NCBI GenBank assembly: GCA_028714475.1
Contig: JAQTNC010000001.1
Location: 86,678 to 150,677, forward strand
Length of the DNA stretch: 64,000 nt
Direction: 5' to 3'
Source of the DNA: Patescibacteria group bacterium
Lineage (GTDB): Bacteria > Patescibacteriota > Patescibacteriia > SG8-24
Shown: positions 1 to 64,000 of the stretch, piece after piece
How the letters are laid out: each line of letters begins with the position of its first letter
How positions within the stretch are numbered: the stretch's first letter is position 1
Translations under genes and position numbers: made by a program
Notes under the pieces: generated by a model
Told to the model about the DNA's origin: nothing
Seen by the model: the letters and a program-made list of their open reading frames with translations, nothing else
The model's database searches: none

Positions 1-146
1 GGCACGTTTTTTTAAGTTGAAAAGTTGGAAACTATAAAGTGGAGAGAGGGTTGGAAAGTCACAAAGTAAAAAAGTATAAAATTGAAGAAAGACGGTCAAG
101 CTTTCCACTTTACACTTTACACTTTTTCACTTTCCACTCCCCAACC

Positions 147-596
147 TCAATGCCCATGCCCGCAACTGCCACCGGAGCAACCGCCGAAATGTTCCTGCAG
201 ACGTTCGCGGATTTTGTCCGAGTCAACCTGGCCGATCTTGGTGTCGTATCCTTTCACCGCTTCCTTGAGGAACCAGTCGGCGTAAGCAGCAAACGTCTCG
301 CGACGATTCGCCCAGATGTCCTCGACGTACAGGCGCGCGGCGAAACCAACGAGCATATCAAGAATCTTGCTTAGTCGCGCCGCGTCCGCGGGCTTGAGTC
401 CGCGCCGCTTGGCCAAAGCCGCTTCGACGGCCGGTTTCATCGCCGCCTTGGTCTTCACGAACGAGTCGGAGTCATTGAGCAGCAACAAGAGCCATTGGTC
501 CTTGGTCATCTTCGCGGATTTCTTCTTGGGTTTGATAGGCATAATTTTCCGGTTAACTTGCATGGTCAGGATGACGGAAAATAGCTGCGGCGTCAA
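147..596 (-). CDS. hypothetical protein with Cys/Gly/His-rich C-terminal tail (CSGGSCGHGH); internal Met at 542 is a more likely start
   Basis: ORF track; weak GGAAA before Met19; no recognisable family. Confidence 0.4.
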   Translation of the reverse strand: MTPQLFSVILTMQVNRKIMPIKPKKKSAKMTKDQWLLLLLNDSDSFVKTKAAMKPAVEAALAKRRGLKPADAARLSKILDMLVGFAARLYVEDIWANRRETFAAYADWFLKEAVKGYDTKIGQVDSDKIRERLQEHFGGCSGGSCGHGH

Positions 597-667
597 CCTC
601 TCGCCCCGCCGTCAAAAAACAAACCCGGCCGCAAGGGCGGTCGGGCGGGCAATGACGGACGAGGCCG

Positions 668-1015
668 TCAGTCGCGCAGACGGGGGTCGCTCATGACCTC
701 GTCGATGATCTGGGTGACGTCCTCACGGATGGGGCTGGGCACGTTCATCTCGAAGAGTGTGGGAATCGCGGAGCGTTCGGTGCCGGTGAGTGGCCTCGTG
801 CGCCGGATAATCCCGTCCGTCCACTCGAACGCGTCGTGCCAACGGTTAGTGAAGGAGACGAGGGCGTTGGTGACCACCTCCACGTAAACCCAGTCCGGCG
901 ATTCGGCGTACTTCCGCTGCACGCGCGTCTTGATTTCGTTCAGCTGGCGGATGGACACCCGATTGGCATCCTGGAGGATAAAGAGCACGAGGGCGTCGAC
1001 TTCGATTGTTATCAT
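668..1015 (-). CDS. hypothetical protein, possibly KaiB-like thioredoxin fold
   Basis: Start moved to Met23 (ATG at 1015) with AAGAAAGGGAAAG SD-like sequence upstream; AIPTLFEMNVPSPIRE resembles the KaiB ATPTLAKVLPxPVRR segment. Confidence 0.45.
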   Translation of the reverse strand: MITIEVDALVLFILQDANRVSIRQLNEIKTRVQRKYAESPDWVYVEVVTNALVSFTNRWHDAFEWTDGIIRRTRPLTGTERSAIPTLFEMNVPSPIREDVTQIIDEVMSDPRLRD

Positions 1016-1142
1016 GTCTTTCCCTTTCTTGGGGAAGAGGACTCCTGGCGGGACATTACCGCCGGCGGGTGGGGCTGTCAAACGGCATCGCCCTTTTAGG
1101 TGCGTGGTACAAAAGTGCCACTCCTGGCCCCGAAATCTTGGC

Positions 1143-1172
1143 TAAAAATCGAAAACCCGCCTCGCGGCGGGT
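1143..1172 (-). terminator. rho-independent terminator downstream of eno
   Basis: minus strand CCCGCC-GCGA-GGCGGG stem followed by TTTTCGATTTTT. Confidence 0.6.
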
Positions 1173-1208
1173 CTTCTTAATAGCTAACCAACTTTATAGC
1201 CCATCAGC

Positions 1209-2474
1209 TTATCCTTCCAGCTCAATCTCCATCAGCCGGTTGTACTTCTCCAACCGCTCGCTGCGGGCGAGAGACCCGGTCTTGATGAACTCCGCGCCGA
1301 CGGCGACGGCCAGATCCGCGATGAAGGTGTCGGCCGTCTCGCCGGAACGGTGCGAGATAGCAAGCTTGTAACCGTGCTCGCGCGCGAGGGCGATGGTGTC
1401 CATCGTTTCCGAAAGCGAGCCAATCTGATTGACCTTGATGAGGATGGCGTTACCGACGCCGCGCTTGATGCCCTGGTCGAGGATTTTCGCGTTCGTGACG
1501 AAGATGTCGTCGCCAACAAGCGCCAGCTTCTTGCCGAGCTTCTTGGTGAGCGCTTCCCAATTGTCCCAGTCAAGCTCCGATAGACCGTCCTCGATGGTCA
1601 TAATCGGATACTTGGCCAGCCATTTCTCGTAGAGCCGAATCATCTCCGTGGAGGACAGCTCGCGCTTCTCGCATTTCAGCTGATAGACGCCGCGCGCCTT
1701 GTCGTAGAACTCCGAAGCGGCCACGTCCATGCCGACCATCACGTCACGCCCCGGGGCGTAGCCCGACGATTCGATGGCATCGAGGATGAGCTTGAAAGCC
1801 TCCTCGTTCGACGGCAGGCGCGGCGCGTACCCGCCCTCGTCGCCGACGCCCGTCGAAAAGCCCTTGTTCTTGAGGATTTTCCCCAACGCGTGATAGACCT
1901 CACTGCCACAACGGACGCGCTCGCGGAAGAGCTTTTGCTTCGGGATGATGATGCATTCCTGAAAATCGATGGTCCAGTCCGCATGTGCCCCGCCGTTCAG
2001 GATGTTCATCATCGGGAGCGGCATCGGCGTGCCCTTGACCGTGAGGTCGTAAGCCTGGCGAATCCACTGGTAGAGCGGCACGTCCTTGCGCGCGGCCGCG
2101 GCGCGTGCCGCCGCGAGCGACACGCCGAGGATGGCGTTCGCGCCGAGCTTGGTCTTGTTCTCCGTGCCGTCGAGGTCGAGCATGACCTCGTCCAGACGGC
2201 GCTGTTTCGTCACGTCCATGCCGCGCAGCTTGGGGGCAATAATATTGTTGACGTTGGCCACCGCCTTCAGGACGCCCTTGCCGCCGTAGCGCTTCTTGTC
2301 GCCGTCACGCAACTCCAAGGCCTCCCGCGTGCCGGTCGAGGCGCCGGACGGAACCGAAGCGGAGGCGCGGATGTCGCCTTCCAGTTCCATGTCCACCGCC
2401 ACCGTCGGGTTGCCACGGGAGTCGAGAATTTCTCTCGCCTTGATGTTCTTGATTTTTGTTCCCATAGTTTTCAT
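1209..2474 (-). CDS. eno: enolase (phosphopyruvate hydratase)
   Basis: AREILDSRGNPTV N-terminus and full-length enolase; GAGG 6-9 nt before ATG. Confidence 0.95.
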   Translation of the reverse strand: MKTMGTKIKNIKAREILDSRGNPTVAVDMELEGDIRASASVPSGASTGTREALELRDGDKKRYGGKGVLKAVANVNNIIAPKLRGMDVTKQRRLDEVMLDLDGTENKTKLGANAILGVSLAAARAAAARKDVPLYQWIRQAYDLTVKGTPMPLPMMNILNGGAHADWTIDFQECIIIPKQKLFRERVRCGSEVYHALGKILKNKGFSTGVGDEGGYAPRLPSNEEAFKLILDAIESSGYAPGRDVMVGMDVAASEFYDKARGVYQLKCEKRELSSTEMIRLYEKWLAKYPIMTIEDGLSELDWDNWEALTKKLGKKLALVGDDIFVTNAKILDQGIKRGVGNAILIKVNQIGSLSETMDTIALAREHGYKLAISHRSGETADTFIADLAVAVGAEFIKTGSLARSERLEKYNRLMEIELEG

Positions 2475-3256
2475 TCAACCTCGTAGGTTACGTTGACATC
2501 AATGACGTATTCCGAACTGCCGGGCTGGATAGTCGGGGCGGGCGCCGCGCCGCCCATGCCCATGTCCAGTGATTTGGCAGCGTATGGCGCGTTGTAGTAA
2601 GGCTCGGAGATGTTCTCGTTGAAGCTGATGACGCGTCTCAGCTTGAGGCCAACCACGTCGGAGAGCGCCTTTGCCTTCTCCTTGGCATTCTCGAGCGCCT
2701 TGACGCGCGCCTGCTGTTTGATGGCTTCCGGTTCGTCCACCGTGAACTCAATGCCGCCGACCTGGTTGACACCGAGTTGTCCGGCGCCGCCGATAATGTC
2801 ACCGATCTTGTCCAGGTTGCGGATCTTCACGCGCAAATCCTGACTGACCTGGTAGCCGCGCAGGGTTTGCTTGCCGTTGTTCCAGTCATATTGAGGCGAG
2901 ATGGAATAATTGGCCGTTTGCACGTCGGCTTTTTTCACGTCAGCGGCAGCCAACAGATCATTGAGCGCGTTCATAATGCGCGTGTTTTCCTTCTGGGCGG
3001 CCGATACCGTCGACTTCTCGATGACCGTGCCGAGCTGGATGTTGGCGATGTCCGGCTGGGTCGTGACACGTCCCTCGCCCATCATGGTGATGGTGTTGCG
3101 CTCGATCGGCACGCCGATGAACTTGTATTCGCGCGCCGCGTTCCTGGCCTTGAGCCCGAGCCAAGCGGCAAGCGAAAGAAGAACGATGCCGACGATGACG
3201 GCCATGACGACGCATTTCTTTCCGCCGCAGCAACTGGGTTTGAGTGGGTTGTCCAT
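2471..3256 (-). CDS. SIMPL/DUF541 (YggE-like) periplasmic protein with N-terminal membrane anchor
   Basis: SIMPL-like core (ISPQYDWNNGKQTLRGYQVSQDLRVKIRNLDKIGD...); start set at Met17 just before the TM helix; 4-bp overlap with the eno start. Confidence 0.75.
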   Translation of the reverse strand: MDNPLKPSCCGGKKCVVMAVIVGIVLLSLAAWLGLKARNAAREYKFIGVPIERNTITMMGEGRVTTQPDIANIQLGTVIEKSTVSAAQKENTRIMNALNDLLAAADVKKADVQTANYSISPQYDWNNGKQTLRGYQVSQDLRVKIRNLDKIGDIIGGAGQLGVNQVGGIEFTVDEPEAIKQQARVKALENAKEKAKALSDVVGLKLRRVISFNENISEPYYNAPYAAKSLDMGMGGAAPAPTIQPGSSEYVIDVNVTYEVE

Positions 3257-3431
3257 ATTGTTTCCAAATTGAATCTGTAGCGGCGAGACCCTGTCTCGCC
3301 CCACCTATATTAATGAAGGTATTTTACCACTTTTCGCCCCCGAACGCACTTCTGCGGTAAAGTTAGCCTGATTATCATACTAAAGACAGCTCCGTGACGA
3401 GAGCCGTCTTTGGCGTTTATTGGTTCGGGAT

Positions 3432-4622
3432 TCACTTCCTCATCAGCGCCTTGATGCCCGGGAGCGGCTTGCCGGAGAGGTATTCAAGCATCGCTCCCCC
3501 GCCGGTCGAGATGTGGTCAACCCACTCGGCCATGCCGGTGCGCTCGACGGCCGCGATGGTCTCGCCGCCGCCGACCACGCCGAACGCACGCCCCTTGGAG
3601 CGCGCCGCTATGATGCGGCCGAGGGCGACCGTGCCGTGGGCGAACTTCGGCACCTCAAACAAACCGAGCGGCCCGTTCCAGACGATGGTCTGCGCCGACT
3701 TGATGAAGGCCGCGTAATCGCCAATCGACAGCGCGCCGATGTCGAGGATATACTCGTTCGGCTTGACCTCGGCGACCGGGCAATACCGCGCCTTGGCCTT
3801 CTCGTCCAAGCCCGTCGCGGCCAAAACGTCGGTCGGCAAGATGAGTTTCTTGTTTTTCAATAATTGCTTCGCCAGCTTCACGTCCTCCTTGTCAATCGGC
3901 GCCTTGCCGGCCGGCAGATCCATCGCCTTGAAGAAGGCGTTGGCCATCGCGCCGCCGATGAGCACCTTGTCCGCGACCGCGAGCATCTTCTTGAGCGTCG
4001 GCAGTTTCGAGGAAATCTTCGCGCCGCCCATGAGCACGATGAACGGCTTCTTCGGTTTCTTGAGCACGCGATCGAGCGAGGCAACTTCCTTTTCGACGAG
4101 CAAGCCGGCGTAAGCGGGCAGGAAATGTGCGACGCCTTCGGTCGAGGCGTGGGCGCGATGACAGGTCGCGAAGGCATCGTTCACGTAGATGTCCGCGAGC
4201 CCTGCCAACCGCTTGGCGAACTTCTTATCGTTCTTCTCCTCTTGCGGGTAATAACGGATGTTCTCGAGCAAGGCGAGTTCGCCGGCACCCAGCTTTGCCA
4301 ACCGCTTTTCAACCTTCTCGCCGTCCTCGAGGCAATCATCAACAAACAGCACCTTCTTGCCCAGAAGTTTGGTGAGATGCTTGGCTACCGGCGCGAGCGA
4401 ATACTTCTCCTCGCATTTCTTTGGCCGGCCAAGGTGCGAGACGGCGATGACTTTCGCGCCGGCTTTCAGAAGATGCTCGATGGTCGGGAGCGAGGCGCGG
4501 ATTTTCGCGTCCTCCTCCGGCCCAATCTTGCCGCCCTTGCCGAGCGGGATGTTGAAATCAACGCGCAGGAGCACGCGCTTGTTCTTGAGGCTTTTCAGCT
4601 TGGCGATGGTGTTGAGAACCAT
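3432..4622 (-). CDS. pgk: phosphoglycerate kinase
   Basis: RVDFNIPL, GRPKK and full-length PGK. Confidence 0.95.
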   Translation of the reverse strand: MVLNTIAKLKSLKNKRVLLRVDFNIPLGKGGKIGPEEDAKIRASLPTIEHLLKAGAKVIAVSHLGRPKKCEEKYSLAPVAKHLTKLLGKKVLFVDDCLEDGEKVEKRLAKLGAGELALLENIRYYPQEEKNDKKFAKRLAGLADIYVNDAFATCHRAHASTEGVAHFLPAYAGLLVEKEVASLDRVLKKPKKPFIVLMGGAKISSKLPTLKKMLAVADKVLIGGAMANAFFKAMDLPAGKAPIDKEDVKLAKQLLKNKKLILPTDVLAATGLDEKAKARYCPVAEVKPNEYILDIGALSIGDYAAFIKSAQTIVWNGPLGLFEVPKFAHGTVALGRIIAARSKGRAFGVVGGGETIAAVERTGMAEWVDHISTGGGAMLEYLSGKPLPGIKALMRK

Positions 4623-4689
4623 ATGATCATGATGAAGATTGATGCGGATATCTTAGCATTTTCTCAAATTGGATGCACTCGGCGTCAGC

Positions 4690-4757
4690 GCCCCTCGACT
4701 CCGCTTCGCTCCGCTCGGGTAAGAAATACGTTCTGGCCCGAGCCTGTCGAGGGGCAG
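4690..4757. repeat. palindromic intergenic repeat, family 1, copy A (full element)
   Basis: cccctcgactccgcttcgctccgctcggg - spacer - cccgagcctgtcgagggg; arms are inverted complements. Confidence 0.8.
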
Positions 4758-4826
4758 AACAACGCGGCTGTCCCGCAAGGATTGCGCAAAAACGCTTTCT
4801 TTGCTATATTGAAGCGGAAATCCCCT

Positions 4827-5348
4827 ATGAAATTCACCAAATCCGCGATTACAACCGCTTTTTTTGCCGCTATCGCCGCCGCGCCCCTTGCCGCGTCCGC
4901 CGTCTGCCCGGTCTGCACCGTGGCCGTGGGCGCCGGTCTCGGCCTCACGCGCTGGTTCGGCGTGGACGACACCGTCACCAGCCTCTGGATCGGCGCCCTC
5001 ATCGTCTCCATGACGGCCTGGACCGTGAACTGGTTGGCCGCGAAAAAACCGCGCTGGCGATTTCCGGCCGACTTCTGGGTCTGGCTCGCCGGTTACGTGG
5101 CCATGGTCTTCGTCCCGCTCTGGTACGAGGGCATCGTCGGGCATCCGCTCAACTCCCTCTGGGGCATGGACAAGGTCCTGCTCGGCTCGGCCATCGGCGG
5201 CGTGGTGTTCGGCGCCATGGCCAAGGCCTATGAAATTATGAAAGCCCGAAACGGCGGCCGCGCCCACTTCCCTTTCCAGAAGGTCGCCATGCCGGTCGCG
5301 CCGCTCTTGGCGTTGAGTTTGGTTTTTTACGTGATTACTAAACATTGA
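4827..5348 (+). CDS. hypothetical small membrane protein (signal/anchor plus 3-4 TM)
   Basis: C-terminal part of long ORF 3864..5348; ATG at 4827 follows the pgk start region; hydrophobic profile. Confidence 0.55.
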   Translation: MKFTKSAITTAFFAAIAAAPLAASAVCPVCTVAVGAGLGLTRWFGVDDTVTSLWIGALIVSMTAWTVNWLAAKKPRWRFPADFWVWLAGYVAMVFVPLWYEGIVGHPLNSLWGMDKVLLGSAIGGVVFGAMAKAYEIMKARNGGRAHFPFQKVAMPVAPLLALSLVFYVITKH

Positions 5349-5351
5349 AAT

Positions 5352-5414
5352 ACCCCTCGACTCGCTACGCTCGCTCGGGGAATATTTGTTCTTGCCCGAG
5401 CGAAGTCGAGGGCA
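5352..5414. repeat. family 1 palindromic repeat, copy B (full); its right arm supplies the GAGGG SD of the next gene
   Basis: acccctcgactcgctacgctcgctcgggg...cccgagcgaagtcgagggcaag. Confidence 0.8.
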
Positions 5415-5416
5415 AG

Positions 5417-5959
5417 ATGAAAAATATGAACGACGCCGAAAACAAGAAGCTCGACGATCTGCTCGCGCGGTTCGACAAGATGAAGGCCGACAACAAGGCC
5501 GACCTTTCCTCGGATGAGGACCTTTCCATCGCCGTCATGAACCTCGTCTCCATCGAGGAGCACCTGTTCTTCACCGGCGCGAAGATGGAACAGCCGCAGT
5601 ATTACGACCTGCTCGCCGAGGTGCGCGAGACGCGCAAGCAGCTGATGAAGAAGCTCGTGAAGAATCCCGAAGGCGAGGTCTGGTGCATCTCGAAGCACCT
5701 GCTCGCCGCGTCCATGCGCATCATGGAAGTCGGCACGAAAGCGCTCGGTGCCGGCCGCAAGGACCAGGCGCGGGAACTGTTCGAGAAGGCCTACGGCGTC
5801 TATGCCCTGTTCTGGGGGCTCAATCTCGGCGTCGTGAAGGCGGAAGGTGTGAAGGCCATCGACGACAACGCGGTCAACCGCCACGACACGGAAAAGAAGG
5901 GCCTCATGGGCAAGCTCGGCGACCTCGTGAAGAAGGCCATTGATTGCTGCATTGAATAA
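5417..5959 (+). CDS. hypothetical protein
   Basis: ATG at 5417 with GAGGG 6 nt upstream; no recognisable family. Confidence 0.5.
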   Translation: MKNMNDAENKKLDDLLARFDKMKADNKADLSSDEDLSIAVMNLVSIEEHLFFTGAKMEQPQYYDLLAEVRETRKQLMKKLVKNPEGEVWCISKHLLAASMRIMEVGTKALGAGRKDQARELFEKAYGVYALFWGLNLGVVKAEGVKAIDDNAVNRHDTEKKGLMGKLGDLVKKAIDCCIE

Positions 5960-5962
5960 GGT

Positions 5963-6025
5963 AACCCTTCGACCCTTCGACTCCGCTACGCTCCGCTCAG
6001 GGCAGGCTCCCACGCTCAGGGAATA
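5963..6025. repeat. family 1 palindromic repeat, copy C (left arm duplicated)
   Basis: cccttcgacccttcgactccgctacgctccgctcaggg...cgctcagggaata. Confidence 0.7.
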
Positions 6026-6034
6026 AAAATAATT

Positions 6035-6847
6035 ATGTTCCGCGAAGGCGCACCAAATCCCGAAATGAAGGAAACCAATCCCCTGCAGGCCAAGGTGGAC
6101 CGCGCGTTTGAGCTGGTCGCGTTGAGCGGCTTGTCCGACGAATTTCTCGACGAACGGCGCGATCAGGAGGTGTTTGAGGCGATGGAGTCGCTCTTGGCGG
6201 AACCGATAACAGCAAATTTTGGTGAAGGGTATGAATTGAGTTACGGCGAAAGCTACAGGCTGAAACACGCGGATAATGCGACCCTGGCGCGCCGCGAATC
6301 GCACAACACCAGGGGCGAGTTCGAGCCAACGGAATCCTTGATGGTGATCTGGGGCTACGAGCTGGACCTTCCCTCGGGCCGGCTCCAGATCAACTATTCG
6401 GTGTTCGGCAAAGACCGCGATTCGGACGGATGGGACAGGTGGTTGTATAAGGTGCCGGTGCTCGAAAATCAAGAAAGGGCTTTTGTCGCGTCGCCTGACG
6501 CCATCAGGAAAATCTACGAACGCCTGGAAGCGGAACACGCCGAGAGGGTCGAGAAATACGAAGCCGAGGCCGACGAATACGAAAAGGCGGCCGCCTGGGT
6601 CACGCAAAACGCCAAAAAGAAATTCCGCGCCGACGACCCCCTTCCGGACGCCCTTTCGAAGTGGCACTGGTATATCGAAGGGAAAACCTGGTCAGCTGAA
6701 TTTGACACCAGGCCAAGCCATGAGGGAGAGATTAACATCAATATCTGGAACGATCACGCGGAATCAGTTGACGACATCTGGGGTATTCCCGAACCCCTTC
6801 TGCCCGAACGCCGGTATCCGCCGAGACCGGAATCGCAGAAAAAATGA
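6035..6847 (+). CDS. hypothetical protein (acidic, Trp-rich C-terminus)
   Basis: 270-aa ORF, no recognisable family. Confidence 0.5.
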   Translation: MFREGAPNPEMKETNPLQAKVDRAFELVALSGLSDEFLDERRDQEVFEAMESLLAEPITANFGEGYELSYGESYRLKHADNATLARRESHNTRGEFEPTESLMVIWGYELDLPSGRLQINYSVFGKDRDSDGWDRWLYKVPVLENQERAFVASPDAIRKIYERLEAEHAERVEKYEAEADEYEKAAAWVTQNAKKKFRADDPLPDALSKWHWYIEGKTWSAEFDTRPSHEGEININIWNDHAESVDDIWGIPEPLLPERRYPPRPESQKK

Positions 6848-6978
6848 TTATTCACGAAAACGCCGACCGCGAGGCCGGCTTTTCATTACTAAAACGATCC
6901 GTCCCGACAGGCGGACGGATCGTTGTCCCAAGCCGAGGGCCGGCTTGGAAATGTCTGGCGAGGCCGAGCAGCGTTGGT

Positions 6979-7374
6979 TCACCACCACGGAACGATGATG
7001 ACGTCGTCGGGGCCGACCGTACTCGGCCATTGTCCCCAACTTTTTTGCCAACAGCTATAGTGGGCGCTCCAATATAGGCATTCCACTGTCTGACCCCTCA
7101 TGTAGTCAGGTTGCACGGTCTCGGCAAAGATGATGCGGTACTTCCTCCACCAGATCGGCAGGCGCCATGAACTGGTCAGCCACTGGTTGCGGCGATTTTC
7201 GGGAACCGCCCGCTTGGGTGACCGAGCCGCCAGCTCCTCCAGGCTGTGTGTGTAGTCCCTCTGCCCTTTGGGCAGCTGGATGACGCGGCCGTGGCGCATG
7301 AACGGGAACAGCACGATGCCAATGAACCAACCGATGATCCAGTCGTAGAAAGCCACTTCCCAATCTTTTTTCAT
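6979..7374 (-). CDS. hypothetical Trp-rich protein with N-terminal TM helix
   Basis: start moved to Met8 (GGAGG 8 nt upstream). Confidence 0.55.
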   Translation of the reverse strand: MKKDWEVAFYDWIIGWFIGIVLFPFMRHGRVIQLPKGQRDYTHSLEELAARSPKRAVPENRRNQWLTSSWRLPIWWRKYRIIFAETVQPDYMRGQTVECLYWSAHYSCWQKSWGQWPSTVGPDDVIIVPWW

Positions 7375-7543
7375 TTCATACCTCCGGAATTCCAACTGCG
7401 GTGTGCGGCTGGATGGACAACGGGAGACCTTGGCCCCGCCCCAGCCGTCGGCAGCCCATCAAAGATGTGCTGCCCACCGCCGAGGCGTAACCAAAGAGCC
7501 GTTGTCAAGGAACACGGCACTTTCGCATGTTTTCGGACGTTTG

Positions 7544-8464
7544 TCAATAGGTCACGTCCAGCACCGAAATCTCCGGTCGGCTGAAGAGGCGGGCGCGGGG
7601 GCCGGACTCGCCGACGCCGGGCGTGATGAAAAGTTGGGTGCGGCCGTAGCGGAACAGGCCTTGGTCGTATTCCTGACCGATGGAGATCGGCAATCGCGCA
7701 ATCGGACCGACGAGCGGCAGGCGGATCTGCCCACCGTGCGTGTGGCCGGCGATGAGCAATTGGACATTGTTGACCTCGGCCGTCCGAACCGCGTCCGGGC
7801 TGTGGGCGACGACGATGCGAAAAGCATTATCCGGCACGCCAGCGAGCGCCTTGTCCCAATCGTCGTGGCCGTATTCCATGTCGTCAATGCCGATGAGCCA
7901 GGTCTGCGGGTGATCCTCGACGACATCCGGCAGCTGAATGGCGCGATTCACGAGGGTCTTCACGCCGACCGAGCCGAGCCGCTCGCGCACCGTGACCGCG
8001 CCGACGCGATAGTCGTAATTGCCGAGCACGGCCCAAACGCCGAGCGGCGCGCGGAAGCCGCGGAATGCGGAAAAGGCCGCCGTGCCGGCTGCGGTTGTGA
8101 CCAGATCGCCGTCCAAGATGATCAAATCAGGTTGCGCGTCGTTAGTCGCGCGAACGACCTTTTCGGCCCAGGCGAGTCCCTTGTACGGGCCGAAATGCAT
8201 GTCGCTCACGATGGCAACGCGCAGATGTGCGCCGGTTTCGCCGAGCGCCACCGGATATTCCTTGACGGTCAGGAAACGCGGCGCGATGAAACTGCCATAC
8301 ACAACCGCGAGCCAGAAGACGACGGCGAGGACGGCGAAGAAAGGCCGCATGGAGCCAAGCGCCAACTTCTTCCTCTTCACCCACAACTCAACAACATAAA
8401 GTGGCACCGCCGCGATGATGACGGCGATGACCGCGTCGAATTGCCAACCAGGGAAGAGGGGCAT
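7544..8464 (-). CDS. metallophosphoesterase (calcineurin-like, YkuE-type) with N-terminal TM helices
   Basis: DMHFGP, GDLV, GNYD, GHTHGGQ motifs. Confidence 0.85.
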   Translation of the reverse strand: MPLFPGWQFDAVIAVIIAAVPLYVVELWVKRKKLALGSMRPFFAVLAVVFWLAVVYGSFIAPRFLTVKEYPVALGETGAHLRVAIVSDMHFGPYKGLAWAEKVVRATNDAQPDLIILDGDLVTTAAGTAAFSAFRGFRAPLGVWAVLGNYDYRVGAVTVRERLGSVGVKTLVNRAIQLPDVVEDHPQTWLIGIDDMEYGHDDWDKALAGVPDNAFRIVVAHSPDAVRTAEVNNVQLLIAGHTHGGQIRLPLVGPIARLPISIGQEYDQGLFRYGRTQLFITPGVGESGPRARLFSRPEISVLDVTY

Positions 8465-8471
8465 GGCTTGC

Positions 8472-8549
8472 GTAGCGGCAGGGTTTACCCCTGCACCACC
8501 ATAATTCAGACTCTTGTTACGGTGGTGGCGGGATAAACCCGCCCGCTAC
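8472..8549. repeat. family 2 REP-like hairpin (GTAGCGG...CCGCTAC), ~29-bp imperfect stem
   Basis: gtagcggcagggtttacccctgcaccacc / ggtggtggcgggataaacccgcccgctac. Confidence 0.75.
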
Positions 8550-8554
8550 AATAT

Positions 8555-9691
<1,137 letters not shown>

Positions 9692-9791
9692 CTATCATTT
9701 CGGCGGGATTTTGCCGAGGCAAACCCGAAAAACGTTATTTGCTTATGACGAGTTTATCCACAGAAACGGAAAAATGCGAGAGATTCGAAGG

Positions 9792-9819
9792 TTGACAATC
9801 GGGTCATTATCGGTAAGAT
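9792..9819 (+). promoter_or_regulatory. putative sigma70-type promoter (TTGACA-16-TAAGAT)
   Basis: seen in sequence upstream of the 9850 gene. Confidence 0.4.
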
Positions 9820-9849
9820 GAGGCCGAACAACATCAACTCAAGGAGGCA

Positions 9850-10341
9850 GTGTTGGCCAATAAAAAGAGCCGACCGAGCCCTCCTGGGGCGAAGTCGAAA
9901 AGCAAGAAATGCAAGCGGTCTGACCACACCAAAGAGAAGGCGGAGAAAAAGAAGCCCTCTCCCGGGCGTCGGAAGTATAAGTACGCGCCGGTCTGGGCGC
10001 AAAACGCTTCCAAGCGGCCGAAAAAATGCCGGGGTCATTTCCATGCGTACGGGTGCAGGCCCACAAGGCCGCGCTGTAGAATCATGCGTGAAATGGCTAA
10101 AAGGCTCGGCCTCTACGAAACCTGTTCTTGCGGCGCCTACCACTACGATCATCGCCGGGGTTCAGGCGATTGTGGCCATCCGGAGCGCATCTGGGCGCGC
10201 CGGCTGATTGAAGACATGGCTTTTGCCGAAAGACAGAACGTGATCCTCTCGGAGATGCTGGAGCGCGGTTGTCTCCGGGACGCGGACGAGTCAGGCTTTT
10301 TTCCTGACTTCACGGTGTTAGATCCCGACATCCCCTTCTGA
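9850..10341 (+). CDS. hypothetical Lys-rich basic protein with Cys/His-rich C-terminal half (possible zinc-binding)
   Basis: AAGGAGG just upstream (GTG 9850 or TTG 9853 start); promoter upstream; hairpin terminator right after the stop. Confidence 0.55.
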   Translation: MLANKKSRPSPPGAKSKSKKCKRSDHTKEKAEKKKPSPGRRKYKYAPVWAQNASKRPKKCRGHFHAYGCRPTRPRCRIMREMAKRLGLYETCSCGAYHYDHRRGSGDCGHPERIWARRLIEDMAFAERQNVILSEMLERGCLRDADESGFFPDFTVLDPDIPF

Positions 10342-10342
10342 C

Positions 10343-10381
10343 GAAGCCGTTCGCACACTGCGAACGGCTTCAGCTTTTGTT
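10343..10381 (+). terminator. rho-independent terminator
   Basis: gaagccgttcgc-acac-tgcgaacggcttc followed by agcttttgtt. Confidence 0.7.
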
Positions 10382-10479
10382 CATGGGGCACACACTAAAA
10401 CTCCCCGGCAGTTTTTGAAGAAATACGAAACATAAGAGGGGCGAGCGCCAGACGGCACTCACCCCTCATGTTCGAAGCG

Positions 10480-11904
10480 CTACAGACTAACCTCGATGGC
10501 CGGACGCTCGTGGGCCGGGAAGACGGTCATGCCGCCGCGCGACCGCAGTTCGGCGGTCACGCTGTCGAGAGCGGCTGGACTGCCGTGGGAGACCACGACG
10601 ACCTCGGCTCCCAAGCCATGAATCCCGTCGATCGTCCGCCGACGGCCGTTATGCCCGCCGAGGCGATAGTGTTCGACGTCGCAACGAAGCGACATCGTCC
10701 TGACTACCGTCTCGCGTTGGCTGTGCCGCTGGCTGAACGTGACGTCCGGATTCCGGCCCAACTCGTCTCGGAGTTTGGCCGCCTTGAGGATCTTGTCCCC
10801 GTCCGTCCCTTCAGCCACGTAGCCGGTGAAAGCCACGGTGGCTCCCGGAACCGGCAAGAAACGCTGACGCCACCAGGTGCCGCAGCCGCCTGGGCCACCC
10901 ATGCCGGGCGGCACGATGGCGATGAGGCTGCGGACGGACTCGGCCACGATTTGGCGCATCTGACGATCCTCGATGAGCTTGACGCCCTTCAGACTGACTT
11001 GCCGGTCCCGGTTGCACCAGGAATAGCTAGGGTCGGTCATCATCGGTGCCAAACGGGCAGCGGTGCCGTCGAGGAAAACCTGGCCGCTCTGGGTGATGCC
11101 GCGCCGTGCCAGTTCGCCGGCCACGGTGCCGCCGCGGTGCAGGGAGAAGACGTAGATCAACATCTTGCCTCCGCGCCGAAGCGTCTCGTCGCACTTGTCC
11201 GCCAGCCGGTCCATCTCGGCCCGCCAGTTCGGCGGCTCCGCTTCGGTCGCGCCGTAGGTGCAGTCGGTGCCGGGCACGACATCCGGACGCCATTCGTCCG
11301 GAGTGGGCACGGCGCCCAGGATGCTGGGCTGATCGTGATCACACACGTCACCCGTGTAGAGCACGTTGCACCCATCGATCCGGAACGTGAACGAACACGC
11401 TCCGCCAATGTGACCGGTTGGCTGAACCCAAGTGTCGAGACCGCCAATCTCGTGCTGGCCAGGCCGTTCGATGGCCTGCAGACGGCTCAAGACGTCGATG
11501 ACGTCTCTCCTTCCGTAGGGCTTGGCGAGACTGTCCGTGTCGCTGTCCCAGGTTTCGATCTCCCGGTCGAGCAGGTACTCGAGCACCTGAACCGTCGGGG
11601 TCGTGGCGTAGATGAGCGCGTCCGGCGCAAGGTGCGGCGCCAAACCCGGCAACCCGCCGACGTGATCGTTGTGCGCGTGCGTCAGGTAGACGGAGCCGAT
11701 CTTCCGACCGTCACCGAACGCCGAGAAATCCGGCGTCCTGAAGGTCTCTTCCGAACCGCGACGGTCGATGACCGAACCGCAGTCCACGACGATGCGCCTG
11801 GCAATGCTGCCACCGCGATTGACGACGTCCAGCAACCCACACGAAGGCTCGATCTCGTTGCGTCCCGTGTGCCGACCCAGCCGATGCAATCTTAATGTAG
11901 CCAC
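10480..11904 (-). CDS. MBL-fold metallo-hydrolase (possibly beta-CASP/RNase J-like)
   Basis: LTHAHNDHVGG (HxHxDH) motif, 474 aa; GC looks higher than neighbouring genes. Confidence 0.7.
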   Translation of the reverse strand: MATLRLHRLGRHTGRNEIEPSCGLLDVVNRGGSIARRIVVDCGSVIDRRGSEETFRTPDFSAFGDGRKIGSVYLTHAHNDHVGGLPGLAPHLAPDALIYATTPTVQVLEYLLDREIETWDSDTDSLAKPYGRRDVIDVLSRLQAIERPGQHEIGGLDTWVQPTGHIGGACSFTFRIDGCNVLYTGDVCDHDQPSILGAVPTPDEWRPDVVPGTDCTYGATEAEPPNWRAEMDRLADKCDETLRRGGKMLIYVFSLHRGGTVAGELARRGITQSGQVFLDGTAARLAPMMTDPSYSWCNRDRQVSLKGVKLIEDRQMRQIVAESVRSLIAIVPPGMGGPGGCGTWWRQRFLPVPGATVAFTGYVAEGTDGDKILKAAKLRDELGRNPDVTFSQRHSQRETVVRTMSLRCDVEHYRLGGHNGRRRTIDGIHGLGAEVVVVSHGSPAALDSVTAELRSRGGMTVFPAHERPAIEVSL

Positions 11905-12100
11905 TGTCTCACCGTTGCGGCCGCGCCCATGGCGTTGCCGTCCTTGTTGGTTGTCTGCTGTCTCTTTTAAAGAGTCTTTGCGTCCCCGCAGAACGCGGAA
12001 ACAACCAAGTATTTAAGCAAAAAATTCTGGGATTGTCAAGTTTAGCGACCAAAAACGCCCTGACACAAGGTCAGGACGTTTCTTCAGTCAACAATGGCCT

Positions 12101-12694
12101 TTATTCGGACAGCGCGAAGCGGACGAACCGCGTGATGCGCATGTTCTCGCCGGTCGTGGCGATCTTCTCCTTGAGCAGTTCCTCAATGGTCTTGTCCTCG
12201 TCCTTGATGAACGCCTGATTGAGGAGACAGACCTCGGAGTAGAACTTGGCGAGCTTGCCCTCGGCAATCTTCTCGATGACCTCACGCGGCTTGCTCGAGC
12301 CCTCGAACTCGGCCATGGCCAATTCCTTCTCCTTCTCGACGACCTCCGGCGGGATGGCGTCCGGGGACAGATAGAGAGGGTTGGTCGCGGCAATCTGCAT
12401 GGCCACGTCATGGACGAACTGCTGGAAGGCGTCGGTGCGGGCGACGAAATCCGTCTCGCACTGCACCTCAACAAGCACGCCCATCATGTTGTTCGGGTGG
12501 ATGTAGGCGTGAACCATGCCTTCCTTGGTCGTTCGCTCGCCGCGCGTGCCGGCCTTGGCGATGCCTTTCTTGCGGAGATGTTCGGCGGCTTTCCCGATGT
12601 CGCCGCCACACTCCTCAAGGGCCTTCTTGCAGTCCACGACGCCGGCACCGGTCTTGGCGCGGAGTTCGGAGACGGTTTGGGTGTCAATTGCCAT
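12101..12694 (-). CDS. tsf: elongation factor Ts (short form)
   Basis: LRAKTGAGVVDCKKAL N-terminus and EF-Ts core. Confidence 0.9.
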   Translation of the reverse strand: MAIDTQTVSELRAKTGAGVVDCKKALEECGGDIGKAAEHLRKKGIAKAGTRGERTTKEGMVHAYIHPNNMMGVLVEVQCETDFVARTDAFQQFVHDVAMQIAATNPLYLSPDAIPPEVVEKEKELAMAEFEGSSKPREVIEKIAEGKLAKFYSEVCLLNQAFIKDEDKTIEELLKEKIATTGENMRITRFVRFALSE

Positions 12695-12708
12695 GTTGGT
12701 TGGGATTA

Positions 12709-12737
12709 GGTGGCGCGCGACAGGGTCGCGCCGCTAC
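12709..12737. repeat. family 2 repeat, half copy (right arm)
   Basis: ggtggcgcgcgacagggtcgcgccgctac, near-identical to the right arm at 14996-15024. Confidence 0.6.
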
Positions 12738-12740
12738 GTG

Positions 12741-13481
12741 TTACGCCACGCGCACCGGCGGGGCGGCTTTCTCCGCCTCCGCAGTCTGGCGCGCGCGCAC
12801 GGCCTGGCCTTCCTTGACGGCCTCGGCCATGAGCTTCGTCATGAGCTCGATGGTCTTCACCGCGTCGTCATTCGACGGAATCGGATAAGCAATCTCGTCC
12901 GGGTTGGTGTTGGTGTCAGTCAACGCGATGACCGGGATGTGGCGTTCGCGGGCCTCGTCGAGAGCGGTCTTTTCCTTCTTGAGGTCGATGATGAACATCG
13001 CTTCCGGCGGCCGGGTGATTTTCTGGACGCCGCCGACCTTCTCCTCCATCTCGACGATTTCCTTGGCGAACTTAATCTGTTCCTTCTTGGTGTACTTGGC
13101 GAGACCGCCGGTGGCCTGCTGGGCCTTGAGGTCGTTGTAGCGGCGGATGACGGCCATGATTTCGGTGAAGTTGGTCAGCGTGCCGCCGAGCCAGCGTCCG
13201 ATGACGTACGGCATGCCGCATTCCTCGGCGTATTTCTTGACGATGTCGCGAGCCTGGCGCTTGGTGCCGAGGAACAGCACGACGCCCCCGCGGGCGACCG
13301 TGTCGCGGACGAAATCCATCGCCTGCTGAAGCTTGACCTGCGTCTTCTCGAGGTCAATCACGTGAATGCCGTTCCTGGCGCCGAAGATGAACGGTTGCAT
13401 CTTCGGATGCCAACGGGACGACTTGTGTCCGAAATGGACACCGGCCTGGAGCAACTCCAGGATAGAGGGAACTTGAGGCAT
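12741..13481 (-). CDS. rpsB: 30S ribosomal protein S2
   Basis: LLQAGVHFGH, WLGGTLTN; ORF start is GTG at 13508, internal ATG at 13481 fits S2 N-termini better. Confidence 0.9.
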   Translation of the reverse strand: MPQVPSILELLQAGVHFGHKSSRWHPKMQPFIFGARNGIHVIDLEKTQVKLQQAMDFVRDTVARGGVVLFLGTKRQARDIVKKYAEECGMPYVIGRWLGGTLTNFTEIMAVIRRYNDLKAQQATGGLAKYTKKEQIKFAKEIVEMEEKVGGVQKITRPPEAMFIIDLKKEKTALDEARERHIPVIALTDTNTNPDEIAYPIPSNDDAVKTIELMTKLMAEAVKEGQAVRARQTAEAEKAAPPVRVA

Positions 13482-13742
13482 AAATATGGCCTTTAACCTC
13501 TGCGGCACTGACCACGGGATCGCTCGGCTTCCCTAAAACCGATCGACAGGCCCCGTTGTCGCTTGAGCCGCATGAGTGATGAATAAATGGAAAACGCAAT
13601 GAGGGCGCTTTCCACAGGCCACATCATATGACAGAAGCGAAAATAGTTCAAGTGGGCGGCAAGGCGCCCAAAACGCTTGCCGCAGCAAAACACAATCGCC
13701 GCCCTGCTAGAGAGCGGCGACGCAAGACGTTCGATCTCGACT

Positions 13743-14297
13743 TCACGCCAAAACCGGGCTCAAGACGCCATCGACAATGTCCGCGACGTCCGTGAATTGG
13801 TTCAGGCGGAAGGCGTGAGCACGAGCCGCCAGCCTTTCGTCCAACAATCTCCTCCACGGCTCGACATCCCGCTCGCCGTAAGCGAAACAGAACACCGGCA
13901 CCCGATTCAGGACTTGAGCCATCATGGCGGCGACCTCTTCCCAATCGGTTGGCAGGTCGACCCCGTTCAAGGTGCGCTTCGGACCCTGTTCTTTCGTGCG
14001 ACGATCCGGCATGAGCGGGCGCGGCCAAACCGTGATGACTGCCGCGTAATCTGGTGTCGGAACTGCCTGGGCGACGTGAACTGCTCGCGGACGGGCATCC
14101 TTCTGCGGGCACACCCGCAAATACGACATCGCGGACACAACTGAAGCGCCATAATTTGCCGCCATCAATTCGTCAATCTTATCCGGTGGCAAAGACGCGA
14201 GCGTAATTGTGTATCCGGCCTCGGGCAACACTCTGATGGCCGTCGGGAACCACCGACCGTTAACCGCAACCAACAGAACTTGTCTGTTGCTGAACAT
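13743..14297 (-). CDS. hypothetical protein
   Basis: start at Met18 (GGAG upstream); no recognisable family. Confidence 0.5.
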   Translation of the reverse strand: MFSNRQVLLVAVNGRWFPTAIRVLPEAGYTITLASLPPDKIDELMAANYGASVVSAMSYLRVCPQKDARPRAVHVAQAVPTPDYAAVITVWPRPLMPDRRTKEQGPKRTLNGVDLPTDWEEVAAMMAQVLNRVPVFCFAYGERDVEPWRRLLDERLAARAHAFRLNQFTDVADIVDGVLSPVLA

Positions 14298-14456
14298 GTT
14301 TGCTCCAATCTCCAAGGAACACGCTATAAGGAGATTAGCGCGACTCACCCGGTTGTCAAGCTTAGCGAGCCGAAAAGCCTATCCTTTCTCTCGTCCACCG
14401 CCCCAACAGCCGGGATTTGACTGATTTCCCAACCGATGATAATCTCCTAAGCGTTA

Positions 14457-14620
14457 GAGCCTATCCCAATAGGTATTCGCGGCGCGAAAGCGGACGTTTC
14501 CCGCAGGGACCGGCGCGAGAAACCTCGTCGAAATATCTAGGGATATTCCTCCTCGGTTTTCGCGCGGCCCTGCGGGAAGCCTCCCGTTTTCGCCTCGCAA
14601 ACCCCTATTGGGATAGGCTC
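14457..14620 (+). ncRNA. candidate structured RNA or leader: 166-nt long imperfect hairpin with a perfect 18-bp terminal stem, directly upstream of rpmE
   Basis: agagcctatcccaatagg pairs with cctattgggataggctct; inner halves ~80% complementary; apex hairpin aatatc-tagg-gatatt. Confidence 0.3.
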
Positions 14621-14636
14621 TTAATCCGGCATCAAT

Positions 14637-14906
14637 ATGAAGAAAGAAATCCATCCGAAATACTATCCTGAAGCCAAAGTCGTCTGCGCCTGCGGCAACA
14701 CCTTCACGGTCGGCTCGACCGTCGAGAGGCTGGATGTCGAGTTGTGTTCGGCCTGTCACCCGTTCTACACGGGCAAGCAGAAGATCGTGGATACCGCCCG
14801 CCGCGTCGAGAAGTTCCAGGAGCGCGCCGCCAAGAAAGATACGGGCAAGCTCGCCGCCAAGAAAGCCAAGGTGGCGGAACGCAAGACCGCGAAAGCAAAG
14901 AAGTAG
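14637..14906 (+). CDS. rpmE: 50S ribosomal protein L31 (Zn-ribbon form, Lys-rich C-terminal extension)
   Basis: [10 protein letters not shown], CxC...CxxC. Confidence 0.9.
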
Positions 14907-15024
14907 CGGTGCAAAGACGGGGCGGGGTTGTAATACCCAGCTCCGTTTTGAATAGAATGAACGTAGCGGCCGGACCCTGTCCGGCACCACGAATAAGGTG
15001 GTGCGCGACAGGGTCGCACCGCTA
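14903..15024. repeat. family 2 REP-like composite hairpin between rpmE and prfA
   Basis: gtagcggtgc...gcaccgctac outer; inner gtagcggccggaccctgtccggcaccacg / ggtggtgcgcgacagggtcgcaccgctac. Confidence 0.7.
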
Positions 15025-15032
15025 CAAATCAT

Positions 15033-16100
15033 ATGGACATCTCCGCCGAACTCAATCAACGCCGCGCCCGTGCCGCGGAAATCGAGGCCGCCCTCCAGGA
15101 TTCGGCCATTTTCGGCGAACCGTCAAAAATGAAAAAGCTCAATCAGGAATATTCCGGGTTGAAGGAGGCGATTTCGCTCGGCGACAAGTACGAAGCGGCC
15201 GCTAAGGCGCTCGCGGACGCGGAAAAGGAAGCGGCCAGCGGCGACGCGGAAATGGCCGAGCTGGCGCGCGAGGAAGTCACGCGGTTGCACGACGAGATCG
15301 GGAAGCTCAAGCCGGAACTCGAACTGGCACTCGTGCCGCCCGATCCGCTCGACCAGAAGAACTGCTACGTGGAAATCCGCGCCGGCGCCGGCGGCGAGGA
15401 AGCGGCGCTGTTCGCCGCCGAACTCTTCCGCATGTATTCGCGCCTCGCCGAACGCCGCGGCTGGAAGACGGGGCTCTCGTCGTCGAGCCGCACCGAGCTC
15501 GGCGGCTTCAAGGAAATCATCTTTTACGTCGATGGCGTCAACGCCTATCGCGACCTCAAGTTCGAAAGTGGCGTCCATCGCGTCCAGCGCGTGCCGGAAA
15601 CCGAGAAGACCGGGCGCATTCACACCTCGACCGTCACCGTCGCGGTCATGCCGGAAGCCGAGGAAATCGACATCAAGATCGAGCCGAAGGACCTCCGCAT
15701 CGACACCTTCCTGTCCGGCGGCCACGGCGGCCAGAGCGTTCAGACGACCTATTCCGCCGTGCGCATCACCTACCTGCCGACCGGCATGATCGTCCAGTGT
15801 CAGGACGAGCGCTCGCAGACGCAGAACAAGGAACGCGCCATGAGCATCCTGCGCGCGCGGCTCTTCGCCATCGAGGAGGAGAAGCGGCGGGCCGCGGAGA
15901 CGGCCTTGCGCCGCGGTCAGGTCGGCTCCGGCGAACGCTCCGAAAAAATCCGCACCTACAATTACCCGCAGGACCGCATCACCGACCACCGCATCCACCG
16001 CAGTTGGCACAACATCCAGCAGGTTTTGGACGGCGATTTGGATCCGATATTCGCTGCTTTGCGCGCCGGAGCGATGGGTGACGAAGAGGATGAAGACTGA
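15033..16100 (+). CDS. prfA: peptide chain release factor 1
   Basis: GGQ motif ([12 protein letters not shown]), PET tripeptide at the RF1 PxT position. Confidence 0.92.
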
Positions 16101-16116
16101 TATGCCCGAATCCACG

Positions 16117-16157
16117 GCTCCAGCACTCCAGCGCTCCAGCACTCCAGCACTTCACCA
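16117..16157 (+). repeat. tandem 9-mer repeat (CCAGCACTC/CCAGCGCTC) x4, CAGCACT family
   Basis: ctccagcactccagcgctccagcactccagcacttcacc between prfA stop and the next start. Confidence 0.7.
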
Positions 16158-16167
16158 AGCCGTCATC

Positions 16168-16836
16168 ATGGCGGCTGGCCTCGGCACGCGCCTGCGTCCG
16201 CACACGCTCGAGACGCCGAAGCCGCTCTTGGCCGTCGCTGGTCGGCCGATCCTAGAATGGAACATCGATGCCTTGCCTAAGGAAATCGAGGAAATCATCC
16301 TCGTCGTCGGCTACCTACAAGAAAAAATACGCGAACATTTCGGCGCCGAGTGGGGTAGCCGACGTGTGCGCTACATCGAGCAGGCGGAACTCAAGGGCAC
16401 GGGCCACGCGCTCTTCGCCTGCCAGAACCAGCTGCACGACCGCTTCCTCGTGCTGAACGGCGACGATTTGTACGGCGTGGACGATTTGGCGGAACTCGCG
16501 CGCCACGACCTCGCCATTCTCGCCAAGGAGACGAACAAATCCTGCCGTTACGGCGCGTTCCACACCGACGAGCAGGGGCGGCTTCTTGCCATCATCGAAG
16601 GCGGCGAAACCCAGCCCGGCGCGCTCGTGAACGCCGGTGCTTACGTCCTCGACCGCGACATCTTCGACTGCCCGCTCGTGCCCATCCGCGACGGGAAGGA
16701 ATTTGGTCTGCCGCAGACCGTCGTCCTGCTCGCCCAAAAACGCCCGGTGGACATCGTCCGCGCCAACTTCTGGGTGCCCATCGGCTTTCCGGATGATTTG
16801 GAAATCGCGACCGCAGCGCTGCAGGAGCGGCTATGA
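16168..16836 (+). CDS. sugar-phosphate nucleotidyltransferase (RmlA/GlmU-like N-terminal domain)
   Basis: MAAGLGTRLRP (GxGTRLxP) motif; alternative ATG at 16102 would add a repeat-encoded N-extension. Confidence 0.7.
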   Translation: MAAGLGTRLRPHTLETPKPLLAVAGRPILEWNIDALPKEIEEIILVVGYLQEKIREHFGAEWGSRRVRYIEQAELKGTGHALFACQNQLHDRFLVLNGDDLYGVDDLAELARHDLAILAKETNKSCRYGAFHTDEQGRLLAIIEGGETQPGALVNAGAYVLDRDIFDCPLVPIRDGKEFGLPQTVVLLAQKRPVDIVRANFWVPIGFPDDLEIATAALQERL

Positions 16837-17747
16837 AATCGCCAAAAAAACGCTTGCCCCGACAAAACAAGGCCACGCCGGAAACGGTCGCGGCACTTTT
16901 GGCTTCTGGAAGACAACAACTCGGTAGTCACGTTTGTCCTGACGTCGACGCCGGACGAGAAGCCGAACTCCTGCTCGCCACGGCCATGAAACGCGACCGC
17001 GTTTTCCTTTTCGCGCATCCGGAAGCAACCGTCACGAAAACGGTTGCCAATAAATTCCGCGACCTCGTCCGCCGTCGGCTGAAACACGAACCCATCGCCT
17101 ATCTCGTCGGCTTCCAGCCGTTCGTGGGCCGCGATTTCAAGGTTAATCGCCGCACCCTCATTCCCCGTCCCGCGACCGAACACATCGTGACCGCCGCCAT
17201 CGAAGCAGCCAAGGCCGTGCCGGACACCGCCATCGCCGACATCGGCACCGGCTCCGGCTGCATTGCCCTCACGCTCGCGGCGGAAATGACCGGCATGAAT
17301 GTATTTGCCACCGATGCCTCTGCCTCCGCCCTGGTCATCGCCCGCGCGAACGCACGAAAACTCAATTTATCCAAGCAAGTAATCTTTCTGAAAGGGAACC
17401 TCGCCGCGCCGGTTCTCAAAAAAATCTCGTCCGTCCAGCCGCTCATCGTCGTCGCCAATCTACCGTATATATCAACCGCGCACTGGCGTAAACTGCGGCC
17501 GGGAATAAAAAAATACGAACCGAGATCCGCCCTCGTCGCCGGCCGCGACGGCCTCGATGACTACCGCGCCCTGCTCGCCCAGCTTGTCGCCGCCAAACGC
17601 CGCGCCCCGACGACCATCATCATGGAAATCCTGCCAAAACAATTTCGCCCCCTCGCCGCGGTCATCCGTCGCTCCTTCGGTGCCGAAGCAAAGCCCATCA
17701 AAAACCTCGCCGGCATCGCGGTCGGACTGACCGCCTTGTTAAAATAG
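16833..17747 (+). CDS. prmC: release factor glutamine methyltransferase
   Basis: DIGTGSGCIAL SAM motif and NLPY (NPPY-type) motif; ATGA overlap with the upstream gene. Confidence 0.88.
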   Translation: MKSPKKRLPRQNKATPETVAALLASGRQQLGSHVCPDVDAGREAELLLATAMKRDRVFLFAHPEATVTKTVANKFRDLVRRRLKHEPIAYLVGFQPFVGRDFKVNRRTLIPRPATEHIVTAAIEAAKAVPDTAIADIGTGSGCIALTLAAEMTGMNVFATDASASALVIARANARKLNLSKQVIFLKGNLAAPVLKKISSVQPLIVVANLPYISTAHWRKLRPGIKKYEPRSALVAGRDGLDDYRALLAQLVAAKRRAPTTIIMEILPKQFRPLAAVIRRSFGAEAKPIKNLAGIAVGLTALLK

Positions 17748-17845
17748 TTTTTCTGGCGCGCAAAACCAGTCAGAAGGCAGTGACGTATTCAAAAAATTAG
17801 CGACCCGGGGCACAAGGCACCGGGCCGCGTATTCTGACCAGTCGA

Positions 17846-18592
17846 TCAGAGATTAAGACGGCTTTTTCGGCGAAAGAAACGCTCGGCGCGCCGCAACAAT
17901 CGGAAATTGCCGGGGTAATGCGCGCCGGCATACGTGGTTCCGCCCCAATCAAGCGCCACGAGAAGGCATTGCATCGAGCCGAGATCGATGATTCTCCCGT
18001 CCTCGACGGTGTGCTGGTCGCTCGTGCAGAAATCGCTCGCGGTGCCCTTCGGCGCGACGAGCGCCGGCAGACCTTCGGTCAGGATACCGAACATTCCGCG
18101 ATGTCGAACGACCATCTGGAAGTACGGGATGGCCCCGATGTCACCTCGCTCCACATGCGTCCCACCCCAGAAATCGGCCAGTGAAAATGACCTCTCTACT
18201 CGATCGCCAAACCTGGACAGCTTGGCGGAGCATTGCTCATAGCCGGCCTCGGTGTGGAACGAGACGGTCGCGAGTCGGCCGGTTACGAAGTCGTAGTAGA
18301 CGTCGAAAGCGCCAAACTCGCCTAAATCGCTGCACGGCGAACGCCTTTGGGCAATCTCGTAGCCCATCTGGCCCTCGTCCTTCTTGAGCTTCAGGAGCAC
18401 GGTGATTTCCGTTTCCGGTGCCACCTCGCAACGACCGACTTCGTATGCCCACCGCGTGCCGCCTCGGCCGATTGGCTGGCATTGGCCATCACGCGCCACA
18501 TGACTCGCAAACACCGAACGGATTCTTTCCAGAAGATCAGGACGCCCAAGCAGGGCGGCCCTCACCTGTAAAGTCCTTTCAAGATACTGCAT
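17846..18592 (-). CDS. hypothetical protein
   Basis: ATG at 18592 preceded by GAAAGGAGGG; no recognisable family. Confidence 0.55.
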   Translation of the reverse strand: MQYLERTLQVRAALLGRPDLLERIRSVFASHVARDGQCQPIGRGGTRWAYEVGRCEVAPETEITVLLKLKKDEGQMGYEIAQRRSPCSDLGEFGAFDVYYDFVTGRLATVSFHTEAGYEQCSAKLSRFGDRVERSFSLADFWGGTHVERGDIGAIPYFQMVVRHRGMFGILTEGLPALVAPKGTASDFCTSDQHTVEDGRIIDLGSMQCLLVALDWGGTTYAGAHYPGNFRLLRRAERFFRRKSRLNL

Positions 18593-18739
18593 TGCCACCC
18601 TCCTTTCTGCGCTGCTGACTCCGGGTGTTAACGCGCCCAGACTTTAACATCGTCGCCAACCAGCGTCAATCCTGGTGCCTGGCACCAAAGGGACAGTCAA
18701 GCTTTAGTCGAGCGACGATCGCCTGATTTCTGTTCTTCA

Positions 18740-18766
18740 CGAAAAACCCCGGCCTGATGCCGGGGC
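18740..18766 (-). terminator. rho-independent terminator after the pilin/DUF3048 operon
   Basis: minus strand ccccggc-atcag-gccgggg followed by TTTTTCG. Confidence 0.7.
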
Positions 18767-18782
18767 TCTTGATAATCATTAC

Positions 18783-19208
18783 CTATGGCTTCGCGTAATG
18801 CTCCCCCTTCGGCTGGACCCGATCTGATTCGAGCGTGTAGCGGATGGAATAATCAGCGCCACCGCCCTTGTACAGCAAACACTTGGTCATGTCATCCGGC
18901 CATTTCGGGTCATGAAAAATCTTGGTGTCCTCAAGAAACTTCCCGTCCGTGAGCGCCTTGACGAGTGCGTCCTGCCCGGTGATGCAGCCGGTAAACTCCG
19001 GGTAAGCATCGCGCGCGGACTGGTAAAGGGCGAGCGCCTTCTGAATCTGCTGAACCGCGGCCGTGCGCGTCACGTCACGCCTGAAAGTTGCCTGTTGGGC
19101 CGCCACCAAGAGCACCAAAGTCAGGAAGGTCAGAAAAGCCATCAAGGCGAGCATGAGTTCCATGACCGTGAAACCGCGAACAGAATCTGGACGAAGTTGT
19201 TTTGACAT
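18783..19208 (-). CDS. type IV pilin-like / pseudopilin protein (prepilin N-terminal cleavage-methylation domain)
   Basis: RGFTVMELMLALMAFLTFLTLVLL matches the G/FTxxE prepilin signature; ATG at 19208 lies 8 nt after the upstream stop. Confidence 0.7.
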   Translation of the reverse strand: MSKQLRPDSVRGFTVMELMLALMAFLTFLTLVLLVAAQQATFRRDVTRTAAVQQIQKALALYQSARDAYPEFTGCITGQDALVKALTDGKFLEDTKIFHDPKWPDDMTKCLLYKGGGADYSIRYTLESDRVQPKGEHYAKP

Positions 19209-19216
19209 TATCGTAA

Positions 19217-20356
19217 TCAATAGGTGACGACCGCGCTCGTCGGCGCCATCTCCACCCAGGTTATGCCTGGGTTGAAGGCGATGGGCTGGCCATTCTCATC
19301 GAAATACGCGGTGCGCCCGCCGGCTGAACGGCGCCAGACGGCCGGCGTAACCACGCCGTCGTTGGCCACGAGAGCCTCTCCTTCGCCGGTGGTGGTGATG
19401 CGCCGCCGGCCGACCTCGTCTAGGATGACTACCTTAACGTATTGTACAACGACATTCTTCGCCCGTATAGCCGCGCCGTCGTCGCGCGCCGGCGTCTCGT
19501 TCTGATATCGCCGGTAGTCGTTGGTGGCGCGGTCATACCGCCAGACCGCGCGGTAAGCCTCGACCGAGAAATCCACCGAAATGTCCGGGGCGGTTTCCGG
19601 CCGCGCCTCGAGCGGTGCCTCGTCCTTGTACGGCCAAGCGGCCGCTGGCGTCAAGACGTGGTCAGGAAAAACGGCGTTCGCGGCGGAGTTGAGCAAGTCG
19701 GTGGAGGTATAAACGTTGTGCGGCGCGTCCCGACCCGTATCCCGCCAGAAATACTTGCCGCGGAAGAACTCGTTGAGATCGCGGAGCGACAAGGACTTCA
19801 GCTTTGTGAGCGCCTCCGGACTGCCGCCGCAATGGGCATACAGGGCGTCCAGCTCGCCGGCCCAATCCAGGTAATACGGCCGCGCCGACCGCACCGGCCC
19901 GATCTTCGCGACCTTCTCGTCGGCCGGATAAAACGCCAGGAAGCGGGTGATGCCGCCCTCGGCCGGCGCCTCGACGACGAGCCGCGCCGCCGCCACGCCG
20001 GACGAAGGGCGCGCCTCAACCATGTTGTCAATCATGACCGCGAAAACGTCCGGCTCGACATAATCCGCGGCGACCGCCTGCCCGTCGAGCGCGCGCCGCT
20101 TTTCCACCGGCTCCGGCTTCACCGCGTCCTCCGTCAGCTGGCCGCGCCTTTGGGCAAAACCACCAAACCACGGCATATAACCCTGCCAATAGGTCCAACC
20201 CAGCGCCGCCACGGCGACCACGACCACGAACGCCAGTGCACTCCACATGACGGCCGAGCGCCAAAAACCGTCAGGGTTAGCCGAAACCGTCCGAGAACCG
20301 GGTTTCAGCGCCTGGCGGGCGTTTTTTTCGCTTGATGGACGCGTCTGATTAATCAT
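19217..20356 (-). CDS. DUF3048 (YerB-like) family membrane-anchored protein
   Basis: EGGITRFLAFY and PVRSARPYYLDWAGELDALYAHCGGSPEA resemble DUF3048; AAAGGTGA SD; N-terminal TM helix. Confidence 0.65.
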   Translation of the reverse strand: MINQTRPSSEKNARQALKPGSRTVSANPDGFWRSAVMWSALAFVVVVAVAALGWTYWQGYMPWFGGFAQRRGQLTEDAVKPEPVEKRRALDGQAVAADYVEPDVFAVMIDNMVEARPSSGVAAARLVVEAPAEGGITRFLAFYPADEKVAKIGPVRSARPYYLDWAGELDALYAHCGGSPEALTKLKSLSLRDLNEFFRGKYFWRDTGRDAPHNVYTSTDLLNSAANAVFPDHVLTPAAAWPYKDEAPLEARPETAPDISVDFSVEAYRAVWRYDRATNDYRRYQNETPARDDGAAIRAKNVVVQYVKVVILDEVGRRRITTTGEGEALVANDGVVTPAVWRRSAGGRTAYFDENGQPIAFNPGITWVEMAPTSAVVTY

Positions 20357-20660
20357 ACTTGGTCACCTTTGCTGTTATGTTACCACAATTTTCGGAAATT
20401 CGACAGCTAATCTGGCGCATATCAGACAAACCTAAAAAGCGCCGCCATCGGGCCACCTGACTCTGCGAACGCCCCCTCCCTCGCCCGCGTCGCCCATGCG
20501 CCACGCGGCCAGCGGAGCCGCCCGCAGGGGCTGGCGCGGAGGGCTTTTCCGGGGCGCGGGTGGAACGCGCCCTGCCCGGAGCGCCTGCCCCTGCGGGCGG
20601 CGGAGCGAATCGCTAGCGACACCAATCTGCCCGGTTTCCGCACTGAACGACGAAGAACCA

Positions 20661-20697
20661 AATTACGAAAGGCTCCCCGCTTGAGCGGGGAGCCTTG
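20661..20697 (-). terminator. rho-independent terminator after rplY
   Basis: ggctccccgc-tcaa-gcggggagcc followed by TTTCGTAATTT. Confidence 0.65.
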
Positions 20698-20711
20698 ATG
20701 ATTCATTCAGA

Positions 20712-21398
20712 TTACTTTTTCTTCTCTTCCTTCTTCTCCCCCGCCTCGGCGGCCTTCTCGGCCTTCTTCTCCTCACCTTCAACCTTCACGGCCGCCACGT
20801 CCAGTTCCGGCTTGGCTTCCATCTCCTTCAGCTCGGCCTCGGAAATCGGCGCGTTGATGACCACGACGACGTCTTCCGGACGCGCCAGGTATTCCACGCC
20901 CTCGTGTTTCGGCAGGTCGGCCACGGTGACGAGGTCATCGATGTTCTTGAGCGACGTGAGATCAACGTCAATCTCATGAACGAGGTTTTGCGGCAGACAG
21001 CGAACCATGATCGATTCCATGCTCTTCACCAGGATGGCGCCCAGTTCCTTGACCGCCGGCGCCTCGCCGAGGTAGTTGAACTCAACGTGGGCCTCCAGCT
21101 TCTCGGTCATCTTCACCTGACGGAAATCCGCGTGGATGATGCGGCCGGTGAGGGCATCGCGCTGAACATCCTGAATGAGGACCTTGACCGGCGCGCCGCC
21201 GTCAACGGAGAGATCGATGAGAGTGGATTCGCCAGCCTGATCGAGCAGCTTGATGAACACGCCTTCGCTCACGGCGACGTCGCGGTTGGCTTCGCCGTGA
21301 CCGTAAATGACGGCCGGCACGAGACCCTGCTCGCGGAGCTGTTTGACCTGCTTACCGGTGACTTCCCTTTTCTGGGCTTCGAGTTTGAGTGCTTCCAT
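20712..21398 (-). CDS. rplY: 50S ribosomal protein L25 / general stress protein Ctc
   Basis: two-domain L25/Ctc with Lys/Glu-rich tail. Confidence 0.88.
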   Translation of the reverse strand: MEALKLEAQKREVTGKQVKQLREQGLVPAVIYGHGEANRDVAVSEGVFIKLLDQAGESTLIDLSVDGGAPVKVLIQDVQRDALTGRIIHADFRQVKMTEKLEAHVEFNYLGEAPAVKELGAILVKSMESIMVRCLPQNLVHEIDVDLTSLKNIDDLVTVADLPKHEGVEYLARPEDVVVVINAPISEAELKEMEAKPELDVAAVKVEGEEKKAEKAAEAGEKKEEKKK

Positions 21399-21469
21399 AT
21401 CTTATCGGGTGATAAAACTGATTGTTGGTTAAGTTAGGTGCCGTTCCGCCCGCGCCGTTGCGATCAGGC

Positions 21470-21496
21470 AAACAAAAAAAGGAATCAGCTTCCTTA
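21470..21496 (-). terminator. terminator-like hairpin (aggaa-gctga-ttcct plus T8)
   Basis: seen in sequence downstream of the 21550 gene. Confidence 0.5.
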
Positions 21497-21549
21497 TTAT
21501 TTACACTACGGGGCGGAATTTGGCAAGAGCGAGGTTTGTGAGTAGCTAT

Positions 21550-21900
21550 TTACGCCACGCCCAGACGGGAAAACAGCGTTTCCTCCTGCTCCAAAAGGCA
21601 GTGCATCTCGATGACGTCGTCCGTGCTGACGGACGGGGCGACCCGGAACCTTTCCACCTCCTCATGATCAAGATCCGTGACCAGGCCGACCGAGCTGACG
21701 CCGGCCGAAGACACCAGAACCAAGGCCAAAATCGCGTTCGAACAGCCGCCGCATCGGATATGCAGAAGATGGCTGTCATCGCGTTCCCCGAGGACATGCG
21801 TTTCGCGCGGGCTGCAACTCGACTGACACAACGGGCAGTACGAGATGAGCTTGATGCCCTCGTCAAAGAATTGTGACGGGTGGGCGGCCGGCAAGGCCAT
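21550..21900 (-). CDS. hypothetical zinc-ribbon protein (CPLC...CGGC)
   Basis: two CxxC pairs; terminator downstream; no SD. Confidence 0.5.
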   Translation of the reverse strand: MALPAAHPSQFFDEGIKLISYCPLCQSSCSPRETHVLGERDDSHLLHIRCGGCSNAILALVLVSSAGVSSVGLVTDLDHEEVERFRVAPSVSTDDVIEMHCLLEQEETLFSRLGVA

Positions 21901-22162
21901 ATTGGTTTTGGTTTTCGCTTTTTAGAGGAAGCTTGTTTCTGCCTTATTTTGAGGCAATTTTTGGCTTCCTTTACTTATATCTTACCGTTTTTTGGCCCTT
22001 CAGTCAATCGGGGTTTATGCACAGCGAGACCCTTGGCATTAATCCGTTTGGCAAAGAATTGACTGATGCCTGGTGGCCTGATAATACAAAAGGGCTTCCT
22101 CGACGGGGGCAACGGCAAGCACCGAGAGCGCGACACGCTCCTTCACATCAACGAGGCTAGTC

Positions 22163-22900
22163 ATGATTCAAGAAGTCCATCTCGAAGACGGTTCCGGGGT
22201 CGGCGCGCCGTACCCCCGCATCCCGGCCGAACTGCCGCCGCGCGGCAAGCTATACGAATTCCTGCTCGACAGCGGCGACCGTAAATTCGTCACGGAGCGA
22301 GTCCTGCCGATGCTCGACGCGCTGACCACGGCTGACGAAGCCGTGGGTAACGAGCTCGTCATCTTGGCCGAGGACGGCAGCAAAGCCGCCGAACAGCGCC
22401 TCATCGTGGCGGGCAACCCGCTCTTGGGCGCCAGCGGATTCTTCACCAAGGTCCGTTTCTTGAGCCTCGAAGCCCTCAAGGCCACCGTCCCGAACAACCC
22501 GCCGAACGAAGACCGACTCAGGCTGGCGTTGGACGACCTGGCCCAGAACTGCACGACCAACGCACTGCTCGATGCCCTCGAGTCTCAATTGAGGGAGTTT
22601 CGGGTGGGTCTTGCCATCCAGAACACGTCCAACCTCCGATCGCTTCTCGGTACGACCTTGAAACGGCCGGACGGCCTCGCCTGGCACTGGTCCCATCTCG
22701 GGACAAACGGCTCTTGGCCGACGAACTGTTGGGCCTCGCCGCTGTTGCCGCCCCTGTTGCTGGTCTGTCTGGTGCGCGCGCTCGGCCCCAGTCGCCGGAT
22801 CGAACGCTACCAGCCCATGATCGAAGCGTGGGCCGACGGCTACCGCCCGCTTGGTCCGGACCGCGAGGATCGGACCACACTCGTCGTCCTCGTGCGCTGA
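22163..22900 (+). CDS. hypothetical protein
   Basis: GAGG 7 nt upstream of ATG; terminator downstream. Confidence 0.5.
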   Translation: MIQEVHLEDGSGVGAPYPRIPAELPPRGKLYEFLLDSGDRKFVTERVLPMLDALTTADEAVGNELVILAEDGSKAAEQRLIVAGNPLLGASGFFTKVRFLSLEALKATVPNNPPNEDRLRLALDDLAQNCTTNALLDALESQLREFRVGLAIQNTSNLRSLLGTTLKRPDGLAWHWSHLGTNGSWPTNCWASPLLPPLLLVCLVRALGPSRRIERYQPMIEAWADGYRPLGPDREDRTTLVVLVR

Positions 22901-22924
22901 CACGCCTTCGCGTCACGCGCCAAA

Positions 22925-22965
22925 CCGCCGCCCCGGCTCGCTTGAGCTGGAGCGGCGATTTTTAG
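22925..22965 (+). terminator. rho-independent terminator
   Basis: cgccgc-cccggctcgcttgagctggag-cggcg followed by ATTTTTAG. Confidence 0.6.
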
Positions 22966-22995
22966 CTAGTAGCTAGTTGCTAGTAGCTAGTAGAA
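22964..22995. repeat. microsatellite (TAGCTAG)n
   Basis: tagctagtagctagttgctagtagctagtag. Confidence 0.7.
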
Positions 22996-23062
22996 AATGG
23001 TGGCCTCCCAAAGGCTTGGTCGAGTAATCTTTATCGTTCTTGCCCGACCCGCGTGGAGGGCC

Positions 23063-23150
23063 TGCCCCTCGACTCCCCCTTCGACTCGCTTCGCTCGCTC
23101 AGGGTCCGCTCGGGGAAGAACGGGGGGGCTCCGCTCAGGGAATATTGTTT
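23063..23150. repeat. family 1 palindromic repeat, copy D (expanded; ~60 nt near-identical to the copy inside rlmN, opposite orientation)
   Basis: ctgcccctcgactcccccttcgactcgcttcgctcgctcagggtccgctcgggg... Confidence 0.8.
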
Positions 23151-23236
23151 GAATATAAAAAAGTCCCGCCCAGTGAAGCGCGAGACTTCCCTGGACGGGC
23201 TAAGACCTAGCAAGACGAGTTGTTTCTCCGCCGCTG

Positions 23237-23728
23237 TTACGGTGTGGTCGCCTGTTCCGCCGGCACGAGAGCGCCGATCCAGTAGAGGTTTATCTTCCTT
23301 TTCGACTCCGGATGGTAGAATTCCTGTCCTCGACAAAAATCAGGCTGCTCTGGCCGGTTGTCCCAATCGAGCAAGGCGCAATACGTTCCCTCGTGCTGAA
23401 CGGTGCAGGATCGCACCCGGCCAGTCACCCGGAAAAAGGCGATGACTCGGAGGCGGCGTTGTGGCACAGCGGCGTTCGCCCTGCCTCCGACCTCCCATGC
23501 CCCAAGGGCATCGGAAAATTCGAACGGGCGCACCCGCTGCCAATCGACGGTCACGTCGTCGCCGACAGCGATGCCGCTTAACTCATCCTTGACCTTGTCG
23601 AGCAGGAGGGTGGCGTTCCCCTCGTCGAATTTCAGGCCATGACTGCGATGGCTGACGCGTACGCCATGCTCCGCGATGGCCGCCAGGAGTTCGCGCTGTA
23701 AATTCCAAAGACCCTTGTTGATGGACAT
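23237..23728 (-). CDS. hypothetical protein
   Basis: GAAGGAGAAGG SD ~7 nt upstream of ATG. Confidence 0.55.
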   Translation of the reverse strand: MSINKGLWNLQRELLAAIAEHGVRVSHRSHGLKFDEGNATLLLDKVKDELSGIAVGDDVTVDWQRVRPFEFSDALGAWEVGGRANAAVPQRRLRVIAFFRVTGRVRSCTVQHEGTYCALLDWDNRPEQPDFCRGQEFYHPESKRKINLYWIGALVPAEQATTP

Positions 23729-23879
23729 TTTCCTTCTCCTTCATACTGAAGAATTCCGGCTCACTGCCGGCATTCACGACTCAACCCTAGGTCGATACGG
23801 CGGGTTTGTCAAGATGGACGATAATAAAAAGTGCGCAGCACACTTTGCGGAAAAATGACTTCATTTCGCGAGGCCGGGC

Positions 23880-24170
23880 GGGGTCGCCCTTTAAGGCCGG
23901 TCGAGCGAGCGACGGCTCGGTCCCCCTCACCATTCCGACGCCGGAATGGTGAGGGGGCGTCGCGAGCGAAAGTTATTCAGCCGAGCGAAGCGAGCCCCGG
24001 AATCCGCCGCAGGCGGATATCCGGGGGAAGGCCGCCGCTGGAGCGGCCGAGCGTGCCGAAAGGGCGACCCCACCCGGCCGGACGTTTGTGGTTGACGTTG
24101 CCCCTCGACTTCGCTCGGGGCAGAATAATTGAATGGATCCTCCCCGCAGTACTGCGGGGAGGATAACATT
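23880..24170. repeat. repeat-rich noncoding cluster: 14-bp perfect hairpin (23925-23958), family 1 fragments (23958-23998, 24100-24125) and family 3 palindrome cccgcagtactgcggg (24141-24168)
   Basis: seen in sequence. Confidence 0.65.
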
Positions 24171-24210
24171 ATTTGTGCCCCGAGGATGACAAAAAATTTG
24201 ATCTGCGCAC

Positions 24211-25311
24211 TCAAACCCTCCTCACCGCCACCGATTCCAGCGCGCCAATCATCAGGCACTTGGCAAGCAGCGACGAGCCGCCGTAGCTCAAGAACGGCAG
24301 AGTGACGCCGGTGAGCGGCATGACGCGGAGGTTGCCGCCGATGTTCACGACCGCCTCGGCCGCGATGGCCGCGAGCACGCCCAAAACGAGGAAAAGAGAG
24401 AAATTATCATGGCAGGCCTTGGCCAAGAGATAGCCGCGGTAGAAAAGCAGGCCGAAAAGCCCCAAGATGACCAGCGTGCCGAGGAAACCGAGCTCCTCGG
24501 CCGTGGCCGCAAAGATGAAGTCCGTCTGGCGTTCCGGCAGGAAGCGCAGCTGGCTTTGCGAGCCGTATCCGAGCCCCTTGCCGAAAAAGCCGCCGGAACC
24601 GATGGCAATGACGGACTGGGCGACGTTGTAGCCGCGGCCAAGCGGGTCGCTGTTCGGATCCAGGAAGGCCGTGACGCGATCCTTCTGGTACGGCTGAAGA
24701 ACGGCAAACCAAGCGACGGCCGCGAGAGCCAAACCGACCAGCGTAAAAACCAAGAATTGCCGCAGGCGAAGTCCGGACATGACCAGAAGGGCGAACCAGA
24801 TGGCCGAGAGCAGGAGGGCCGAGCCGAAATCCGGTTGCGCCAGCACCAGCGCCACGATGAGCCCGGCGGCCAGACCGGAACGGATGACGTTGCGCCACGT
24901 GCCGCGATCGCGGACGTTGCGGCTGAAGAACCGCGCCAGAAAGACGATGAGCAGGAACTTCACCAGCTCGACCGGCTGGATGCCGAAGCCGAACAGGCCG
25001 AACCAGCCTCGCGTGCCACGCATGGTGGAGCCGAAAAGAAGCACGGCGACGAGCAAGACGATGGCGGCCAAATACAGGGCCCGGCTGGCCGCGACCAGGT
25101 AACGGTAATCAAACAGGGGGAAGACAAGCACCAGGACCAGCCCGGCGGCAGCGAACGCGGCCTGTTTCCAGAACAGCGACAGGTCAGCCGCTCCGCCAGC
25201 GGGGGCGGTGAGCGAGGTCGCATACAGCACGGCCAAACCGAACATGGTCAGCGAAGCGGTTGACCCGAACAGGAGCCAGTCAAATTTTCGGTAGCGTTGG
25301 AGGAGATTCAT
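24211..25311 (-). CDS. SEDS family peptidoglycan glycosyltransferase (FtsW/RodA/SpoVE)
   Basis: ~10 TM protein with PDFGSALLL and other conserved SEDS segments. Confidence 0.88.
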   Translation of the reverse strand: MNLLQRYRKFDWLLFGSTASLTMFGLAVLYATSLTAPAGGAADLSLFWKQAAFAAAGLVLVLVFPLFDYRYLVAASRALYLAAIVLLVAVLLFGSTMRGTRGWFGLFGFGIQPVELVKFLLIVFLARFFSRNVRDRGTWRNVIRSGLAAGLIVALVLAQPDFGSALLLSAIWFALLVMSGLRLRQFLVFTLVGLALAAVAWFAVLQPYQKDRVTAFLDPNSDPLGRGYNVAQSVIAIGSGGFFGKGLGYGSQSQLRFLPERQTDFIFAATAEELGFLGTLVILGLFGLLFYRGYLLAKACHDNFSLFLVLGVLAAIAAEAVVNIGGNLRVMPLTGVTLPFLSYGGSSLLAKCLMIGALESVAVRRV

Positions 25312-25383
25312 GGGGGGGTTGATTGGTTACACGGAAGACCGTGAGCCAACAAGAACCTTTTATCAGAAATGACGCTGGGTGGG

Positions 25384-25482
25384 AAGAGACAAAGAGACAG
25401 AGAGACAAAGTGACGAGTAGTCTGCACCACTCTGTCTCTATGTCTCTCTGCCTCTGTATCTCTATGTCTCTCTAGCTCTCTG
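25384..25482. repeat. GA-tract followed by complementary CT-tract (family 4, CTCTGTCTCT-type), potential long hairpin
   Basis: agagacaaagagacagagagacaaag ... ctctgtctctatgtctctctgcctctgtatctctatgtctctc. Confidence 0.6.
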
Positions 25483-25485
25483 CCC

Positions 25486-26331
25486 CTACCTCCCCGGCGG
25501 AATGAAAACGCCCGGGTCGAAAATATTCACGTCCGTCATCACCTGGACCTCGCGCACGGTCGGCAGGTCGTTGAACCAGCTGGCCTCGACCGTCCGACTT
25601 TGGCCGGCCCGCAATTCGCTGATGGTCACGTAGTTCACGCCGACATCCCGTGAAGAACCGATGAGGCGCACGAAGAAGCCCAGACGCCAGAAGCTGTACG
25701 CAGTATCATTTACTATCTTGAAGGTGGCGCGGCCGACCGGCACCGGATCCGTCAGTTCCGGCGCGCGGAAAGCGACGTCTTCCAACCGCAAGTTCAGACG
25801 CGCCCGCATCCAGCCGATGATGTCGGGTCCGGTAACATGCTTGTCCACCCGATGCCAAACGAGGGAGGAGAAGCGCATCTGCGCCCCTTGGTGCCCTTCG
25901 CCCTTCACCCCTAACTGATATAGGTTTTTGGTGGAGCTGGGCAGGATGAAGTCGTGTTTCGACTGGCCAAGCTGGTTTTCGCCGTCCGCAAAATAGTAAT
26001 CGAATTCCGCCCAAGCGTGCGGGTTGGGATTCGTCACCTCGACATACAGGTCGCTCGTCTGGCCGTTCACCTCGATGAGGTCGGCCGAACCGTAGGCGAG
26101 CGGCTGAAGGCGCGTCTTGCGGATGACTTCCGTCGGGATGTCCGGCTGGCCAAGGACGCGACCGACCTGCCGTTCCGCGACGCCGTGGCCGAAGAACCAG
26201 TCGTAGAATCCATATCCGCCGTAAGCGAGCATCAGGAACGCCACGACCGCCAAAGCGATGGTGCCAGAGCGCGCCAACTGGGCGCGATTGTTTACCCACC
26301 AATAACCCCACTTCAGGGATTTTTCCGTCAT
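25486..26331 (-). CDS. hypothetical membrane-anchored protein
   Basis: start set at Met26 (GAGGAACAA upstream of ATG); single N-terminal TM. Confidence 0.55.
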   Translation of the reverse strand: MTEKSLKWGYWWVNNRAQLARSGTIALAVVAFLMLAYGGYGFYDWFFGHGVAERQVGRVLGQPDIPTEVIRKTRLQPLAYGSADLIEVNGQTSDLYVEVTNPNPHAWAEFDYYFADGENQLGQSKHDFILPSSTKNLYQLGVKGEGHQGAQMRFSSLVWHRVDKHVTGPDIIGWMRARLNLRLEDVAFRAPELTDPVPVGRATFKIVNDTAYSFWRLGFFVRLIGSSRDVGVNYVTISELRAGQSRTVEASWFNDLPTVREVQVMTDVNIFDPGVFIPPGR

Positions 26332-26478
26332 TTGTTCCTCGCGGGCTGGCTTGAAGTCCATATGTTTATTCATTATAGCGGAAAAAGCCGAGCCCAGCCA
26401 CGCCAATCACGCATTGCCAAAACGCCGCCGTCGTGATTAGCTGGTGCCAGTCCAATCAAGGATGGAAGGAGGAGCCCC

Positions 26479-26877
26479 TTGGACGAGACAACTGATGCCG
26501 TGCGAACCGCACTCGTGACCTTGGTCGGATGCCGCGACGAGGAGGCTATGCTTCTCGGTCAGCGCCTGTTCAGCGCCGCGCAACCGCGAGCATCGAAAAC
26601 AATTCCTGGGCAGGAGTGCCTACTGGAACTGCGCGGACATGACCACGTCTTCCGAGGTCAGATCGGCCAAACCGACGTCTGGGTGGCCTATGCCATGACC
26701 CACGGCACCATCGCGATAACCAAAATCGTGATGTACGAAGGCCAAATCGTCTTCCAGGCCACGCGACCGAGCGGCGTCAACACGACGCCCGACATCGTCG
26801 TTTACGTGCCCGGTGCCGACACTTGGGAAAAGGACCTGCTCTCCCAGATGGTGACCGTTCAACACTACGAGGTTTGA
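26479..26877 (+). CDS. hypothetical protein
   Basis: TTG start with GGAAGGAGG 5 nt upstream. Confidence 0.45.
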   Translation: MDETTDAVRTALVTLVGCRDEEAMLLGQRLFSAAQPRASKTIPGQECLLELRGHDHVFRGQIGQTDVWVAYAMTHGTIAITKIVMYEGQIVFQATRPSGVNTTPDIVVYVPGADTWEKDLLSQMVTVQHYEV

Positions 26878-27090
26878 GACGGCTGAACCCAGGGAACCTC
26901 AACTTGGCCGTGGTCATCCGGCAGCAACGCCGCCGCCACGACCCCGAACCGGGACTGCACCTGCAGCCCGGTTTTATGTTTGACTCCAGGCTGACCGCGA
27001 CGCTTTCGAAGGCGCCAATTCTTGACACTTGGCGGTTATCCTGCAAACATCAACTCACGACCTTTTCCCATCGGGAAGGAGTGATGGGCA

Positions 27091-27570
27091 ATGAAGAAAA
27101 ACGCAACCGATACCTCGAAAGAACAGCAGCGAAAAGCGTCGTACGTGGCGACATCAGCCGCCTTCGCCGTGCTGCTCTCCGTCGCCGTCTATGTGGGGTT
27201 CCGTTCCTTTTTCAAGACCGAGCTTGGCCCAGTTCAGGCCATGGTCTGGGCGGCCGTCGTCAACCTGATGGTCATGGCCGCGCTGCCGTCGCCGAAGCAT
27301 CGGAAGTTGTCGCCCGTCAGACTGGCCAACAAGACCGGTGAGACAGTCGCCCTCGAAACGATGCTCATGCTGGCCGGCGGCATGACGCTCGTGCGGGCCG
27401 CACTCATGTACGGCCAGCCAGCCTGTCTCGTCGGCCTCGCCATCATCACGTTTGCGGTCTTCTGGGCGCTCTCAAGCAGGCTCGACGAATGGGTCGGCAC
27501 GCCCTGGCTCGCCTTCGTCGGCGCCATCGAACTTGTCGCCATCTACAACCTCTCCCTGCTGACGCGTTGA
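27091..27570 (+). CDS. hypothetical membrane protein (4 TM)
   Basis: GGAAGGAG ~10 nt upstream. Confidence 0.55.
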   Translation: MKKNATDTSKEQQRKASYVATSAAFAVLLSVAVYVGFRSFFKTELGPVQAMVWAAVVNLMVMAALPSPKHRKLSPVRLANKTGETVALETMLMLAGGMTLVRAALMYGQPACLVGLAIITFAVFWALSSRLDEWVGTPWLAFVGAIELVAIYNLSLLTR

Positions 27571-27696
27571 TACTGACTGACCAAGCGCCAGCCCCTGACT
27601 CCCTTGCCGCTCGGCTGGGGAGTTATTGTTTTTTCAGCGGCTTGACGCCGCTTGGCACCGTGTTATGGTCAGCCCATAGATCATTGGAGGTACGCA

Positions 27697-27951
27697 ATGA
27701 AAAAGCCGTCCAAATCGACTGTCTTCCTCGTTGCCGGAACATACGGCGCCATAGCCCTACTCGTGGCCTACGCCCTCGTCAGCACGGAAAAGTGCGCCCC
27801 GCGCGACTTCTGGCCACTCTTCCTGAACCTGACTGGCGGCCTCGCGTTCATCGCGGACAACACTTTCCGTCGCTCCTGGGCGACTGTCGGCCTGAACATT
27901 TGCTGGGTCGCCATCGCCCTGTACGGCATCGGTCGTGCCCTGTTCGGATGA
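27697..27951 (+). CDS. hypothetical small membrane protein (3 TM, 84 aa)
   Basis: internal ATG at 27697 with GGAGG 7 nt upstream (ORF track starts at 27652). Confidence 0.5.
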   Translation: MKKPSKSTVFLVAGTYGAIALLVAYALVSTEKCAPRDFWPLFLNLTGGLAFIADNTFRRSWATVGLNICWVAIALYGIGRALFG

Positions 27952-28137
27952 AGGGAAAGACGTTGCCACCAAGCCCACCGCTGATTTCAGCCGGTGGGTT
28001 TATTGTATTGAACTGTTTTTTGGCTTAAACAAGCGATTATTCATCCCCACCATAAATCAACAAAAAACCGCCTTTACCCCCTTGTTTTTTCCTTGTTTAT
28101 TCTCCATTTCCGTGCTACTATTTCGAAGCAATTTTAG

Positions 28138-30228
<2,091 letters not shown>

Positions 30229-30376
30229 TCATTGCACACTCGTAGCCCATCCGGGCGGCCTGAATGACACCGAAAGAACATCAACCGAAGCCGAAGGCGC
30301 TCCCAAGAAGGGGGCGCTTTTTGGAACCCGCAGCCGGATCGCCCGGCGGGCGAAGAGCGTGCAGAATATAGACGTT

Positions 30377-30458
30377 TAGAGTGCTGGAGGAATTGTTTGG
30401 GTCCCTATTTGTTTATCAAGTTTTTTCTTCAGTACTTCAGCACTTCCCCGCTCCAGCA
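30377..30458. repeat. CAGCACT-family repeats (agtgctggag ... cttcagtacttcagcacttcc ... ctccagcact)
   Basis: inverted copies flanking a ~60-nt spacer. Confidence 0.55.
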
Positions 30459-30484
30459 CTTCCTTTTTTGTGGTCTGAAAAAGC

Positions 30485-30492
30485 TGTATAAT
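30485..30492 (+). promoter_or_regulatory. extended -10 element TGtATAAT upstream of the 30523 gene, followed by a family 1-like cccctcgact motif
   Basis: seen in sequence. Confidence 0.35.
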
Positions 30493-30522
30493 CCCCTCGA
30501 CTAAGTCATTAACCATTGATTT

Positions 30523-31137
30523 ATGCTTAAAAAACTCATTACTCCAGCGCTTCTGGTGTCGTTCCTGGTCGTGCTGGCCATCCCGGCTCTGGCCGAGGAA
30601 AACGGCATGGGGGCCACGAACAACGCCGCCGTCACGAACACCACGACGGATACCAATACCGCCGCCAACGTTAACGCCCCTTTGACCAAGGAAGAGATCC
30701 GGGCCAAACAGAAGGCCGAACGCGAGGCATTACTCGCCAAGCAGAAAGCCGAACGGGAAGCCGCACTTCAGAAAAAGAAGGAGGCGGCCGCGGCCAAGGA
30801 TGCCGCGCAGGGCGCCTGCATGATCCCGGCGGTCGAGAAGCGCGATAACGCCCTTATGGCCGCGCTCGACGTCAAGAACGCCGCTCTCAAGACGGCTCTC
30901 ACCGCTCGCCGCGACGCGCTCAAGGCCGCTTGGGGCAAGACCGATATGAAGGAGCGCCGCACGGCCATCAAAGACGCTTGGACCAAATGGGGCAAGGACG
31001 CGATGGCGGCCGTCAAGGATTTCCGCACCGCCAAGAAGGCCGCCTGGAAGCAGTTCAACGCCGACCGCAAGGCCTGCGGTGGCGGCGGCTCCGGCGTCCA
31101 GGACTGGACCGGCGAAGGCGCGGACGCGCAACTCTAA
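30523..31137 (+). CDS. hypothetical secreted Ala/Lys-rich helical protein (signal peptide)
   Basis: signal peptide plus repeated KQKAEREA units; strong terminator downstream. Confidence 0.6.
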   Translation: MLKKLITPALLVSFLVVLAIPALAEENGMGATNNAAVTNTTTDTNTAANVNAPLTKEEIRAKQKAEREALLAKQKAEREAALQKKKEAAAAKDAAQGACMIPAVEKRDNALMAALDVKNAALKTALTARRDALKAAWGKTDMKERRTAIKDAWTKWGKDAMAAVKDFRTAKKAAWKQFNADRKACGGGGSGVQDWTGEGADAQL

Positions 31138-31151
31138 GACAACGATACCGA

Positions 31152-31190
31152 AGACCCCCGGGCCATAGCGGCCAGGGGGTCTTTGTTTTG
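31152..31190 (+). terminator. rho-independent terminator
   Basis: agacccccgggcc-atagc-ggccagggggtct followed by TTGTTTTG. Confidence 0.8.
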
Positions 31191-31262
31191 AGGCTCTTAC
31201 TCGGCCAACAAGTGAATAAACTTCTCTAAAATTAGAAAATTTCCCGAATCATGCCTACACCC

Positions 31263-31290
31263 TTGACAAAAATCGCTTAACATGATAATT
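31263..31290 (+). promoter_or_regulatory. putative promoter (TTGACA-15/16-GATAAT) upstream of rlmN
   Basis: seen in sequence within an AT-rich spacer. Confidence 0.35.
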
Positions 31291-31457
31291 TAGATAGTCG
31301 CGACGCGGATGTGCTAAATACCCGAGCCCCCTTCACCCTGCAGCCGTCCGCGTCGCCACTCTCTTGCCAACGCTCCCTGACCTACCCCGGGTCTGTGGAG
31401 CGTTGCACTTTAATTATGGAGCTTTTCGCGCACCAACAGAAATGATATTTTTCCCTC

Positions 31458-32594
31458 ATGGCTGACTATCCAAAAATCCGTCATGAAATTTTCCAAGCGC
31501 TTTTTCCGGAAGCGCCGGCTTATCGCTGGCGTCAGGCTGAGGAAGCGCTTTTTCGGCCGGGCGCGACAGGCTGGTCAGACGCCACTTCCCTGCCCCGCGA
31601 GATGCAGACGACGCTTGCGGAAAAGATGCCGTGGATTTCCGTAGCGCCTGACAAAATTCTGTCGAACGCGAACGGCGACACGCACAAGGCCGCCTTGCGC
31701 CTCGCGGACGGTGCCATCATCGAAACGGTGCTCATGCGCAACCGCCGCGGCCAATGGACAATCTGCACCTCGAACCAGGTCGGCTGCGCCATGCGCTGCG
31801 CCTTCTGCGCCACCGGCCGGCTGGGCTTCACCCGCAACCTGACGGCGGACGAAATCGTGGACCAATATCGATTTTGGAATACCTGGCTCTCCGCCTCCTC
31901 GTTCTCCCCCGAGCGGACCCTGAGCGAGCGAAGCGAGTCGAAGGGGGAGTCGAGGGGCAGCAGAGATACTAAGAATGAGGATGATGTGTCCGCATCGACT
32001 CGCATCAGCAACCTCGTCCTCATGGGCATGGGCGAACCGCTGGCGAACTACGACAACGTGAAGGCCGCGCTGAAAACGTTGCTCAAACAAACAGACCTCG
32101 GCGCGACGCGCGTCACCGTTTCCACCGTTGGCCTTCTGCCGGGTCTCGAAAAACTACTCGACGACCCTGACTGGCCGCCAGTGCGTCTCGCCATCTCGCT
32201 CCATAGCGCCGATCAGGCCGTGCGCGAAGGCATCATGCCGACCACCATCCCCGACTACCTGCCGAAGCTCGGCGACTGGGTGCGCCGCTATCTCAAGAAG
32301 CACGGCAACCGCCGCCACCATCTCACTTTCGAATATGTCATGCTGGCGAACGTTAACGACGAGCCCCGCCACGCGGCCCAACTCGCCGGTTTCGCGAATG
32401 CCGCCGGCCACGTGAAAATCAACCTCATTCCGTACAACTACACTGACTCGCAATTCTCCGGCTCGGCCGACGAGGTGATCGCCGACTTCCAGAATTTTCT
32501 CGAGCAGAAAGGGGTAACCGTAACCGTTCGCCGCTCGATGGGCCAAGACATCGCCGCCGCGTGTGGTCAGCTGGCCAATAAACTATTGAAATAA
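31458..32594 (+). CDS. rlmN: 23S rRNA/tRNA m2A methyltransferase RlmN (radical SAM), with a ~28-aa in-frame insertion encoded by a family 1 repeat
   Basis: CAMRCAFCATG radical-SAM cluster, MGMGEPL; extra ~28 aa between the EIV and ISNLV segments relative to E. coli RlmN. Confidence 0.9.
   Translation: MADYPKIRHEIFQALFPEAPAYRWRQAEEALFRPGATGWSDATSLPREMQTTLAEKMPWISVAPDKILSNANGDTHKAALRLADGAIIETVLMRNRRGQWTICTSNQVGCAMRCAFCATGRLGFTRNLTADEIVDQYRFWNTWLSASSFSPERTLSERSESKGESRGSRDTKNEDDVSASTRISNLVLMGMGEPLANYDNVKAALKTLLKQTDLGATRVTVSTVGLLPGLEKLLDDPDWPPVRLAISLHSADQAVREGIMPTTIPDYLPKLGDWVRRYLKKHGNRRHHLTFEYVMLANVNDEPRHAAQLAGFANAAGHVKINLIPYNYTDSQFSGSADEVIADFQNFLEQKGVTVTVRRSMGQDIAAACGQLANKLLK
31904..31958. repeat. 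family 1 palindromic repeat, copy F, inserted in-frame in rlmN
   Basis: cccccgagcggaccctgagcgagcgaagcgagtcgaagggggagtcgaggggcag, reverse complement of copy D. Confidence 0.85.
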
Positions 32595-32613
32595 GTCGCG
32601 AATGAATGGTTTT

Positions 32614-32649
32614 ACAAAAAGCGCGGGGCATCAGCCCCGCGCCTTGCTT
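32614..32649. terminator. bidirectional terminator between convergent rlmN and the 32658 gene
   Basis: gcgcgggg-catcag-ccccgcgc with A-tract upstream and T-rich downstream. Confidence 0.7.
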
Positions 32650-32657
32650 ATTCATCA

Positions 32658-33416
32658 CTAGCGGCTCATCTCGTCCTCGCACAACTTGGATTGCCGCTCC
32701 TCAAGCGCCGACTTATACGCTGGCACCGCGTACGGCACCCAGCCCTTCGATGCGTCAGCCAAATCAATGGCGCGCGCCTGACCGGAATTCCACAAGCTGG
32801 CGCACGGCCCGGGCGAGTTATCCACGCCGGTAACCCAGAAGATCAGCTTCGATCCCTGCCGACCCAAGATGGACCAGACCGCCGATTCGCCCGGCTGGTC
32901 CGCGGTCTTTCCTGTTTCCACATACATCTCCCGCAACTCGCCGGTGCTCAACCGATAAGCGTAGAGGCGGTTCGTAACCACTGTCGGCTTGGAAAGGTCC
33001 TTGGTGGTAGTCACCAGATAAACGACGTCGGCATCCGTCGGATGCACCCAAGCCGCGTTATAAATGCGCTCGCCGTTACCCTTGATGGTCGCGAGCGCGG
33101 CTGCGGCCGGTTCGACCTTGCGCCCGTCAGGCAGGACAATCGTCACCCGACCCTCGGCATCATAATCGGCTCGCCCGTAAGCATCCTCAACGAACACCTC
33201 GTCGGTCGCCGGAAGCGCACCCAAACCTTCCGGTGCGGTCGGCTCGGCCAGCGGCTCCACGGACGCCGAAGTCTGAACCTTGAGCGCACTGACTTCAGCG
33301 CGCAGACCGCTCACGGTGGCGTCACTTGCCGACTTGCTGGCCAGGTACCCGCCGCTTACGCCCGCGAGGAGCGCCACGACCGCCACGGCCACGAGAACTG
33401 CTTTGGATTGATTCAT
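32658..33416 (-). CDS. hypothetical secreted/membrane-anchored protein
   Basis: start set at Met16 preceding a signal/anchor helix. Confidence 0.5.
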   Translation of the reverse strand: MNQSKAVLVAVAVVALLAGVSGGYLASKSASDATVSGLRAEVSALKVQTSASVEPLAEPTAPEGLGALPATDEVFVEDAYGRADYDAEGRVTIVLPDGRKVEPAAAALATIKGNGERIYNAAWVHPTDADVVYLVTTTKDLSKPTVVTNRLYAYRLSTGELREMYVETGKTADQPGESAVWSILGRQGSKLIFWVTGVDNSPGPCASLWNSGQARAIDLADASKGWVPYAVPAYKSALEERQSKLCEDEMSR

Positions 33417-33636
33417 ATCAATGCAAAAGAAATAATGGCTAAGATAACAAAAAGATAGCACAAAAATCTCTTTTTGTCAACCGTTGTTTTGCATAAAGAA
33501 AACGGGGAGGCCGAAGGCGCCTCCCCGCCGGCGAACGCAAGTGCCCGCCACGGCTTGAACCCATTGACCGCTGACCCCAATCGACGCCAGCGGGTTCGGG
33601 ATTGAGCAGGGGCGCGACAATGTCAAAATAATTATT

Positions 33637-33674
33637 CACAAAACAAAAACGGCGGGCGTCAGGGACACCCGCCG
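33637..33674 (-). terminator. rho-independent terminator
   Basis: minus strand cggcggg-tgtccctgacg-cccgccg followed by TTTTTGTTTTGTG. Confidence 0.6.
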
Positions 33675-33690
33675 CCAGCCAAGGACGCCG

Positions 33691-34197
33691 TCAACGATCG
33701 GCGTCATCGCGATCCAGAGCGCGATGACAGAACCCGAGGCCCCGATCGACCATCTGCAACACGCGCCAAAGGGCATCGACGCGATCGGTCCGGGCAATCT
33801 TCCGTGGTGTGACCTCGGCCATGGCCTTTCGGCAATCCCGAAACACCGTTGGCCATATCACGCGCGACACGGGCATTTTCTGCCGCTCCCAGAGACGGAT
33901 ATCGGTCCGGGCGTGAAGCGACTCGATCCTAGAAAAGAGCACGCCGAACTGCTCCGGTACGCCTTCGAACTCATCGTGGTAGGCGTTCAGGCAGGCCTGC
34001 CAGGACTCATGCCACCGCTCGAACTGGGACCAGAAGGTGGACACTTCGCGCAGCAATCGCCGACCGTCCGCCCGCCACCATGACCGGAACGAAAAAGCCA
34101 CCACCACCAGCACGACAACAACAAACAAATAAACCACGGCAATTATCTCCCAGCGCCCGAAGGCAAAAAGCCCCGGAAAATGACCTTCTGTCATCAT
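33691..34197 (-). CDS. hypothetical membrane-anchored protein
   Basis: ATGATG at 34197 preceding a TM helix (ORF starts at TTG 34242). Confidence 0.45.
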   Translation of the reverse strand: MMTEGHFPGLFAFGRWEIIAVVYLFVVVVLVVVAFSFRSWWRADGRRLLREVSTFWSQFERWHESWQACLNAYHDEFEGVPEQFGVLFSRIESLHARTDIRLWERQKMPVSRVIWPTVFRDCRKAMAEVTPRKIARTDRVDALWRVLQMVDRGLGFCHRALDRDDADR

Positions 34198-34286
34198 GGC
34201 CGCGCTGGGCGTATTCGTCAAATCTGGCCGAACGAAACGCAAAAAAATACCATATTTTAAATAAAAAACTGCTGTTTAGTCGCCTC

Positions 34287-34315
34287 TTGCCAACCTTCCG
34301 TTTATAATGTATATT
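34287..34315 (+). promoter_or_regulatory. putative promoter (TTGCCA-17-TATATT) upstream of secE
   Basis: seen in sequence in an AT-rich spacer. Confidence 0.3.
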
Positions 34316-34425
34316 ATGAACGAACAATAGATTCGCCGCCCGCGAGGGGCGGTTTTAAGACCCAAGAAAATCTTCATCTAGCCAAGACCCGGCCGCCATG
34401 GCGCCGCTTCAATACCCAGAACCAT

Positions 34426-34614
34426 ATGGCTAACAAAATAGTCACTTACGTCCAGGAGTGCCGCGAGGAACTCAAGAAGGTCACTTGGCCTTCACGCGAA
34501 CAGGTCATCCGCGACACGCTGATCGTGCTCGGTCTCTCCATCGCCACGGCCGCCTTTTTTGGCCTGATTGATTTCGGCATGATGTCGGCGTTCCGACAGT
34601 ACCTGCAGGTCTAG
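34426..34614 (+). CDS. secE: preprotein translocase subunit SecE
   Basis: 62-aa single-TM protein immediately upstream of nusG. Confidence 0.85.
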   Translation: MANKIVTYVQECREELKKVTWPSREQVIRDTLIVLGLSIATAAFFGLIDFGMMSAFRQYLQV

Positions 34615-34661
34615 ACCGGCACCCTACTCACCAAAGTCCCTTCATCGCCCTGTACCGAACG

Positions 34662-35222
34662 GTGCAAGGCAAGCCTATGCCAAAGCAAACAACGAACGTC
34701 GGTCGCCGCTGGTACGCCATCCACACCTACTCCGGCTACGAGGAGAACGTGGCGCACAACCTCAAACAGCGCATCGAGTCCATGGACATGCAGGACAAGA
34801 TCTTCAACATTCTCATCCCGAAGGAGAAGAAGATCAAGATCAAGAACGGCAAGCGTAAGGTGGTCGAGGAGAAGATCTTCCCCGGCTACGTGATGGTCGA
34901 GATGGTCGTCACCGACGATTCGTGGTACGTCGTGCGCAACACGCCGAACGTCACCGGCTTCATCGGCACCGGCAACACGCCGACGCCGGTCGCCGAGGAC
35001 GAAATCAAGGCCCTGCAGAAGCGCATGGGCGTCGAGGAGCCGGAATACAAGATCAACGTCGAGGTCAATGCGCCGGTCAAAATCACCGACGGTCCGTTCA
35101 AGAATTTCGAGGGCAAGGTCGCGGAAATCGACGAGTCGCGCGGCAAGATCAAGGTGCTCGTTTCCATGTTCGGCCGCGAAACGCCGGTGGAACTCGACTT
35201 CCTGCAGGTGAAGAAAATATAG
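34662..35222 (+). CDS. nusG: transcription termination/antitermination factor NusG
   Basis: NGN and KOW domains (FPGYVMVEM, VRVLDGPF-type KOW). Confidence 0.92.
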   Translation: MQGKPMPKQTTNVGRRWYAIHTYSGYEENVAHNLKQRIESMDMQDKIFNILIPKEKKIKIKNGKRKVVEEKIFPGYVMVEMVVTDDSWYVVRNTPNVTGFIGTGNTPTPVAEDEIKALQKRMGVEEPEYKINVEVNAPVKITDGPFKNFEGKVAEIDESRGKIKVLVSMFGRETPVELDFLQVKKI

Positions 35223-35238
35223 CCGTCAACCAATCATC

Positions 35239-35270
35239 AAAAGGCCCGCCACCCGGCGGGCTTTTGGTTT
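35239..35270 (+). terminator. rho-independent terminator after nusG
   Basis: gcccgcc-accc-ggcgggc followed by TTTTGGTTT; near-identical to the terminator after rplA. Confidence 0.8.
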
Positions 35271-35297
35271 GACGAAGCAAGGCGAGTGATTCATATT

Positions 35298-35362
35298 TAT
35301 AGTGCTGAAGATGGGGGCGCTGAAGTACTGAAGAAAAAACCTTCAGCACTTCAGCACTCCAG
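35298..35362. repeat. CAGCACT-family palindromic hairpin
   Basis: agtgctgaag...gctgaagtactgaag-aaaaaacc-ttcagcacttcagcactccagc. Confidence 0.65.
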
Positions 35363-35378
35363 CAATTCCCCACTCTCT

Positions 35379-35873
35379 ATGCTCCGCTTCCTCTGGCTCA
35401 AAGACGCCGCCGACTGCCCCACGCCCGCCGATGGCTTTTTGCCGCCTGCGGAAATCTCCGCCGCTGACCGTGAGCGCGTGCTCGCCCTGCTCGGCCAACT
35501 CACCGAACGCCCGCCGACGGAAATCGACTTGGCCGACGTGGCAGCCGCGCCGGACACGTTTATCGTCGCGGCAGTTGCCAATGACGAGCCCGGCCTGCCG
35601 GAAGGCATCGTCGGCATGGCGACGCTCATCCGCCTCCGCAAGCTCACCGGCTTGAGCGGCCACGTCGAGGACGTGGTCGTGGACGAGGCCTGCCGCGGCC
35701 GCGGCTTGGCCAAGACGCTCATGGGGCATCTGCACGACGCCGGCCGCGCACTCAAACTGAAGCACATCAACCTCACGAGCCAACCGCAACGCGAAACGGC
35801 CAACCGCCTCTACCAACAGCTCGGCTACGAGCGGCGCGACACCAACGCTTACCGGCTAACGCTGATACCATGA
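35379..35873 (+). CDS. GNAT family N-acetyltransferase
   Basis: acetyl-CoA binding motif region (VDEACRGRGLAKTLM); ATG at 35379 (ORF track starts at GTG 35286, inside the repeat). Confidence 0.75.
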   Translation: MLRFLWLKDAADCPTPADGFLPPAEISAADRERVLALLGQLTERPPTEIDLADVAAAPDTFIVAAVANDEPGLPEGIVGMATLIRLRKLTGLSGHVEDVVVDEACRGRGLAKTLMGHLHDAGRALKLKHINLTSQPQRETANRLYQQLGYERRDTNAYRLTLIP

Positions 35874-36196
35874 CCATCAACCCCGCGCTCCCGCTCATCG
35901 TCTTTGGCGGACTGATCCTCACCGCCGGCGACATCATCATGAAAACCTGGGTCGCCAAAAACAATTGGTCGTTTTTTGTCATCGGTTTCCTGGCTTACGC
36001 GGTCGGCTTGATTTGCCTCGCCTTCAGTTTCCGCCACCAGAACATCGCCACTGCCTCGCTGGCGATGGTGCTCTTCAACATCATCACGCTGGCGGCCGTG
36101 AGTCGCTTCTGGTTTCATGAGCCGCTTACCGCCTGGCGTTCGGTCGGCCTGCTCATCGGCTTGGTCGCGGTCGTGGTGCTGGAGCTGGCCGGATGA
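35870..36196 (+). CDS. small 4-TM transporter of the SMR/DMT (EamA-like) superfamily
   Basis: 108 aa, four TM helices, ATGA overlap with the GNAT gene. Confidence 0.6.
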   Translation: MTINPALPLIVFGGLILTAGDIIMKTWVAKNNWSFFVIGFLAYAVGLICLAFSFRHQNIATASLAMVLFNIITLAAVSRFWFHEPLTAWRSVGLLIGLVAVVVLELAG

Positions 36197-36286
36197 CGGG
36201 TCAACAGCAGGCTCACGGCCCGTCTTGACCCGGGATTTTTTTTATTCTAGACTTTGCCCAGACCTTTACCTGAAGGGAGTCATAAC

Positions 36287-36832
36287 ATGACTGACCCCAA
36301 AGATATTCCTGGCTGGAGAACGGCTTGCGGCGCCCGCGCCAGATTGGTGCGTGCGGTCAGGACGTTCTGCGTCTGTCAGGCGAGAACATGGCAAACCCTG
36401 CCGCTCAAGGCTCTCCTGGCGACCGACCTGACCCTGCCTCAGCCGGATCCGGCTTGCATCGAATTGGGGCAGGAGTTGAGCCTCCGGCGCCTGACCTATC
36501 ACTTCGGCTTCTGGCCCATTCGCGCGACGCTGGACCAAGAGCGCCACTACCACGCCTACGTGGACTGTCTGACCGGCGAACTGGTCGACCCGAGCCTGCT
36601 TCACGCCCGACAGGAGATCGTTCCTGCCCACGACGACACCGTCGGCCTGCTCGCCTGGCACATGGATGAGCTCGATGCCGCCGCCATTGCCGCCGCGCTG
36701 GACGCGGAAGGCGAACGGCTGTTCCGAGTTCGTAGCAGGGCGAGGTGCCTTCAGCGAGCCACGCAGGGTAAGTTGAATCTCGGCGCGCATATCCGACGCC
36801 GCTGCGCCTGGCCTCCGCTCATTGCGACCTGA
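36287..36832 (+). CDS. hypothetical protein
   Basis: GAAGGGAG SD 7 nt before ATG 36287; terminator downstream. Confidence 0.5.
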   Translation: MTDPKDIPGWRTACGARARLVRAVRTFCVCQARTWQTLPLKALLATDLTLPQPDPACIELGQELSLRRLTYHFGFWPIRATLDQERHYHAYVDCLTGELVDPSLLHARQEIVPAHDDTVGLLAWHMDELDAAAIAAALDAEGERLFRVRSRARCLQRATQGKLNLGAHIRRRCAWPPLIAT

Positions 36833-36856
36833 AAGCCGTCGTCCCCCTTGGACGAC

Positions 36857-36892
36857 CGCCGCGTGGACACCCTGTGTCCGCGCGGTTTTTGT
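36857..36892 (+). terminator. rho-independent terminator
   Basis: ccgcgtggacac-cctg-tgtccgcgcgg followed by TTTTTGTT. Confidence 0.7.
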
Positions 36893-37193
36893 TCACCTCC
36901 GCCAAATACCCCGGGCGCCAGCCCGGGATTCCTGACGCGTGAATCCCCCGAAGCCCGGATGGCGTAGGGGGCAGAGGGCTGCGGTGAATGAAATATGAAG
37001 GGGCCTTAGATACCCCGGCCGTGAGGCCGGGGAGTCTTCATTTTGCGATAATCAATTGACATTAACCGTTCGTGGATGCAAACACTAACTGACGAACGCA
37101 ACCTTGACTTATCGACCGCCCCTCGGCGTTCGTTTATATTTCCAACAAAAAACCGCCCCCGGAGAAACCCGGCGACGGTGATTGACACGCGGT

Positions 37194-37889
37194 TCAGCGG
37201 CCGCGACAAGAACCCAAGAGACTCCAGGCGGCAATCGGCGTGAGATAGGCGGCGGCGTAGACCAAGCCGACCAGGACGGCCGCCGGAAACGCGACGACGA
37301 ATCCCCAATGGAGAGCCAGGCCGCACACCATGAGCAGGCCGAATAACAGCCCGCGCGACAGAGCGTGTAGCGGCAGTAACCGCCACAGGCCACGGTTGTC
37401 ATGGCCACGCAGGTGAAGCAGGATGTCCTTGACCGCCAGCAACAACGCGAATACGGCTACGATAGCCGCCAAGCCGACCAAACCGCCCACTTCCGCGCCT
37501 ATCGCCGAGCTGATGGACAGGATCATCGCCGAAAAGGCCATAACCGGCATCAGTTCGCCCGGCCCAATATTCTCGAGGGCGTACTCCCAAGTCCATGACC
37601 GCCGCAGCGACCGGATGTAGCCGATGGCGAGCCAGAGGCAGAGGGCCGACGCCCAGATGTCGTGCCGACCGAGGATACCGCCGTAGGGCAAGACGTACTT
37701 GGCACCCGGCCACAGCGGAGCTGACTCGACCAGGCGTTCGTGGCCGCCGACAAGCAGGGTCACCCGCAGCGTGAGCCACATGAGCAGGGCCGTGAGCCCC
37801 GCCCAAAAGCCGGCCGATTCGACCACCCGCTTCGCCACGACCAAAGACGCAATCAAACGACTGTTCGAACGGTTACGCCGAGAAATCAT
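37194..37889 (-). CDS. hypothetical polytopic membrane protein
   Basis: start at Met19 with GAAAGGGGAA SD. Confidence 0.55.
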   Translation of the reverse strand: MISRRNRSNSRLIASLVVAKRVVESAGFWAGLTALLMWLTLRVTLLVGGHERLVESAPLWPGAKYVLPYGGILGRHDIWASALCLWLAIGYIRSLRRSWTWEYALENIGPGELMPVMAFSAMILSISSAIGAEVGGLVGLAAIVAVFALLLAVKDILLHLRGHDNRGLWRLLPLHALSRGLLFGLLMVCGLALHWGFVVAFPAAVLVGLVYAAAYLTPIAAWSLLGSCRGR

Positions 37890-38086
37890 CGGGTTCCCCT
37901 TTCGCTTTTTTCCGCGCCAATCGGCGTCGGACTTTGATGACAATGATCCAGACCGAAATAATTTTCGGGCATCAGCTCGGCAAAGTCAAACGCGGCGCGT
38001 CGCAGAAGCGAAAAACCCCTACAAAAAAACCGACGCGACACCCCGGAGGCAGGTGCCGCGTCTTGAACGAAGTCGATCTTCTTGTC

Positions 38087-38653
38087 TTAGCCCGCTCGGC
38101 GGATGCCCGAACTGGTCAGCTCGAGTTGCATTTCCGCCATGAGCCTCTGAACCTCGTCGAGCCTTGAAACAGGGCACCGCTCGGAACCAGGGCCAGGGAC
38201 CGTGAGCGCGGCTACCAGCAGGGCTTGCCGGCGCACGATTTCCAGTTCCTGCTCCAACGCCTGCCTTTGACGCAACTCGTTCACCCAGGCGCTGCTCAAA
38301 TGAGTGATCTCGGTCGTGGCATCATCCAGCTCTCGTGTCAGCCTTTCGGTCTCCAAGGAACGCTGGCCAACCTCCCTGACCACGTCCATCAGGATGGATG
38401 ACGTCGGTTCAGCCGGCGGCGGCCTTCTTGAAATGCGCCGCACGCCCGAACGCTCGACGCGGTTCGACAGCCCCTCGGCCTCGAGCCGGATCTGCCGCCA
38501 GCACCAGAGCGCGGCCAGGACGTTGTATGCGACCGTCAGCGAGCCAACCGCCCTGACCTGATCCTGATTGCCGAACACGAACGTGGTGAGCAGCGCTACG
38601 ACCGTCAGGCCGGTGACGGCCAAAATGCAGGGAGCAACTCTCTTATCGACCAT
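38087..38653 (-). CDS. hypothetical membrane-anchored coiled-coil protein
   Basis: start set at internal ATG 38653 with GGAGG 5-6 nt upstream. Confidence 0.5.
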   Translation of the reverse strand: MVDKRVAPCILAVTGLTVVALLTTFVFGNQDQVRAVGSLTVAYNVLAALWCWRQIRLEAEGLSNRVERSGVRRISRRPPPAEPTSSILMDVVREVGQRSLETERLTRELDDATTEITHLSSAWVNELRQRQALEQELEIVRRQALLVAALTVPGPGSERCPVSRLDEVQRLMAEMQLELTSSGIRRAG

Positions 38654-38739
38654 AAAACCTCCATTGCTGACCAAAATCATAGCATATTTTACCCCTTTTG
38701 TCAAGCCTGACTGCTCATGAAAGACAACCCAAAGCAAGC

Positions 38740-38766
38740 CCCGCCCGCCCTTGCATTTACCTAAAG
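38740..38766 (+). promoter_or_regulatory. putative promoter (TTGCAT-15-TATAAT) for rplK-rplA
   Basis: seen in sequence; ~85-nt leader follows. Confidence 0.4.
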
Positions 38767-38850
38767 CTTCGTATAATATTCCTCCACGTGTCAGGTGCGG
38801 CCATGACGGCCGGCTTCTCACCGAGGCACCCAACAACCAACCAACTGACT

Positions 38851-39273
38851 ATGGCTAAGAAAATCAAGACATTTATCAAGCTGCAGATTCCCGCTGGCAA
38901 GGCGAACCCCGCCCCGCCGGTCGGCCCGGCGCTCGGCCAACACGGCCTGAACATCGCCGAGTTCTGCCAGAAGTTCAACGCCGCGACCGCCGCCCTCGGC
39001 GGTGACATCACGCCGGTCGTCATCACCGTCTACGATGATCGCACCTATACCTTCGTCCTCAAGACCCCGCCGGCCGCGGAACTCATCAAGAAGGCCGCCG
39101 GCATCACGAGCGGCTCGAAAAAGCCGCTGACCGAGAAGGTCGGCACCATCACCAAAGCCCAGCTCAAGGAGATCGCCGAGAAGAAAATGCCTGACTTGAA
39201 CGCCAACGACATCGAAGCCGCGATGAAAATCATCGCCGGCACCGCGCGTCAGATGGGCGTGGAGGTGAAATAA
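38851..39273 (+). CDS. rplK: 50S ribosomal protein L11
   Basis: [19 protein letters not shown] signature. Confidence 0.93.
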
Positions 39274-39274
39274 T

Positions 39275-39299
39275 GTAGCGGGGTAAACCCGCCCGCTAC
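39275..39299. repeat. family 2 minimal hairpin (gtagcgggg-taaaccc-gcccgctac) between rplK and rplA
   Basis: seen in sequence. Confidence 0.6.
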
Positions 39300-39348
39300 G
39301 ATAAATTGTGGGAGGCCCGAATACGGCCGTCCGCACCACGAAAAGCAT

Positions 39349-40029
39349 ATGGCTCACAGCAAGCGCTACAAAGAACTCCTGGCGTCCTACGACGCGAGGA
39401 AATCCTACTCCCCCGCCGAGGCGGTCGAGTTGGTGAAGAAACTCTCGACCACGAAATTCGACAGCTCCGTCGAGGTTCACATCCGCTTGGGCATTGACCC
39501 GAAGAAAAGCGACCAGATGGTGCGCTCCACCGTCGCCCTCCCGCACGGCACCGGCAAGACCAAGAAGGTGGCCGCTTTCGTGAGCGGAGACAAGGAGAAG
39601 GAAGCCAAGGAAGCCGGCGCGGATCTCATCGGCGGCGAGGAGCTCATCGCCAAAATCGCCTCGACCGGCAAGATTGAATTTGACATCGCGGTCGCCACGC
39701 CGGACATGATGCCGAAACTCGCCAAGGTCGCCAAGATCCTCGGCCCGCGCGGCCTCATGCCGAGCCCGAAGAACGATACCGTCACGCCAAACATCAAGAA
39801 AGCGATCGAGGAGATGAAGAAAGGCAAGGTCGCCTTCAAGAGCGACGACACCGGCAACATCCACCAGGCCATCGGCAAGGCGTCGTTCACCGCCGAACAG
39901 CTCGCCGACAACTTCACCGCCTTCATGGAGGCTGTCCGCAAGGCCAAACCGTCGTCCTCGAAGGGCGTATATCTCGTGTCCGTCACCGTCGCCCCGACCA
40001 TGGGCCCGGGCGTGAAGGTCTCTGTTTAG
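39349..40029 (+). CDS. rplA: 50S ribosomal protein L1
   Basis: full-length L1. Confidence 0.93.
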   Translation: MAHSKRYKELLASYDARKSYSPAEAVELVKKLSTTKFDSSVEVHIRLGIDPKKSDQMVRSTVALPHGTGKTKKVAAFVSGDKEKEAKEAGADLIGGEELIAKIASTGKIEFDIAVATPDMMPKLAKVAKILGPRGLMPSPKNDTVTPNIKKAIEEMKKGKVAFKSDDTGNIHQAIGKASFTAEQLADNFTAFMEAVRKAKPSSSKGVYLVSVTVAPTMGPGVKVSV

Positions 40030-40046
40030 CCCACCAACGATAAGAA

Positions 40047-40077
40047 CCGACCCCGCCACCCGGCGGGGTTTTGGTTT
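40047..40077 (+). terminator. rho-independent terminator after rplA
   Basis: ccccgcc-accc-ggcgggg followed by TTTTGGTTT. Confidence 0.8.
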
Positions 40078-40155
40078 CCTGCGGTTATCCACTTGACCGC
40101 TAGGTGTGTCTTTGGCAAATTAACAATCGTTCGTCTTCATCCCCAACCGACACAA

Positions 40156-40548
40156 ATGTCGTCTATGAACAACCTCCGTCCAACCATACTTGCCCTGCTC
40201 GCGCCGATGACCGCCTTGTCCGCGCTGGTCTTGCCGCGCGGAGCAGGCGCCACCGTCATCAACACCGGCCTCGGCTTCGCCCTGAACATCACCACGCCGA
40301 CGCATGACACTATGTACATCATCGTCGGGCTGGGTCGCTTGTTGCTTGGACTCGTGTGTGTCTTCATGGTCATCAACATCGTCCACCAAGCAGTTGAGAT
40401 AAATAATGACGGCGAGCGGACGGAGTCGCTCTCTGCGTCCATTCACTCAATCGTGAACAGCGTCATCTGCATGATTGGCGCCATGATCCTGGCCGGCGTC
40501 CTGCCGTCCGTGGCGGGTGTTGCCGCGCGCTTCGTTGGCCAAGCCTAA
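40156..40548 (+). CDS. hypothetical secreted/membrane protein (signal peptide plus two hydrophobic segments; VirB2/TrbC-pilin-like architecture, speculative)
   Basis: hydrophobicity pattern only. Confidence 0.4.
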   Translation: MSSMNNLRPTILALLAPMTALSALVLPRGAGATVINTGLGFALNITTPTHDTMYIIVGLGRLLLGLVCVFMVINIVHQAVEINNDGERTESLSASIHSIVNSVICMIGAMILAGVLPSVAGVAARFVGQA

Positions 40549-40554
40549 CGGCGT

Positions 40555-40983
40555 ATGCAACTTGCCGTCACCAGAATCGACAAGGACCTGCCGCTCCCGC
40601 GCTACGAGACCGCGGGGGCATGCGCTTTTGACGTACTGGCGCGCATCGAGACGGTCATCCCCCCGAAAACGCTCGGCTTCGTGCCCGGCAACGTCATCGT
40701 CTGCGTGCCCGAAGGCCACGTGCTCATGCTCGCTTCCCGCTCCTCGACGCCGCGCAAAAAGGGTCTGCTCACGCCGCACGGCTTCGGCACGATAGATCAG
40801 GATTACTGCGGGCCGGATGACGAGCTGATCGTCCAGGTCTACAACTTCACCGACGAGCCGGTGACGGTCGCCCGCGGCGAACGCATCGCCCAAGCGCTCA
40901 TCGTCCCGGTCGCCAAATTCGAAATCATCGAGACGCCGCCGAATGCGAGCCGTAGCCGCGGCGGCTTCGGAACGACGGGATAA
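40555..40983 (+). CDS. dut: dUTP diphosphatase
   Basis: AGACAFD and RSSTPRKKG dUTPase motifs. Confidence 0.9.
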   Translation: MQLAVTRIDKDLPLPRYETAGACAFDVLARIETVIPPKTLGFVPGNVIVCVPEGHVLMLASRSSTPRKKGLLTPHGFGTIDQDYCGPDDELIVQVYNFTDEPVTVARGERIAQALIVPVAKFEIIETPPNASRSRGGFGTTG

Positions 40984-41036
40984 CGAATCCTCATATACAA
41001 AAGCGCCTGTCCCCCCATGGTCAGACGCTGTTTTGG

Positions 41037-41495
41037 TCACCGTTCGGTGATGAGCCCGCGGAGTTTCAGTTCCGCGGTTGAAGGAGCGACGGCGAAAACG
41101 GATGCGCGCCTGAAAAAATCCATCAAGATGTCGACGGTTGGAATCAGGTGGCTCTGACTGGCGACACAAAGGCAAGTACAGCAGTCGCCTAGACGCATGC
41201 TCTCCTGGACGGCTTTCAATCCTGACAATTTCCGGCGGAGAACCCCCATGTTCTCTTGAGACAATCGCTGCGACAGGCGAATGCTCCAGCTGTCGAGATC
41301 GCGGCAAAAGACCGCGCACAAACCGTCACCGAGCAGAAGGATGCCATAGAAGCGCGGCAAGGGGCCCAGTTCCGGCGCGCCGACGTGCCGACGGTTGCGT
41401 AGCGAAAGATGAACGACATCGACACCCACTTCGGCCAACTCTGCCGCCGCAATCTTGGCGGCTTGGGAAGAATATAGGTCGTTCAATTTTTCCAT
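41037..41495 (-). CDS. hypothetical protein
   Basis: AAGAGAGG SD ~8 nt upstream of ATG 41495. Confidence 0.45.
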   Translation of the reverse strand: MEKLNDLYSSQAAKIAAAELAEVGVDVVHLSLRNRRHVGAPELGPLPRFYGILLLGDGLCAVFCRDLDSWSIRLSQRLSQENMGVLRRKLSGLKAVQESMRLGDCCTCLCVASQSHLIPTVDILMDFFRRASVFAVAPSTAELKLRGLITER

Positions 41496-41560
41496 CGAGT
41501 TGCCTCTCTTTCTTTTGTAGTATACTACAATAATTCCTGTCTTTTGTCAAGACTAAAAGG

Positions 41561-41600
41561 CAAACAAAAAGGTGCCCCCTCTTGGGGCGCCCGTTTTATT
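41561..41600. terminator. bidirectional terminator-like hairpin
   Basis: gtgcccc-ctctt-ggggcgc flanked by A-tract and TTTTATT. Confidence 0.5.
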
Positions 41601-41607
41601 AATCTCT

Positions 41608-42198
41608 TCATTTCTTCATCTTCAGTGGCCTCTTCATCAGCGGCACGTCCCCCTTGAGCAGCCAAACCTTGGGCAGGCATTTCAGGATGGCCTCAACGGC
41701 CAACTTGATGTTGAGGTGGTCGGTGTCGATGGTGGCGTCATAAACGCTCATGTCGTCAAAATCGATGCCGTAGGTCTTGCGGTAACGGATGACGTTCTCT
41801 CGGTCGCGGCGGCACAAGTCGGCGTAAGCCTTCTTGAAGGGAATCTTCTCCCGCCTGGCGATGCGCTCCGCGCGGACTTTGGCGCTCGCCGTCAGCCAGA
41901 TTTTCTTGGCCGCAATGTCAAAACCGAGGCAGGTCCAGGCGGCGAGACGGCCTTGCATCACGGCACCAGACGATTTCTTGACCATCGCCGCGACGCGGGC
42001 GTCAAATTCCCGCTCCAGGGCCTTATGCTTCCCGGCGTATACCCCGAAGGTGATGACGTCCATCCCGTGCTCGAGGCCCATCTTGCGGAAAATCTGGCCG
42101 CTGTCAACGGACTTAAGCCCCAGCCGCTTCGCGACAAGGTTGGCAACCGTGGACTTTCCGGAGCCGGACGGGCCGGCAATGACGATGACGCGTTTCAT
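41608..42198 (-). CDS. cmk: cytidylate kinase
   Basis: IAGPSGSGKST P-loop and CMP kinase core. Confidence 0.85.
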   Translation of the reverse strand: MKRVIVIAGPSGSGKSTVANLVAKRLGLKSVDSGQIFRKMGLEHGMDVITFGVYAGKHKALEREFDARVAAMVKKSSGAVMQGRLAAWTCLGFDIAAKKIWLTASAKVRAERIARREKIPFKKAYADLCRRDRENVIRYRKTYGIDFDDMSVYDATIDTDHLNIKLAVEAILKCLPKVWLLKGDVPLMKRPLKMKK

Positions 42199-42244
42199 AG
42201 GAGATTAGTATTATCTCCGGATTAGGAGACTGGCGCAAGGGGTG

Positions 42245-43711
42245 TCAACCCGTGAGCCCCCGAAAGAAATCCACAATGACCACCATGGCCTCGGTGTCGC
42301 GGGCGCAGTAGGCCAACATGTCCTTACGCAATTGGGCTTTCTCGCGCTTCGGCAGGTCCGGCGAGCACAGCTTCGGCCACATGGCCATGGCCGTGCCGCC
42401 CTCGTGGATTTCCAAGTCATCATAGGCCTTTTCCGGCGCGATGACCGGCAGGACGGCCTTGAGCGAGGCGCTGTTGCCGAACCGCGCGTCGTAGTAGTCA
42501 CCGCTTCGGACGATGGTGATGGGGTCGTAAAGGCGCGCGTTCACCCGCTCGAAGAAGCGGGCGTGTTTCGGCACGCGCTTGGCGACCAACTCGTTACAGC
42601 CGCGCTCGAACGAGGCGTTCCAGGCGACGACACTGCCTTTCGGCCCGATCTCCTTGGACAGCTGGGCCGCGAGCGCCGTCGCCGGATCGCCCCACTCGTC
42701 CGCCAAGAATTCGTAATGCTTCAGCTTGCCGCCGGGCTTGGCCTGGACATGCAGGGAATACTGGAACGGCAGGTATTGATACGGCCGATAACCATCAAAC
42801 GGCGGCAGTGCCGAGGCGTACGCCTCGTAGTCGAGATAATGGACAGGATATTCCAAGGGCTTCAGTTGCTCGGCAATCCCCTCGCGGATGACGCGCGGCT
42901 GGCCGCTCCGCACGGCCTCCCAATGCCAGTGGTCGCGCTTGTCGACGAGCATCTCGTCCGGCACGTCGGCGAGGCGAACGATGTCGCGATCGAGCAAATC
43001 GTTGAGCTGATCGGCCTTGAGCCTCGTCTCGTAAATGGATCGGTTCGGCACGTCGCGCCAGCAATACGGGATAAGCGGGCAATCGTACGGGTCGGAGCAT
43101 TGCTTGAGGATGCGCACGGCCGGCTCTTCCTTCGAAGCCAGCGTCTGGCGAGCGGCCGCGACGCCACGCCGCACCTGGCTCTCCAAAGCCACGACCTCGA
43201 TGGTCACGTCCTCGGCCACGAGCAGCTTGCCCGGTTCGATCTCGCCCTGCCGAACGTATTCGTTATTGATGTGCGTGACGTAACAGCGGCCGATTTTGAA
43301 GCCAGCCGATTCAATGACGTGTTTCTGGAACGCCAAATCCAGGGTATGAATTTCCTTCACCTGCGTTGAGCTCTTGATTTCGCAGATGTCCCAACGTCCG
43401 CCGGCGGCGCGGACCAGCACGTCCGAGCGCGCGTACAGGTCATCAACCAGGAACGCCGGCTGATAGAGAACGCGAGCGGACGTCGCCATGAGCGCAGCCG
43501 TGCGTTTCGGCCCATCAAAGAATTTTTCCCCCGAGCAGTCAACGTGTTCGGGAAACAGCTTGAGCGCCTCGCTTTCGACCAACGCACCGTCGGCAAACCG
43601 CCGCTCGGCATCCGCATCCAGCTCGGTTGGCAGCAAATCCTTGCGGTTCTTTTCGAGCCACAGATACTTGGCGCACTGGTCAAAATGAAGGTAATTGGAC
43701 TTGGTTATCAT
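42245..43711 (-). CDS. DUF2779 family protein (N-terminal RecB/Cas4-like PD-(D/E)xK nuclease, C-terminal RNase H-like exonuclease)
   Basis: N-terminus ITKSNYLHFDQCAKYLWLEKN matches the DUF2779 SKSxYxxGxQCxKxLWL signature; Cys cluster DPYDCPLIPYCW; ~490 aa. Confidence 0.65.
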   Translation of the reverse strand: MITKSNYLHFDQCAKYLWLEKNRKDLLPTELDADAERRFADGALVESEALKLFPEHVDCSGEKFFDGPKRTAALMATSARVLYQPAFLVDDLYARSDVLVRAAGGRWDICEIKSSTQVKEIHTLDLAFQKHVIESAGFKIGRCYVTHINNEYVRQGEIEPGKLLVAEDVTIEVVALESQVRRGVAAARQTLASKEEPAVRILKQCSDPYDCPLIPYCWRDVPNRSIYETRLKADQLNDLLDRDIVRLADVPDEMLVDKRDHWHWEAVRSGQPRVIREGIAEQLKPLEYPVHYLDYEAYASALPPFDGYRPYQYLPFQYSLHVQAKPGGKLKHYEFLADEWGDPATALAAQLSKEIGPKGSVVAWNASFERGCNELVAKRVPKHARFFERVNARLYDPITIVRSGDYYDARFGNSASLKAVLPVIAPEKAYDDLEIHEGGTAMAMWPKLCSPDLPKREKAQLRKDMLAYCARDTEAMVVIVDFFRGLTG

Positions 43712-43799
43712 GGGGTGATTCTATCAGCCGCCCCACAAGAACGCCATCTTCGTTGGGACGACGCCGAACTGGACGCGGCTTGCCAGGCGAGACGGTCTT

Positions 43800-44585
43800 T
43801 CAGCTCGATATCGCGCGTCGCCACATCACGTCATAGACGCTTCTCATCATCGCCGTGATGTAATTATCCTCTATCTGGATGGCCATCGGCGCGTTCGGCT
43901 GCCAGAGGATGGTCTTGTTGGCGTACACCATGATGAGGGTGCTGAACGGCTCCATGTCGCGCAGAATCCGCGTCTCACGCAGTTCCTTGGCGTCCGCCGT
44001 TGCCAGCGTGTTTGTGTCGCCGCTCGGAAAAAGCAAGGCGCGCAAGTGCACGTTCAGGCGAACGCGGGCGTCGATCCAACGGCGTTCCTCCGCCCATGAG
44101 ACGAAGGCGATGAAATCCTGCGCCGAACCCATCACTAGAATCTCCTTGTTCGCCGCCTCCTCCACGCATTGGAAGAAGACCTTCAGGAACTGCTCCTTGC
44201 CCTGCAAGATGCGGACGGACGCGGGCAGCGAACCCTGCTGGTAGGCCGCGAGCAGGTCGGGCATGGCCCAAGCCAAGTGCTTGTCGGCTTCGGCCACGGC
44301 TTCCTGGTGCTTGCGCAAGAGTTCCTGCAATTTTGACGGCGGCTCCACGATAAACGTCCGCGCAAAACGCTTGCGGCTGGAGAAGTTCGCCAAGCCGCGC
44401 TTCTCCAGTTCAGAGATTATCTTATAGGCCTGCGGCCGCGAAATCCCGATTTGGGAAGCCAACACGGCAATCGAGGTCGGACCGAGTTTCAGCGACAGGC
44501 AATAAAGCAGGGTTTCCTGCCTCGATGCGCCGAGCTTGCGCAGGGAATCTGTCACGACTTCGTTCAATTCGTCTTGGCTAATCAT
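43800..44585 (-). CDS. TrmB-like winged-helix transcriptional regulator
   Basis: N-terminal HTH (LLYCLSLKLGPTSIAVLASQIGISRPQAYKIISELEKRGL) plus C-terminal domain; TATAAT ~8 nt before ATG suggests a leaderless mRNA. Confidence 0.65.
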   Translation of the reverse strand: MISQDELNEVVTDSLRKLGASRQETLLYCLSLKLGPTSIAVLASQIGISRPQAYKIISELEKRGLANFSSRKRFARTFIVEPPSKLQELLRKHQEAVAEADKHLAWAMPDLLAAYQQGSLPASVRILQGKEQFLKVFFQCVEEAANKEILVMGSAQDFIAFVSWAEERRWIDARVRLNVHLRALLFPSGDTNTLATADAKELRETRILRDMEPFSTLIMVYANKTILWQPNAPMAIQIEDNYITAMMRSVYDVMWRRAISS

Positions 44586-44627
44586 AGGTGAGATTATAAA
44601 AATAGTGTAGCAAATTTTTTACAATGT

Positions 44628-44688
44628 GTCAAAACTTGACTAGTTTAAGCCTAAAATGATTGACAATAATGTTATTTTATGCTATCAT
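44628..44688 (+). promoter_or_regulatory. AT-rich divergent control region: palindrome GTCAAAACTTGAC (candidate operator) plus promoter TTGACA-17-TATCAT
   Basis: seen in sequence; local AT content far above the genome background. Confidence 0.45.
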
Positions 44689-44717
44689 CTTCAGTTAATG
44701 ATTCACGTCTTCAATTT

Positions 44718-46172
44718 ATGGAACCCAAGAAATTCAAGAAACTCGTCATCCTCGATTCCGTCATCTTCTACCCCGAGCACCGCGAGGTTCTCAACCGCCT
44801 CGCCGAAGAGATCGTGGAGTACCCCTCAAGCCTGCCGGAACAGCTGGAGCGGCAGATGACGGAATCACCGGAACTGTTCAAGGAAAAACGATGCTATACG
44901 CAATTGGGTGCCGACAATACCCCGCTCCACCTCCTCATGAACCGAATCGAAGGCGCGGACGTCGTCGTCAGCTGCTGGACGAACATCCCGGATGAGATCC
45001 TGCGGCTGAACCCGCAACTGAAGCTGGTTGTCTTTTGGACCCACGAAAAGGAACACCGCATCAACATGGGTCTGGCGGAAGAACTGGGCATCACGGTGAC
45101 GAACATCCCGGATTACGGAACGGACGCCGTGGCCGAAGTCGTCTTCGCCGGCCTGCTGGAACTCCATTACCGGAACAGGCCGTTCGCCGCCGGGGAGCCT
45201 GACGGCGAAGCGATGGCTTACGCCGTCCTGCACCGGCTGTTTCGCGATTACCGGAAGCTGCCGGCGAACGAGAAGGACACACGCGCGGGCAAATTCACCC
45301 ACCATTTCCATAAGTTGGGGATGATTGACTTCAACGACCTCGACGAGAAGAGGCTGTCGAGTCTCATCCCAGAACGGCTCATCGAAGGCCGACGGGTTGG
45401 AATACTCGGCCTCCAGCAGGCCGAAGTGGTGATGCGGGTCTTGAGTGCCTTCGGCGTCGCCTGCGAGACCTGGACGCCAGGCGATTCCAGTTCAGCGGAA
45501 TTCTACAAGTTCATGAGCGGAAACGAGGTGGTATTCTGCGACAGCACCCGCCTCACGGAAACGGAGAGGCTCAAGGCTCAACACCTGAAAGGCCGTCTCC
45601 TTGTTGACGTCAATTCGCTGCGGGCAGTCCCCATACCCGTCAGCGGAAGTACGTTCGGCGTGGTCGGTCTCGGACGAATCGGCACCCGCGTCGCATTGAT
45701 TGCCAAGAAGCTCGGGTATCGCGTCATTTACCACTCTCGGACCAGGAAACCGGAAATCGAAACGCGTTTCGGGCTGGAGTACGCGTCCCTGCGCGAGCTC
45801 GCGGAAAACGCGGACATCGTTTCCGTGCATGTCCCTGCTCACAAGGCGGACGGCTTCATCGATGCGGAGCTGATCGGCCGGCTGAAAACGGGCGGCATCT
45901 TCATCAACACGGCGGACGGCAACGCGGTTGACCAACCGGCGCTGACGCAAAGGATGCGAACCGGATCAACGCTGGCGTTCCTAGACGTTTATCCGGGGCT
46001 TCCGCGCAAGGACATCCTCGGCCTTGAGATGGAAGACAAATCGGCCTGGAAAATCAAGAGCGATCTGCCTAACCACGTGTTTGGCTACCGATCAGGATGG
46101 AAAACGCGAGAATCCATCCGCGTGAAGACCTATAAATTGCTCGGCACATTAACGGAAAAACTGTATGCATGA
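44718..46172 (+). CDS. D-isomer-specific 2-hydroxyacid dehydrogenase family protein with ~150-aa insertion and a second degenerate NAD-binding-like segment
   Basis: GVVGLGRIGTRVA NAD motif; catalytic-domain N-terminus; 484 aa. Confidence 0.65.
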   Translation: MEPKKFKKLVILDSVIFYPEHREVLNRLAEEIVEYPSSLPEQLERQMTESPELFKEKRCYTQLGADNTPLHLLMNRIEGADVVVSCWTNIPDEILRLNPQLKLVVFWTHEKEHRINMGLAEELGITVTNIPDYGTDAVAEVVFAGLLELHYRNRPFAAGEPDGEAMAYAVLHRLFRDYRKLPANEKDTRAGKFTHHFHKLGMIDFNDLDEKRLSSLIPERLIEGRRVGILGLQQAEVVMRVLSAFGVACETWTPGDSSSAEFYKFMSGNEVVFCDSTRLTETERLKAQHLKGRLLVDVNSLRAVPIPVSGSTFGVVGLGRIGTRVALIAKKLGYRVIYHSRTRKPEIETRFGLEYASLRELAENADIVSVHVPAHKADGFIDAELIGRLKTGGIFINTADGNAVDQPALTQRMRTGSTLAFLDVYPGLPRKDILGLEMEDKSAWKIKSDLPNHVFGYRSGWKTRESIRVKTYKLLGTLTEKLYA

Positions 46173-46185
46173 GAAGGAGAAGTCA

Positions 46186-47682
46186 GTGAAGACGACGTTC
46201 AACCGGCTGAAAGGCTATTACGACCGGACGTGGGATCCGGCTGAGCACACGCTCCATGTCGGGCTGTTCAGCCGGACGACCCGCACCTTGGAAAAGGCCT
46301 ATGCGGCCGCGACGGATGACCTGATTCGGCGGGTCAATGCCCTGCGGCCGCTTGATGCCGAGTCGTCCGTATTGGACGTTGGCTGTGGAGCCGGCCGAAC
46401 GCTGATTTCGATCTGCGAACGTTTCGGCGCGAGAGGCGTCGGCATCGACATCAGCGAGGAGCAGGTGAAGGATGCCCGGCATCATCTTGCCCAGGTGAAC
46501 AAGGCGCGGGCAAAGGCCGACCACGCTCCTTTACGCGTGACCTTCGTATGCGGCACGGCGAGCGATTTAGGGTCGGCGGGGTTGGAAGGGCAACGTTTCT
46601 CACACGTCATCAGCCAGGACGCAATCTTGCTGGTACTGGACAAACAGGCGTTGTTCAATTCGTTATTCCAACTGATGGAACCGGGCGGTGTCCTCGGCAT
46701 CGCTGATTTCCTGGAGCAAGGCGGCGCAGGGTCTGTTAAAGAAAGGAAGCTCGTCTATGACCTCGTCCATTGGGAAAAAGGTCTGTCGTTCGGGATGTAT
46801 CGGCGCTTGCTGAAGCAGACCGGATTCGCCGTCGTGACCGCAAGACGCCGGGATGCGCACATGATCAGGACCTACGAGGCGTTGGCCAAGCAGATGGACG
46901 AGCGGCTGATGTCAAAAGACGGCACTTACCGGGAATTGCGAAATCGCTACCTGCAGATCGTGTCCTCGGTCAGGGCCGGAAAGATGGGCTGGGGGCTATT
47001 CCTGTCCCGGAAAAACCCGACGAAGACCGTCCTGATTGCCGGAACCAAACGAAAATCCATCGGAAGATACGTCGGCAAGGAACTGCAGCGCCGAGGTTGG
47101 GATGTCTGGCTTTACAGCCGTCATGCGAAATACGTGGAGCGGCCCGATTGGCACGAGAGGCCGTGCGACATAACATCTGATGCGCAAATCACCCGGCTCC
47201 TCAAGGAAATGCCGCCGGTTAACCTCTCCCTATTCATGGCGGACACGGGCGGCCACTTCCTACTGGAAGAAATGAATGAAGACAACACGAGAGCCTTGTT
47301 GGACGCCAAGCTGGTCGGTTCGGTTTTACTGACCAAGGCGCTCCTGAAAAAGCGTCCGCGCGGCTCCAAGACAAAACTTGTTTGGTGCGCTGGCAAGACA
47401 TCCGGGAAGAATAAACGGCTGATGCTTTACAGCGTCGTCAATTCCGGCCTCGCGTCATTCGTTGAAGCGCTGAACGAACATCGTGGGGATGAGGTCGAGG
47501 CCTATTACCTGATGACGCCGCTCATCTCGCCTTCAACGCTCGGCGACGCCTATATCGCGGAGGTTGGTTCGGCGGCGCGTCGGCAGGCCTACCATCCAAG
47601 TACGATTATGAAAAAAATCGACACCATCATCGGAGGTCGGGTGACGACCGGAATCGTTGGGTCAAAAGAAAAAATTATTTGA
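46186..47682 (+). CDS. fusion protein: class I SAM-dependent methyltransferase (N) plus SDR-like Rossmann domain (C)
   Basis: VLDVGCGAGR SAM motif; TVLIAGTKRKSIGRYVG Rossmann motif; GTG 46186 preceded by GAGAAGGAGAAG (alternative ATG 46165 overlaps the upstream stop). Confidence 0.65.
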   Translation: MKTTFNRLKGYYDRTWDPAEHTLHVGLFSRTTRTLEKAYAAATDDLIRRVNALRPLDAESSVLDVGCGAGRTLISICERFGARGVGIDISEEQVKDARHHLAQVNKARAKADHAPLRVTFVCGTASDLGSAGLEGQRFSHVISQDAILLVLDKQALFNSLFQLMEPGGVLGIADFLEQGGAGSVKERKLVYDLVHWEKGLSFGMYRRLLKQTGFAVVTARRRDAHMIRTYEALAKQMDERLMSKDGTYRELRNRYLQIVSSVRAGKMGWGLFLSRKNPTKTVLIAGTKRKSIGRYVGKELQRRGWDVWLYSRHAKYVERPDWHERPCDITSDAQITRLLKEMPPVNLSLFMADTGGHFLLEEMNEDNTRALLDAKLVGSVLLTKALLKKRPRGSKTKLVWCAGKTSGKNKRLMLYSVVNSGLASFVEALNEHRGDEVEAYYLMTPLISPSTLGDAYIAEVGSAARRQAYHPSTIMKKIDTIIGGRVTTGIVGSKEKII

Positions 47683-47875
47683 GGGGCACTTTCAAAAAAG
47701 CCTGGGGTGGCTTGGTTAAGCCAACTGGTGATTCTGGTTCTAACGTCCTCAATCTTGCCGCCGGGCATTGACGAAACCCTTCCTCTGGGCGTCTTCAGTG
47801 ATACAATGGGGCAAAGATATTTGGCGACTAGCCCAGCCAATCGGCCCTACAAACTACAAACCACAAACTGACCCT

Positions 47876-49558
47876 ATGCCCTTCTCCCCCGAGGAACGCG
47901 CCCTCCTGGAACCCTACGTCACCGACTGCGAACGCGATGTTTTCGCCGTGCGCAACCTGAACGGCATCGTCGGCGCGGTCTACGCGCGCTACAGCCGCGC
48001 GGCCACCGGCTTCCGCGAGACCCTGCTCAAGGAATTCGTCGAGGCCGGCGAGCTCGACATGAGCAAGGCGCAGGATCTCATCGAGCGCGTGCTCATCGCC
48101 TTCGGCGACGATTCGATCGGCGAACTCGAAGGGGCGCACGTCTCCTTCGAGAACATCTCCATCCTCGCGACCAAGGAAATCGAGGACCGGCGCATCGGCG
48201 GCTCACCCATCGAGAAATCCACGCGCTACGTCATTTATGACCAGCCGGGGCCGGACGGGTACTTCCGCTATTACCGCGACCCGGCCGTGGCCGCCTCGCC
48301 GCTCGGCGCTAAGTATGACGAGACGATGGGCTTCATCTTCCGCACCTACGCCGAACTCGTGGAGCCGATGCAGGACTATTACCGCGGGCTCAAGCCGATG
48401 GAGGAAGCAGAGTACGACATCAACGGCGACGGCGTCAAGGAACGCCTGACTGACTGTGAAAAGGAAGCCGACCAGAAGGCCTTCCGCCGCACCTACCAGA
48501 ACGACATCCGCACCAAGGCCTGCGACGCCTTGCGCTATCTCCTGCCCGTCGCCACGCTGACCAACGTCGGTGTCTTCGGCAACGGCCGCTTCTTCCAGAA
48601 CGTGCTCACCCACTGCTATACGAGCGCCCTGCCGGAAGCCCAGCGCCTCGCCGAGGCGACGCACGAGGAGCTGAACAAAATCATCCCGCGCTACGTGAAG
48701 CGCGCGGCCAAGCAGGAATACAATGCCGCCAACCATGAACGCATGCGCCGTTTCACCGCCGCCCTGCTCGCGGGAACCAAACCGGAGACATCCGATGAGG
48801 TTGAACTAATCGACCGCGGCGAGGCCGCCATCGCGGAACGGCTGTCCCAAGGACCGGTGGACGTTGCCGCCGTGCGCGCCGCGCTCCAAGGCGAGGACGA
48901 CGCACTGCTCATCGCGGCCATGCTCTTCCCGTATGCCGAACATCCGCTGGGACAGCTGCACCGTTTCGTGAGCGGCCTCGCGCCGGAACAGCGCCAGGTC
49001 ATCGTGGACAACTTCATCGGCGAACGCCGCAACCGCCGTGACCGCCCGGGGCGGCCGATGGAAACCGGCTACCCGTGGACGTTCGACATGCTCACCGACT
49101 TCGGCACTTACAAGGATTTGATGCGGCACCGCGTCACCACCCAGCTCCGCCAGAAATTCACGCCCAAGCTCGGCTTCGCCGTGCCGCCTGATCTTGAGGC
49201 AGCCGGTTTCGCCCACCGCGCGCTCGAATGCCGCGACCGCGCCGCCGAGCTCTACGACGCGCTCCTGCCGGAATTCCCCGAACAGGCCAGTTACGCCACG
49301 CTCCACGGTTCGCTCGTCCGCTGGGTCATCGGCTTCAACGACCGCGAGGCCGTCCACCTCATCGAGTTGCGCACCACGCCCCAGGGCCACCCGTCCTACC
49401 GGAAAGTCGCCCAACTGCTCCACCGAGCCATGGCCGCCCGGTCGCCGTGGCGCGCCGCCATCCTCAAGTTCGTCGACCACAACGATTACTTCTGGAGCCG
49501 CGCCGATTCCGAAGCCCGCCAGCGGGCCCAGGAACGCGCGCTTGACGAGAAAAAATGA
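47876..49558 (+). CDS. thyX: FAD-dependent thymidylate synthase ThyX, long tandem-domain form
   Basis: RHR...S ThyX signature region (LMRHRVTTQLRQ), ThyX-like segments in both halves, 560 aa. Confidence 0.7.
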   Translation: MPFSPEERALLEPYVTDCERDVFAVRNLNGIVGAVYARYSRAATGFRETLLKEFVEAGELDMSKAQDLIERVLIAFGDDSIGELEGAHVSFENISILATKEIEDRRIGGSPIEKSTRYVIYDQPGPDGYFRYYRDPAVAASPLGAKYDETMGFIFRTYAELVEPMQDYYRGLKPMEEAEYDINGDGVKERLTDCEKEADQKAFRRTYQNDIRTKACDALRYLLPVATLTNVGVFGNGRFFQNVLTHCYTSALPEAQRLAEATHEELNKIIPRYVKRAAKQEYNAANHERMRRFTAALLAGTKPETSDEVELIDRGEAAIAERLSQGPVDVAAVRAALQGEDDALLIAAMLFPYAEHPLGQLHRFVSGLAPEQRQVIVDNFIGERRNRRDRPGRPMETGYPWTFDMLTDFGTYKDLMRHRVTTQLRQKFTPKLGFAVPPDLEAAGFAHRALECRDRAAELYDALLPEFPEQASYATLHGSLVRWVIGFNDREAVHLIELRTTPQGHPSYRKVAQLLHRAMAARSPWRAAILKFVDHNDYFWSRADSEARQRAQERALDEKK

Positions 49559-49559
49559 T

Positions 49560-50237
49560 ATGCCGACCAAGGGAAAATTTTTCGTCATCGACGGCACCGA
49601 CGGATCGGGCAAGAAGACGCAGACCGAATTGATGGTGGAAAAACTGCGCGCCTCCGGCCGCCGCGTCGAGACCGTCAGCTTTCCGCGATACGGCAAGCAG
49701 AGTTGTTCCGCGGTCAGCGACTACTTGAGCGGCCGTTTCGGCGCGGCGCACGAAGTCGATCCCAAAGTCGCCTCGATGTTCTACGCCATGGACCGCTACG
49801 ACGCCAGTCCGCAGATCCGCGCCTGGCTCGATGAAGGCGCCATCGTCATTGCCGACCGTTACGTCAGCTCCAACATGGGCCACCAGTGCGGCAAGATCGG
49901 CGACCCCGAAGGACGCGAGGCCTGCATCCGCTGGAACAAGGAGTTGGAATATGGCCTGTTAAACCTCCCCCGCCCCGACCTCACCGTCATCCTGCACGTG
50001 CCGGCGGAAATCTACCTGCGTCTGCTCAAGGAACGCGACGGCGAGCATCAGGACATCCACCAGGCCGACCCCGAACACCTGAAGAATGCCGAAGAAACCT
50101 ACCTGGAAATCGCCAAGAGCGATGCCCAGTACCGCCTCGTCGAGTGCGCGCCGGAAGGCGTTCTCCTTAGCCGCGAGGCCATCCACGAGCTTGTCTGGCA
50201 GGAGGTCGAAAAAACGTTGACACAGGCTGACGGGTAA
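49560..50237 (+). CDS. tmk: thymidylate kinase (copy 1)
   Basis: FFVIDGTDGSGKKTQ P-loop, DRY motif; start 1 nt after the thyX stop. Confidence 0.9.
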   Translation: MPTKGKFFVIDGTDGSGKKTQTELMVEKLRASGRRVETVSFPRYGKQSCSAVSDYLSGRFGAAHEVDPKVASMFYAMDRYDASPQIRAWLDEGAIVIADRYVSSNMGHQCGKIGDPEGREACIRWNKELEYGLLNLPRPDLTVILHVPAEIYLRLLKERDGEHQDIHQADPEHLKNAEETYLEIAKSDAQYRLVECAPEGVLLSREAIHELVWQEVEKTLTQADG

Positions 50238-50270
50238 GCCGAAGCCAGGCCGGAAAGCACAATAAAATAT

Positions 50271-50333
50271 GCCCTGAGCCTGTCGAAGGGCGTATTTTTT
50301 GCATTCCCTTCGACTTCGCTCAGGGAATATAAG
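50271..50333. repeat. family 1 palindromic repeat, copy G (arms in swapped order)
   Basis: gccctgagcctgtcgaaggg...cccttcgacttcgctcaggg. Confidence 0.7.
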
Positions 50334-50422
50334 ACATCAATACTTATCCACAGTTTTTCCTTTGTCTTTACCTCGCCCGGCCAGTAAAATTTTGGCACAA
50401 ACAAACAGCCGGGAGACAAAAG

Positions 50423-51109
50423 ATGTCCGACAAAAGAAATGGCTTGTTCGTTGTCATCGATGGTCCGGACGGAACGGGCAAACACACCCAGGTCGTCAAA
50501 CTCGAAGTGCGCATGCATGCCGAAAATCTAGAGCCCATTGAACAGGCGAGCTTCCCGCGCTACGGCGAACGCAGCTGCGAGCTCGTAAAGATGTACCTGG
50601 GCAACGAATTCGGCCCAGCTGCGAGTCTGGATCCGCGCATCGCTTCCGTTTTTTTTGCGGTCGATCGTTTTGCCGCCAGGCAAAAAATGGTCGAAGTCCT
50701 GTCGGCCGGAGGAATCATACTCTCTGACCGGTTTGTCTCGGCCAACGCCGGCCACCAGTGTTGCAAGATCGACGACCCTGACGCGCGCCGCGCCTTCCTG
50801 CGGTGGCTCGACGAATTCGAATTCGGGCTCATGCAATTGCCACGCCCGGACATCACGCTCATTCTCACCCTGCCGCTCGATATCATCCAGCGCCGGCTCC
50901 AGGCGCGCGACGGCGATAAGCAGGACGGCCACCAGGCCGACCCGAACCACCTCGCCAGGGCACTCATTGCCTACGAGGAGATCGCCCAGCAGTCTGGCTA
51001 TCGCCGCATCGATTGCGCGCCGGGCGGCCGCGAGCTGTCCGAGCAGGAGGTCCATGAACTCATCTGGCGCGAGGTCGAGCCTTTGTACCGCGCCCATCGC
51101 CCAACCTGA
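50423..51109 (+). CDS. tmk: thymidylate kinase (copy 2, paralogue)
   Basis: FVVIDGPDGTGKHTQ P-loop, DRF motif; co-linear with copy 1. Confidence 0.88.
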   Translation: MSDKRNGLFVVIDGPDGTGKHTQVVKLEVRMHAENLEPIEQASFPRYGERSCELVKMYLGNEFGPAASLDPRIASVFFAVDRFAARQKMVEVLSAGGIILSDRFVSANAGHQCCKIDDPDARRAFLRWLDEFEFGLMQLPRPDITLILTLPLDIIQRRLQARDGDKQDGHQADPNHLARALIAYEEIAQQSGYRRIDCAPGGRELSEQEVHELIWREVEPLYRAHRPT

Positions 51110-51210
51110 CCGTCAAGGTCACCAATCCGTCCGTTTGTGCCGAACCGCGGCGCGAACGGACGGCTTTTGTTGACGGACCACCCGGTCTGCTATACTTGAA
51201 CCAGAATCCT

Positions 51211-52074
51211 ATGCTCCCAAACCAACTCATCGGCCCGACGCAAATCATCCTCGGCGCCTGGAAAAACCTCTTGCGTCACAGCCGCCTCTATGCTGAATTT
51301 GTGGCCTGGATCACCGCCATCACCCTCATGCTGTGGGGTGTCGGCGCGCTGTCCCGTTCCCTTATCGCTGACCAGACGGCCGCCAGCGCCGTCTTCCTGA
51401 TTGCGCAGCTGCCGGCTTCCTTGGTCATCATGGCCCTCACGGCCGCCATCATTGACGCGACCGCCAAGACCCTGCAAAAACGCCGCCCGGCCTTCCTGGA
51501 GTCGCTGAACGTCGGCATTCATCGCCTCATCTCCCTCGTCTGGGTCTCCTTCCTGACGTCAGCCGTCGTCGTCATCGGACCGCTCATGGCCGTCGCGGTG
51601 TTCCTCGCCGTCCTGCGCTGGTCGCCAAGCGGCTGGGCCGCCTTCATCGGCTACGGCCTCCTCCTGCCGCTCGCCGCCGCCCTTCTCGCCGCGCCGCCGC
51701 TCGCCTATCTCATCCGCTTCGCCTTCGCTCCGGAATTCCTCGTCATGGACGGCGTCCGCGGCCGACAGGCCCTCGCCCAAAGCCGCCAGCTCGTGGCTGG
51801 CCGCTGGTGGCGCGTTTTCCTGCGCCTGGCCGTCCCGGCGCTTTTCTTCCTGCTCGCCAGCCGCCTCGCGGTGGCCGTCACCTACCTCGTCATCGGCTCC
51901 GTCCTCGGCGACCCCGGCCTTTTCTTCGGCCCGGCCGACCTGACCGCCCTCCCCGCCTTCCATGTGCTCATCATCACCGTCGTGCCCAGCGTCATCTATG
52001 GCTTCTCCGCGCCGCTTTACGTGGCCGCCAACCTCCTGCTCTGGTTCGACCTGAAAAGCACGCCCGCATCCTGA
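51211..52074 (+). CDS. hypothetical polytopic membrane protein
   Basis: ATG 51211 (ORF starts at TTG 51196); ~7 TM. Confidence 0.5.
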   Translation: MLPNQLIGPTQIILGAWKNLLRHSRLYAEFVAWITAITLMLWGVGALSRSLIADQTAASAVFLIAQLPASLVIMALTAAIIDATAKTLQKRRPAFLESLNVGIHRLISLVWVSFLTSAVVVIGPLMAVAVFLAVLRWSPSGWAAFIGYGLLLPLAAALLAAPPLAYLIRFAFAPEFLVMDGVRGRQALAQSRQLVAGRWWRVFLRLAVPALFFLLASRLAVAVTYLVIGSVLGDPGLFFGPADLTALPAFHVLIITVVPSVIYGFSAPLYVAANLLLWFDLKSTPAS

Positions 52075-52088
52075 CCGGAAAAGCGCCC

Positions 52089-52116
52089 GCTGGGGCGCTT
52101 TTTGAGATTTGCCGGA
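52089..52116 (+). terminator. rho-independent terminator
   Basis: agcgccc-gctg-gggcgct followed by TTTTGAG. Confidence 0.7.
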
Positions 52117-52190
52117 GTTCGCATATCCGATTAGAATAAACACGCGAACCGCCGGCCTCCGGCTGGCCTAAACCTAGCTGACCACGGCTT

Positions 52191-53708
52191 ATGAAACTCG
52201 AACCGGTCATCGGCCTCGAAATCCACGTCCAACTCAAGACCAAGTCCAAGATGTTCTGCGGCTGTTCGAACCGCGGCGAATACGAGCCGCCGAACACCAC
52301 CGTCTGCCCCATCTGTCTCGGCCAACCCGGCGCCCTGCCGGCGGTCAACAAGCAGGCCGTGGAATTCGGCTTGCTCGTCGGCCACGCCCTCGCCTGCCGC
52401 CCGGCCTCCATCTCGCGCTTCGACCGCAAGAACTACTTCTACCCCGACTTGCCCAAGGGCTACCAGATTTCCCAGAAGGACTTGCCGGTGGCCGAAAACG
52501 GCACGCTCTCCTTCGAGGTGCCGGAAGAAGGCGGCCGACGGTCAGTGACCATCCGCATCAACCGCGCACATCTCGAGGAGGATGCCGCCAAGCTCCTGCA
52601 CTCGCCGGACGGGATGAGCTCTTTCGTGGACTTCAACCGCGGCGGCACGCCGCTCATCGAGATCGTCACCGAGCCGGATCTCCGCACGCCTGCCGAAGCC
52701 AAGGCCTTCCTGCAGGAACTGCGGCTCATCATGCGCTACCTCGGCGTGTCTGACGCGGACATGGAGAAGGGTCATCTCCGTTGCGACGCCAACATCTCCA
52801 TGCGCGAGGTGGACGAGGACGGGACCCTTGGCCCGCTCAACCCCAAGACCGAGGTCAAGAACATCAATTCCTTCCGTGCGGTGGAGCACGCCCTCGAGTA
52901 CGAGATCAAGCGCCAGACCAAGCTCTGGATCGACGGCAAGCCGATCAAGGAGCAGTCCACGCGCGGCTGGGACGACGCAAAAAAAATCTCCGTCGCCCAG
53001 CGCACCAAGGAGGAGGCGCATGACTATCGGTATTTCCCGGAGCCGGACCTGCCGCCGCTCGATCTCACCCTGCTGGGCCAGGAAGTGCGCGGTCGCGTGC
53101 CGGAACTGCCCGCCAACCGACGCCGCCGTTTCGCCGAGGAATACGGTTTTACCGAGGCCGAAGCGCGCGTCTTCTGCGATGACCAGGAGCTCGCCGATTA
53201 TGCCGAACGGGTCATGTCGGAACTTCAGGAATGGGCCGCGTCGCTCGAAACGAAGATTGATTGGGAAGCGAACCGCCGCGACTTTGCGCGCCTGGTCGCC
53301 GGCTGGCTGCTCACCAAGCTCACTGGCCTCATGACGGAAAAGAAGATCGCGCTCGCCGAGCTGAAAATCACCCCGGAGAATTTCGCGGAGCTGCTCGCCA
53401 TGCTGCACGGGAAGAAGGTCACCGGCACCAACGCGCTGGTCATCCTGGGAGAAATGATTGACACCGGGGCTGACCCGTCCATCATCGCTGACGAGAAGAG
53501 CCTGCTCCTGTCCGATGACACCGAAGAGCTGGCGTCCATCGCCGGCAATATCGTCGTTGCTAATCCGGCGGCCGTTGAGGACTACCGCAAGGGCAAGACC
53601 AATTCCGTGCAATTCCTCGTCGGCCAAATGATGAAAGCCACCCGTGGCAAAGCTGACCCGCAGACGGCCCGAGAACTGATCGAGACGGAGCTGAAGAAGT
53701 TGGGGTAA
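52191..53708 (+). CDS. gatB: aspartyl/glutamyl-tRNA amidotransferase subunit B
   Basis: N-terminus MKLEPVIGLEIHVQL and full-length GatB. Confidence 0.93.
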   Translation: MKLEPVIGLEIHVQLKTKSKMFCGCSNRGEYEPPNTTVCPICLGQPGALPAVNKQAVEFGLLVGHALACRPASISRFDRKNYFYPDLPKGYQISQKDLPVAENGTLSFEVPEEGGRRSVTIRINRAHLEEDAAKLLHSPDGMSSFVDFNRGGTPLIEIVTEPDLRTPAEAKAFLQELRLIMRYLGVSDADMEKGHLRCDANISMREVDEDGTLGPLNPKTEVKNINSFRAVEHALEYEIKRQTKLWIDGKPIKEQSTRGWDDAKKISVAQRTKEEAHDYRYFPEPDLPPLDLTLLGQEVRGRVPELPANRRRRFAEEYGFTEAEARVFCDDQELADYAERVMSELQEWAASLETKIDWEANRRDFARLVAGWLLTKLTGLMTEKKIALAELKITPENFAELLAMLHGKKVTGTNALVILGEMIDTGADPSIIADEKSLLLSDDTEELASIAGNIVVANPAAVEDYRKGKTNSVQFLVGQMMKATRGKADPQTARELIETELKKLG

Positions 53709-53738
53709 GCTATCAGACCAACCCTGCCAAATGCCATC

Positions 53739-53766
53739 CCCCGCAGTACTGCGGGGGATGGTCATC
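53739..53766. repeat. family 3 perfect palindrome (ccatcccccgcagtactgcgggggatgg)
   Basis: core cccgcagtactgcggg shared with 24141-24168 and 59307-59334. Confidence 0.75.
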
Positions 53767-53830
53767 AATAGTATGTGGAATATATTTGAAAAGCCTCCCG
53801 CCAAAGCGGGAAGCTTTCGTGTCCGCGGGT

Positions 53831-53998
53831 TATTGCTTCGGCAAAATCTTGAACATGCCGGTGCCGCAAGTGGTGCAGGTGCCCTTCATCGCCGGGCGGG
53901 TGCCACCTCCCTTGGCAGGCATCTCAATCTGATGGGCGTCCTTCATCTCGCGCTTGTCCTTGCATTTGACGCAATATCCGATAACCTGGTCGGCCATA
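53831..53998 (-). CDS. 55-aa zinc-ribbon mini-protein (DUF5679-like), not in the ORF track
   Basis: own translation of the minus strand: MADQVIGYCVKCKDKREMKDAHQIEMPAKGGGTRPAMKGTCTTCGTGMFKILPKQ; CxxC...CxxC; terminator-like hairpin downstream. Confidence 0.5.
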
Positions 53999-54127
53999 TA
54001 TTAAAAGTTAGTCTATGCTAACTCTGTTAAGACTTACTAAGGCTATTGTAACAATTTTGCCCAATTATCGCCACTTTTAGGTCAAAGGCAGCCAAAAATA
54101 CTATATTTTAGCAAAAAATTCTGATAT

Positions 54128-55108
54128 TCACCGGCTACTTTTGCCCCTGTTTTCGCGTCTGTTCTTGAGCCAAGCACCAGCGAGCCGAAAGGCCGTTTTC
54201 GGCGATGCAACCCAACGAATCGCGGCGTCTCTTTTGAACCAGGCCTGCTGTCGCTTGGCAAAACGGCGCGTGTCGCGCTTGATTCTGCGCACCGCTTCCT
54301 CAAGGGTCGTCTCGCCACGCAGGTATCCGCCCAACTGACGATGACCGAGGCTCGTGAGCACCGGCGCGTCCCAGCCGTAACGGCGACCGAGACGCTGCGC
54401 CTCCTTGAGGAGCCCGTCTTTCATCATGCGGTCAACGCGCTGGTCTATCCGCCGATACATTTCCTCGCGTGGCCGACTGACGCCGATCTTCAGTACGTCG
54501 AAAAGGGGTTCTCCTTTTTGTTGAAGGTCGGTCATGGTGCGTCCGGTCGCCCGCATGACCTCTAGCGCACGAATGATGTAACGAGGATTCCGCCCGGCTC
54601 GCGCCGCATAGGCAGAGTCTTTCGCAACTAATTCTGCCCCGAGCTTGTCGAGGGGCAGTTTGGCACATGCTGCTCGGAACTTCATGTCCGGTGGAGCTTC
54701 CGGCATCTGAAAATTATCCGCTACGGCGCTCACATACAATCCGGTGCCGCCGCAAAGAATTGGCAGACGGCCGCGCTTGATGATTTCCCGCGCTTTCCTG
54801 ACCGCCAACGTCTTGAACTCCGCGAGCGTGATTGGCTTGGCTGGCGACCGGAAAGCAATGAGATGGTGTGGCACGCCTTGCGCGATATACACGCGCCGTG
54901 CGCCGCGCTTTACCCACTTACCAGGAATGATGTCCGCGCCGATATCCAAACCACGATAAAACTGCCGCGAGTCCGCGGAAATGATTTCGCCGTTGAATTT
55001 CCTGGCGAGCGCAATCGCCAAGTCCGTCTTCCCCGCCGCCGTCGGACCGAGAATAACAAGTAGCGGCGGGGTGCGGCACGAAGACTTGGAGTGCCGCACG
55101 GGCGGCAT
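54128..55108 (-). CDS. miaA: tRNA dimethylallyltransferase
   Basis: GPTAAGKT P-loop and MiaA core; start at internal ATG 55108. Confidence 0.88.
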   Translation of the reverse strand: MPPVRHSKSSCRTPPLLVILGPTAAGKTDLAIALARKFNGEIISADSRQFYRGLDIGADIIPGKWVKRGARRVYIAQGVPHHLIAFRSPAKPITLAEFKTLAVRKAREIIKRGRLPILCGGTGLYVSAVADNFQMPEAPPDMKFRAACAKLPLDKLGAELVAKDSAYAARAGRNPRYIIRALEVMRATGRTMTDLQQKGEPLFDVLKIGVSRPREEMYRRIDQRVDRMMKDGLLKEAQRLGRRYGWDAPVLTSLGHRQLGGYLRGETTLEEAVRRIKRDTRRFAKRQQAWFKRDAAIRWVASPKTAFRLAGAWLKNRRENRGKSSR

Positions 55109-55378
55109 GGGCCGCCCCGGGTTTGGCGAGCAATTTCCGATTATATGCGAGCTGAACTGTCCCCGCACCACCTTGGACGAAAGTCGATATTTCAGCCGTA
55201 AGCTACAAGCCATAAGCCTCAAGGGAGCGTCGCAGGGAATGGTTTCCTGCGACTTAATGATAGCCCTTCAGGGAAAGCCTAACCGACCGGAGCCTCAAAT
55301 ACAAATCGAGGCCCGCGCGAAGCGCAGGCCTCTCAATCTCAAGGGCTAAAGTCAGAGTTCAAAGGGCAAGGTCGAGTG

Positions 55379-55987
55379 TCACGGGACACTCGCGGGAACC
55401 GCAGCGGGCATCGCCGCACCCCACCTGTTGTCGAGCTCATCGTAGCCCCAGCACCAACTCTCGCTGTCCCAGAACAGGTAGCGGACGCGCAGGTCGCCGA
55501 GGCTACTGCGGTAAATGGTACCCCAGAAGAAGTAGAAAACGTACCTCCTCTTCCAAGATGCCGGGATTTCTTCCGGGTGTGCCAACAGCCAGTCGAGCAG
55601 GTTGGCGTTGTAGGGCTTCTTGCAGGCCACGATAACATGTAGATCGTGACCGACGATGGTGCCGCTGCCCTGGGCATCCGAGAGGAAGATCTCCGCCCTC
55701 TCTGGTTTCCAATCGAGTTGGCCGTTCCCGTGATGTCCGATGACCGTCCAGCCCTTTGGGCAGAACGGCGCGGCGTCGAGGTCGACGGTGTGCGACTTGG
55801 AGGCCGGCGGCTTGAGCGGCCGCAATCCAAGCTCTCGCCGGATGCGGCCACGGTTCGCTTGCGCGATATTGCCATCGCGCAGGTCAGCGAGCAGGCCGGA
55901 GGCCAATATCGCTTGGACTTGCTCGAGTGGCGTTTCCAAGAAGAGGGTGAGGATGGCGGTCGCTTGGGGTAGGGTTGCCTTGTTCAT
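55379..55987 (-). CDS. hypothetical protein
   Basis: GAAAGGAA SD 6 nt upstream of ATG; no recognisable family. Confidence 0.5.
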   Translation of the reverse strand: MNKATLPQATAILTLFLETPLEQVQAILASGLLADLRDGNIAQANRGRIRRELGLRPLKPPASKSHTVDLDAAPFCPKGWTVIGHHGNGQLDWKPERAEIFLSDAQGSGTIVGHDLHVIVACKKPYNANLLDWLLAHPEEIPASWKRRYVFYFFWGTIYRSSLGDLRVRYLFWDSESWCWGYDELDNRWGAAMPAAVPASVP

Positions 55988-56339
55988 GGCAATTCCTTTC
56001 GTCGTCGTTCCGGCTTCGCCTTGGGCCGCACCGTGCGGCTTTTTGGTTGGCCAATTGAAAAGAACGACCTAAACGCTGCTGGAGCGTTGCGGATACCCTA
56101 GCACACTCCGAAAAAATGTCAACCGGTACAAACCGTACCATCGGCGGCGGAACCCCTTCGCCCCGGCTCCCGGGCCGGGGCGGCGGTTTGGTAATACATT
56201 ACGGTGAGCCGACTGCATTCCGCTCAGGGGATATAATAATTCCTTGCGGAAGACTCGCCGTCATTTCGCGAGGCCAGCCCTGCACCGTAATGGTACAGGG
56301 CTCCCGCAGGCCCAGCGCGTGCTTTTATTAGGTTAGTGG

Positions 56340-56480
56340 AAGGTGCTTCCGAGGCGACCGCCGGGCGGAGCCGGTTCCGGAGACAATCGCTCGCGCAATT
56401 ACGCATCCAGCGCGAGCGCTGTCGACGGAAGCGGCTCCGCCCGGCGGGAGCGGCTTTCTCTGGATTTCGTTTTTTCTCGT
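56340..56480 (+). ncRNA. candidate structured RNA within a 600-bp noncoding region: ~110-nt extended hairpin followed by a T-rich tract
   Basis: ccgccgggcggagccggttccgg pairs with ccggaagcggctccgcccggcgg; inner tcgctcgcgc/gcgcgagcg; followed by atttcgttttttctcg. Confidence 0.25.
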
Positions 56481-56585
56481 GAGTCGTTCGCCGACTCGCG
56501 GCACACCCTGCGGCAGGCAGAGGCCTGGATCCCCGCTTTCGCGGGGATGGTAAGAATATAGGTGGTGTCAGGACAAGCCTGACCG

Positions 56586-57926
56586 CTACACCTTCTCCCC
56601 CTCCAGCATCCATGTCATCGACTTCGTCACTTTCATGAGCACGATCTGACCGGTTAGGTCCGCGTCCGAGCGGAACCGCGCCAGTTTCATCTCCCGTGTG
56701 TTGCCGACCCAGAAGCCCTGCCTGCCGGCAGGCACGGCGCGGTCCCGCCGCTCCACCAGCACCTCCACCACCCGGCCAAAATATGTCTGATTCTTGCGGA
56801 AAACCGTCTCTTCCATCAGGTCCTGCAAGGCGTTCCACCGCCGCTTCTTCTCCTCGCGCGGCACATCATCTTTATAGAACTGCGCGGCCTGCGTGCCGGA
56901 ACGCACGCTGTACATGGCGTTGTAGGAGATGTCGAAGTCAGCGGCGCGATACAGGCGCAGGGTGTCCTCGAACTGTTCCGCCGTCTCGCCACAGAACCCG
57001 ACGATGATGTCCGTGCCAAGCGCGATGCCTGGCCGACGCTCGTTCACGCGCCGGATGATGTCGAGATATTGTGCGGAGGTGTATCGCCGATTCATGCGCT
57101 TCAGCACCTCGTCGTTGCCCCCCTGCACCGGCAAATGCAGGTAATTCACCTGGTGCGGCAAAGCGAGCGCGTCAATCACCTCTTCCGTCATGTGCGTCGG
57201 GTAGGAAGCAGTGTAGTGAATGCGGCGCAGGCCGGACAAACGATCAATCTCCCAAAGCAACGCGGCAAAATGATCCTTGTACGGATTGGCGGCGGAGAAC
57301 GACGACGGGTCAGGCGCGCAATACGCATTCACGGCCTGACCGAGCAGAGTAATTTCAACTACGCCGCGGCCAACCAATTCCGCTGCCTCGGAAAGAATAT
57401 CCGCCGCCGGCCGGTTCTTCTCCAAACCGCGCGCGTGCGGCACGACGCAATAGGTGCAGAACTTGTTGCAGCCGGTCTGGATCGGCACGAACGCCTGGAA
57501 CGCGCTCGTGTGCCGCGGACGGATCTTCAGGTAATCGTCGGTCATCTCGCCGCACGTCGCGAAGTCCGGCCGCAGTTCCGCGAGCCAACGCGGCAGCTGG
57601 GTCATGTCGTGAATCGGGAAATACAAATCCGCGCCCGGCATCTTAGCGCGAATCTTCCCGTCCTTGTCGCGTCCCGGCAGACAGCCGGTGACGCCGACGA
57701 TCAAATCGGGCTTGCTCTCCCTCAACCGACCGAACTCCTTCAGCTTGCCGAAAATCCGGTCCTCGGCCGCCTGCCGCACGGAGCAGGTGTTGAGCAGAAT
57801 CAAATCCGCCGCGGTTTCGTCCGCCGTCTCGACCAATCCCAATGAATCCAGAAGCGCGGCCAGGCGCTCGGAGTCGGATTTATTCATCTGGCAGCCGAAG
57901 GTGATGAGGTGATACTTCAAACCCAT
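56586..57926 (-). CDS. miaB: tRNA (i6A37) methylthiotransferase MiaB
   Basis: MTTase N-domain, radical SAM CxxxCxxC (GCNKFCTYC), C-terminal TRAM domain. Confidence 0.88.
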   Translation of the reverse strand: MGLKYHLITFGCQMNKSDSERLAALLDSLGLVETADETAADLILLNTCSVRQAAEDRIFGKLKEFGRLRESKPDLIVGVTGCLPGRDKDGKIRAKMPGADLYFPIHDMTQLPRWLAELRPDFATCGEMTDDYLKIRPRHTSAFQAFVPIQTGCNKFCTYCVVPHARGLEKNRPAADILSEAAELVGRGVVEITLLGQAVNAYCAPDPSSFSAANPYKDHFAALLWEIDRLSGLRRIHYTASYPTHMTEEVIDALALPHQVNYLHLPVQGGNDEVLKRMNRRYTSAQYLDIIRRVNERRPGIALGTDIIVGFCGETAEQFEDTLRLYRAADFDISYNAMYSVRSGTQAAQFYKDDVPREEKKRRWNALQDLMEETVFRKNQTYFGRVVEVLVERRDRAVPAGRQGFWVGNTREMKLARFRSDADLTGQIVLMKVTKSMTWMLEGEKV

Positions 57927-58018
57927 AACAGCGGAAGGTTAACCGTAAAAAGCCGATATGTCAACGCGAAAATCGTCGGTTAAGTTACGCAAAATCCTTC
58001 ACCTATTAGACAAAATCA

Positions 58019-58047
58019 TTGACAAATAAGCAAAAATATGCTAAGGT
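58019..58047 (+). promoter_or_regulatory. putative promoter (TTGACA-17-TAAGGT)
   Basis: seen in sequence in an AT-rich spacer upstream of the 58084 gene. Confidence 0.35.
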
Positions 58048-58083
58048 TTAATTATCCTAAACCATCAAATATTTTGAAACTAT

Positions 58084-59289
58084 ATGAGACACGAAGGCGC
58101 ACCAAGACTGCCGGATGAGGTCGTCGACCAGCCGGAAGACAAAGCCGTCGAAGACCGTCGTTCTGGCGAGTACGAAAAATTCGATACGGCTGGTATTTTT
58201 GATGCCCTTCCTAGCGAGGATGAGGCAAAAAAATTCGAGCAAACAGCGCCCGAAGCCGATCCGGAAATCACAATCGGCCGCGACGAACTGACAGAAGAAG
58301 AAATGGATGCCGTTCGGCAAGAAGCAAATGCCTCGCTGAAACCCGTGGAGTTGAAGGCGCCGGTGGGCAAAAGGGAGCCCGATGACGAAAATTTTCCCAT
58401 CCCCAAAGGTGCGGTAGGCAGGGTTGAGGGTTCAATGAAGCTGCCCGAAAATTTACCTATATCGATGTCAAAGAAGAGCGAGGCCCAGATGAGGAAAGAA
58501 ACGGCTGAGACCAGGGAGTATTTCCCCATCCCCAAAGGCGCCGAGGGCAAGGTTGAACTGAAGAGTCCGGTGGCTTCGCCGGAATCGCAGGCGGCTCATA
58601 GGGCGCGTCGGGCGGCAGAACTGGAAAGAGCACAGGCTCAAGTCGAAGCGGCCTTTTACGCGCAAGGCGACAAGATGACGGCGGGGACGGAACGCTCAAA
58701 GCGAGCGATGGCCGAAGCGAGTCAGCGCCTCGCCGAAGCCCGAAAGAACGCCGCTCCGGAAATCACCATCAAAGAAGCAACGGCCGCAGAAACGGGTGAA
58801 GCAAACCGAGCGGTGGACGAGGCGAATCAAGCGGCTGCCAACGAACAGCTTAGTGCCGAATCCAGCGCGGAAGAACAGGCTTTCTTCGAAACGGGCTCCA
58901 GAGGATATACGGAACGCGGCGAGGGCGGCATGACAGCCGGCCAAGTCGGCGAGTACGTTGACAAGGGGGCATCGCTGAAAAAAACCGGGGGTGTCGGGGA
59001 AAATGCCGCCTCGCGCGTCGCGTTCCTGACCAAACGGATTGAGGAGCTCAAAAAGGTGGAGGCCGAAACGGAGCCCGCTGCTCAAGCCCAAAAGATGAGA
59101 GGGTTTTTTGGCAGGCTCCTAAACCGCAAGGATGCCGGGGCCGCGCTCTCGCACAAGAAAGCGGTCGAGGCACTGGGCAACGCCCAAGCCGAACTCAATG
59201 AAATCAGGAACCGCCAGGCAAATCCAGAGGGGACGGCATATGCCGGCGCCATCCGCAGTGTAACCGCCGCGGCGAAGCGCGGTCGCTAA
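58084..59289 (+). CDS. hypothetical acidic Ala/Glu-rich low-complexity protein with internal FPIPKGA(V/E)G(R/K)VE repeat
   Basis: ORF followed by a strong terminator; no SD. Confidence 0.5.
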   Translation: MRHEGAPRLPDEVVDQPEDKAVEDRRSGEYEKFDTAGIFDALPSEDEAKKFEQTAPEADPEITIGRDELTEEEMDAVRQEANASLKPVELKAPVGKREPDDENFPIPKGAVGRVEGSMKLPENLPISMSKKSEAQMRKETAETREYFPIPKGAEGKVELKSPVASPESQAAHRARRAAELERAQAQVEAAFYAQGDKMTAGTERSKRAMAEASQRLAEARKNAAPEITIKEATAAETGEANRAVDEANQAAANEQLSAESSAEEQAFFETGSRGYTERGEGGMTAGQVGEYVDKGASLKKTGGVGENAASRVAFLTKRIEELKKVEAETEPAAQAQKMRGFFGRLLNRKDAGAALSHKKAVEALGNAQAELNEIRNRQANPEGTAYAGAIRSVTAAAKRGR

Positions 59290-59300
59290 ACAAGATTGAA

Positions 59301-59340
59301 AACCGCCCCCCGCAGTACTGCGGGGGGCGGTTTTGATTTG
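59301..59340 (+). terminator. rho-independent terminator built on the family 3 palindrome
   Basis: ccgccccccgcagtactgcggggggcgg followed by TTTTGATTTG. Confidence 0.8.
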
Positions 59341-59363
59341 AGCAGCACGCATACGCATGTTCT

Positions 59364-59393
59364 TCCCCGAGCGGAGCGCAGCGGAGTCGAGGG
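59364..59393. repeat. family 1 repeat, copy H (left arm, reverse orientation)
   Basis: cttccccgagcggagcgcagcggagtcgaggggc. Confidence 0.7.
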
Positions 59394-59472
59394 GCGGGCG
59401 GCAGGCCCTCCACAAGGTCGGGCCAGAACAAAAGCCGCCGATTTCGCCGGCGGCTTTCTCATTGTGCCGAGA

Positions 59473-61290
59473 CTACCCTTTCCTCTTCGCGATCTCCTCC
59501 GTCACCTTCGTGACGAACGCCTTCACGGTCATGCGCGTTTCCTTCTGCTGGCCGCGCTTGCGGACGTTCACGGTCTTGAGGGTCTTTTCCTTATCGCCGA
59601 CCACCAGCATATACGGCACCTTGGCCTTCTCAGACTTGCGAATCTTGTACCCGACCGTCTCGCGCGAATCGTCGGAAACGGCGCGGATGCCGGCGGCCAC
59701 GAGCTGGTCGGCGAGCTTCTTCGCGACTTTCCAGTGGTCCTTGCCGACCGGGATGACTTGCACCTGCACGGGAGCGAGCCAGGTCGGAAAAGCGCCGGCG
59801 TAATGCTCGATGAGCACGGCCATGAAGCGCTCGATGGAACCGAGGATGGCGCGGTGAATCATCACCGGCCGCTTCTTCTGGCCGTCAGTATCGGTGTATT
59901 CGAGCTGGAATCTCTCCGGCAGGTTGAAATCGAGCTGGACCGTGGCGAGCTGCCATTCGCGGCCGATGGCGTCCTTAGCCATGAAGTCGATCTTCGGCCC
60001 GTAGAACGCCGCTTCACCCACGCCGACGGTGTAATCCATCTTGAACTCCTTGAGGATTTTGGCGAGCGTCCCTTCGGCTTTGGCCCAGACTTCGGGCGAG
60101 CCGAGCACTTTCTCCGGATGCTCTGGGTCGTGCGTGGAAAGCCGCGCGCGAAGGCTCATCTTGAAGACCGCGTAGAACTTGCTGATGATCTTGTAGACGT
60201 TCTTCACTTCCTGTTCCACCTGATCAATCCGGCAGAAAAGATGGCCGTCGTCCTGGGTGAGCGAACGCACGCGCGAAAGGCCCTGCAGCTGGCCGGTGTT
60301 CTCGTCGCGGTAGCAGGTCGTGACTTCGCTGTAGCGGATGGGCAGGTCGCGGTAACTGCGCGGCTGGGAGGCGAAGATTTGCGTGTGATGTGGGCAGTTC
60401 ATCGGCTTGATGACGAACGCGTCATCGGTCTTCTTCGAAGTGACGTGGAAGAGGTCGTCCTGAAACTTGTCCCAGTGACCGGAGGTCTTGTAGAGGTCGG
60501 TCTTGGCGAGATGCGGAATCCAGACGCGCTGGTAGCCGAACGGCTGCTGGAGGCCCCAAACGAAGGTCTCGAGCTCGCGGCGGACGAGCGTGCCGCGCGG
60601 GGTGAACATCGGCAGGCCCGGACCGACGAGGTTCGAGAAGGTGTAGAGGTCGAGTTCTTGACCGAGCTTGCGGTGGTCGCGCTTCTCGGCTTCCTCCATC
60701 AGCTTGAGGTGCGCGTCGAGTTCTTCCTGCGTCGCGAAGCACAACCCGTACACGCGCTGGAGCATCGGGTTGTTCTCGTCACCGCGCCAGTAAGCGCCGG
60801 CGACTGACTTCAGCTTGAACGCGCCGATTTCCTTGGCGTTCGCCACGTGAGGGCCGCGACACAAATCCGTGAACTTGCCGGTGCGGTAGATGCTGACAAC
60901 GTTGGGTTTGGCGACGTCGATGTCCCCCGCCTCCTCCTCGCGCACGGCAGTCGTACCCTTCTCCTGGATGGCGCGCAGCAACTGGACCTTGTATGGCTGG
61001 TTCAACCCGTCGAAAAGCTCAATGGCCTTTTCGATGGGCATCTCCTCGCGCACGAACTCAACCTTGCGCGCCTGCAGGTCGCGCATCCGCTTCTCGAGCT
61101 TCTGGAGATCGAGCGGGGTGAGCGGTTTCGGCAGATCAAGGTCGTAATAGAAGCCGTGCTCCACGACCGGCCCGACGCCAAATTTGGCTTCGGGGTAAAG
61201 CTCCTGCACGGCGGCCGCGAGCAAATGCGCGCAGGAATGGCGCTGGATCTCGATGGCCGGTAAATCGACGGCTTTTTCCTTGTTAGACAT
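59473..61290 (-). CDS. thrS: threonine--tRNA ligase lacking the N-terminal TGS domain
   Basis: HSCAHLL, class II aaRS core and anticodon-binding domain; start set at Met48 (MSNKEK) ~20 aa before HSCAH. Confidence 0.88.
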   Translation of the reverse strand: MSNKEKAVDLPAIEIQRHSCAHLLAAAVQELYPEAKFGVGPVVEHGFYYDLDLPKPLTPLDLQKLEKRMRDLQARKVEFVREEMPIEKAIELFDGLNQPYKVQLLRAIQEKGTTAVREEEAGDIDVAKPNVVSIYRTGKFTDLCRGPHVANAKEIGAFKLKSVAGAYWRGDENNPMLQRVYGLCFATQEELDAHLKLMEEAEKRDHRKLGQELDLYTFSNLVGPGLPMFTPRGTLVRRELETFVWGLQQPFGYQRVWIPHLAKTDLYKTSGHWDKFQDDLFHVTSKKTDDAFVIKPMNCPHHTQIFASQPRSYRDLPIRYSEVTTCYRDENTGQLQGLSRVRSLTQDDGHLFCRIDQVEQEVKNVYKIISKFYAVFKMSLRARLSTHDPEHPEKVLGSPEVWAKAEGTLAKILKEFKMDYTVGVGEAAFYGPKIDFMAKDAIGREWQLATVQLDFNLPERFQLEYTDTDGQKKRPVMIHRAILGSIERFMAVLIEHYAGAFPTWLAPVQVQVIPVGKDHWKVAKKLADQLVAAGIRAVSDDSRETVGYKIRKSEKAKVPYMLVVGDKEKTLKTVNVRKRGQQKETRMTVKAFVTKVTEEIAKRKG

Positions 61291-61425
61291 ATCGGGAAAG
61301 ATGTATTTATAGCCGAAATTATGATACGCCCCGAGGATAGATTTGGCAACCAAAAGAAGTGTCCTTGACGTAGGCCGTATTTTCCGTAAGATTAGCCCAA
61401 ACGCAAGAAGACGGAGGAATCGAAG

Positions 61426-61791
61426 ATGCAATCATTGCCCGTTATCGACGCGCTGGCTCTGGGCGTAGTTCTGGAGGCCGCCAAACGCAGGGGCCAAACC
61501 GCAGAAGTCACTAAAAGAGACGAATGGGCGGGCGGCATCGCAGGCCGAACCCAATATCTTCTCCAGGTAGAACTGCCGGAAGCGATTCGCCAAGGTTATC
61601 AGCTTCACCAGGAGGAGGTCACGTTCTCCGTTGAAGGGCCCATGTCCAGCAACGCCGAAAAGGTCATGGAAGCCGCCGTGGCGGAGCTGCGCCGAGCCGG
61701 CAAGCAGGTTACTGACCCAAGAAAGGGGTTCGGCTGGATCAGCAAGACCGTATCGGTTCCGATTGTTTGCGCCACCCTCACCCTCTGGTGA
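61426..61791 (+). CDS. hypothetical protein
   Basis: GGAGGAA SD 8 nt before ATG 61426. Confidence 0.5.
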   Translation: MQSLPVIDALALGVVLEAAKRRGQTAEVTKRDEWAGGIAGRTQYLLQVELPEAIRQGYQLHQEEVTFSVEGPMSSNAEKVMEAAVAELRRAGKQVTDPRKGFGWISKTVSVPIVCATLTLW

Positions 61792-61801
61792 ACGCCTGTT
61801 C

Positions 61802-61834
61802 ACCAAAAACCGCCCCGATGGCTATCGGGGCGGT
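61802..61834 (-). terminator. rho-independent terminator after the LysE-family gene
   Basis: accgccccgat-agc-catcggggcggt followed by TTTTGGTG on the minus strand. Confidence 0.7.
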
Positions 61835-61845
61835 CGTGTATATAT

Positions 61846-62538
61846 TCACTTGCGTGGCCACCAACGGTGATGCCACCAGCCGCCGGCGCGCCAGAAAGTT
61901 AGTGGTCTCCTCTCGTGCAGCCGGTGCTCACGGGCCACAAGAACATAACCGAAACAGATGAGGGCGATGCCGACTGTCATGTTGAGGAGGCGCAGGGCCG
62001 CCGGCGACAGAAAATCGTTGACGACCGAACCGAGAACCGCGATGAACGTCAGGAAGATAAGATTGGCCGAAAGGCAGCCGACCGAAAACACGATCAGTTC
62101 GTGGTGCTTGAACTGTTTCTCCGCGACCTTGGCGCTGAAAACCCCGGCCCAGAACAGGATAGAGAGCGGATTCGAAAGCGTCAGGAAAAAACCGGCCAGG
62201 AAGCTGTTGGGCTGTGCCTTGATGGCGCCCAAACCGAGGGACGGCAGAAGGCTCACGCCGAACTGACCGACGATAAGTTCCAAACCGAAGAAGAACAGGA
62301 CCAACGCGCCGAAGGTCTTGAGCGCGTGCATGACGTTCTTCCGGTTGATGAACCGCTCGATGCCGGCGATGGCGAGGGCGATGAACAGGCCGTCAGCGAT
62401 GACGACGGCGAGGACCGCCCAGAAGGCCTGGAAAAAACCGTCGCTGGTCGCGGTGTTGAACACGAAAAGACAGACTGGCCCGATGGCAATCTGCAGGATC
62501 ATGCCGAAAAGAAATCCATTGAACAGCAGGGCGAACAT
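61846..62538 (-). CDS. LysE/RhtB family amino-acid exporter
   Basis: 6-TM LysE-type translocator profile. Confidence 0.75.
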   Translation of the reverse strand: MFALLFNGFLFGMILQIAIGPVCLFVFNTATSDGFFQAFWAVLAVVIADGLFIALAIAGIERFINRKNVMHALKTFGALVLFFFGLELIVGQFGVSLLPSLGLGAIKAQPNSFLAGFFLTLSNPLSILFWAGVFSAKVAEKQFKHHELIVFSVGCLSANLIFLTFIAVLGSVVNDFLSPAALRLLNMTVGIALICFGYVLVAREHRLHERRPLTFWRAGGWWHHRWWPRK

Positions 62539-62668
62539 AACATTAGGCGCAAACGCGCCTTATTCGACCATAACACCGTTGCCAAAAAGGGGCAACGGTG
62601 AGGTAATGCTCGCCGCCAAGTGTCAAAAAAATGCTAAAAAAAGCGAAAATGGTCCTGCGCCCACTTTG

Positions 62669-62706
62669 GCTCTCTGTCTCTTTGCCTCTCCGTCTCTCTA
62701 TCTCAC
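62669..62706. repeat. family 4 CT-tract (ctctgtctctttgcctctccgtctctcta), ~80% identical to part of 25430-25482
   Basis: seen in sequence; overlaps the stop of the 62698 gene. Confidence 0.55.
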
Positions 62707-63948
62707 TTCAACTTTTATATGCTCCGCCACGTCGGGCATGCGGCCGGACCAGAACGGACGGACGCGGATGGAGACGGACGAGATGCCCGGGGTTTTCTTG
62801 AGATAGTCCTCGGCCGCGGTCTTGGAGATGCCGGCGAGGCGCGACGGATCAAGGGCCGGGGCGTCCGGCGAGAGCACCGAGGCGCCGGAAACGGAAACCT
62901 TGAGCGAAGCGCGTCCGGCATTGAGATCAGTCTCCCCCACCGTGATGTCCAGGCTGCTGCCCACGAGCGGCAGCATCATCCGATCGAACGGCGCGGCTTC
63001 CTTCAGTTTCGCCGATGCCAGCTTGGCGAGACGCTCGCGGTCAAAGAAGACGCCGACGCCCTTGACCTTCACGGTGACGATGAATTTTTCCGCCGCTTCG
63101 CCCACCGCCGGCGCGACCTCCTGCGAAGCGACCTCGATGCTGACGCTTTCGCCGGCATTGCCCGCGCTCGCGGCCTTGGCCTGCTCACGCAGTTCCTCGG
63201 TCAGTTGGGTGGTTGCCTCACTCTTCAACGTTTCCACCGCCGCCGCCACGTCCTCGGAAGTCACAAAACGCCCCTCACGCTGTCCGCCCGTGAAGGGCCT
63301 CACGACCGTGACCTTGAAGAGACTGCGCGTTTCCGGATTCAGGCCGGGGATGGTGAATTCGCCCTCGGTGATTTCGCTCGCCGTGCCCGGCGCGTCGGCG
63401 TAGGCGTCAACCTCGACGGAACCGTTCGCCGGCACGACGACGTTTTCCTTGATGCGGTATAGCCGGTTGTCCGGCAGGAGCAGGCGCGTGGTGGCGACGA
63501 GCGTTTGCGACCGCGAGAGCGTGCTCGCGATGCGCACTCGCCCCTCGGCCGGTGCGTCGGCCTTGGCGCCCACAGCCGTCGGGAATTCGCGGCTGATTTC
63601 CTTCTCCGCCGTGAGCACCGCGCCCGGCAACTCGCCGTCGGTCGGCGTGCGGGAAACGGTCGCGCTGAATTCCGTGCGGGCTTCCTCCTGGGCGGACATC
63701 ACCGTGACCGTCGCTTTAGAGAAGATGACGTAAACCACGAACAGCGCCACCAGCCCGGTCAAAACCAAGAAAGCCGTCGCGATGCGGCGATAAAGCGCCA
63801 CGTGGGTCGGCGGCGACGGTGGCTGGCGGCGAATGGATGGTATCGGAATGCCGGTGGGCGGCGCGCCGGGGCGCTTGACAGGCTGTGATGGCGTGACTGG
63901 CGGCAAAACCAGCTTGGGCCGCTCGACCGGGATGGGCTGCGGTTGCAT
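62698..63948 (-). CDS. hypothetical membrane-anchored protein with Pro-rich N-terminus
   Basis: 416-aa ORF with a single TM after the Pro-rich segment. Confidence 0.5.
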   Translation of the reverse strand: MQPQPIPVERPKLVLPPVTPSQPVKRPGAPPTGIPIPSIRRQPPSPPTHVALYRRIATAFLVLTGLVALFVVYVIFSKATVTVMSAQEEARTEFSATVSRTPTDGELPGAVLTAEKEISREFPTAVGAKADAPAEGRVRIASTLSRSQTLVATTRLLLPDNRLYRIKENVVVPANGSVEVDAYADAPGTASEITEGEFTIPGLNPETRSLFKVTVVRPFTGGQREGRFVTSEDVAAAVETLKSEATTQLTEELREQAKAASAGNAGESVSIEVASQEVAPAVGEAAEKFIVTVKVKGVGVFFDRERLAKLASAKLKEAAPFDRMMLPLVGSSLDITVGETDLNAGRASLKVSVSGASVLSPDAPALDPSRLAGISKTAAEDYLKKTPGISSVSIRVRPFWSGRMPDVAEHIKVEVR

Positions 63949-64000
63949 GAGGTAAATATAGCACGTTTTTAAAAACTACCCGGCAGTTTTGGGGTCAAAT

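Follow-up and report, generated by a model that had tools for sequence, protein, structure and literature searches.

Dispersed over the 64,000-nt stretch of Patescibacteria DNA that was analysed (the window) is a short hairpin repeat, present as 12 exact units and about six half units at ten loci and at a density of about one copy per 6 kb. With moderate confidence, we read it as a non-autonomous hairpin repeat of the REP/BIME kind, whose type spans phyla and is apparently undescribed. A first-pass annotation had proposed a repeat family here, and its existence was borne out, as the pattern CC[CT]TCGAC-(0-16 nt)-GCTC[AG]GG matched 12 times in the window compared to a mean of 0.05 and a maximum of 1 in 100 dinucleotide-preserving shuffles. 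Searching with an nhmmer profile of the units recovered the same 12 in the window (E 8e-9 to 3e-4), together with partial tails and heads. Both orientations and both full and half copies, as described before, were found again for this dispersed, mostly intergenic repeat. In contrast, just three of the ten loci match the proposed ~65-nt palindromic element, and the true repeat is a unit of 17-28 nt. Nine of the ten sites listed previously hold copies, one of them (56217-56243) as a tail fragment only, whereas 23958-23998 contains neither the head nor the tail motif (nhmmer E = 29). Three units had been overlooked: one in miaA (54632-54658), a degenerate inverted one (23036-23061) and a partial one at about 64092, just beyond the window end, on Logan contig L151. 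The interval 23958-23998 falls within a separate 221-nt structured segment.

The building block reads NNCC(C/T)-TCGAC-linker-GCTC-(G/A)GGNN (17-28 nt). Its stem of 4-5 bp is GC-rich and varies through compensating changes, while the loop of 11-24 nt has TCGAC and GCTC as its invariant parts. The linker falls into two length classes, either 2-3 nt (AA, AG or TTC) or 11-13 nt (TC(C)GCTNCGCTC(C), essentially an expanded TCGC tract), and the 3' tail of units in this lineage is GGGG(N)AGAAC or AGGGAATAT. Units stand alone, lie nested in one another's loops or form inverted long+short doublets; inverted doublets were found both tail-to-tail and head-to-head.

Eight of the ten loci are intergenic, and three of these are inverted doublets. 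Locus A (4690-4757) consists of a long-form unit at 4692-4719 (+ strand), a 17-nt spacer and a short-form unit at 4737-4753 (- strand), and sits between the divergent starts of pgk (start 4622, - strand) and ORF 4827-5348. Locus B (5352-5414; long-form 5354-5379 on the + strand, short-form 5395-5412 on the - strand) fills the 68 nt that separate the stop codon at 5348 from the ATG at 5417. Here, the earlier observation that one copy supplies the SD of a downstream gene was confirmed: GAGG at 5408-5411 in the right arm lies 5 nt before ATG 5417 of ORF 5417-5959. Between the stop of that ORF at 5959 and the ATG at 6035, pattern and nhmmer matches revealed a nested direct arrangement on the + strand (locus C, 5963-6026), with the head CCCTTCGA occurring twice (5965, 5973), one full long-form A-type unit at 5974-6001 and a second tail, GCTCAGGGAATA, at 6014-6021. 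Locus G (50271-50333), where two short A-type units (50273-50289, - strand; 50307-50324, + strand) form a head-to-head doublet, lies between tandem thymidylate kinase (tmk) genes (49560-50237 and 50423-51109), both of which were matched by Pfam.

Single units were detected by pattern and nhmmer at locus E (24100-24125, + strand; short-form G-type, GCCCCTCGACTTCGCTCGGGGCAGAA), just past a palindromic terminator-like hairpin downstream of ftsW, and at locus I (59360-59396, - strand; long-form G-type, CCCCTCGACTCCGCTGCGCTCCGCTCGGGGAAGAAC), which is 95% complementary to 4689-4725 and lies past a palindromic terminator-like hairpin between the convergent ORF 58084-59289 and thrS (stop 59473). Locus D (23062-23129, + strand) is a 68-nt composite flanked by the convergent ORFs 22163-22900 and 23237-23728, in which the loop of a G-type unit, CCCCTCGACTCC[...]TCCGCTCGGGGAAGAAC, encloses an A-type long unit (23078-23103). 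It is preceded by the degenerate inverted unit at 23036-23061 (- strand; reverse complement GCCCTCCACGCGGGTCGGGCAAGAAC, 81% identity to 5388-5413) and adjoined by a tail-only fragment, TCCGCTCAGGGAATATT, at 23130-23146 (+ strand; nhmmer partial, E = 0.16), which is identical at 15 of 16 positions to the fragment at 56217. The latter belongs to a tail-only fragment downstream of miaB (TTCCGCTCAGGGGATATAATAA, 56211-56243, + strand; nhmmer partial, E = 0.79), whose part 56217-56243 is reduced to GCTCAGGG plus ATAT.

The composite of locus D recurs as the reverse complement of 31893-31960 (locus F, - strand), with 96% identity over 68 nt and unrelated flanks. Alignment of the two copies showed no target-site duplication (flanks ...GGAGGGC|...|TCCGC and ...CTCTG|...|GGAGA), and none was seen in the sequence flanking single units. 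The duplicated composite points to copy-and-paste spread; transposition itself is inferred. Locus F lies within rlmN (31458-32594), in line with the earlier statement that one copy is inside a coding sequence; as the repeat pair and the translation show, it is in frame, leaves the ORF intact and encodes ...SPERTLSERSESKGESRG... in RlmN. About 28 extra in-frame residues at this position are missing from 15 aligned homologues, and an annotated RlmN from a Patescibacteria host (P0001) is 100% identical to that of the window. RlmN is the only clear in-frame insertion in the window. The second copy within a gene, locus H in miaA (54632-54658, - strand), is a short G-type unit with an AGAA tail, CTGCCCCTCGACAAGCTCGGGGCAGAA, matching 4731-4757 at 25 of 27 positions. 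It encodes LPLDKLGAE with no length change compared to homologues, and at the orthologous site the related contig L278 carries CCCCTCGACAGGCTCGGGGAAGAAT and contig L280 a decayed version. Because the miaA copy leaves the length of the protein as it is in homologues and persists in an orthologue of 65% identity (MiaA of the two unit-conserving lineages), not every copy is a recent insertion; the miaA unit may be either an ancient copy that is now coding or a look-alike made by the coding sequence itself.

The expectation that the copies fold into a conserved hairpin held strongly for the doublets of loci A (-38.9 kcal/mol, z = -4.2), B (-33.1 kcal/mol, z = -4.6; its 5' arm has an 8-nt bulge) and G (-34.9 kcal/mol, z = -8.0) and for a small hairpin at locus E (-12.3 kcal/mol, z = -2.2), but not for locus C (z = +0.5). 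The doublets are predicted by RNA folding to form hairpins of 60-70 nt with a bulge of 8-13 nt. At the level of the single unit, the C/T before TCGAC pairs with the G/A after GCTC in all 12 window units. When all sources were pooled, this closing pair was matched in 170 of 171 distinct units, and the next pair outward was paired in 91% of distinct units versus 71% in shuffles. Among 74 distinct units, the covariation score was 0.330 versus 0.191 when shuffled, a value reached in none of 500 shuffles, and the score of the true register exceeded that of all slid registers; stem pair types in this set were CG 54 and UA 19 at one pair and CG 33, UA 26 and GC 3 at another.

Logan assemblies SRR22315508 and SRR22315509 agree with the window at 0 mismatches over locus A and half of locus B, locus A being present on contigs L153 and L154 and L153 terminating inside locus B. 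Because these assemblies are independent and reproduce A and half of B, the repeats cannot be put down to an error in a single assembly. Among syntenic CPR relatives, presence was patchy, with one contig carrying units and four lacking them. Over 21 kb, L278 holds 7 units whose AGAA tails are those of the window and whose sites and arrangements differ from it, whereas no units were found in L155, L156, L279 and L280 (13.7, 21, 21 and 9.8 kb, respectively), two of which, L155 and L156, are as closely related to the window as L278 or closer. Both the window and L278 have units after thrS, 6 nt past its stop in L278, and upstream of a tmk gene; at these analogous sites, L278 carries other unit types and orientations than the window.

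The copies had been described as an element active in this lineage. As a peculiarity of the lineage this is not supported, since Gemmatimonadales-type soil contigs, Myxococcaceae, Terriglobales and IMG/VR contigs commonly carry the unit with its loop unchanged. Stems of another, compensating sequence (ATCCC/GGGAT-type) close this loop at 25 IMG/VR loci and in at least 120 metagenome contigs, with Gemmatimonadales, Myxococcaceae, Archangium and Terriglobales among the named carriers, and the long+short tail-to-tail doublet recurred in metagenome contigs in 11 cases. This would place the family in a superfamily shared across phyla, and would imply either that the system mobilising it has spread horizontally or that the factor recognising it is widely conserved. 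A bolder proposal, which we regard as doubtful at present, is that the TCGAC...GCTC hairpin constitutes a previously undescribed cross-phylum REP-like superfamily that is recognised by its constant loop instead of a 5' tag plus stem and has no link to a known RAYT or Y1 class, which would imply an unrecognised mobilising or recognising system. By sequence, the hosts found for this putative superfamily are Patescibacteria, Gemmatimonadota, Myxococcota, Acidobacteriota and viral contigs.

RAYT (TnpA_REP) is the HUH-Y1 transposase that mobilises the REP/BIME/REPIN elements of Proteobacteria, and REP sequences are usually species- or genus-specific and tied to their cognate RAYT. These elements are short hairpins in many copies, mostly intergenic and near stop codons, without target duplication; they occur singly, clustered or as inverted doublets, some are intragenic, and several subtypes can be present per genome (PMC3733652, PMC6006769). 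Likewise, the window holds many dispersed, mainly intergenic copies including inverted doublets, and their placement by stop codons and occurrence within genes match published REP behaviour (PMC3733652). The earlier assignment to a MITE/REP/RPE-type element is apt for the REP/BIME kind as regards a dispersed, mostly intergenic, hairpin-forming repeat in both orientations, but not as regards the tag, loop and RAYT of known REP families. RAYT-associated REPs have a basal stem of 7-20 paired nt and a loop of 2-5 nt (PMC6006769), whereas in our units a variable stem of 4-5 bp carries a conserved loop of 11-24 nt, the stem being the conserved part in REPs. Neither GTAG nor GTGG, the forms of the GT[AG]G tag expected 0-2 nt from the hairpin foot, occurs in the flanks of any of the 12 window units, whose foot in reverse orientation reads (A/G)TTCT or ATAT. 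Further differences from REPs are the two length classes of the linker, the lack of a RAYT among the ORFs scanned and a unit sequence that is conserved across phyla where that of REPs is typically lineage-specific.

CGTC REPs (Di Nocera et al. 2013), among them RPE-4 and RPE-6 of Rickettsia and dRS3 of Neisseria, combine a CGTC or TGTC tag with a stem of 8-9 bp that opens with AT, a loop of 4-5 nt and a CCA tail. They resemble our units in having no dedicated transposase identified, in occurring in several phyla, in often forming head-to-head dimers and in having in-frame copies in housekeeping genes. Membership was rejected for the window units, which lack the tag, the AT-first stem, the 4-5-nt loop and the CCA tail; Gemmatimonadales-type relatives read TGTC-ATCCC..., resembling the CGTC-REP tag, but with a large loop. 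The unit motif does not appear in the supplementary lists of Di Nocera et al. 2013. Quentin et al. 2018 reported 'atypical secondary structures' on the flanks of TnpA_Y1 genes of class 3, which in Solibacter usitatus number about 600. Like the repeat in the window, these are weakly paired, untagged hairpins of high copy number; they occur in Acidobacteria, Planctomycetes and Proteobacteria and came to light through manual inspection alone. Their sequence, CnGA-GCCGCGACCGTnAGGGAGCG, is unrelated to TCGAC...GCTC, and the Y1 link they display was not seen here. RPEs (families RPE-1 to RPE-8) are 100-150 bp long and restricted to Rickettsia, and RPE-1 is a palindromic repeat that inserts in frame into essential genes, adding a peptide while the ORF is kept. 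The in-frame behaviour in RlmN is the sole trait in common, and the earlier RPE label is not supported: going by its description, the RPE sequence is probably unrelated, the host here is a Patescibacteria member, and RPE-4 and RPE-6 are CGTC-type REPs, from which the window unit differs as above. Rfam 15 gave no match at gathering threshold over the whole window and only chance-level hits (E of at least 3) over 4650-6060.

No Y1/HUH or other transposase was found among the window ORFs scanned with Pfam, a scan that covered part of the ORFs, the remainder being recognised by eye as housekeeping genes. Across 145 unit-bearing loci there was no recurrent neighbouring gene, no non-housekeeping gene was common to the window and these loci, and no known transposase was found beside units in other phyla or viral contigs. 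Of all loci, phmmer with two Y1 sequences as queries picked out one ORF (L276); this gene is flanked by its own, different hairpins and is missing from an otherwise identical locus. Under the REP/BIME-type reading, units would spread by copy-and-paste at the DNA level without target duplication. Most likely, the hairpin would form in single-stranded DNA and its constant loop would be recognised by a factor encoded elsewhere, which by analogy may be of the HUH/Y1 type, although none was found among the ORFs scanned. Insertions would persist where they are tolerated, that is beside stop codons, between operon genes, past terminators or, in frame, in a surface loop of RlmN. Once transcribed, a copy could act secondarily as a cis element in the form of a stable hairpin. 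Because the right arm of the hairpin at 5352-5414 holds the SD of the next gene, translation of this gene would hinge on ribosomes that complete the upstream ORF, whose end lies 4 nt short of the hairpin.

The principal alternative is that the repeats are selected cis-acting hairpins, such as mRNA 3'-end stabilisers or processing sites, attenuators or binding sites of a conserved host protein reading the constant TCGAC...GCTC loop, and that their spread reflects selection rather than transposition. An invariant loop across phyla on a covarying stem is what marks a structure-specific binding site, many copies begin 4-80 nt past a stop codon (loci B, C, E and I, and the L278 unit after thrS), and the SD at locus B, the analogous thrS and tmk positions and the miaA unit kept between lineages all agree with it. 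Still, we consider it unlikely. The genes on either side of locus A start divergently, loci E and I stand beyond separate terminator-like palindromes, orientation relative to flanking genes goes both ways, and units are found within coding sequences, one of them a copied 68-nt composite. Moreover, the same gene junctions are empty in four syntenic relatives, and the analogous L278 sites differ in unit type and orientation. A function as intrinsic terminators was rejected: no U-tract follows the hairpins, the sequences 3' of units are not T-rich, and a terminator scan of 4000-7000 found no site at loci A, B and C.

MITEs, such as the Correia elements of Neisseria or RUP/BOX, are IS-derived and have defined terminal inverted repeats and target duplications. 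The repeat in the window is likewise small, non-autonomous and dispersed, and can give neighbouring genes regulatory signals. That the ~65-nt palindromes are internally deleted copies of a DDE-type IS, with terminal inverted repeats read by the parent transposase, would suit the three loci that are 63-68-nt near-perfect inverted repeats and the mostly intergenic dispersal, but is highly improbable given that target-site duplications are absent from composite and single units, that most loci are single, nested or direct rather than inverted-repeat pairs, and that doublets are joined in both ways. The MITE label found no support in the alignment and the Pfam scan of window ORFs, which yielded no target-site duplication and no parent IS; no transposase was seen in the ORFs scanned or beside units elsewhere, and the window contains no IS.

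We give hardly any credence to the view that GC-rich hairpins with slippage-prone (TCGC)n and P-L/F-D-K-L-G/R coding under GC-rich codon usage recur as look-alikes without common descent, for although the miaA unit encodes a conserved LPLD(K/R)LG motif without an insertion, linker length varies microsatellite-like and a conserved proteobacterial coding sequence among genome contigs likewise fits the loose pattern, it is opposed by the 12 exact units against 0.05 expected, the common tails (AGAAC or AATAT) outside the search motif, the 96% identical 68-nt copies and the long+short doublets of unrelated metagenome contigs, and is already largely refuted for the intergenic copies, the miaA copy being the one that may still be such a look-alike.

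The genomes of CPR/Patescibacteria count as small and streamlined. A hairpin repeat every 3-6 kb that is patchy in close relatives and tolerated in rlmN points to active small-scale genome turnover in CPR, and because of this repeat, short-read assemblies break at the repeat sites. Its units also yield many spurious 'hypothetical proteins' (...PLDSLRSLG..., ...PFDKLR...) and confuse gene calling in metagenome-assembled genomes. A near-identical 20-30-nt unit with compensating stems and an invariant loop in unrelated phyla is unusual for REP-type elements. If the superfamily proposal is true, the system would move between phyla and work even in ~1-Mb CPR genomes, where essential proteins (RlmN and possibly MiaA) have taken up copies. 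Should the loop be read by one trans-acting factor, comparing unit density with gene content across genomes should reveal it, and such a factor, if found, would represent a new class beside REP/RAYT and IS200/IS605.

The pattern CC[CT]TCGAC-(0-16 nt)-GCTC[AG]GG, which describes the Family 1 hairpin repeat, occurs 12 times in the window, compared with a mean of 0.05 and a maximum of 1 in 100 dinucleotide-preserving shuffles. Permitting one mismatch yielded no additional copies, indicating that Family 1 is sharply defined, and all 12 units were found again, with E-values of 8e-9 to 3e-4, by an nhmmer profile constructed from them. Because the variable linker misaligns the unit heads in a MAFFT whole-unit alignment, this profile was based on a hand-made Stockholm alignment. 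It also detected tail-only fragments (6006-6026, 23105-23120, 23130-23146, and 56211-56234) and head-only fragments (23063-23075 and 31947-31960). Eight of the ten intervals listed in the first-pass annotation are genuine, while 56217-56243 is a tail alone and 23958-23998 is a non-member (nhmmer E = 29) that belongs to a separate structured segment. Two members had been overlooked, one unit spanning 54632-54658 and one degenerate, inverted unit spanning 23036-23061. The repeat had been described as a 65-nt palindrome, and this had to be revised, as the true unit spans about 20-30 nt and reads NNCC(C/T)-TCGAC-linker-GCTC-(G/A)GGNN. Logan contigs of 1.6-3.2 kb (assemblies of public sequencing runs) were obtained via the 416-aa ORF at 62698-63948, LysE, and PGK. 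Locus A (4690-4757) showed zero mismatches between the window and independent Logan assemblies (SRR22315508, SRR22315509), one Logan contig ends midway through the repeat at locus B (5352-5414), and a Logan contig reaching 120 nt past the window end carries a further partial unit, CCCTTCGACAAGCCCTGAACC.

In all 12 window units, the base 5' of TCGAC pairs with the base 3' of GCTC, either as C with G (G-type, seven units) or as T with A (A-type, five units). Across all fetched sequences, the same agreement held for 170 of the 171 distinct units. Pairs were counted on fixed-length pseudo-sequences of the units. For 74 distinct units, the closing pair was CG in 54, UA in 19, and UG in one, and the pair outside the invariant CC/GG was CG in 33, UA in 26, GC in three, and UG in two cases. 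The covariation score of these 74 units was 0.330 compared with 0.191 in shuffles (0/500 reached 0.330), and exceeded that of every slid register. Pair matching together with covariation thus shows a 4-5-bp stem that closes a loop with invariant ends, TCGAC and GCTC. The linker falls into two length classes, a short one (AA, AG, or TTC) and a long one, TC(C)GCTNCGCTC(C), in effect an expansion of a TCGC tract. In the window lineage, G-type units continue into a GGGG(N)AGAAC tail and A-type units into AGGGAATAT.

Units occur singly (loci E and I), as inverted doublets, or nested within one another. In loci A and B, a long unit precedes a short one in inverted orientation, and the pairs fold into hairpins of -38.9 kcal/mol (z = -4.2) and -33.1 kcal/mol (z = -4.6), respectively, in which the long linker forms an 8-13-nt bulge. 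Locus G (50271-50333) comprises head-to-head short units (-34.9 kcal/mol, z = -8.0) and lies between two tandem thymidylate kinase paralogues (49560-50237 and 50423-51109, both Pfam Thymidylate_kin); in the relatives L278 and L279, tmk is a single gene. In the nested, direct arrangement of locus C, head and tail are both duplicated and no hairpin is formed. Locus D (23062-23129) is a composite with an A-type unit inside the loop of a G-type unit.

The window belongs to a Patescibacteria (CPR) metagenome-assembled genome (MAG) of ~60% G+C and carries an ordinary housekeeping gene set, including the Pfam-supported pgk, ftsW, rlmN, miaA, miaB, thrS, gatB, thyX, both tmk genes, and the ribosomal protein L25 gene, as well as enolase, GAPDH, EF-Ts, RF1, gyrB, nusG, and ribosomal proteins S2, L11, and L1, identified by eye from translations. 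It contains no tRNA genes detectable by ARAGORN and no Rfam matches. Several other repeats were noted. A perfect palindrome, CCCCGCAGTACTGCGGGG, with complementary flanks is present at 24142-24159, 53739-53756, and 59308-59325, directly 3' of the stop codons of ftsW, gatB, and the ORF at 58084-59289, i.e. in a terminator-like position, and is immediately followed by a Family 1 unit at two of these three sites. Tandem repeats of 8 nt form two sets that recur at several loci, some at gene starts or ends, one CT(C/T)CAGCA-like (16102-16169, 30427-30470, and 35333-35376) and one CTCTGTCT-like (25385-25494 and 62662-62704, with an inverted copy at 25385-25414). GC-rich intergenic inverted repeats with 28-38-nt arms, unrelated to Family 1, are located upstream of the L31 gene (14456-14621) and downstream of both the L25 gene (20517-20601) and miaB (56358-56447). 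In addition, the minus strand of a 221-nt segment (23865-24085) folds as RNA with -153.6 kcal/mol (z = -11) into a closing stem of 21 bp that encloses five hairpins, and Rfam gave no match for it even at E <= 5. A stretch of ~2.3 kb (within 22163-24200) holds this segment, loci D and E, and two ORFs that had no Pfam hit; the syntenic relative L156 lacks this stretch between the 117-aa ORF and ftsW. The segment could be an unknown structured RNA or a portion of an inserted cassette.

The 68-nt composite of locus D reappears reverse-complemented at 31893-31960, with 65 of 68 bases identical. Similarity breaks off sharply on either side, giving way to unrelated flanks, and the alignment of the two copies contained no flanking direct repeat indicative of a target duplication. 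This second copy lies in frame within rlmN, and when aligned with 15 homologues (53-66% identity) the encoded RlmN has about 28 extra residues (SFSPERTLSERSESKGESRGSRDTKNEDD), bordered by the radical-SAM cysteine motif on one side and the conserved ISN.VFMGMGEPL strand on the other. At this site (window ~31880-31990), unrelated insertions of 10-30 residues are also present in four other CPR homologues (P0018, P0021, P0058, and P0098); the repeat-bearing RlmN loop is an insertion hot spot. The unit in miaA (54632-54658) encodes LPLDKLGAE and leaves protein length unchanged compared with solved MiaA structures and CPR homologues. The orthologous codons read CCCCTCGACAGGCTCGGGGAAGAAT in the relative L278 and a decayed version, CCTCTCGACAGGCTCGTGGCAAAAC, in L280, and bear no resemblance in L279. 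Given the constant length and these ortholog states, the miaA copy is either an old unit turned coding or a coding-driven look-alike. We count it as a probable member of Family 1, not as a sign of recent insertion.

Five syntenic CPR contigs (L278, L155, L156, L279, and L280) were fetched via RlmN and MiaA homologues. L278 (Logan SRR27370451) contains seven units in 21 kb with AGAA tails as in the window, among them one 6 nt past the thrS stop codon, an inverted pair upstream of tmk, and another pair upstream of gatB; the locations parallel those in the window, yet unit types and orientations differ. No units were found by nhmmer (E <= 1 to 50) in L155, L156, L279, and L280 (13.7, 21, 21, and 9.8 kb). 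Judged from identity to the window in ribosomal protein L1 (80% for L155, 76% for L156, and 65% for L278) and NusG (91%, 88%, and 85%, respectively), L155 and L156 are at least as close to the window as the unit-bearing L278. Family 1 is hence patchy among relatives, where absence from these partial genomes refers to the sampled regions. Such patchiness is as expected for gain and loss, rather than for an inherited fixed regulatory sequence. The main rival explanation, less likely but still plausible, is that Family 1 is a selected binding or processing hairpin. Its plausibility comes from the invariant loop of the units, the conserved miaA copy, and the recurrence in two lineages of units that follow thrS and precede tmk.

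Units of the Family 1 type are also found beyond CPR. The long-form core is present in 25 contigs of the viral collection IMG/VR, mostly as GATCCTTCGACTC(C)GCTNCGCTC(C)GCTCAGGATGACA, and the G-type long form in at least 120 metagenome contigs, among the matches listed mostly as (GTGCA)GATCCCTCGACTCGCTNCGCTCGCTCGGGATGAC(A), in contigs with a G+C content of 37-74%. The loop of these viral and metagenome units is identical to that in the window and the stems differ (ATCCC/GGGAT, ACCCC/GGGGT, GTCCT/AGGAC, and others), which is the source of the observed covariation. As at loci A and B, the commonest pairing is a long with an inverted short unit, tail-to-tail (11 cases). One of these contigs (L167) was assigned to Gemmatimonadales based on its S9 peptidase, a Myxococcaceae MAG and a Terriglobales MAG each have several short-form units per 4-8 kb, and an Archangium MAG has one short-form unit. 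In the viral contig L015 (IMGVR_UViG_3300031555_011079), eight co-oriented ~90-nt intergenic repeats between 717 and 12640 embed a Family 1 unit (GCTTAGCAGTGTTTCAGTGCGAAGATCC-unit-ATGACAGGTGCGGTGG...AAACGATCATTTA); in the phage, this repeat looks like a regulatory intergenic element. Metagenome contig L268 has five head-to-tail G-type long units with a 34-nt period (CCCCTCGACTCGCTTCGCTCGCTCGGGACAGGCC), a tandem arrangement not seen within the window. The pattern CCCTCGACN{2,14}GCTCGGGN{1,2}AGAA proved too loose to describe Family 1, matching at least 118 loci in genome contigs. Most of those listed (L034-L150) correspond to CCCTCGACGGTGACGAAGCTCGGGCAGAAGCC, which is highly conserved in many Proteobacteria, apparently coding, and fits the loose pattern by chance, making it a trap for pattern searches.

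Candidate mobilisers were sought both in the window and next to units elsewhere. Among the window ORFs that were scanned with Pfam, none had a transposase domain or a Y1/HUH, DDE, or recombinase domain. All-against-all ORF clustering of 145 unit-bearing viral and metagenome loci identified no recurrent neighbour gene, and the window and unit-bearing loci had no non-housekeeping gene in common. A phmmer search with two Y1 queries matched one ORF (L276, 3155-3703) with HVH and Y---Q--HH motifs. This IS200-like ORF has flanking hairpins of its own, of the GCCCCGGCGGGGC type, and its insertion lies some 45 nt downstream from a Family-1-type unit; L192 has the identical unit and flank without the Y1 ORF, showing that the adjacency is coincidental. 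L276 and L192 are a presence/absence pair for a different REPtron-like element. With no recurrent neighbour and the single Y1 ORF a separate insertion, an association with RAYT/Y1 was rejected for the ORFs and loci covered.

Among known systems, REPs were sorted by their GTAG or CGTC tag into superfamilies whose stems measure 8-9 bp and whose loops measure 4-5 nt, and head-to-head and tail-to-tail dimers, stop-codon proximity, and intragenic in-frame copies are documented (Di Nocera et al. 2013, PMC3733652). The canonical REP consists of GT[AG]G, a 7-20-bp stem, and a 2-5-nt loop, and "atypical" hairpins around class 3 Y1 genes read CnGA-GCCGCGACCGTnAGGGAGCG (Quentin et al. 2018, PMC6006769). 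The latter were considered since CC(C/T)GAGC contains CnGA, but the class 3 TnpA_Y1 sequences in the supplement are unrelated (PMC6006769). The TCGAC/GCTC motif is in neither set of supplementary tables (PMC3733652, PMC6006769), a full-text literature search by sequence string returned unrelated primer matches alone, and BLAST of the doublet consensus or locus A against PLSDB plasmids gave no match. The motif is missing from the literature and databases searched, which is not proof that it has not been described earlier. The MITE reading proposed at first requires target duplications and a parent IS, neither of which was found for Family 1 in the window. Mimicry of the tRNA T-loop by TTCGAC was dismissed because the flanks are unable to form the G53-C61 pair, G-type units have CTCGAC, and ARAGORN predicted no tRNA, and identity as intrinsic terminators was rejected by a terminator scan of 4000-7000, which gave no site at loci A, B, or C.

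Similar to REPs and BIMEs, Family 1 is a small dispersed hairpin, mostly intergenic, that forms inverted doublets, shows no target duplication, sometimes inserts in frame, and can provide a Shine-Dalgarno sequence as a by-product. In contrast to the known REP families, it lacks their tag and their stem/loop geometry, and no linked RAYT was found in the ORFs and loci covered. From the copying of units we infer, by analogy, that they may have been transposed through a single-stranded DNA hairpin by a trans-acting enzyme. Based on this REP-like behaviour and the departures from both REP and MITE definitions, we file Family 1 as an element that works like a REP, yet represents a new variant outside the GTAG/CGTC and RAYT families.

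Follow-up and report, generated by a model that had tools for sequence, protein, structure and literature searches.

Tourist MITEs and PIF-Harbinger elements, both found in eukaryotes, are flanked by a 3-bp TTA/TAA duplication and have an IS5-related DDE transposase as autonomous partner. Among the MITEs of prokaryotes, Correia and RUP are tied to other IS families and to TA targets. The definition of a prokaryotic MITE includes a length of less than 500 bp, the presence of TIRs and flanking direct repeats, the absence of a transposase and a transcript that forms a stable stem-loop; co-transcription with the neighbouring genes is possible (PMC10969869). Elements of 0.8-1.0 kb that have two ORFs in a frameshift layout make up the IS427 group within the IS5 family; 2-bp duplications are listed for them, with one member showing 4 bp (PMC3281130).

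The window, i.e. the whole 64-kb stretch of Patescibacteria DNA that was analysed, contains a long imperfect hairpin immediately upstream of rpmE. This hairpin is very probably a non-autonomous IS5-family MITE, in which two 17-bp TIRs surround a lineage-specific palindromic core and which encodes no transposase (Table 1). Among transposable elements it is of an ordinary kind. The first-pass annotation had offered three readings of the hairpin, namely a 6S RNA, a ribosomal-protein leader and a single-copy MITE, and it is the last of these that is borne out, by TIRs identical to IS5-family ends, by the TTA/TTA flanks and by its absence from this position in five relatives. The structural features that define prokaryotic MITEs are found in this element, which is shorter than 500 bp, carries TIRs, is flanked by direct repeats, lacks a transposase and is predicted to form a stable stem-loop. 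The core itself does not credibly encode a protein, and the ORFs that cross the element are mechanical.

Table 1. Features of the rpmE upstream region, in positions of the window, and carriers of the same TIR in other Patescibacteria MAGs.
Feature	Position	Strand	Description	Basis
Promoter-like block	14417-14445	+	TTGACT (14417-14422), 17-nt spacer, TG (14437-14438), TAATCT (14440-14445)	conservation
Alternative -10 of the promoter-like block	14438-14443		GATAAT	
Left copy of the target-site duplication	14454-14456	.	TTA	sequence and family flank statistics
Left TIR	14457-14473	+	GAGCCTATCCCAATAGG, 17 bp	identical to IS5-family IS and MITE ends
MITE core	14474-14603	.	imperfect palindrome, 72-84% complementary, with apical mini-hairpin (14532-14547)	
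Right TIR	14604-14620	-	CCTATTGGGATAGGCTC on the + strand	inverted repeat match
Right copy of the target-site duplication	14621-14623	.	TTA	
rpmE	14637-14906	+	ribosomal protein L31, 89 aa	PF01197
Small member in Paceibacterota (L051)			158 bp, target-site duplication TAA	
Small member in Nomurabacteria (L024)			189 bp, target-site duplication TAA	
Small members in Saccharibacteria (L031, L040)				
TIR ends in Moranbacteria (L042, L084, L101)			three TIR ends	

The rod measures 166 nt and is closed at its base by a perfect 18-bp stem, AGAGCCTATCCCAATAGG, which joins positions 14456-14473 to 14604-14621 and was located by a repeat finder and an 18-mer scan. A perfect stem of this length had been annotated before, with coordinates that were off by one base: in the arms 14457-14474 and 14603-14620, 17 bp do pair, but T14474 and C14603 remain unpaired. 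Since the TTA present on both sides is the target duplication, the element proper extends from 14457 to 14620 (164 bp, with perfect 17-bp TIRs), and the 18-bp stem owes its outermost A:T pair to the duplication. According to the repeat finder, the outer arms (14456-14493 and 14584-14621, 38 nt) are 84% complementary, and the inner segments of the rod reach 76% and 72%. The mini-hairpin reported at the apex is likewise present and has the sequence AATATC-TAGG-GATATT. The rod stops 15-16 nt before the ATG at 14637 and the gene upstream is divergent, which agrees with the original description of the site. The 18-mer occurs in the 64-kb window at the two arm sites alone, even with up to three mismatches allowed (0.01 occurrences expected), and the hairpin is therefore present there in a single copy, as had been stated.

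Each TIR contains a mini-palindrome, CCTATcccaATAGG (14459-14472 in the left one), which is found likewise in every TIR of the family, so that each end alone would be able to form a 5-bp hairpin. A sequence similar to the initial 10 nt of the TIR (GAGCCTATCC), namely AAGCCTATCC (14375-14384), lies some 75 nt ahead of the MITE; it could be a solo end that has decayed or a match by chance.

When the region is folded as RNA, the minimum free energy is -107.5 kcal/mol for the + strand and -116.3 for the - strand, with z of -10.7 and -10.6, respectively, and none of the 200 dinucleotide shuffles folds equally well, confirming that the hairpin noticed upstream of rpmE is real. The non-coding strand is the slightly better folder of the two, and the stem contains five G-U pairs on the + strand versus four on the - strand; comparison of the G-U counts and folding energies between the strands gave no sign of selection at the RNA level. 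The pairing symmetry is that of a DNA palindrome, without one-strand RNA selection, and because both strands fold about equally well the hairpin does not point to a selected RNA.

A search of the whole window against Rfam at gathering thresholds returned no match, and the segment 14250-14750, searched at E<=10, returned only three meaningless sub-threshold matches, to a miRNA, a snoRNA and a lncRNA (E 1.9-9.5). These results bear on the proposal of a stand-alone structured small RNA gene similar to 6S RNA, a reading with which the shape of the rod and its length, which is within the 6S range, are compatible. Neither 6S RNA nor any other family is matched in Rfam, however, the rod is nearly fully paired and lacks the central bubble, the absence of which had been named in advance as an argument against 6S RNA, both strands fold equally in the manner of a DNA palindrome, and the hairpin is not conserved in five relatives. 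A 6S-like gene at this position is thus scarcely credible.

The TIR of the window element is shared by a large family. An exact scan for the 17-mer, with one genome per species, found at least 119 stretches. Among the matches listed, the carriers include Chthonomonadaceae, Methyloversatilis, Polyangiaceae and other Myxococcales, Planctomycetota, Chloroflexota (Ktedonobacter), Bacteroidota and Enterobacterales, the last including plasmids, as well as several CPR lineages and DPANN archaeal MAGs. Pairing of each exact end with its nearest inverted partner at <=4 mismatches gave, among the matches listed, 75 elements with the one in the window included; 62 of them are 57-225 bp long, 11 are 816-1065 bp long and two are intermediate (488 and 626 bp). 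Rod hairpins that span the whole element are predicted for many small members (z from -7 to -13), and the cores vary between lineages. In a BLAST comparison of the window element with the 119 TIR-bearing loci listed, similarity was confined to 17-23 nt at the ends and the core had no relative beyond the TIR. A scan of metagenome contigs with the subfamily pattern AATAGGKRTTYGCGRSGCGAAA gave three matches, all of them unrelated chance sequences without TIRs.

The long elements provide a potential autonomous partner for the MITE, since IS5-family elements of 816-1065 bp in other genomes end in the identical 17-mer. Full-length examples are found at 6763-7662 of locus L066, 2146-3072 of L019 and 2476-3342 of L088. 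Four of them (867-938 bp) were examined and each possesses two overlapping ORFs; those submitted to profile scans match DUF4096 and DDE_Tnp_1_2/DDE_Tnp_1 in Pfam and the IS5 family transposase NF033580 in NCBIfam. Homologous copies on enterobacterial plasmids carry the annotation 'IS5 family transposase', and a transposase homologue adjoins the TIR in about 30 loci among the matches listed (tblastn). Within the 64-kb window, tblastn with the IS5 transposase of the family found nothing below E = 1. The window element has the properties of an IS5-family derivative of the IS427/IS1031-like type: ends that begin with GAG, a 3-bp TWA duplication and a partner that contains DUF4096 and DDE_Tnp_1_2. 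The combination of GAG ends with a 3-bp duplication is, presumably, that of the IS1031 group of ISfinder. By their sequences, the TIR-sharing elements appear IS427- or IS1031-like within the IS5 family, with both groups fitting in part.

The flanks of the family members show a common target preference. Among the matches listed, 122 of the 140 ends have TAA or TTA as the triplet outside the 17-mer, and in 55 of the 60 elements with TTA/TAA on both flanks the two triplets are identical, forming a direct repeat, where about 30 would be expected if the flanks were independent. The window element is bounded by TTA and TTA; for one element a 3-bp duplication alone is weak evidence, given that two TWA flanks agree by chance about half the time.

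A chance or locally arisen fold-back palindrome with no link to transposons would be in keeping with the single copy in the window and with a core not found elsewhere in the loci and metagenome contigs searched. It would leave the ends of the hairpin as a coincidence, as both of them match, 17 of 17, the TIR of more than 100 elements that have the same TWA flanks. Such an origin is vanishingly improbable and is ruled out by the TIR and duplication statistics.

A broader reading, of low probability, is that a single IS5-type system of transposase and TIR, its 17-bp end invariant, has spread over many bacterial phyla, CPR and DPANN archaea and has repeatedly yielded lineage-specific rod-shaped MITEs out of unrelated cores. 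The sequence of the TIR was not found in the literature searched. In DPANN archaea, a Micrarchaeota locus (L004, 4360-5325) contains a complete IS5-family element of 966 bp with the same TIR and a TTA duplication, in loci of Iainarchaeum (L034) and Nanoarchaeia (L086) an IS5 transposase is matched in part, beside the TIR at the edge of the locus, and in an uncultured archaeon (L037) the TIR occurs alone. The sharing of the 17-bp TIR with DPANN archaeal MAGs suggests cross-domain spread, or mis-binning. The 17-mer is also found once in each of six IMG/VR viral contigs (L129-L134).

In the window, tsf, rpsB and a hypothetical gene lie on the - strand, divergent from rpmE, prfA, an NTP transferase gene and prmC on the + strand, and the order is the same in the relatives. 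The L31 protein is 100% identical to one from an NCBI 'Patescibacteria group bacterium' MAG (P0001). Five syntenic relatives with the arrangement tsf-rpsB-hyp <> rpmE-prfA (L001 and L121-L124) were used for comparison, and their L31 proteins are 74-80% identical to that of the window. In these five, the rpmE leader comprises about 30 nt from a conserved block to the ATG and contains neither a hairpin nor the repeat core. The block is invariant in all six genomes as TTG...TG.TAA.CTCC, represented in the window by TTGACT and by TGaTAATCT, which ends at 14445, and its distance to the ATG is equal in all six once the MITE is removed. In-silico removal of 14457-14623, the MITE together with one TTA, renders the window colinear with the five relatives from the block to the ATG. 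The empty site reconstructed in this manner reads CTCCTAAGCGTTAATCCGGCATCAATATG; the relatives, at 74-80% identity in L31, are too diverged to provide it base for base. The absence of the hairpin in the five relatives, together with the colinearity after excision, indicates that it is an insertion into a short rpmE 5' UTR. A Shine-Dalgarno sequence is not recognisable in any of the six rpmE leaders (14624-14636 in the window, and those of L001 and L121-L124), which are about 25-35 nt long and rich in A, U and C.

Leaders of L31 are known in other phyla and are represented among the ribosomal-protein leader families of Rfam. The position of the hairpin directly upstream of rpmE would suit an autoregulatory leader of L31, or another cis-regulatory RNA native to rpmE, which was the second of the initial readings. 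Against it stand the lack of any relevant Rfam match at E<=10, the short leaders without hairpin in the five orthologous rpmE upstream regions and the nature of the termini, which are transposon TIRs with a target-site duplication. A native leader is extremely unlikely on this evidence, and Rfam, the five relatives and the TIRs with their duplication effectively refute it.

The conserved block, which ends with a -10-like hexamer, is taken from its conservation to be the putative promoter of rpmE. It was not called in a generic sigma-70 scan, and neither a sigma-70-type site nor a terminator was found at the hairpin; the scan thus lends no support to an attenuator role or to a promoter directed outward from the right TIR. 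The MITE begins 11 nt past the -10-like hexamer and ends 16 nt ahead of the ATG of rpmE.

For the origin of this arrangement and its consequences we infer mobilisation in trans, co-transcription and whatever effect there may be on rpmE expression. Recognition of the TIRs by an IS5-family DDE transposase supplied in trans would have led to insertion at a TTA and to duplication of this triplet, with the target lying by chance within the short 5' UTR of rpmE. Transcription from the conserved block would begin a few nucleotides before the rod, and the rpmE mRNA would carry a hairpin of some 70 bp at its 5' terminus. The AUG and the 10 or so nucleotides that precede it are unpaired in the predicted fold, so that initiation of translation need not be blocked. 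As long as transcripts continue to start at this block, the insertion is probably tolerated. The hairpin would act at most as a 5'-terminal stabiliser or as a target of RNase III. MITE-containing transcripts in other bacteria are processed or stabilised, and by analogy with Correia and ERIC, RNase III could act on the hairpin, or the hairpin could alter mRNA stability (PMC10969869).

A further step would be exaptation, in which the MITE arrived by transposition and has since taken on a function in the rpmE leader of this Patescibacteria lineage. As a 5'-terminal rod it would counter 5'-end-dependent decay, or it would tune the synthesis of L31 as a site for RNase III or for a binding protein. 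The location inside the presumed 5' UTR, just downstream of the -10-like hexamer, would allow this, as would a predicted fold in which the extreme 5' end is paired and the region of the AUG stays open. It is also consistent with intact TIRs and duplication in an insertion that is tolerated in a ribosomal-protein gene, and with the processing or stabilisation of MITE transcripts seen elsewhere (PMC10969869). However, the element is known from a single genome and missing from five relatives, so that conservation cannot be shown, and the quality of pairing has no strand bias in favour of the transcript, the - strand being the better folder. Exaptation is on balance unlikely, though if true it would mean altered stability or processing of the L31 mRNA in this lineage.

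The window contains several other repeats. Dispersed GC-rich palindromic repeats occupy intergenic positions 4689-4757, 5386-5426, 23036-23129, 24102-24128, 31893-31960, 50267-50327, 54632-54658 and 59359-59396; they consist of motifs like CCCGAGC...GTCGAGGG and CCCCTCGACTCC...GCTCGGGG in both orientations and include a 68-nt pair (23062-23129 and 31893-31960) that is 96% complementary. By sequence, this family looks REP/REPIN-like. The 93-bp MITEs of Methyloversatilis, which have the same 17-bp TIR as the window element, possess cores of similar CCCTTCGAC/GTCGAAGGG and GCCCTGAGC motifs. A 33-nt repeat, ATwAGGTGGyGCGCGACAGGGTCGCrCCGCTAC, forms a GC-rich stem-loop and occurs twice with 91% identity, in the rpsB-tsf spacer (12705-12737) and in the rpmE-prfA spacer (14993-15025), with both copies on the + strand despite the opposite operons. 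Two more stem-loops are repeated, GTrGCGGGrTAAACCCGCCCGCTACrATA at 8525-8553 and 39275-39303, and the terminator-like CCCGCCACCCGGCGGGsTTTTGGTTT at 35245-35270 and 40052-40077. A tandem repeat with a period of 8 nt (CTCCAGCA / CTTCAGCA) is found at 16102-16169, 30427-30470 and 35333-35376, the first of which lies at the start of the NTP-transferase ORF that follows prfA and encodes an N-terminal protein repeat of the TPAL/QRSS type.

Annotation of the rpmE hairpin as a MITE keeps a transposon relic out of the catalogues of candidate small RNAs and riboswitch-like leaders. The phrase 'miniature inverted' was not found in the CPR/Patescibacteria papers listed by the literature search. A ribosomal-protein gene evidently tolerates the copy in the window, between its start codon and the promoter-like block. 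The 17-bp end, base-for-base identical in very distant bacteria and in DPANN MAGs, is a possible tracer of the horizontal spread of the IS5 lineage.

The IS-derived MITEs of prokaryotes, such as Correia/NEMIS of Neisseria, ERIC/YPAL of enterobacteria and RUP of S. pneumoniae, are likewise shorter than 500 bp, with TIRs, a short duplication and no transposase. They share with the window element an intergenic location and a long stable stem-loop if transcribed (PMC10969869). The window element differs from them in the sequence of its TIRs, in its core and in its parent IS family. Unlike Correia, ERIC and RUP, it is seen in one copy, within a 64-kb window, and an effect on transcript processing or on expression may be proposed for it by analogy only.

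The long elements that share the TIR are similar to the IS427 and IS1031 groups in their size of 816-1065 bp, their GAG start, their 3-bp duplications and their two overlapping ORFs, and they match NF033580 and DUF4096 with DDE_Tnp_1_2. The window element, in contrast to the insertion sequences of the IS5 family, has no transposase and has the 17-bp ends alone in common with them. With Tourist and PIF-Harbinger it shares the TWA duplication, as measured here, whereas the TIRs differ and the hosts of the latter are eukaryotic. This likeness reflects a common IS5/Harbinger ancestry and not membership in the eukaryotic group.

Follow-up and report, generated by a model that had tools for sequence, protein, structure and literature searches.

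A REP-like hairpin unit read in frame within rlmN of a Patescibacteria group bacterium

We have analysed a 64-kb stretch of DNA from the genome of an uncultured member of the Patescibacteria (termed the window here), in which the gene rlmN carries, within its reading frame, a short GC-rich repeat that also occurs between genes. One REP-like hairpin unit was most probably copied from elsewhere in the same genome into rlmN, where it survived as a tolerated passenger. The copied unit would comprise about 60 nt, or 20 codons, made up of a GTTCT head plus an outer unit, at whose tip a 28-nt core is nested, and the outcome would be an RlmN enlarged by surface residues, with its catalytic motifs intact. 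Such a copy would have survived because it has no stop in five of six frames, because its length keeps the frame, and because it landed in a loop of variable length. We infer that the transfer ran from the repeat family to the gene, and the insertion appears to be recent, since the rlmN copy is identical to an intergenic copy at 60 of 61 bases.

Table 1. Features of the rlmN insert and of the repeat family in the window
Feature	Position	Strand	Remarks
rlmN ORF, host of the insert	31458..32594	+	378 aa; Patescibacteria MAG
Segment common to rlmN and twin	31893..31960	+	encodes A146-G168, ASSFSPERTLSERSESKGESRG
GTTCT head	31901..31905	+	precedes stem in most of this genome's family units
Outer unit, 5' half, CCCCCGAGCGGA	31906..31917	+	from comparison with un-nested unit 59365-59394
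Inner core unit of 28 nt, CCCTGAGCGAGCGAAGCGAGTCGAAGGG, nested in outer unit	31918..31945	+	50.2 bits, E 1e-11
Outer unit, 3' half, GGAGTCGAGGGG	31946..31957	+	equal nesting in L124, L037, L076, L117
Remainder of over-long loop, SRDTKNEDDVSAST	31961..32000	+	from flank alignment and loop lengths
Intergenic twin of rlmN segment	23062..23129	-	68 nt, 96%
Complete tail-to-tail doublet containing twin	23036..23121	-	termini GTTCTTGCCCGA / TCGGGGAAGAAC mutually paired, 12 nt
Head-to-head unit pair, between pgk and membrane-protein ORF	4691..4754	.	DNA fold z = -4.1
Head-to-head unit pair, intergenic	5353..5413	.	DNA fold z = -5.4
Lone long-type unit, intergenic	5973..6002	-	family scan
Lone short unit, intergenic, downstream of FtsW/RodA-like ORF	24101..24120	-	family scan
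Short units, tail-to-tail pair, intergenic	50272..50325	.	DNA fold z = -6.3
Short unit within miaA (ORF 54128-55222, minus strand)	54637..54655	+	read as LPLDKLGAE
Un-nested outer-type unit CCCCGAGCGGAGCGCAGCGGAGTCGAGGGG	59365..59394	+	part of doublet 59358-59430

The host protein and its over-long loop

The rlmN ORF has no stop across the repeat, and its frame is kept on both flanks. Its protein scored 261 bits against TIGR00048 (curated cut-off 290 bits), in two stretches because the insert interrupts the match, and the matches of the PDB RlmN structures 6fz6 and 3rf9 to it break at query residues 137/178. The protein keeps C103, the radical-SAM motif C110/C114/C117, the MGMGEPL segment (189-195) and C369; the five cysteines align to E. 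coli RlmN residues and are invariant across 120 homologues. C118 and C355 of E. coli are the two extra conserved RlmN cysteines beside the CX3CX2C motif. By the family and PDB matches, the conserved cysteines and the predicted fold, the host ORF is RlmN and, judged from its sequence, the gene with its insert still looks functional, with the catalytic cysteines all present. An earlier note on this DNA had spoken of an essential gene, which is overstated: E. coli tolerates the loss of RlmN.

The interval from W140 to R182 is 41 residues long in the window protein. In the 120 closest homologues the same loop has a mode of 11-12 residues (76 of 120) and is longer than 14 residues in 40, so that the window loop has an excess of about 29 residues. 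None of 119 Patescibacteria orthologues contained the repeat segment, and the nearest of them (58-62% identity) are without it; the orthologue alignment that the earlier note proposed as a check thus found the segment to be lineage-specific. Some other orthologues have long loops that are unrelated in sequence, and this stretch, which joins helix 1 to strand 2, is a hot spot of length variation among the Patescibacteria RlmN proteins compared.

An AlphaFold model of the window RlmN (pLDDT 91.2, pTM 0.90) had the RlmN structures 6fz6, 5hr6 and 3rfa as its best structural matches, with TM 0.80-0.88 to RlmN crystal structures. The insert is modelled between helix 130-145 and strand 183-188, which are the first helix and the second strand of the radical-SAM barrel, and its 10-residue blocks have mean confidences of 60, 51 and 55. 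Its claimed location, after the Fe-S cysteine motif and before MGMGEPL, was confirmed, and a second proposed check, structure modelling, predicts a low-confidence loop there. The extra 20-29 residues are hydrophilic and, by the model, probably disordered, and they lie on the RlmN surface. Helix-to-strand loops of TIM and radical-SAM barrels lie on the face opposite the active site. We saw no sign of a function of the insert in RlmN, and the reading that suits it best is selfish or neutral DNA that is tolerated.

Extent of the insert and its family in the window

A family of REP-like units is present in the window 11 times at E < 0.01, with 9 units intergenic and 2 intragenic, and its heads read (C/T)GTTCT. 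The intergenic units often form inverted pairs that fold strongly as DNA (z about -4 to -6; range -4.1 to -6.3), and single units give z of about 0 in thermodynamic folding. As the rlmN copy alone folds at the level of its shuffles (z = 0.0 and -1.3 with Watson-Crick parameters), the description of the element as palindromic fits the intergenic inverted pairs of the family but not the copy in rlmN. That copy reads TCGTTCTCCCCCGAGCGG...GGGGCAG; purine-purine steps break its stem, and it has a GAA triloop at the apex and CAG as its tail. No Rfam 15 family matched in the window at gathering score, and around both copies there were only chance-level matches (E > 1).

A repeat search of the window recovered the rlmN segment and its intergenic twin as inverted copies, which bears out the claim that a repeat is read through in frame in rlmN. 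Direct reading of 31900-31960 against the twin gave 1 mismatch in 61 bases, and a repeat-derived 34-mer, matching exactly at both sites, had no match in 100 shuffles. The core, read in the rlmN frame, encodes (T)LSERSESKG; the insert peptide was correct as first given (SFSPERTLSERSESKGESRGSRDTKNEDD). An element of about 80 nt had been claimed, and a repeat is indeed present, but only 60-68 nt (residues 146-168) are traceable to it: the flanks outside 31893-31960 align with the intergenic copy at shuffled-sequence level, the 26-mer right after the repeat has no second match in the window, and about 27 nt of the excess loop length (31961-31987 or so) have no traceable repeat origin in the window. 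The same observations on the flanks and the 26-mer leave a decayed full doublet unsupported as the source of the insert. Part of the loop from 31961 to 32000 must be ancestral.

Five of the six frames of the unit in rlmN are open, and the insert contains no terminator-like site. No target-site duplication was visible at the ends of the rlmN copy, and no terminal inverted repeat was found there; the ends of the shared segment are the unit boundaries of the intergenic doublet, within 1-8 nt. The other copy is intergenic, as had been stated: its doublet lies between two convergent ORFs, inside the terminator-like hairpin that each of them has. The doublet at 59358-59430 is likewise tail-to-tail and between convergent ORFs. 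The unit in miaA was considered as a length insertion and rejected, the net length being unchanged against solved MiaA structures.

The variability of the RlmN loop, with its unrelated long versions in other orthologues, would also suit an old lineage-specific loop that gave rise to the intergenic copy or to the family as a whole. We regard such an origin as very improbable in view of the 11 family units in the window and of a core at more than 120 loci in many phyla; also, the identity of 60 of 61 bases to the intergenic copy far exceeds that of the gene itself, whose nearest orthologue is 62% identical as protein.

The 28-nt core in other genomes and genes

Exact matches to the core were found at more than 120 genome loci in about ten phyla, with unrelated flanks among the matches listed. 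At 123 loci the 5' flank is GCYTG, TTTA or GTCA, and the outer unit that encloses the core in other genomes begins CGTCATTCC... or TGTCA... (L017, L037, L076, L117 and L007). Nesting of one unit in another at the hairpin tip was seen in the window, in the four loci named for it in Table 1, and in a further RlmN (P0165). The core has a GC content of 68% and is present also in low-GC genomes; therefore it does not reflect native composition there. A viral collection yielded 1 match, so that phages are not an obvious vector.

The core is 94% paired, with compensatory changes in 5 of its 8 pairs and a covariation score that was reached by none of 500 shuffles; at positions 11/17 we counted G-C 100, A-T 21, G-T 2 and A-C 2. 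It is because of this covariation, and not of predicted folding energy, that we claim structure for the core. The apex is GCG-N-AGC, with covariation of the closing pairs (positions 11-17) and a freely varying base in the middle of the loop. The arms contain two 5'-YGAR-3' / 5'-YGAR-3' steps, which are the favoured context of tandem sheared G.A pairs; a 3-bp Watson-Crick alternative register fits the data as well as the G.A register does. The apex is exactly that of the d(GCGAAGC) mini-hairpin, which, like tandem sheared G.A pairs, was reportedly described by Hirao and co-workers in isolated oligonucleotides in the 1990s, and we know of no tie between that mini-hairpin and any interspersed genomic repeat. 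Our literature search found no published mention of the exact core sequence and peptide, and for GCGAAGC it returned only REP tables with GTAG heads.

About 10% of the sampled core copies lie in frame within real genes. At least 11 genes other than the window rlmN, from several phyla, have the core in frame, among them those for SOD, DHFR, PGK, GrpE, ArgRS and RecQ and, at the same loop, for RlmN of a second lineage. Since intragenic REPs are, in addition, documented in several species (Di Nocera, De Gregorio and Rocco 2013, PMC3733652), the earlier view that in-frame colonisation is rare outside Rickettsia does not hold. The copies elsewhere use four of the five open frames, in both orientations, which fits insertion at the DNA level filtered by selection. 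The peptide motifs LSERSESKG, PERAKRVEG, LRLASLAQG, PSTRFARSG and PFDSLRSLR recur as products of the units.

In a Moranbacteria-related clade, units occupy the same RlmN loop in independent assemblies, and are read there in another frame than the window copy; the loop was colonised twice, independently, in the window lineage and in this clade. These assemblies bear on the suspicion that the insert is a chimeric join or a misplaced repeat in a metagenome contig, which the MAG source of the window and the ease with which repeats mislead assemblers would allow. Such an artefact seems most unlikely: rlmN lies on both sides with its frame continuous through the segment, normal reads are longer than a repeat of 61-68 nt, and cultured isolates, too, have the core in frame within genes, as in the RecQ of Tunturibacter.

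Unit-derived loops are kept in many RlmN proteins of the Moranbacteria-related clade (64-80% identical to P0069), and in two PGK genes the unit is identical at 28 of 28 positions, with third codon positions of the genes only 47% identical. Retention of this kind, nucleotide conservation past codon requirements and core pairing that is under selection would be expected if the insert were domesticated, the loop or an mRNA or DNA hairpin being of use, for example, in tuning translation, in mRNA stability or in binding of RNA substrates by RlmN. We think domestication improbable, however, for the loop peptide is of low confidence in the model, the peptide changes from gene to gene with frame and orientation, and most RlmN orthologues have no insert; moreover, the window copy, being nearly identical to the intergenic copy, is young, and a helix-to-strand loop would, by general barrel geometry, lie opposite the active site.

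Relation to known repeats, and how the insert may have arisen

The insert had been called RPE-like. RPEs, as far as the accounts of them in PMC10969869 and PMC3733652 extend, are Rickettsia elements of about 100-150 bp (RPE-1) or CGTC-tagged (RPE-4 and RPE-6) (Ogata et al. 2000, 2002). The window element resembles them, within these accounts, in being interspersed, in lying both between genes and in frame in housekeeping genes, and in leaving host proteins intact, with the insert at the surface; it differs in sequence, in its length of 60-68 nt, its (C/T)GTTCT head without a CGTC tag, its purine-rich mismatched stem, and its occurrence in Patescibacteria with a core common to about ten phyla. 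Thus the likeness is one of behaviour: as with an RPE of Rickettsia, or a REP that lies within a gene, the insert is in frame and the ORF is preserved. By the published descriptions, however, it lacks the length, tag and host of the RPE families and the tag, stem and loop of CGTC/GTAG REPs, and it is a member of neither.

With GTAG and CGTC REPs the family shares a unit size of 20-40 nt, an arrangement in singles or in dimers (head-to-head and tail-to-tail), a location mostly between convergent or co-directional genes, a spread over distant phyla, and some copies within ORFs that encode about 10-30 aa. Typical of the CGTC families are a CGTC (or TGTC/CCTC) tag that stays unpaired, a perfect stem of 8-9 bp that starts from A-T pairs, a loop of 4-5 nt and a CCA tail (PMC3733652), whereas the window units have no such tag, stem, loop or tail; neither Patescibacteria nor the 28-nt core is among the REP families described there. 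Related outer units in other phyla start with CGTCA or TGTCA, and a distant relationship to CGTC REPs is therefore possible. REPINs (Bertels and Rainey 2011, PMC3116915; Nunvar 2010, PMC2817692) are likewise inverted doublets of short units that form long hairpins across a short spacer, but the window units have no GT(A/G)G head, and REPINs are lineage-specific and extragenic, whereas the 28-nt core crosses phyla and enters genes. Extragenic hairpin doublets are found in the window at 4691-4754, 5353-5413, 23036-23121, 50272-50325 and 59358-59430, yet two of the eleven units lie within genes. ERIC/RU elements (Delihas 2007, PMC2759123) and bacterial MITEs (PMC10969869) are also non-autonomous, open in several frames and able to form in-frame fusions; they measure 100-170 bp, with terminal inverted repeats and often target duplications, whereas the window units are of 19-60 nt and show no detectable target duplication. 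A MITE is defined by terminal inverted repeats of 15-30 bp together with a target-site duplication, and the rlmN copy, a single unit with no such repeat and no visible duplication, falls outside that class.

As to the copying step, by analogy with what has been proposed for REPs and REPINs, a putative trans-acting enzyme could have copied one hairpin unit as a single strand, guided by its structure, a possibility that we prefer but put somewhat short of even. The ten neighbouring ORFs encode no transposase, and probing with a RAYT-like query and a small HMM brought up no RAYT or other Y1/HUH gene in the window; the 933 kb of window and fetched loci together contained one Y1_Tnp gene (L042), which has a unit at a distance of 3.8 kb and lacks flanking units. 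That no transposase turned up in the regions searched, and that CGTC-type REPs are reported to have no dedicated one (PMC3733652), would suit insertion of the same unit by other means, namely hairpin-stalled replication with template switching or gene conversion between units at a site of microhomology, which would also keep the copies homogenised. This rather doubtful alternative, a close second, gains from the rlmN copy, which has neither terminal inverted repeats nor a target-site duplication, from the nesting of units at hairpin tips at several loci, and from the identical unit in the otherwise diverged PGK pair. Also, the outer arm CCCGAGC reads Pro-Glu, the residues found in (H/R)PEL, the common motif of the ancestral loop, although this microhomology is absent from the Moranbacteria-type inserts with their different frame. 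The coincidence of segment ends with unit boundaries is more easily explained by recognition of a defined unit, and template switching does not obviously account for the occurrence, in about ten phyla, of the exact 28-mer between unrelated flanks.

Copying of a single unit into rlmN, by whichever step, would be a clean and recent case, as read from the sequence, of a repeat absorbed by a conserved enzyme without breakage; no comparable in-gene repeat in Patescibacteria was described in the literature searched. The repeat explains the recurrent unit-derived peptides, otherwise contaminants of protein annotation and alignments. With its many filled and empty sites, the family offers a tractable system for the movement of REP-like elements that have no known transposase, and it bears on how proteins acquire surface loops. 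We suggest, tentatively, that the core may be a pan-bacterial hairpin module, constrained in both sequence and structure, with a GCGNAGC tip and probable tandem G.A pairs, which is still being copied and which repeatedly enters, and persists in, housekeeping-protein loops. If so, copying may be independent of a transposase and may prefer hairpin tips, which would explain the nested units, and conservation within genes past codon needs would point to a function or to a homogenising process that acts on coding DNA. RPE-like protein-coding palindromes would then be no oddity of Rickettsia, but a general bacterial route of loop gain, especially in Patescibacteria.

The RlmN reading frame and its insert

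The ORF that carries the repeat is assigned to RlmN by several sequence measures. Its 378-aa product matched TIGR00048 with 261 bits in a profile search, in two stretches; the closest solved structures were RlmN 6fz6 and E. coli 3rf9, both aligned in two pieces with the break at query residues 137 / 178-180; and an identical deposited protein, from a "Patescibacteria group bacterium" MAG, is annotated RlmN. The Fe-S motif C110/C114/C117 and the MGMGEPL segment are intact, and C103 and C369 align with C118 and C355 of E. coli. All of these are invariant columns in an alignment with 120 homologues, by which the catalytic equipment is judged to be untouched by the insert.

We observed that the insert is the reverse complement of an intergenic twin (96% over 68 nt); read side by side, 31900-31960 differs from it by 1 base in 61. 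A 34-mer from the insert is exact at both copies, with 0 occurrences in shuffles, and outside the shared segment the flanks were no more similar than shuffled sequence. The twin lies between two convergent ORFs and is also bounded by their terminator-like hairpins; no terminator-like site was found within the insert. The insert matches precisely one unit of a two-unit intergenic doublet, plus a few bases, and the copied unit, from its GTTCT head through ...GGGGCAG, measures 60 nt (20 codons). The shared segment can be read without a stop in five of its six frames. A chimeric assembly at the insert is implausible, given rlmN sequence on either side of it that stays in frame. The claim of an earlier note that rlmN contains a repeat in frame is thus borne out: the ORF reads through a defined unit, near-identical to an intergenic copy.

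Loop length was measured from invariant W140 to the RISN-MGMGEPL strand in the best 120 of 5.8 billion proteins, which were Patescibacteria-type RlmN of 52-62% identity. The loop has 11-12 residues in 76/120 homologues and more than 14 in 40/120; that of the window RlmN has 41, an excess of ~29. Three homologues (P0033, P0070 and P0010) have long, repeat-like loops at this position with other motifs (VEGFKGVE...PSKPSKP; EMRSEKLRT), so that the loop may be a general sink for short repeats. The insert sequence itself was absent from the best 120, the homologue P0069 excepted. Residues 146-168 (ASSFSPERTLSERSESKGESRG) derive from the repeat; for the next ~9 extra residues, window search and flank alignment found no repeat source.

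AlphaFold2, run on the alignment of 120 sequences, gave a confident model (pLDDT 91.2, pTM 0.90) that superposed with RlmN crystal structures at target TM 0.80-0.88. The model places the insert between helix 130-145 and strand 183-188, in a permissive loop predicted to be disordered, with 10-residue block means of pLDDT of 60, 51 and 55 and almost no secondary structure. In barrels generally, helix-to-strand loops lie on the face away from cluster and substrate, where the insert would, by analogy, also lie. Two of the checks that the earlier note had proposed, orthologue alignment and a structure model, agree with it: the segment is lineage-specific, and it falls in a low-confidence helix-to-strand loop of the predicted fold.

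The repeat family and its 28-nt core

Searched with a covariance model of the core, a 28-nt hairpin-type inner unit enclosed by an outer unit, the 64 kb window yielded 11 family units (E < 0.01), 9 intergenic and 2 genic (rlmN, miaA). The intergenic bias (two or fewer of 11 units in ORFs, P ~3e-7) is approximate, being based on a crude map in which ~87% of the window is ORF. The general layout of a unit is (C/T)GTTCT - N - S - CCCYGAGC - core - GTCGARGGG - S, and units are single or paired head-to-head or tail-to-tail with short spacers. Folded as single-stranded DNA, unit pairs gave z = -4.1, -5.4 and -6.3 against shuffles, whereas the rlmN copy alone was no better than shuffles (z = 0.0 and -1.3), so that "palindromic", the earlier description, fits the family better than the rlmN copy.

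In the rlmN copy, as in its twin, one unit is nested in another: the outer unit CCCCGAGCGGA...GGAGTCGAGGGG encloses a complete 28-nt inner unit CCCTGAGCGAGCGAAGCGAGTCGAAGGG; an un-nested outer unit has GCGCAGC at that place. Nesting was also found in three loci from other genomes (L037, L076, L117), and a search with a pattern across both junctions added L124, a soil metagenome contig. The miaA unit, translated LPLDKLGAE, makes a net insertion of zero against solved MiaA structures; it either replaced native sequence or lies within a variable helix.

The core CCCTGAGCGARCRAAGYGAGTCGAAGGG is not specific to the window genome. One scan of species-representative genomes gave at least 120 loci, and the matches listed include Acidobacteriota, Planctomycetota, Gemmatimonadota, Armatimonadota, Actinomycetota, Bacteroidota, Chloroflexota, Myxococcota/"Deltaproteobacteria", Omnitrophota, "Gammaproteobacteria" bins and many Patescibacteria, ~40% GC genomes among them. 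Cultured strains with the core include Tunturibacter empetritectus, Sediminibacterium magnilacihabitans (four contigs) and Humibacter albus; a viral collection held a single copy. Flanks are unrelated between loci, with a purine at -1 in 107/123, a pyrimidine at +1 in 95/123, and a 5' side biased to GCYTG, TTTA or GTCA (123 loci). At L032, L053, L050, L061, L077, L078 and L115, core copies lie directly after or beside apparent tRNA gene ends (GGTTCGAATCC...); more unit-like repeats, linked by TTTAT, follow them in two Chloroflexota loci.

With a search pattern that left all four combinations possible at core positions 11 and 17, 125 matches comprised G-C 100, A-T 21, G-T 2 and A-C 2. Diverged copies at the same loci showed double changes at pairs 1-28 (C-G to T-A), 2-27, 4-25 and 8-20. 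Covariation was tested on a 24-sequence alignment with the structure ((((..((..((...))..).)..)))) and 500 shuffles: 94% of cells were paired, 5/8 pairs had compensatory changes (14 compensated cells), the observed score was reached by 0/500 shuffles, and slid controls collapsed. Support is good for the outer stem and for the GCGNAGC mini-hairpin at the apex. The middle is ambiguous and can be read as two 5'-GA-3'/5'-GA-3' steps in tandem plus a bulged T, or as a shifted 3-bp Watson-Crick helix; sheared G.A pairs are stable in a YGAR context, which argues for the tandem steps. Nearest-neighbour folding of single units predicted nothing special. G-T was not commoner than A-C at covarying pairs, a weak hint that the target of constraint may be DNA, or both strands, and not a single RNA strand.

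The window also holds tandem 8-nt units (CTCCAGCA/CTTCAGCA), a different repeat, one array lying ~50 nt upstream of the ORF preceding rlmN. The ThyX-like and ThrRS ORFs may each have lineage-specific inserts of their own.

Units within other genes

At least 12 of 126 sampled core copies lie within recognisable genes. These copies are read in four of the five open frames (LSERSESKG, PERAKRVEG, LRLASLAQG, PSTRFARSG) and in either orientation, as DNA-level insertion followed by open-frame selection predicts. Two PGK genes carry the core at the same site; their units are 28/28 identical despite 66% protein identity and 47% identity at third codon positions, which calls for nucleotide-level constraint, conversion or repeated insertion.

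Features of the window and of loci fetched from other genomes
Feature	Locus	Position	Strand	Detail
rlmN ORF	window	31458-32594	+
rlmN insert	window	31893-31960	+
Intergenic twin	window	23062-23129	-
Doublet	window	23036-23121
Un-nested outer unit	window	59365-59394
miaA ORF	window	54128-55222	-
miaA unit	window	54637-54655		25/27 identical to intergenic 4731-4757
Tandem 8-nt units	window	16102-16169, 30427-30470, 35333-35376
Small repeat, unrelated to rlmN family	window	12705-12737 / 14993-15025		GGTGGCGCGCGACAGGGTCGCGCCGCTAC
Small repeat, unrelated	window	8525-8553 / 39275-39303		GTGGCGGGATAAACCCGCCCGCTAC
Terminator-like repeat, unrelated	window	35245-35270 / 40052-40077		CCCGCCACCCGGCGGGCTTTTGG
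Palindrome, unrelated	window	53738-53769 / 59295-59326		CCCCCGCAGTACTGCGGGGG
ThyX-like ORF	window	47768-49558	+	unusually long, 596 aa; Thy1 match in two stretches
ThrRS ORF	window	59473-61431	-	core domain 212 residues vs 175 profile positions
CCA-adding enzyme, PolyA_pol head	L092			core within Pfam domain envelope
Mpl/MurC-type ligase	L116			core within Pfam domain envelope
ArgRS N-terminal domain	L104			core within Pfam domain envelope
GrpE	L018			core within Pfam domain envelope
GNAT/FemAB-like protein	L083			core within Pfam domain envelope
RecQ, Tunturibacter isolate	L012			core between domains
FGGY kinase	L100			core between domains
Fe/Mn superoxide dismutase	L039			core, +4 residues, beta-turn (alignment to solved structures)
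PGK, Daviesbacteria MAG	L085	6846-7886	-	core, +7 residues (alignment to solved structures)
PGK, unclassified MAG	L111	3-869	-	core, +7 residues (alignment to solved structures)
DHFR	L073			core, judged by eye
RAYT-like Y1_Tnp	L042	6998-7543	-	PF01797, 27.6 bits

P0069, 55% identical to the window RlmN, has ACCCTGAGCGAACAAAGTGAGTCGAAGGG in the same loop and frame. Among its best 120 relatives (Moranbacteria-related, 64-80% identical), the loop has 12 residues in 78, is unit-like in 23 (TLSLSKG, TLSPVEG, TLRDSKG, others) and is otherwise long in 17, where some loops plainly consist of a unit whose tip has taken another insert. DNA of five relatives confirmed short units such as CCCTGAGCTTGTCGAAGGG; across this clade (RlmN genes L001, L125-L129) the loop units are short, long or nested and occur in at least 23 of the 120 relatives, and an "empty" relative, P0122, has a 12-residue loop, CGC CCT GAT CTC TCC GAA CGG. 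No unit was found in the closest orthologues of the window RlmN, so the window event is independent of the Moranbacteria-related clade. By this comparison the RlmN loop was colonised twice, independently.

Probable copying and relation to known repeats

We infer that one family unit was recently copied into rlmN, from the repeat family into the gene, and that the insert is a mere passenger, not a functional module. Two features, the unit-precise ends and the purine/pyrimidine conserved at the base of the stem, speak for copying by a trans-acting enzyme that would recognise the folded single-stranded unit, as proposed for REPs and REPINs. Against such an enzyme, no transposase was found adjoining any unit in the window or the fetched loci, and CGTC-type REPs are reported to lack a transposase (PMC3733652). 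Template switching or conversion between hairpins, a close second to the trans-acting enzyme, would account for nesting at hairpin tips and for unit homogeneity. In 933 kb of window and fetched sequence there was one Y1_Tnp gene, unlinked to units; it is RAYT-like, lies in an Acidobacteriota locus that also has the core, is 3.8 kb from the unit, and has no flanking units.

The RPE families of Rickettsia are either ~100-150 bp long or short REPs with a CGTC tag (PMC10969869, PMC3733652); a GT(A/G)G head and a RAYT gene mark GTAG REPs and REPINs (PMC3116915, PMC2817692); and in CGTC REPs the tag is unpaired, the stem is a perfect 8-9 bp beginning A-T, the loop is 4-5 nt and the tail is CCA (PMC3733652). 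The window units have none of the defining sequence features of RPEs, no GT(A/G)G head, and neither the tag, stem, loop nor tail of CGTC REPs. In organisation, however, they resemble REPs, being dimers, intergenic between convergent or co-directional genes, and occasionally intragenic. Since outer units in other phyla start CGTCA or TGTCA, the family may be distantly linked to the CGTC superfamily. The rlmN insert is an RPE-like or intragenic-REP event by behaviour, in frame with the host gene intact, and neither by membership; the RPE-like reading of the earlier note holds in the first respect and not the second. Its statement that such events are rare elsewhere fails, as intragenic REPs are known in several species, in tRNA synthetase and repair genes among others (PMC3733652), and the core has genic copies of its own.

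The literature searched contained nothing on a cross-phylum 28-nt core, its covariation or purine-rich architecture, nor on unit-in-unit nesting or recurrence in housekeeping genes (the RlmN loop twice). Taken alone, the rlmN event is a further case of an already known type, in a phylum new to it, and the family is not a categorically new system; the spread of the core, its covariation and purine-rich architecture, the nesting and the recurrence in housekeeping genes merit systematic study.

Follow-up and report, generated by a model that had tools for sequence, protein, structure and literature searches.

In Escherichia coli, a secE-nusG operon is reportedly followed by the rplKA(JL) operon. 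Boundaries between core genes whose accessory content changes from strain to strain or from lineage to lineage are known as hot-spot junctions. The secE-nusG-rplK-rplA locus itself is highly conserved and contiguous across bacterial phyla (PMC7593976, PMC7819879). L1-interacting RNA, a 6-12-bp stem with an internal bulge containing a potential G-A pair, lies immediately before rplK or rplA (PMC3616713), the pre-rplA position having been reported in Actinobacteria, Chloroflexi and Cyanobacteria (Fu et al. 2013, PMC3616713).

Layout of the locus and the nusG-rplK spacer among relatives

We analyzed a 64,000-nt stretch of DNA (the window) from an uncultured Patescibacteria genome, in which the order is secE, nusG, five genes, rplK, rplA (Table 1). 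Gene order and orientation of the four core genes are as in the conserved locus, and, as in E. coli, secE-nusG and rplKA appear as separate transcription units, with a predicted terminator after nusG and a promoter and regulatory leader before rplK. In contrast to that arrangement, nusG and rplK are 3,628 nt apart with five unrelated genes between them, and what comes after the rplA terminator is a gene for a small membrane protein and then dut, in place of rplJ-rplL. The insert encodes, in order, a GNAT acetyltransferase, a four-transmembrane (4-TM) SMR-like protein and a soluble hypothetical protein on the plus strand and two membrane hypotheticals on the minus strand, a layout described in the initial annotation and confirmed here with Pfam and NCBIfam profiles. 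nusG starts with ATG, with a GTG at 34662, and its product shares 73-90% identity with the NusG proteins encoded at 80 Patescibacteria loci.

Table 1. Genes and predicted signals from secE to the rplA terminator (window coordinates)
Feature	Position	Strand	Details
secE	34426-34614	+	PF00584, 64.7 bits; TIGR00964, 62.9 bits
nusG	34677-35222	+	TIGR00922, 209 bits; NusG N-terminal and KOW domains
nusG predicted intrinsic terminator, first 26-mer copy	35244-35270	+	7-bp GC stem, ACCC loop, UUUUGGUUU tail
Promoter-like site, GNAT/SMR-like unit	35269-35297	+	TTGACG-17-CATATT; 9/12 match, consensus only
Strong hairpin, GNAT 5' region	35319-35355	+	CTGAAG/CTTCAG repeats; -33 kcal/mol, z -4.6
GNAT N-acetyltransferase, 164 aa	35379-35873	+	PF00583, 52.1 bits (cut-off 20.7)
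4-TM SMR/DMT-like membrane protein, 108 aa	35870-36196	+	Four hydrophobic helices
Terminator-like hairpin after SMR-like gene	36197-36244	+	U8 run
Hypothetical soluble protein, 181 aa	36287-36832	+	Singleton; annotated PHT12_00590
Predicted intrinsic terminator of PHT12_00590	36858-36896	+	13-bp stem and UUUUUG; -32.1 kcal/mol, z -5.8
Terminator-like hairpin downstream of PHT12_00595	37152-37179	-	U6; weak by z-score
Multi-pass membrane protein, 231 aa	37194-37889	-	Singleton, PHT12_00595; at least 5 hydrophobic helices
Predicted intrinsic terminator of 188-aa protein gene	38032-38062	-	12-bp stem and U7; z -4.3
Single-pass membrane protein, 188 aa	38087-38653	-	Singleton; 1 TM and long charged helical, coiled-coil-like tail
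Promoter-like site of 188-aa protein gene	38676-38704	-	TTGACA-17-TATGAT with TG; 11/12
rplK promoter-like hexamers	38751-38779	+	TTGCAT 38751-38756, TATAAT 38772-38777; direct sequence reading
rplK leader stem-loop, conserved	38794-38822	+	P1 GGUG/CACC, P2 CGGCC/GGCCG
rplK (L11)	38851-39273	+	TIGR01632, 201.6 bits
Stem-loop before rplA, candidate L1 autoregulatory site	39307-39336	+	GUGGGAGGCC...GGCCGUCCGCAC, A/G internal mismatch
rplA (L1)	39349-40029	+	TIGR01169, 316.8 bits
rplA predicted intrinsic terminator, second 26-mer copy	40051-40077	+	-23 kcal/mol, z -4.1

Across 79 Patescibacteria loci with both genes, the median distance from nusG to rplK is 80 nt; 64 loci have a spacer of 200 nt or less, and the longest measures 2,465 nt. 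Together with the literature (PMC7593976, PMC7819879), this bears out the usual adjacency of the two operons from which the initial annotation had started. The window departs from such contiguity, and since its spacer is the largest of all compared, genes appear to have been gained here. That the long spacer is instead ancestral, the intervening genes having been lost in other lineages, is highly improbable: the spacer is indeed expanded in each of the nearest relatives (L001, L004, L030 and L079; 227-2,465 nt), but the short spacers are spread over many Patescibacteria groups, the locus is contiguous across phyla, the five genes of the window are missing from all 80 relative loci, three of them have no homologue in the searched protein databases, and the relatives' inserts are mutually unrelated.

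The three closest relatives have spacers of 1,597 nt (L001, the closest, with an IS1595 transposase), 2,465 nt (L004, with an aldehyde dehydrogenase and a C39-like peptidase) and 227 nt (L030, with no comparable insert), while more distant ones carry ParE toxin, 23S-IVS protein, PDDEXK_3 or DUF2809 genes at this position; no DNA similarity was found between the window insert and the relative loci. Because the cargo differs from relative to relative, the junction appears to be a permissive, recurrently used site. In having unrelated cargo at a single core-gene junction it resembles the known hot spots; it differs from them in that the comparison is among distant lineages (family level or above) rather than strains, in that the inserts are very small, in that there is no integrase or tRNA, and in that the window content consists mostly of ORFans of native composition. 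The nearest available genomes share approximately 90% NusG and 75-79% L11 identity with the window, a distance that limits what these comparisons say about the order, timing and joint arrival of the inserted genes.

Genes of the insert

The GNAT protein belongs to PF00583, scoring above the gathering threshold, and its closest solved structures are glucosamine-6-phosphate N-acetyltransferase-like (GNA1-like; 3fb3, 1.7e-9). The hairpin in its 5' region was matched in stability by none of 200 shuffles. Its position beside rplK/rplA and a weak RimI match (TIGR01575, 29 bits) could suggest that the insert is functionally tied to its neighbors, for instance through acetylation of ribosomal proteins by a RimI/J/L-like enzyme. 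We consider such a tie exceedingly unlikely, given that the RimI score lies far under the 86.4-bit cut-off, the best solved relatives are of the GNA1-like kind, the gene is coupled to that of a membrane SMR-like protein rather than to ribosomal protein genes, it is predicted to be insulated by the nusG terminator and to have its own promoter, and no relative has a GNAT gene at the nusG-rplK site.

The GNAT stop codon and the start codon of the SMR-like gene overlap (ATGA), and from this arrangement the two are predicted to be translationally coupled. SMR proteins were defined here by a length of approximately 105-110 aa, four TM helices, the SMR fold and a conserved membrane-embedded Glu in TM1 (E14 of EmrE). 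The protein fell below the Pfam thresholds for SMR (PF00893; 17.0 versus 23.7 bits) and EamA (19.9 versus 28.2 bits). The best PDB folds for its model (pLDDT 69.8) were EmrE/Gdx, with a TM score of 0.55 and E-values of only 0.07-0.2. Its acidic TM1 residue is Asp21, about one helical turn from the E14 position by manual alignment of the LMK/IMK motif rather than by a profile. A database of 5.8 billion protein sequences yielded one homologue, 55% identical, in which Asp21 is kept. The terminator-like hairpin after this gene overlaps a promoter-like site of the next gene (36225-36253).

Each of the remaining three proteins is a singleton. PHT12_00590 matched only itself in the 5.8 billion-sequence database and had no match in Pfam, NCBIfam, PADLOC, PHROG or PDB; its AF2 model has a pLDDT of 39.5. 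PHT12_00595 likewise matched only itself in that database, with no Pfam, NCBIfam, PADLOC or PHROG family, and the 188-aa protein found only itself when 1.84 billion representatives were scanned in full with HMMER. With no homologues, the three ORFans are putative coding genes, recognized by ORF length, GC3, signals and public annotation. The promoter-like site of the 188-aa protein gene is the best in the region and is divergent from the rplK promoter. Taken together, the predicted signals divide the five insert genes into four promoter-to-terminator units on both strands.

Twin terminators and the origin of the insert

The hairpin and T-tract 26-mers at 35245-35270 and 40052-40077 are identical at 25 of 26 positions, a repeat that none of 100 shuffles matched. 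In both, a 7-bp GC stem closes a loop of 4 nt and leads into a UUUUGGUUU tail, and the two lie 22 nt past the TAG stops of nusG and rplA, as expected of intrinsic terminators (a GC stem-loop and U tract 3' of a stop codon); the nusG copy folds at -26 kcal/mol (z -4.9). Read from the minus strand, this copy is terminator-like as well. The single mismatch is compensated by the base just 5' of the 26-mer (G...C versus C...G), which keeps the seventh base pair, and the likeness ends exactly at the hairpin and tail, the flanks being dissimilar. The near-identity noted in the initial annotation is therefore real, and both copies fold, but its description of a cassette flanked by terminators is misleading because the 26-mers enclose the insert together with rplK-rplA, 4.8 kb in all. 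The 26-mer occurs only twice in the 64 kb, where the other terminators are diverse. Like REP-like elements or duplicated terminators, it is a GC-rich hairpin that follows two genes in almost the same form; it differs from REP/BIME in its two copies, its proper U-tracts, its placement 22 nt past a stop codon, and a lack of the typical clustered or inverted arrangement.

Among 974 within-locus terminator pairs from 85 loci, the window's 26-mers were the sole pair with two or fewer mismatches; one relative (L036) also has a near-identical pair, with 4 mismatches. A short local copy seems a likelier origin of the identity than convergence. Convergence, in which both terminators were independently selected toward one optimal hairpin (a CCCGCC/GGCGGG stem, an ACCC loop and a U-tract broken by GG), is possible but rather unlikely, and would leave the picture of gene accretion unchanged. 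It could explain why the exact 23-nt core (23 of 26 positions) is also present, between unrelated flanks, in one viral contig and three unrelated metagenome contigs (in one case with 25/26 identity, tail included), why the likeness of the two terminators extends no further than the functional element, and why the differing outer base pair is compensated. Relatives' terminators after nusG and rplA also share a common style, in which UUUYGKUU comes after the stem, and this makes the match less informative. Against convergence, no other pair among the 974 had fewer than 4 mismatches, the two copies agree throughout the loop (4/4) and the interrupted tail (9/9) even though loops can normally differ in sequence, the copies sit on neighboring operons 4.8 kb apart, and the window's other terminators are diverse.

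We examined the insert for signs of mobility. No integrase, transposase, relaxase, phage or defense gene was found among its five genes (Pfam, NCBIfam, PHROG and PADLOC), nor any mobility or defense gene among ten flanking genes (Pfam), which cover approximately 7 kb ahead of nusG and 4.5 kb beyond rplA; there is no tRNA gene in the 64 kb; and no repeat brackets the insert itself, the sole significant repeat being the one that also encloses rplK-rplA. Composition and codon usage, proposed as a check in the initial annotation, lay within the window range: GC is approximately 0.6 throughout the region, GC3 of the insert genes is 0.70-0.83 (window range, 0.62-0.88), their codon-usage z values run from -1.45 to +0.5, and the tetranucleotide distance of the insert falls in the upper 7% of windows, not as an outlier.

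These results bear on a reading along the lines of the initial annotation, by which a mobile or accessory island integrated at this site and site-specific or homologous recombination left the 26-mers behind as att-like direct repeats. A 26-nt direct repeat does exist, the junction is variable among relatives, the closest of which has an IS1595 transposase there, and the tetranucleotide distance is slightly high. We nevertheless regard an island as very unlikely, since the repeats are not its ends, mobility genes and further bracketing repeats were not found, neither composition nor codon usage looks foreign, both strands carry genes of the insert, with separate predicted promoters and terminators, and the block is absent elsewhere in the searched databases. 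What stands of the earlier proposal is insertion relative to the relatives, as seen in the spacers; a single module delivered by recombination at the terminators does not fit 26-mers that enclose rplKA, nor an insert of native composition that is split into four units and in which no mobility genes were found.

An assembly artefact, in which two genomic regions were joined chimerically at the shared 26-mer, was also considered, given that the source is a metagenome-assembled genome and the repeat is present at the left junction. The independent Logan contig L081, which may derive from the same reads as the window assembly, matches window positions 35160-36915 at 100%, spanning the nusG 3' end, its terminator, the GNAT gene (with an identical start call), the SMR-like gene and the one after it; on this evidence, the left junction is no chimera of assembly. 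With uniform composition and a right junction (38654-38850) that holds no repeat, an artefact is extremely unlikely.

Altogether, the picture is that of ordinary, lineage-specific gain of genes at the boundary between operons, and not that of a mobile cassette. We think it probable that the 3.6 kb arose by lineage-specific accretion of small independent genes between the secE-nusG and rplK-rplA units, with the 26-mer copied locally. In the high-GC Patescibacteria subclade of the window, the junction would already have had a terminator after nusG and a promoter and leader before rplK; because these flank the gap, DNA placed between them would disturb neither operon, and different lineages may have filled it, stepwise, with different genes. 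In the window, the units gained would be the GNAT gene with its coupled 4-TM SMR-like gene, one soluble ORFan and two membrane ORFans on the opposite strand. As predicted terminators, the hairpins at 35244-35270 and 40051-40077 would shield nusG from the inserted genes and stop transcription of rplKA, and their near-identity most probably stems from a short local copy of one onto the other by gene conversion or template switching, separate from any recombination event that delivered the insert.

Stem-loops before rplK and rplA, and the significance of the junction

That rplK restarts from its own promoter, placed earlier at 38740, agrees with the presence of promoter-like hexamers, although their position is corrected to 38751-38777. 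The spacer is 15 nt to TATAAT and 17 nt to TAATAT, and the consensus scan missed the site because of the 15-nt spacer. In the rplK leader, the internal loop GCUUCU (38813-38818) is invariant. Among relatives, GCTTCT is 8-fold enriched upstream of rplK, and the leader architecture was present at 13 of 24 sites upstream of rplK compared to 66 of 873 elsewhere (Fisher p = 8e-9). The leader is common to relatives including L079, L004 and L030, and the rplK regulatory region of the window is intact.

The stem-loop before rplA, which lies 13 nt ahead of the ATG of that gene, folds into a 6+4-bp stem interrupted by a 1x1 A/G internal loop. With its short stem and A/G mismatch directly before rplA, it resembles the L1-interacting RNA consensus (PMC3616713) and is a candidate binding site for L1. 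A second conserved stem-loop, that of the leader, sits before rplK. Unlike L1-interacting RNA, the rplK leader has the invariant 3' GCUUCU loop rather than a G-A pair and an unpaired A. Neither element matched an Rfam 15 family or model.

In this picture, the twin terminators are a minor curiosity. A more far-reaching reading, which we hold to be quite unlikely, is that in this Patescibacteria subclade the nusG-rplK boundary is a recurrent site of gene gain and possibly of gene birth, with the ORFs arising in situ, and that the rplK leader is of a new class. If so, three database-unique ORFs would have arisen or diversified within a well-insulated spacer as it expanded, and the event that created this insulated niche would have left the copied terminator as its footprint. 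The P1-P2-GCUUCU element would then represent an undescribed, Patescibacteria-specific class of ribosomal-protein leader, distinct from the classical L1 site.

Gene order and recurrent use of the nusG-rplK junction

Profile searches confirmed the gene order described in the initial annotation at this locus, which comes from a metagenome-assembled genome of the Patescibacteria (CPR, Uhrbacteria-like), with five genes lying between nusG and rplK. The secE-nusG-rplK-rplA locus has been termed highly conserved (PMC7593976, PMC7819879). Among the 79 related loci in which nusG and rplK are both present, the median spacer, measured from the stop codon of nusG to the ATG of rplK, is 80 nt; the spacer is at most 200 nt in 64 of the 79, at least 300 nt in 12 and at least 1,000 nt in 3, with a maximum of 2,465 nt. 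The spacer in the window measures 3,628 nt, the largest among the loci compared, and the synteny comparison thus bears out the proposed insertion. All five insert genes were absent by tblastn from the 80 related Patescibacteria loci, whose NusG proteins are 73-90% identical to that of the window, and blastn of the insert revealed no DNA similarity to these loci.

Features of the secE-rplA region in window positions (P, promoter-like signal; T, terminator-like signal)
Feature	Position	Strand	Remarks
Hypothetical membrane-anchored protein	32658-33461	minus	codon-typicality z -1.2
Hypothetical membrane-anchored protein	33691-34242	minus	codon-typicality z -1.55
secE	34426-34614		profile search
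nusG	34677-35222		profile search
Left 26-mer	35245-35270		after nusG
CTGAAG/CTTCAG array	35303-35362		three direct, two inverted repeats
GNAT	35379-35873		profile search
SMR-like protein	35870-36196		108 aa; ATG overlaps GNAT stop; four hydrophobic helices
181-aa protein	36287-36832		soluble
Convergent intergenic region	36887-37193		307 nt, no ORF
memA	37194-37889	minus	231 aa; multi-pass membrane protein
memB	38087-38653	minus	188 aa; single-pass membrane protein
Unit 1 (GNAT, SMR-like)	P 35269; T 36197-36244		predicted signals
Unit 2 (181-aa ORF)	P 36225; T 36858-36896		predicted signals
Unit 3 (memA)	P 37989-37961; T 37152-37179	minus	T weak
Unit 4 (memB)	P 38704-38676; T 38062-38032	minus
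rplK promoter-like hexamers	38751-38779		read from sequence
rplK leader stem-loop	38794-38822
rplK	38851-39273		profile search
Hairpin after rplK stop	39275-39299
Stem-loop 5' of rplA	39307-39336
rplA	39349-40029		profile search
Right 26-mer	40052-40077		after rplA
Region downstream of rplA	40093-40983		past the terminator: small membrane protein, dut

The three relatives nearest in NusG/L11/L1 identity, all high-GC, have spacers of 1,597, 2,465 and 227 nt. Cargo at the junction differs among relatives, comprising an IS1595-family transposase in L001, an aldehyde dehydrogenase with a C39-like peptidase in L004, and a ParE toxin, a 23S-rRNA-IVS protein, a PD-(D/E)XK protein or a DUF2809 protein in further loci. 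In the high-GC locus L079, a spacer of 366 nt accommodates a small ORF on the minus strand together with a terminator, a promoter and a leader. That ORF (10620-10765, minus strand), read from sequence, would encode a hydrophobic product of about 48 aa behind the ribosome-binding site GAAAGGAG and is a minimal case of a gene occupying the junction. The comparison shows that the junction between secE-nusG and rplKA is permissive in Patescibacteria. On the best reading, a separate terminator closes nusG in this subclade and rplK starts from a promoter and leader of its own; the gap between them would therefore be a neutral, insulated site in which genes may accumulate, separate lineages having presumably filled it independently. 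The break at this conserved locus is an unremarkable instance, in a CPR genome, of genes gained by one lineage where two operons meet.

The comparison also shows that the junction between rplK and rplA is more permissive still. This gap reaches at least 500 nt in 24 of 73 relatives and, when large, usually contains a membrane-protein gene of 120-340 aa with the N-terminal motif ..IRxIYFYLxSLVTL.. (for example, L006 11027-11992, L021 11069-12052, L065 11062-11424 and L078 11227-11592), and in two loci, L023 and L036, it is enlarged by 3.7-4.0 kb of additional genes. In the window the rplK-rplA gap measures 75 nt and this membrane-protein gene is missing.

Farther out, the insert is flanked by gyrB, dut and genes for a radical-SAM protein, a cytidylate-kinase-like protein and others. 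The small membrane protein encoded between rplA and dut has a signal-peptide-like N terminus and two further helices; a terminator, this gene and dut stand after rplA in place of rplJ-rplL. The same membrane-protein-dut pair is found 3' of rplA in L004 (14845-15685), with a dCTP deaminase between, and many relatives have dut downstream of rplA. Directly upstream of secE are the two hypothetical membrane-anchored proteins, which gave no significant Pfam, PADLOC or PHROG match and whose genes have low codon typicality; since unannotatable small genes thus also occur 5' of secE, the interspersion of ORFans among core genes is characteristic of this genome in general.

Composition, mobility signals and gene content of the insert

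The initial annotation read the insert as an accessory module, and the evidence says otherwise: the insert is not a cassette or mobile module. Searches of the insert with Pfam, NCBIfam, PADLOC and PHROGs found no integrase, transposase, phage or defense genes, PADLOC returning zero matches. GNAT alone among the insert genes matched PHROGs (E ~1e-9), the families being generic phage acetyltransferases, and one hypothetical protein beside the insert gave a match at the chance level (E 0.006). No tRNA is present within the 64 kb, and a search for repeats bracketing the insert gave chance-level matches only. Composition and codon usage carry no foreign signature, as GC is native to the window, GC3 is 0.70-0.83 versus 0.62-0.88 for the window, and codon usage has z scores of -1.45 to +0.5; the tetranucleotide distance, which ranks in the top 7% among windows of 3.5 kb, is slightly high and no outlier. 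Rather than one module, the insert comprises four self-contained units, each with promoter-like and terminator-like signals.

Singletons make up three of the five insert genes. In a database of 5.8 billion protein sequences, the proteins of 181 and 231 aa had no match other than themselves, and the same was true of the 188-aa protein when 1.84 billion representatives were scanned in full with HMMER. The only NCBI entries matched by insert proteins are PHT12_00585/590/595, on a 154-kb contig; look-ups of the exact NusG sequence, with either of two starts, and of L1 returned no record, and the ORFans alone identified the source. An AlphaFold (AF2) model of the 181-aa ORFan, built without an alignment, was unusable (pLDDT 39.5). 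The SMR-like protein has sub-threshold EamA/SMR matches and a weak ArnF-like match, and the best match of its structure model is EmrE/Gdx (TM 0.55). Its one homologue (55% identity) lies on a 909-bp contig, L086, and does not adjoin a GNAT gene, so a conserved GNAT-SMR module could not be shown. The nearest solved relatives of the GNAT protein are glucosamine-6-phosphate N-acetyltransferase-like; a RimI-like assignment was rejected on profile score. Hints of function thus come from the first unit only: GNA1-like relatives, together with the translational coupling of GNAT to a 4-TM SMR/DMT-like protein, would fit a role in modifying or exporting a small amine or an amino-sugar compound.

Two noncoding stretches of the insert are also structured, both without an Rfam match. 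The CTGAAG/CTTCAG array, which follows the promoter-like site and precedes the start of GNAT, folds as a hairpin of very high stability (-33 kcal/mol, z -4.6) that could be an operator or attenuator-like element. The convergent intergenic region contains several GC hairpins, among them CCCCGGCCGUGAGGCCGGGG at 37013-37032, and is moderately more structured than shuffled sequences, with z -2.8 and -2.6 for the two strands.

Twin terminators after nusG and rplA

The near-identical terminators described in the initial annotation are real, the two 26-mers being identical at 25 of 26 positions (0 matches in 100 shuffles) with the shared pattern CCCGCCACCCGGCGGG(N)TTTTGGTTT. They do not flank the insert alone, however, as the pair also encloses rplK-rplA (4.8 kb in all), and duplication, though plausible, is unproven. 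Each terminator begins 22 nt past a TAG stop codon, and in both 26-mers a stable GC hairpin precedes UUUUGGUUU. The sole internal difference is C versus G at position 17, and the base immediately before the 26-mer differs to match it, G versus C; the seventh base pair is therefore kept in both, which argues that both are functional hairpins. Attempts to extend the repeat into its flanks gave no alignment, similarity being confined exactly to the element. The left copy is spanned by L081, a contig from an independent assembly that agrees with 35160-36915 at 100% identity, so the left junction is no chimeric join.

We favor a shared origin of the two copies through a short local copy or conversion event. 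Among 974 within-locus pairs of terminator-like hairpins from 85 loci, this pair is the only one with at most 2 mismatches, the next best having 4; its loop and interrupted tail are identical, and the two sites are neighbors. Convergence is the less probable explanation. Speaking for it is the recurrence of the 23-nt core elsewhere: three metagenome contigs and a viral contig contain it between unrelated flanks and encode no related proteins, and one of these outside copies is 25/26 identical. The relatives' terminators, too, have the same overall style. Whichever the origin, the repeat is not the footprint of the insertion. In L036, a second near-identical pair (8464-8489 and 9178-9203; AACCGCCTCAAGCGGTTGTTT..., 4/26 mismatches) lies upstream of secE, the copies being 714 nt apart, so duplicated terminators may recur in the group.

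Leaders of rplK and rplA

The rplK regulatory region is intact. Its leader stem-loop consists of P1 (GGUG/CACC) and P2 (CGGCC/GGCCG) with an invariant GCUUCU 3' internal loop, and the same architecture is found 5' of rplK in many relatives with wholly different helix sequences (such as L049 10552-10594, L053 10550-10596 and L036 10559-10603). In a MAFFT alignment of the leaders (A2), GCTTCT was the only anchor; because helix lengths vary, the alignment was unfit for column-wise covariation, and a descriptor search with shuffled and genome-wide controls was used instead. In the 110 nt preceding rplK, 24 occurrences of GCTTCT were counted versus 3.0 expected, and the P1-P2 architecture was present at 13 of these 24 sites versus 66 of 873 elsewhere (Fisher p = 8e-9). 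Rfam 15 gave no match for the whole window at gathering thresholds or for 34200-40200 at E<=1, and noise only for two short leader regions. We propose the P1-P2-GCUUCU stem-loop as a candidate Patescibacteria r-protein leader.

Other relatives have a second leader type within 100 nt upstream of rplK, in which GGUUGC(C/U) is followed by a hairpin and then GG(G/A)AAUCC (L008, L009, L012, L022, L024, L025, L035, L040, L042, L051, L052, L060, L062, L063, L065, L070, L071 and L078). It may be of the classical L1-binding type, and the two leader types appear mutually exclusive among loci. In the window, the stem-loop 13 nt 5' of the rplA start (GUGGGAGGCC...GGCCGUCCGCAC) has a 1x1 A/G internal loop, and this stem with its A/G mismatch resembles the consensus L1-interacting RNA (Fu et al., PMC3616713), for which it is a candidate only; another hairpin follows the rplK stop codon.

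The main value of this locus is as a calibration case, in which a break in a gene neighborhood that ranks among the most conserved in bacteria, together with a striking 26-nt repeat, mimics a mobile cassette and proves to be ordinary gene gain. The filling of both junctions with unrelated small genes in different lineages is relevant wherever the locus is used to anchor synteny or to check the contiguity of MAGs. The most reusable by-product is the conserved rplK leader motif, and the GCUUCU leader would be of interest to specialists in RNA regulation if binding of L1 or L11 proves true.
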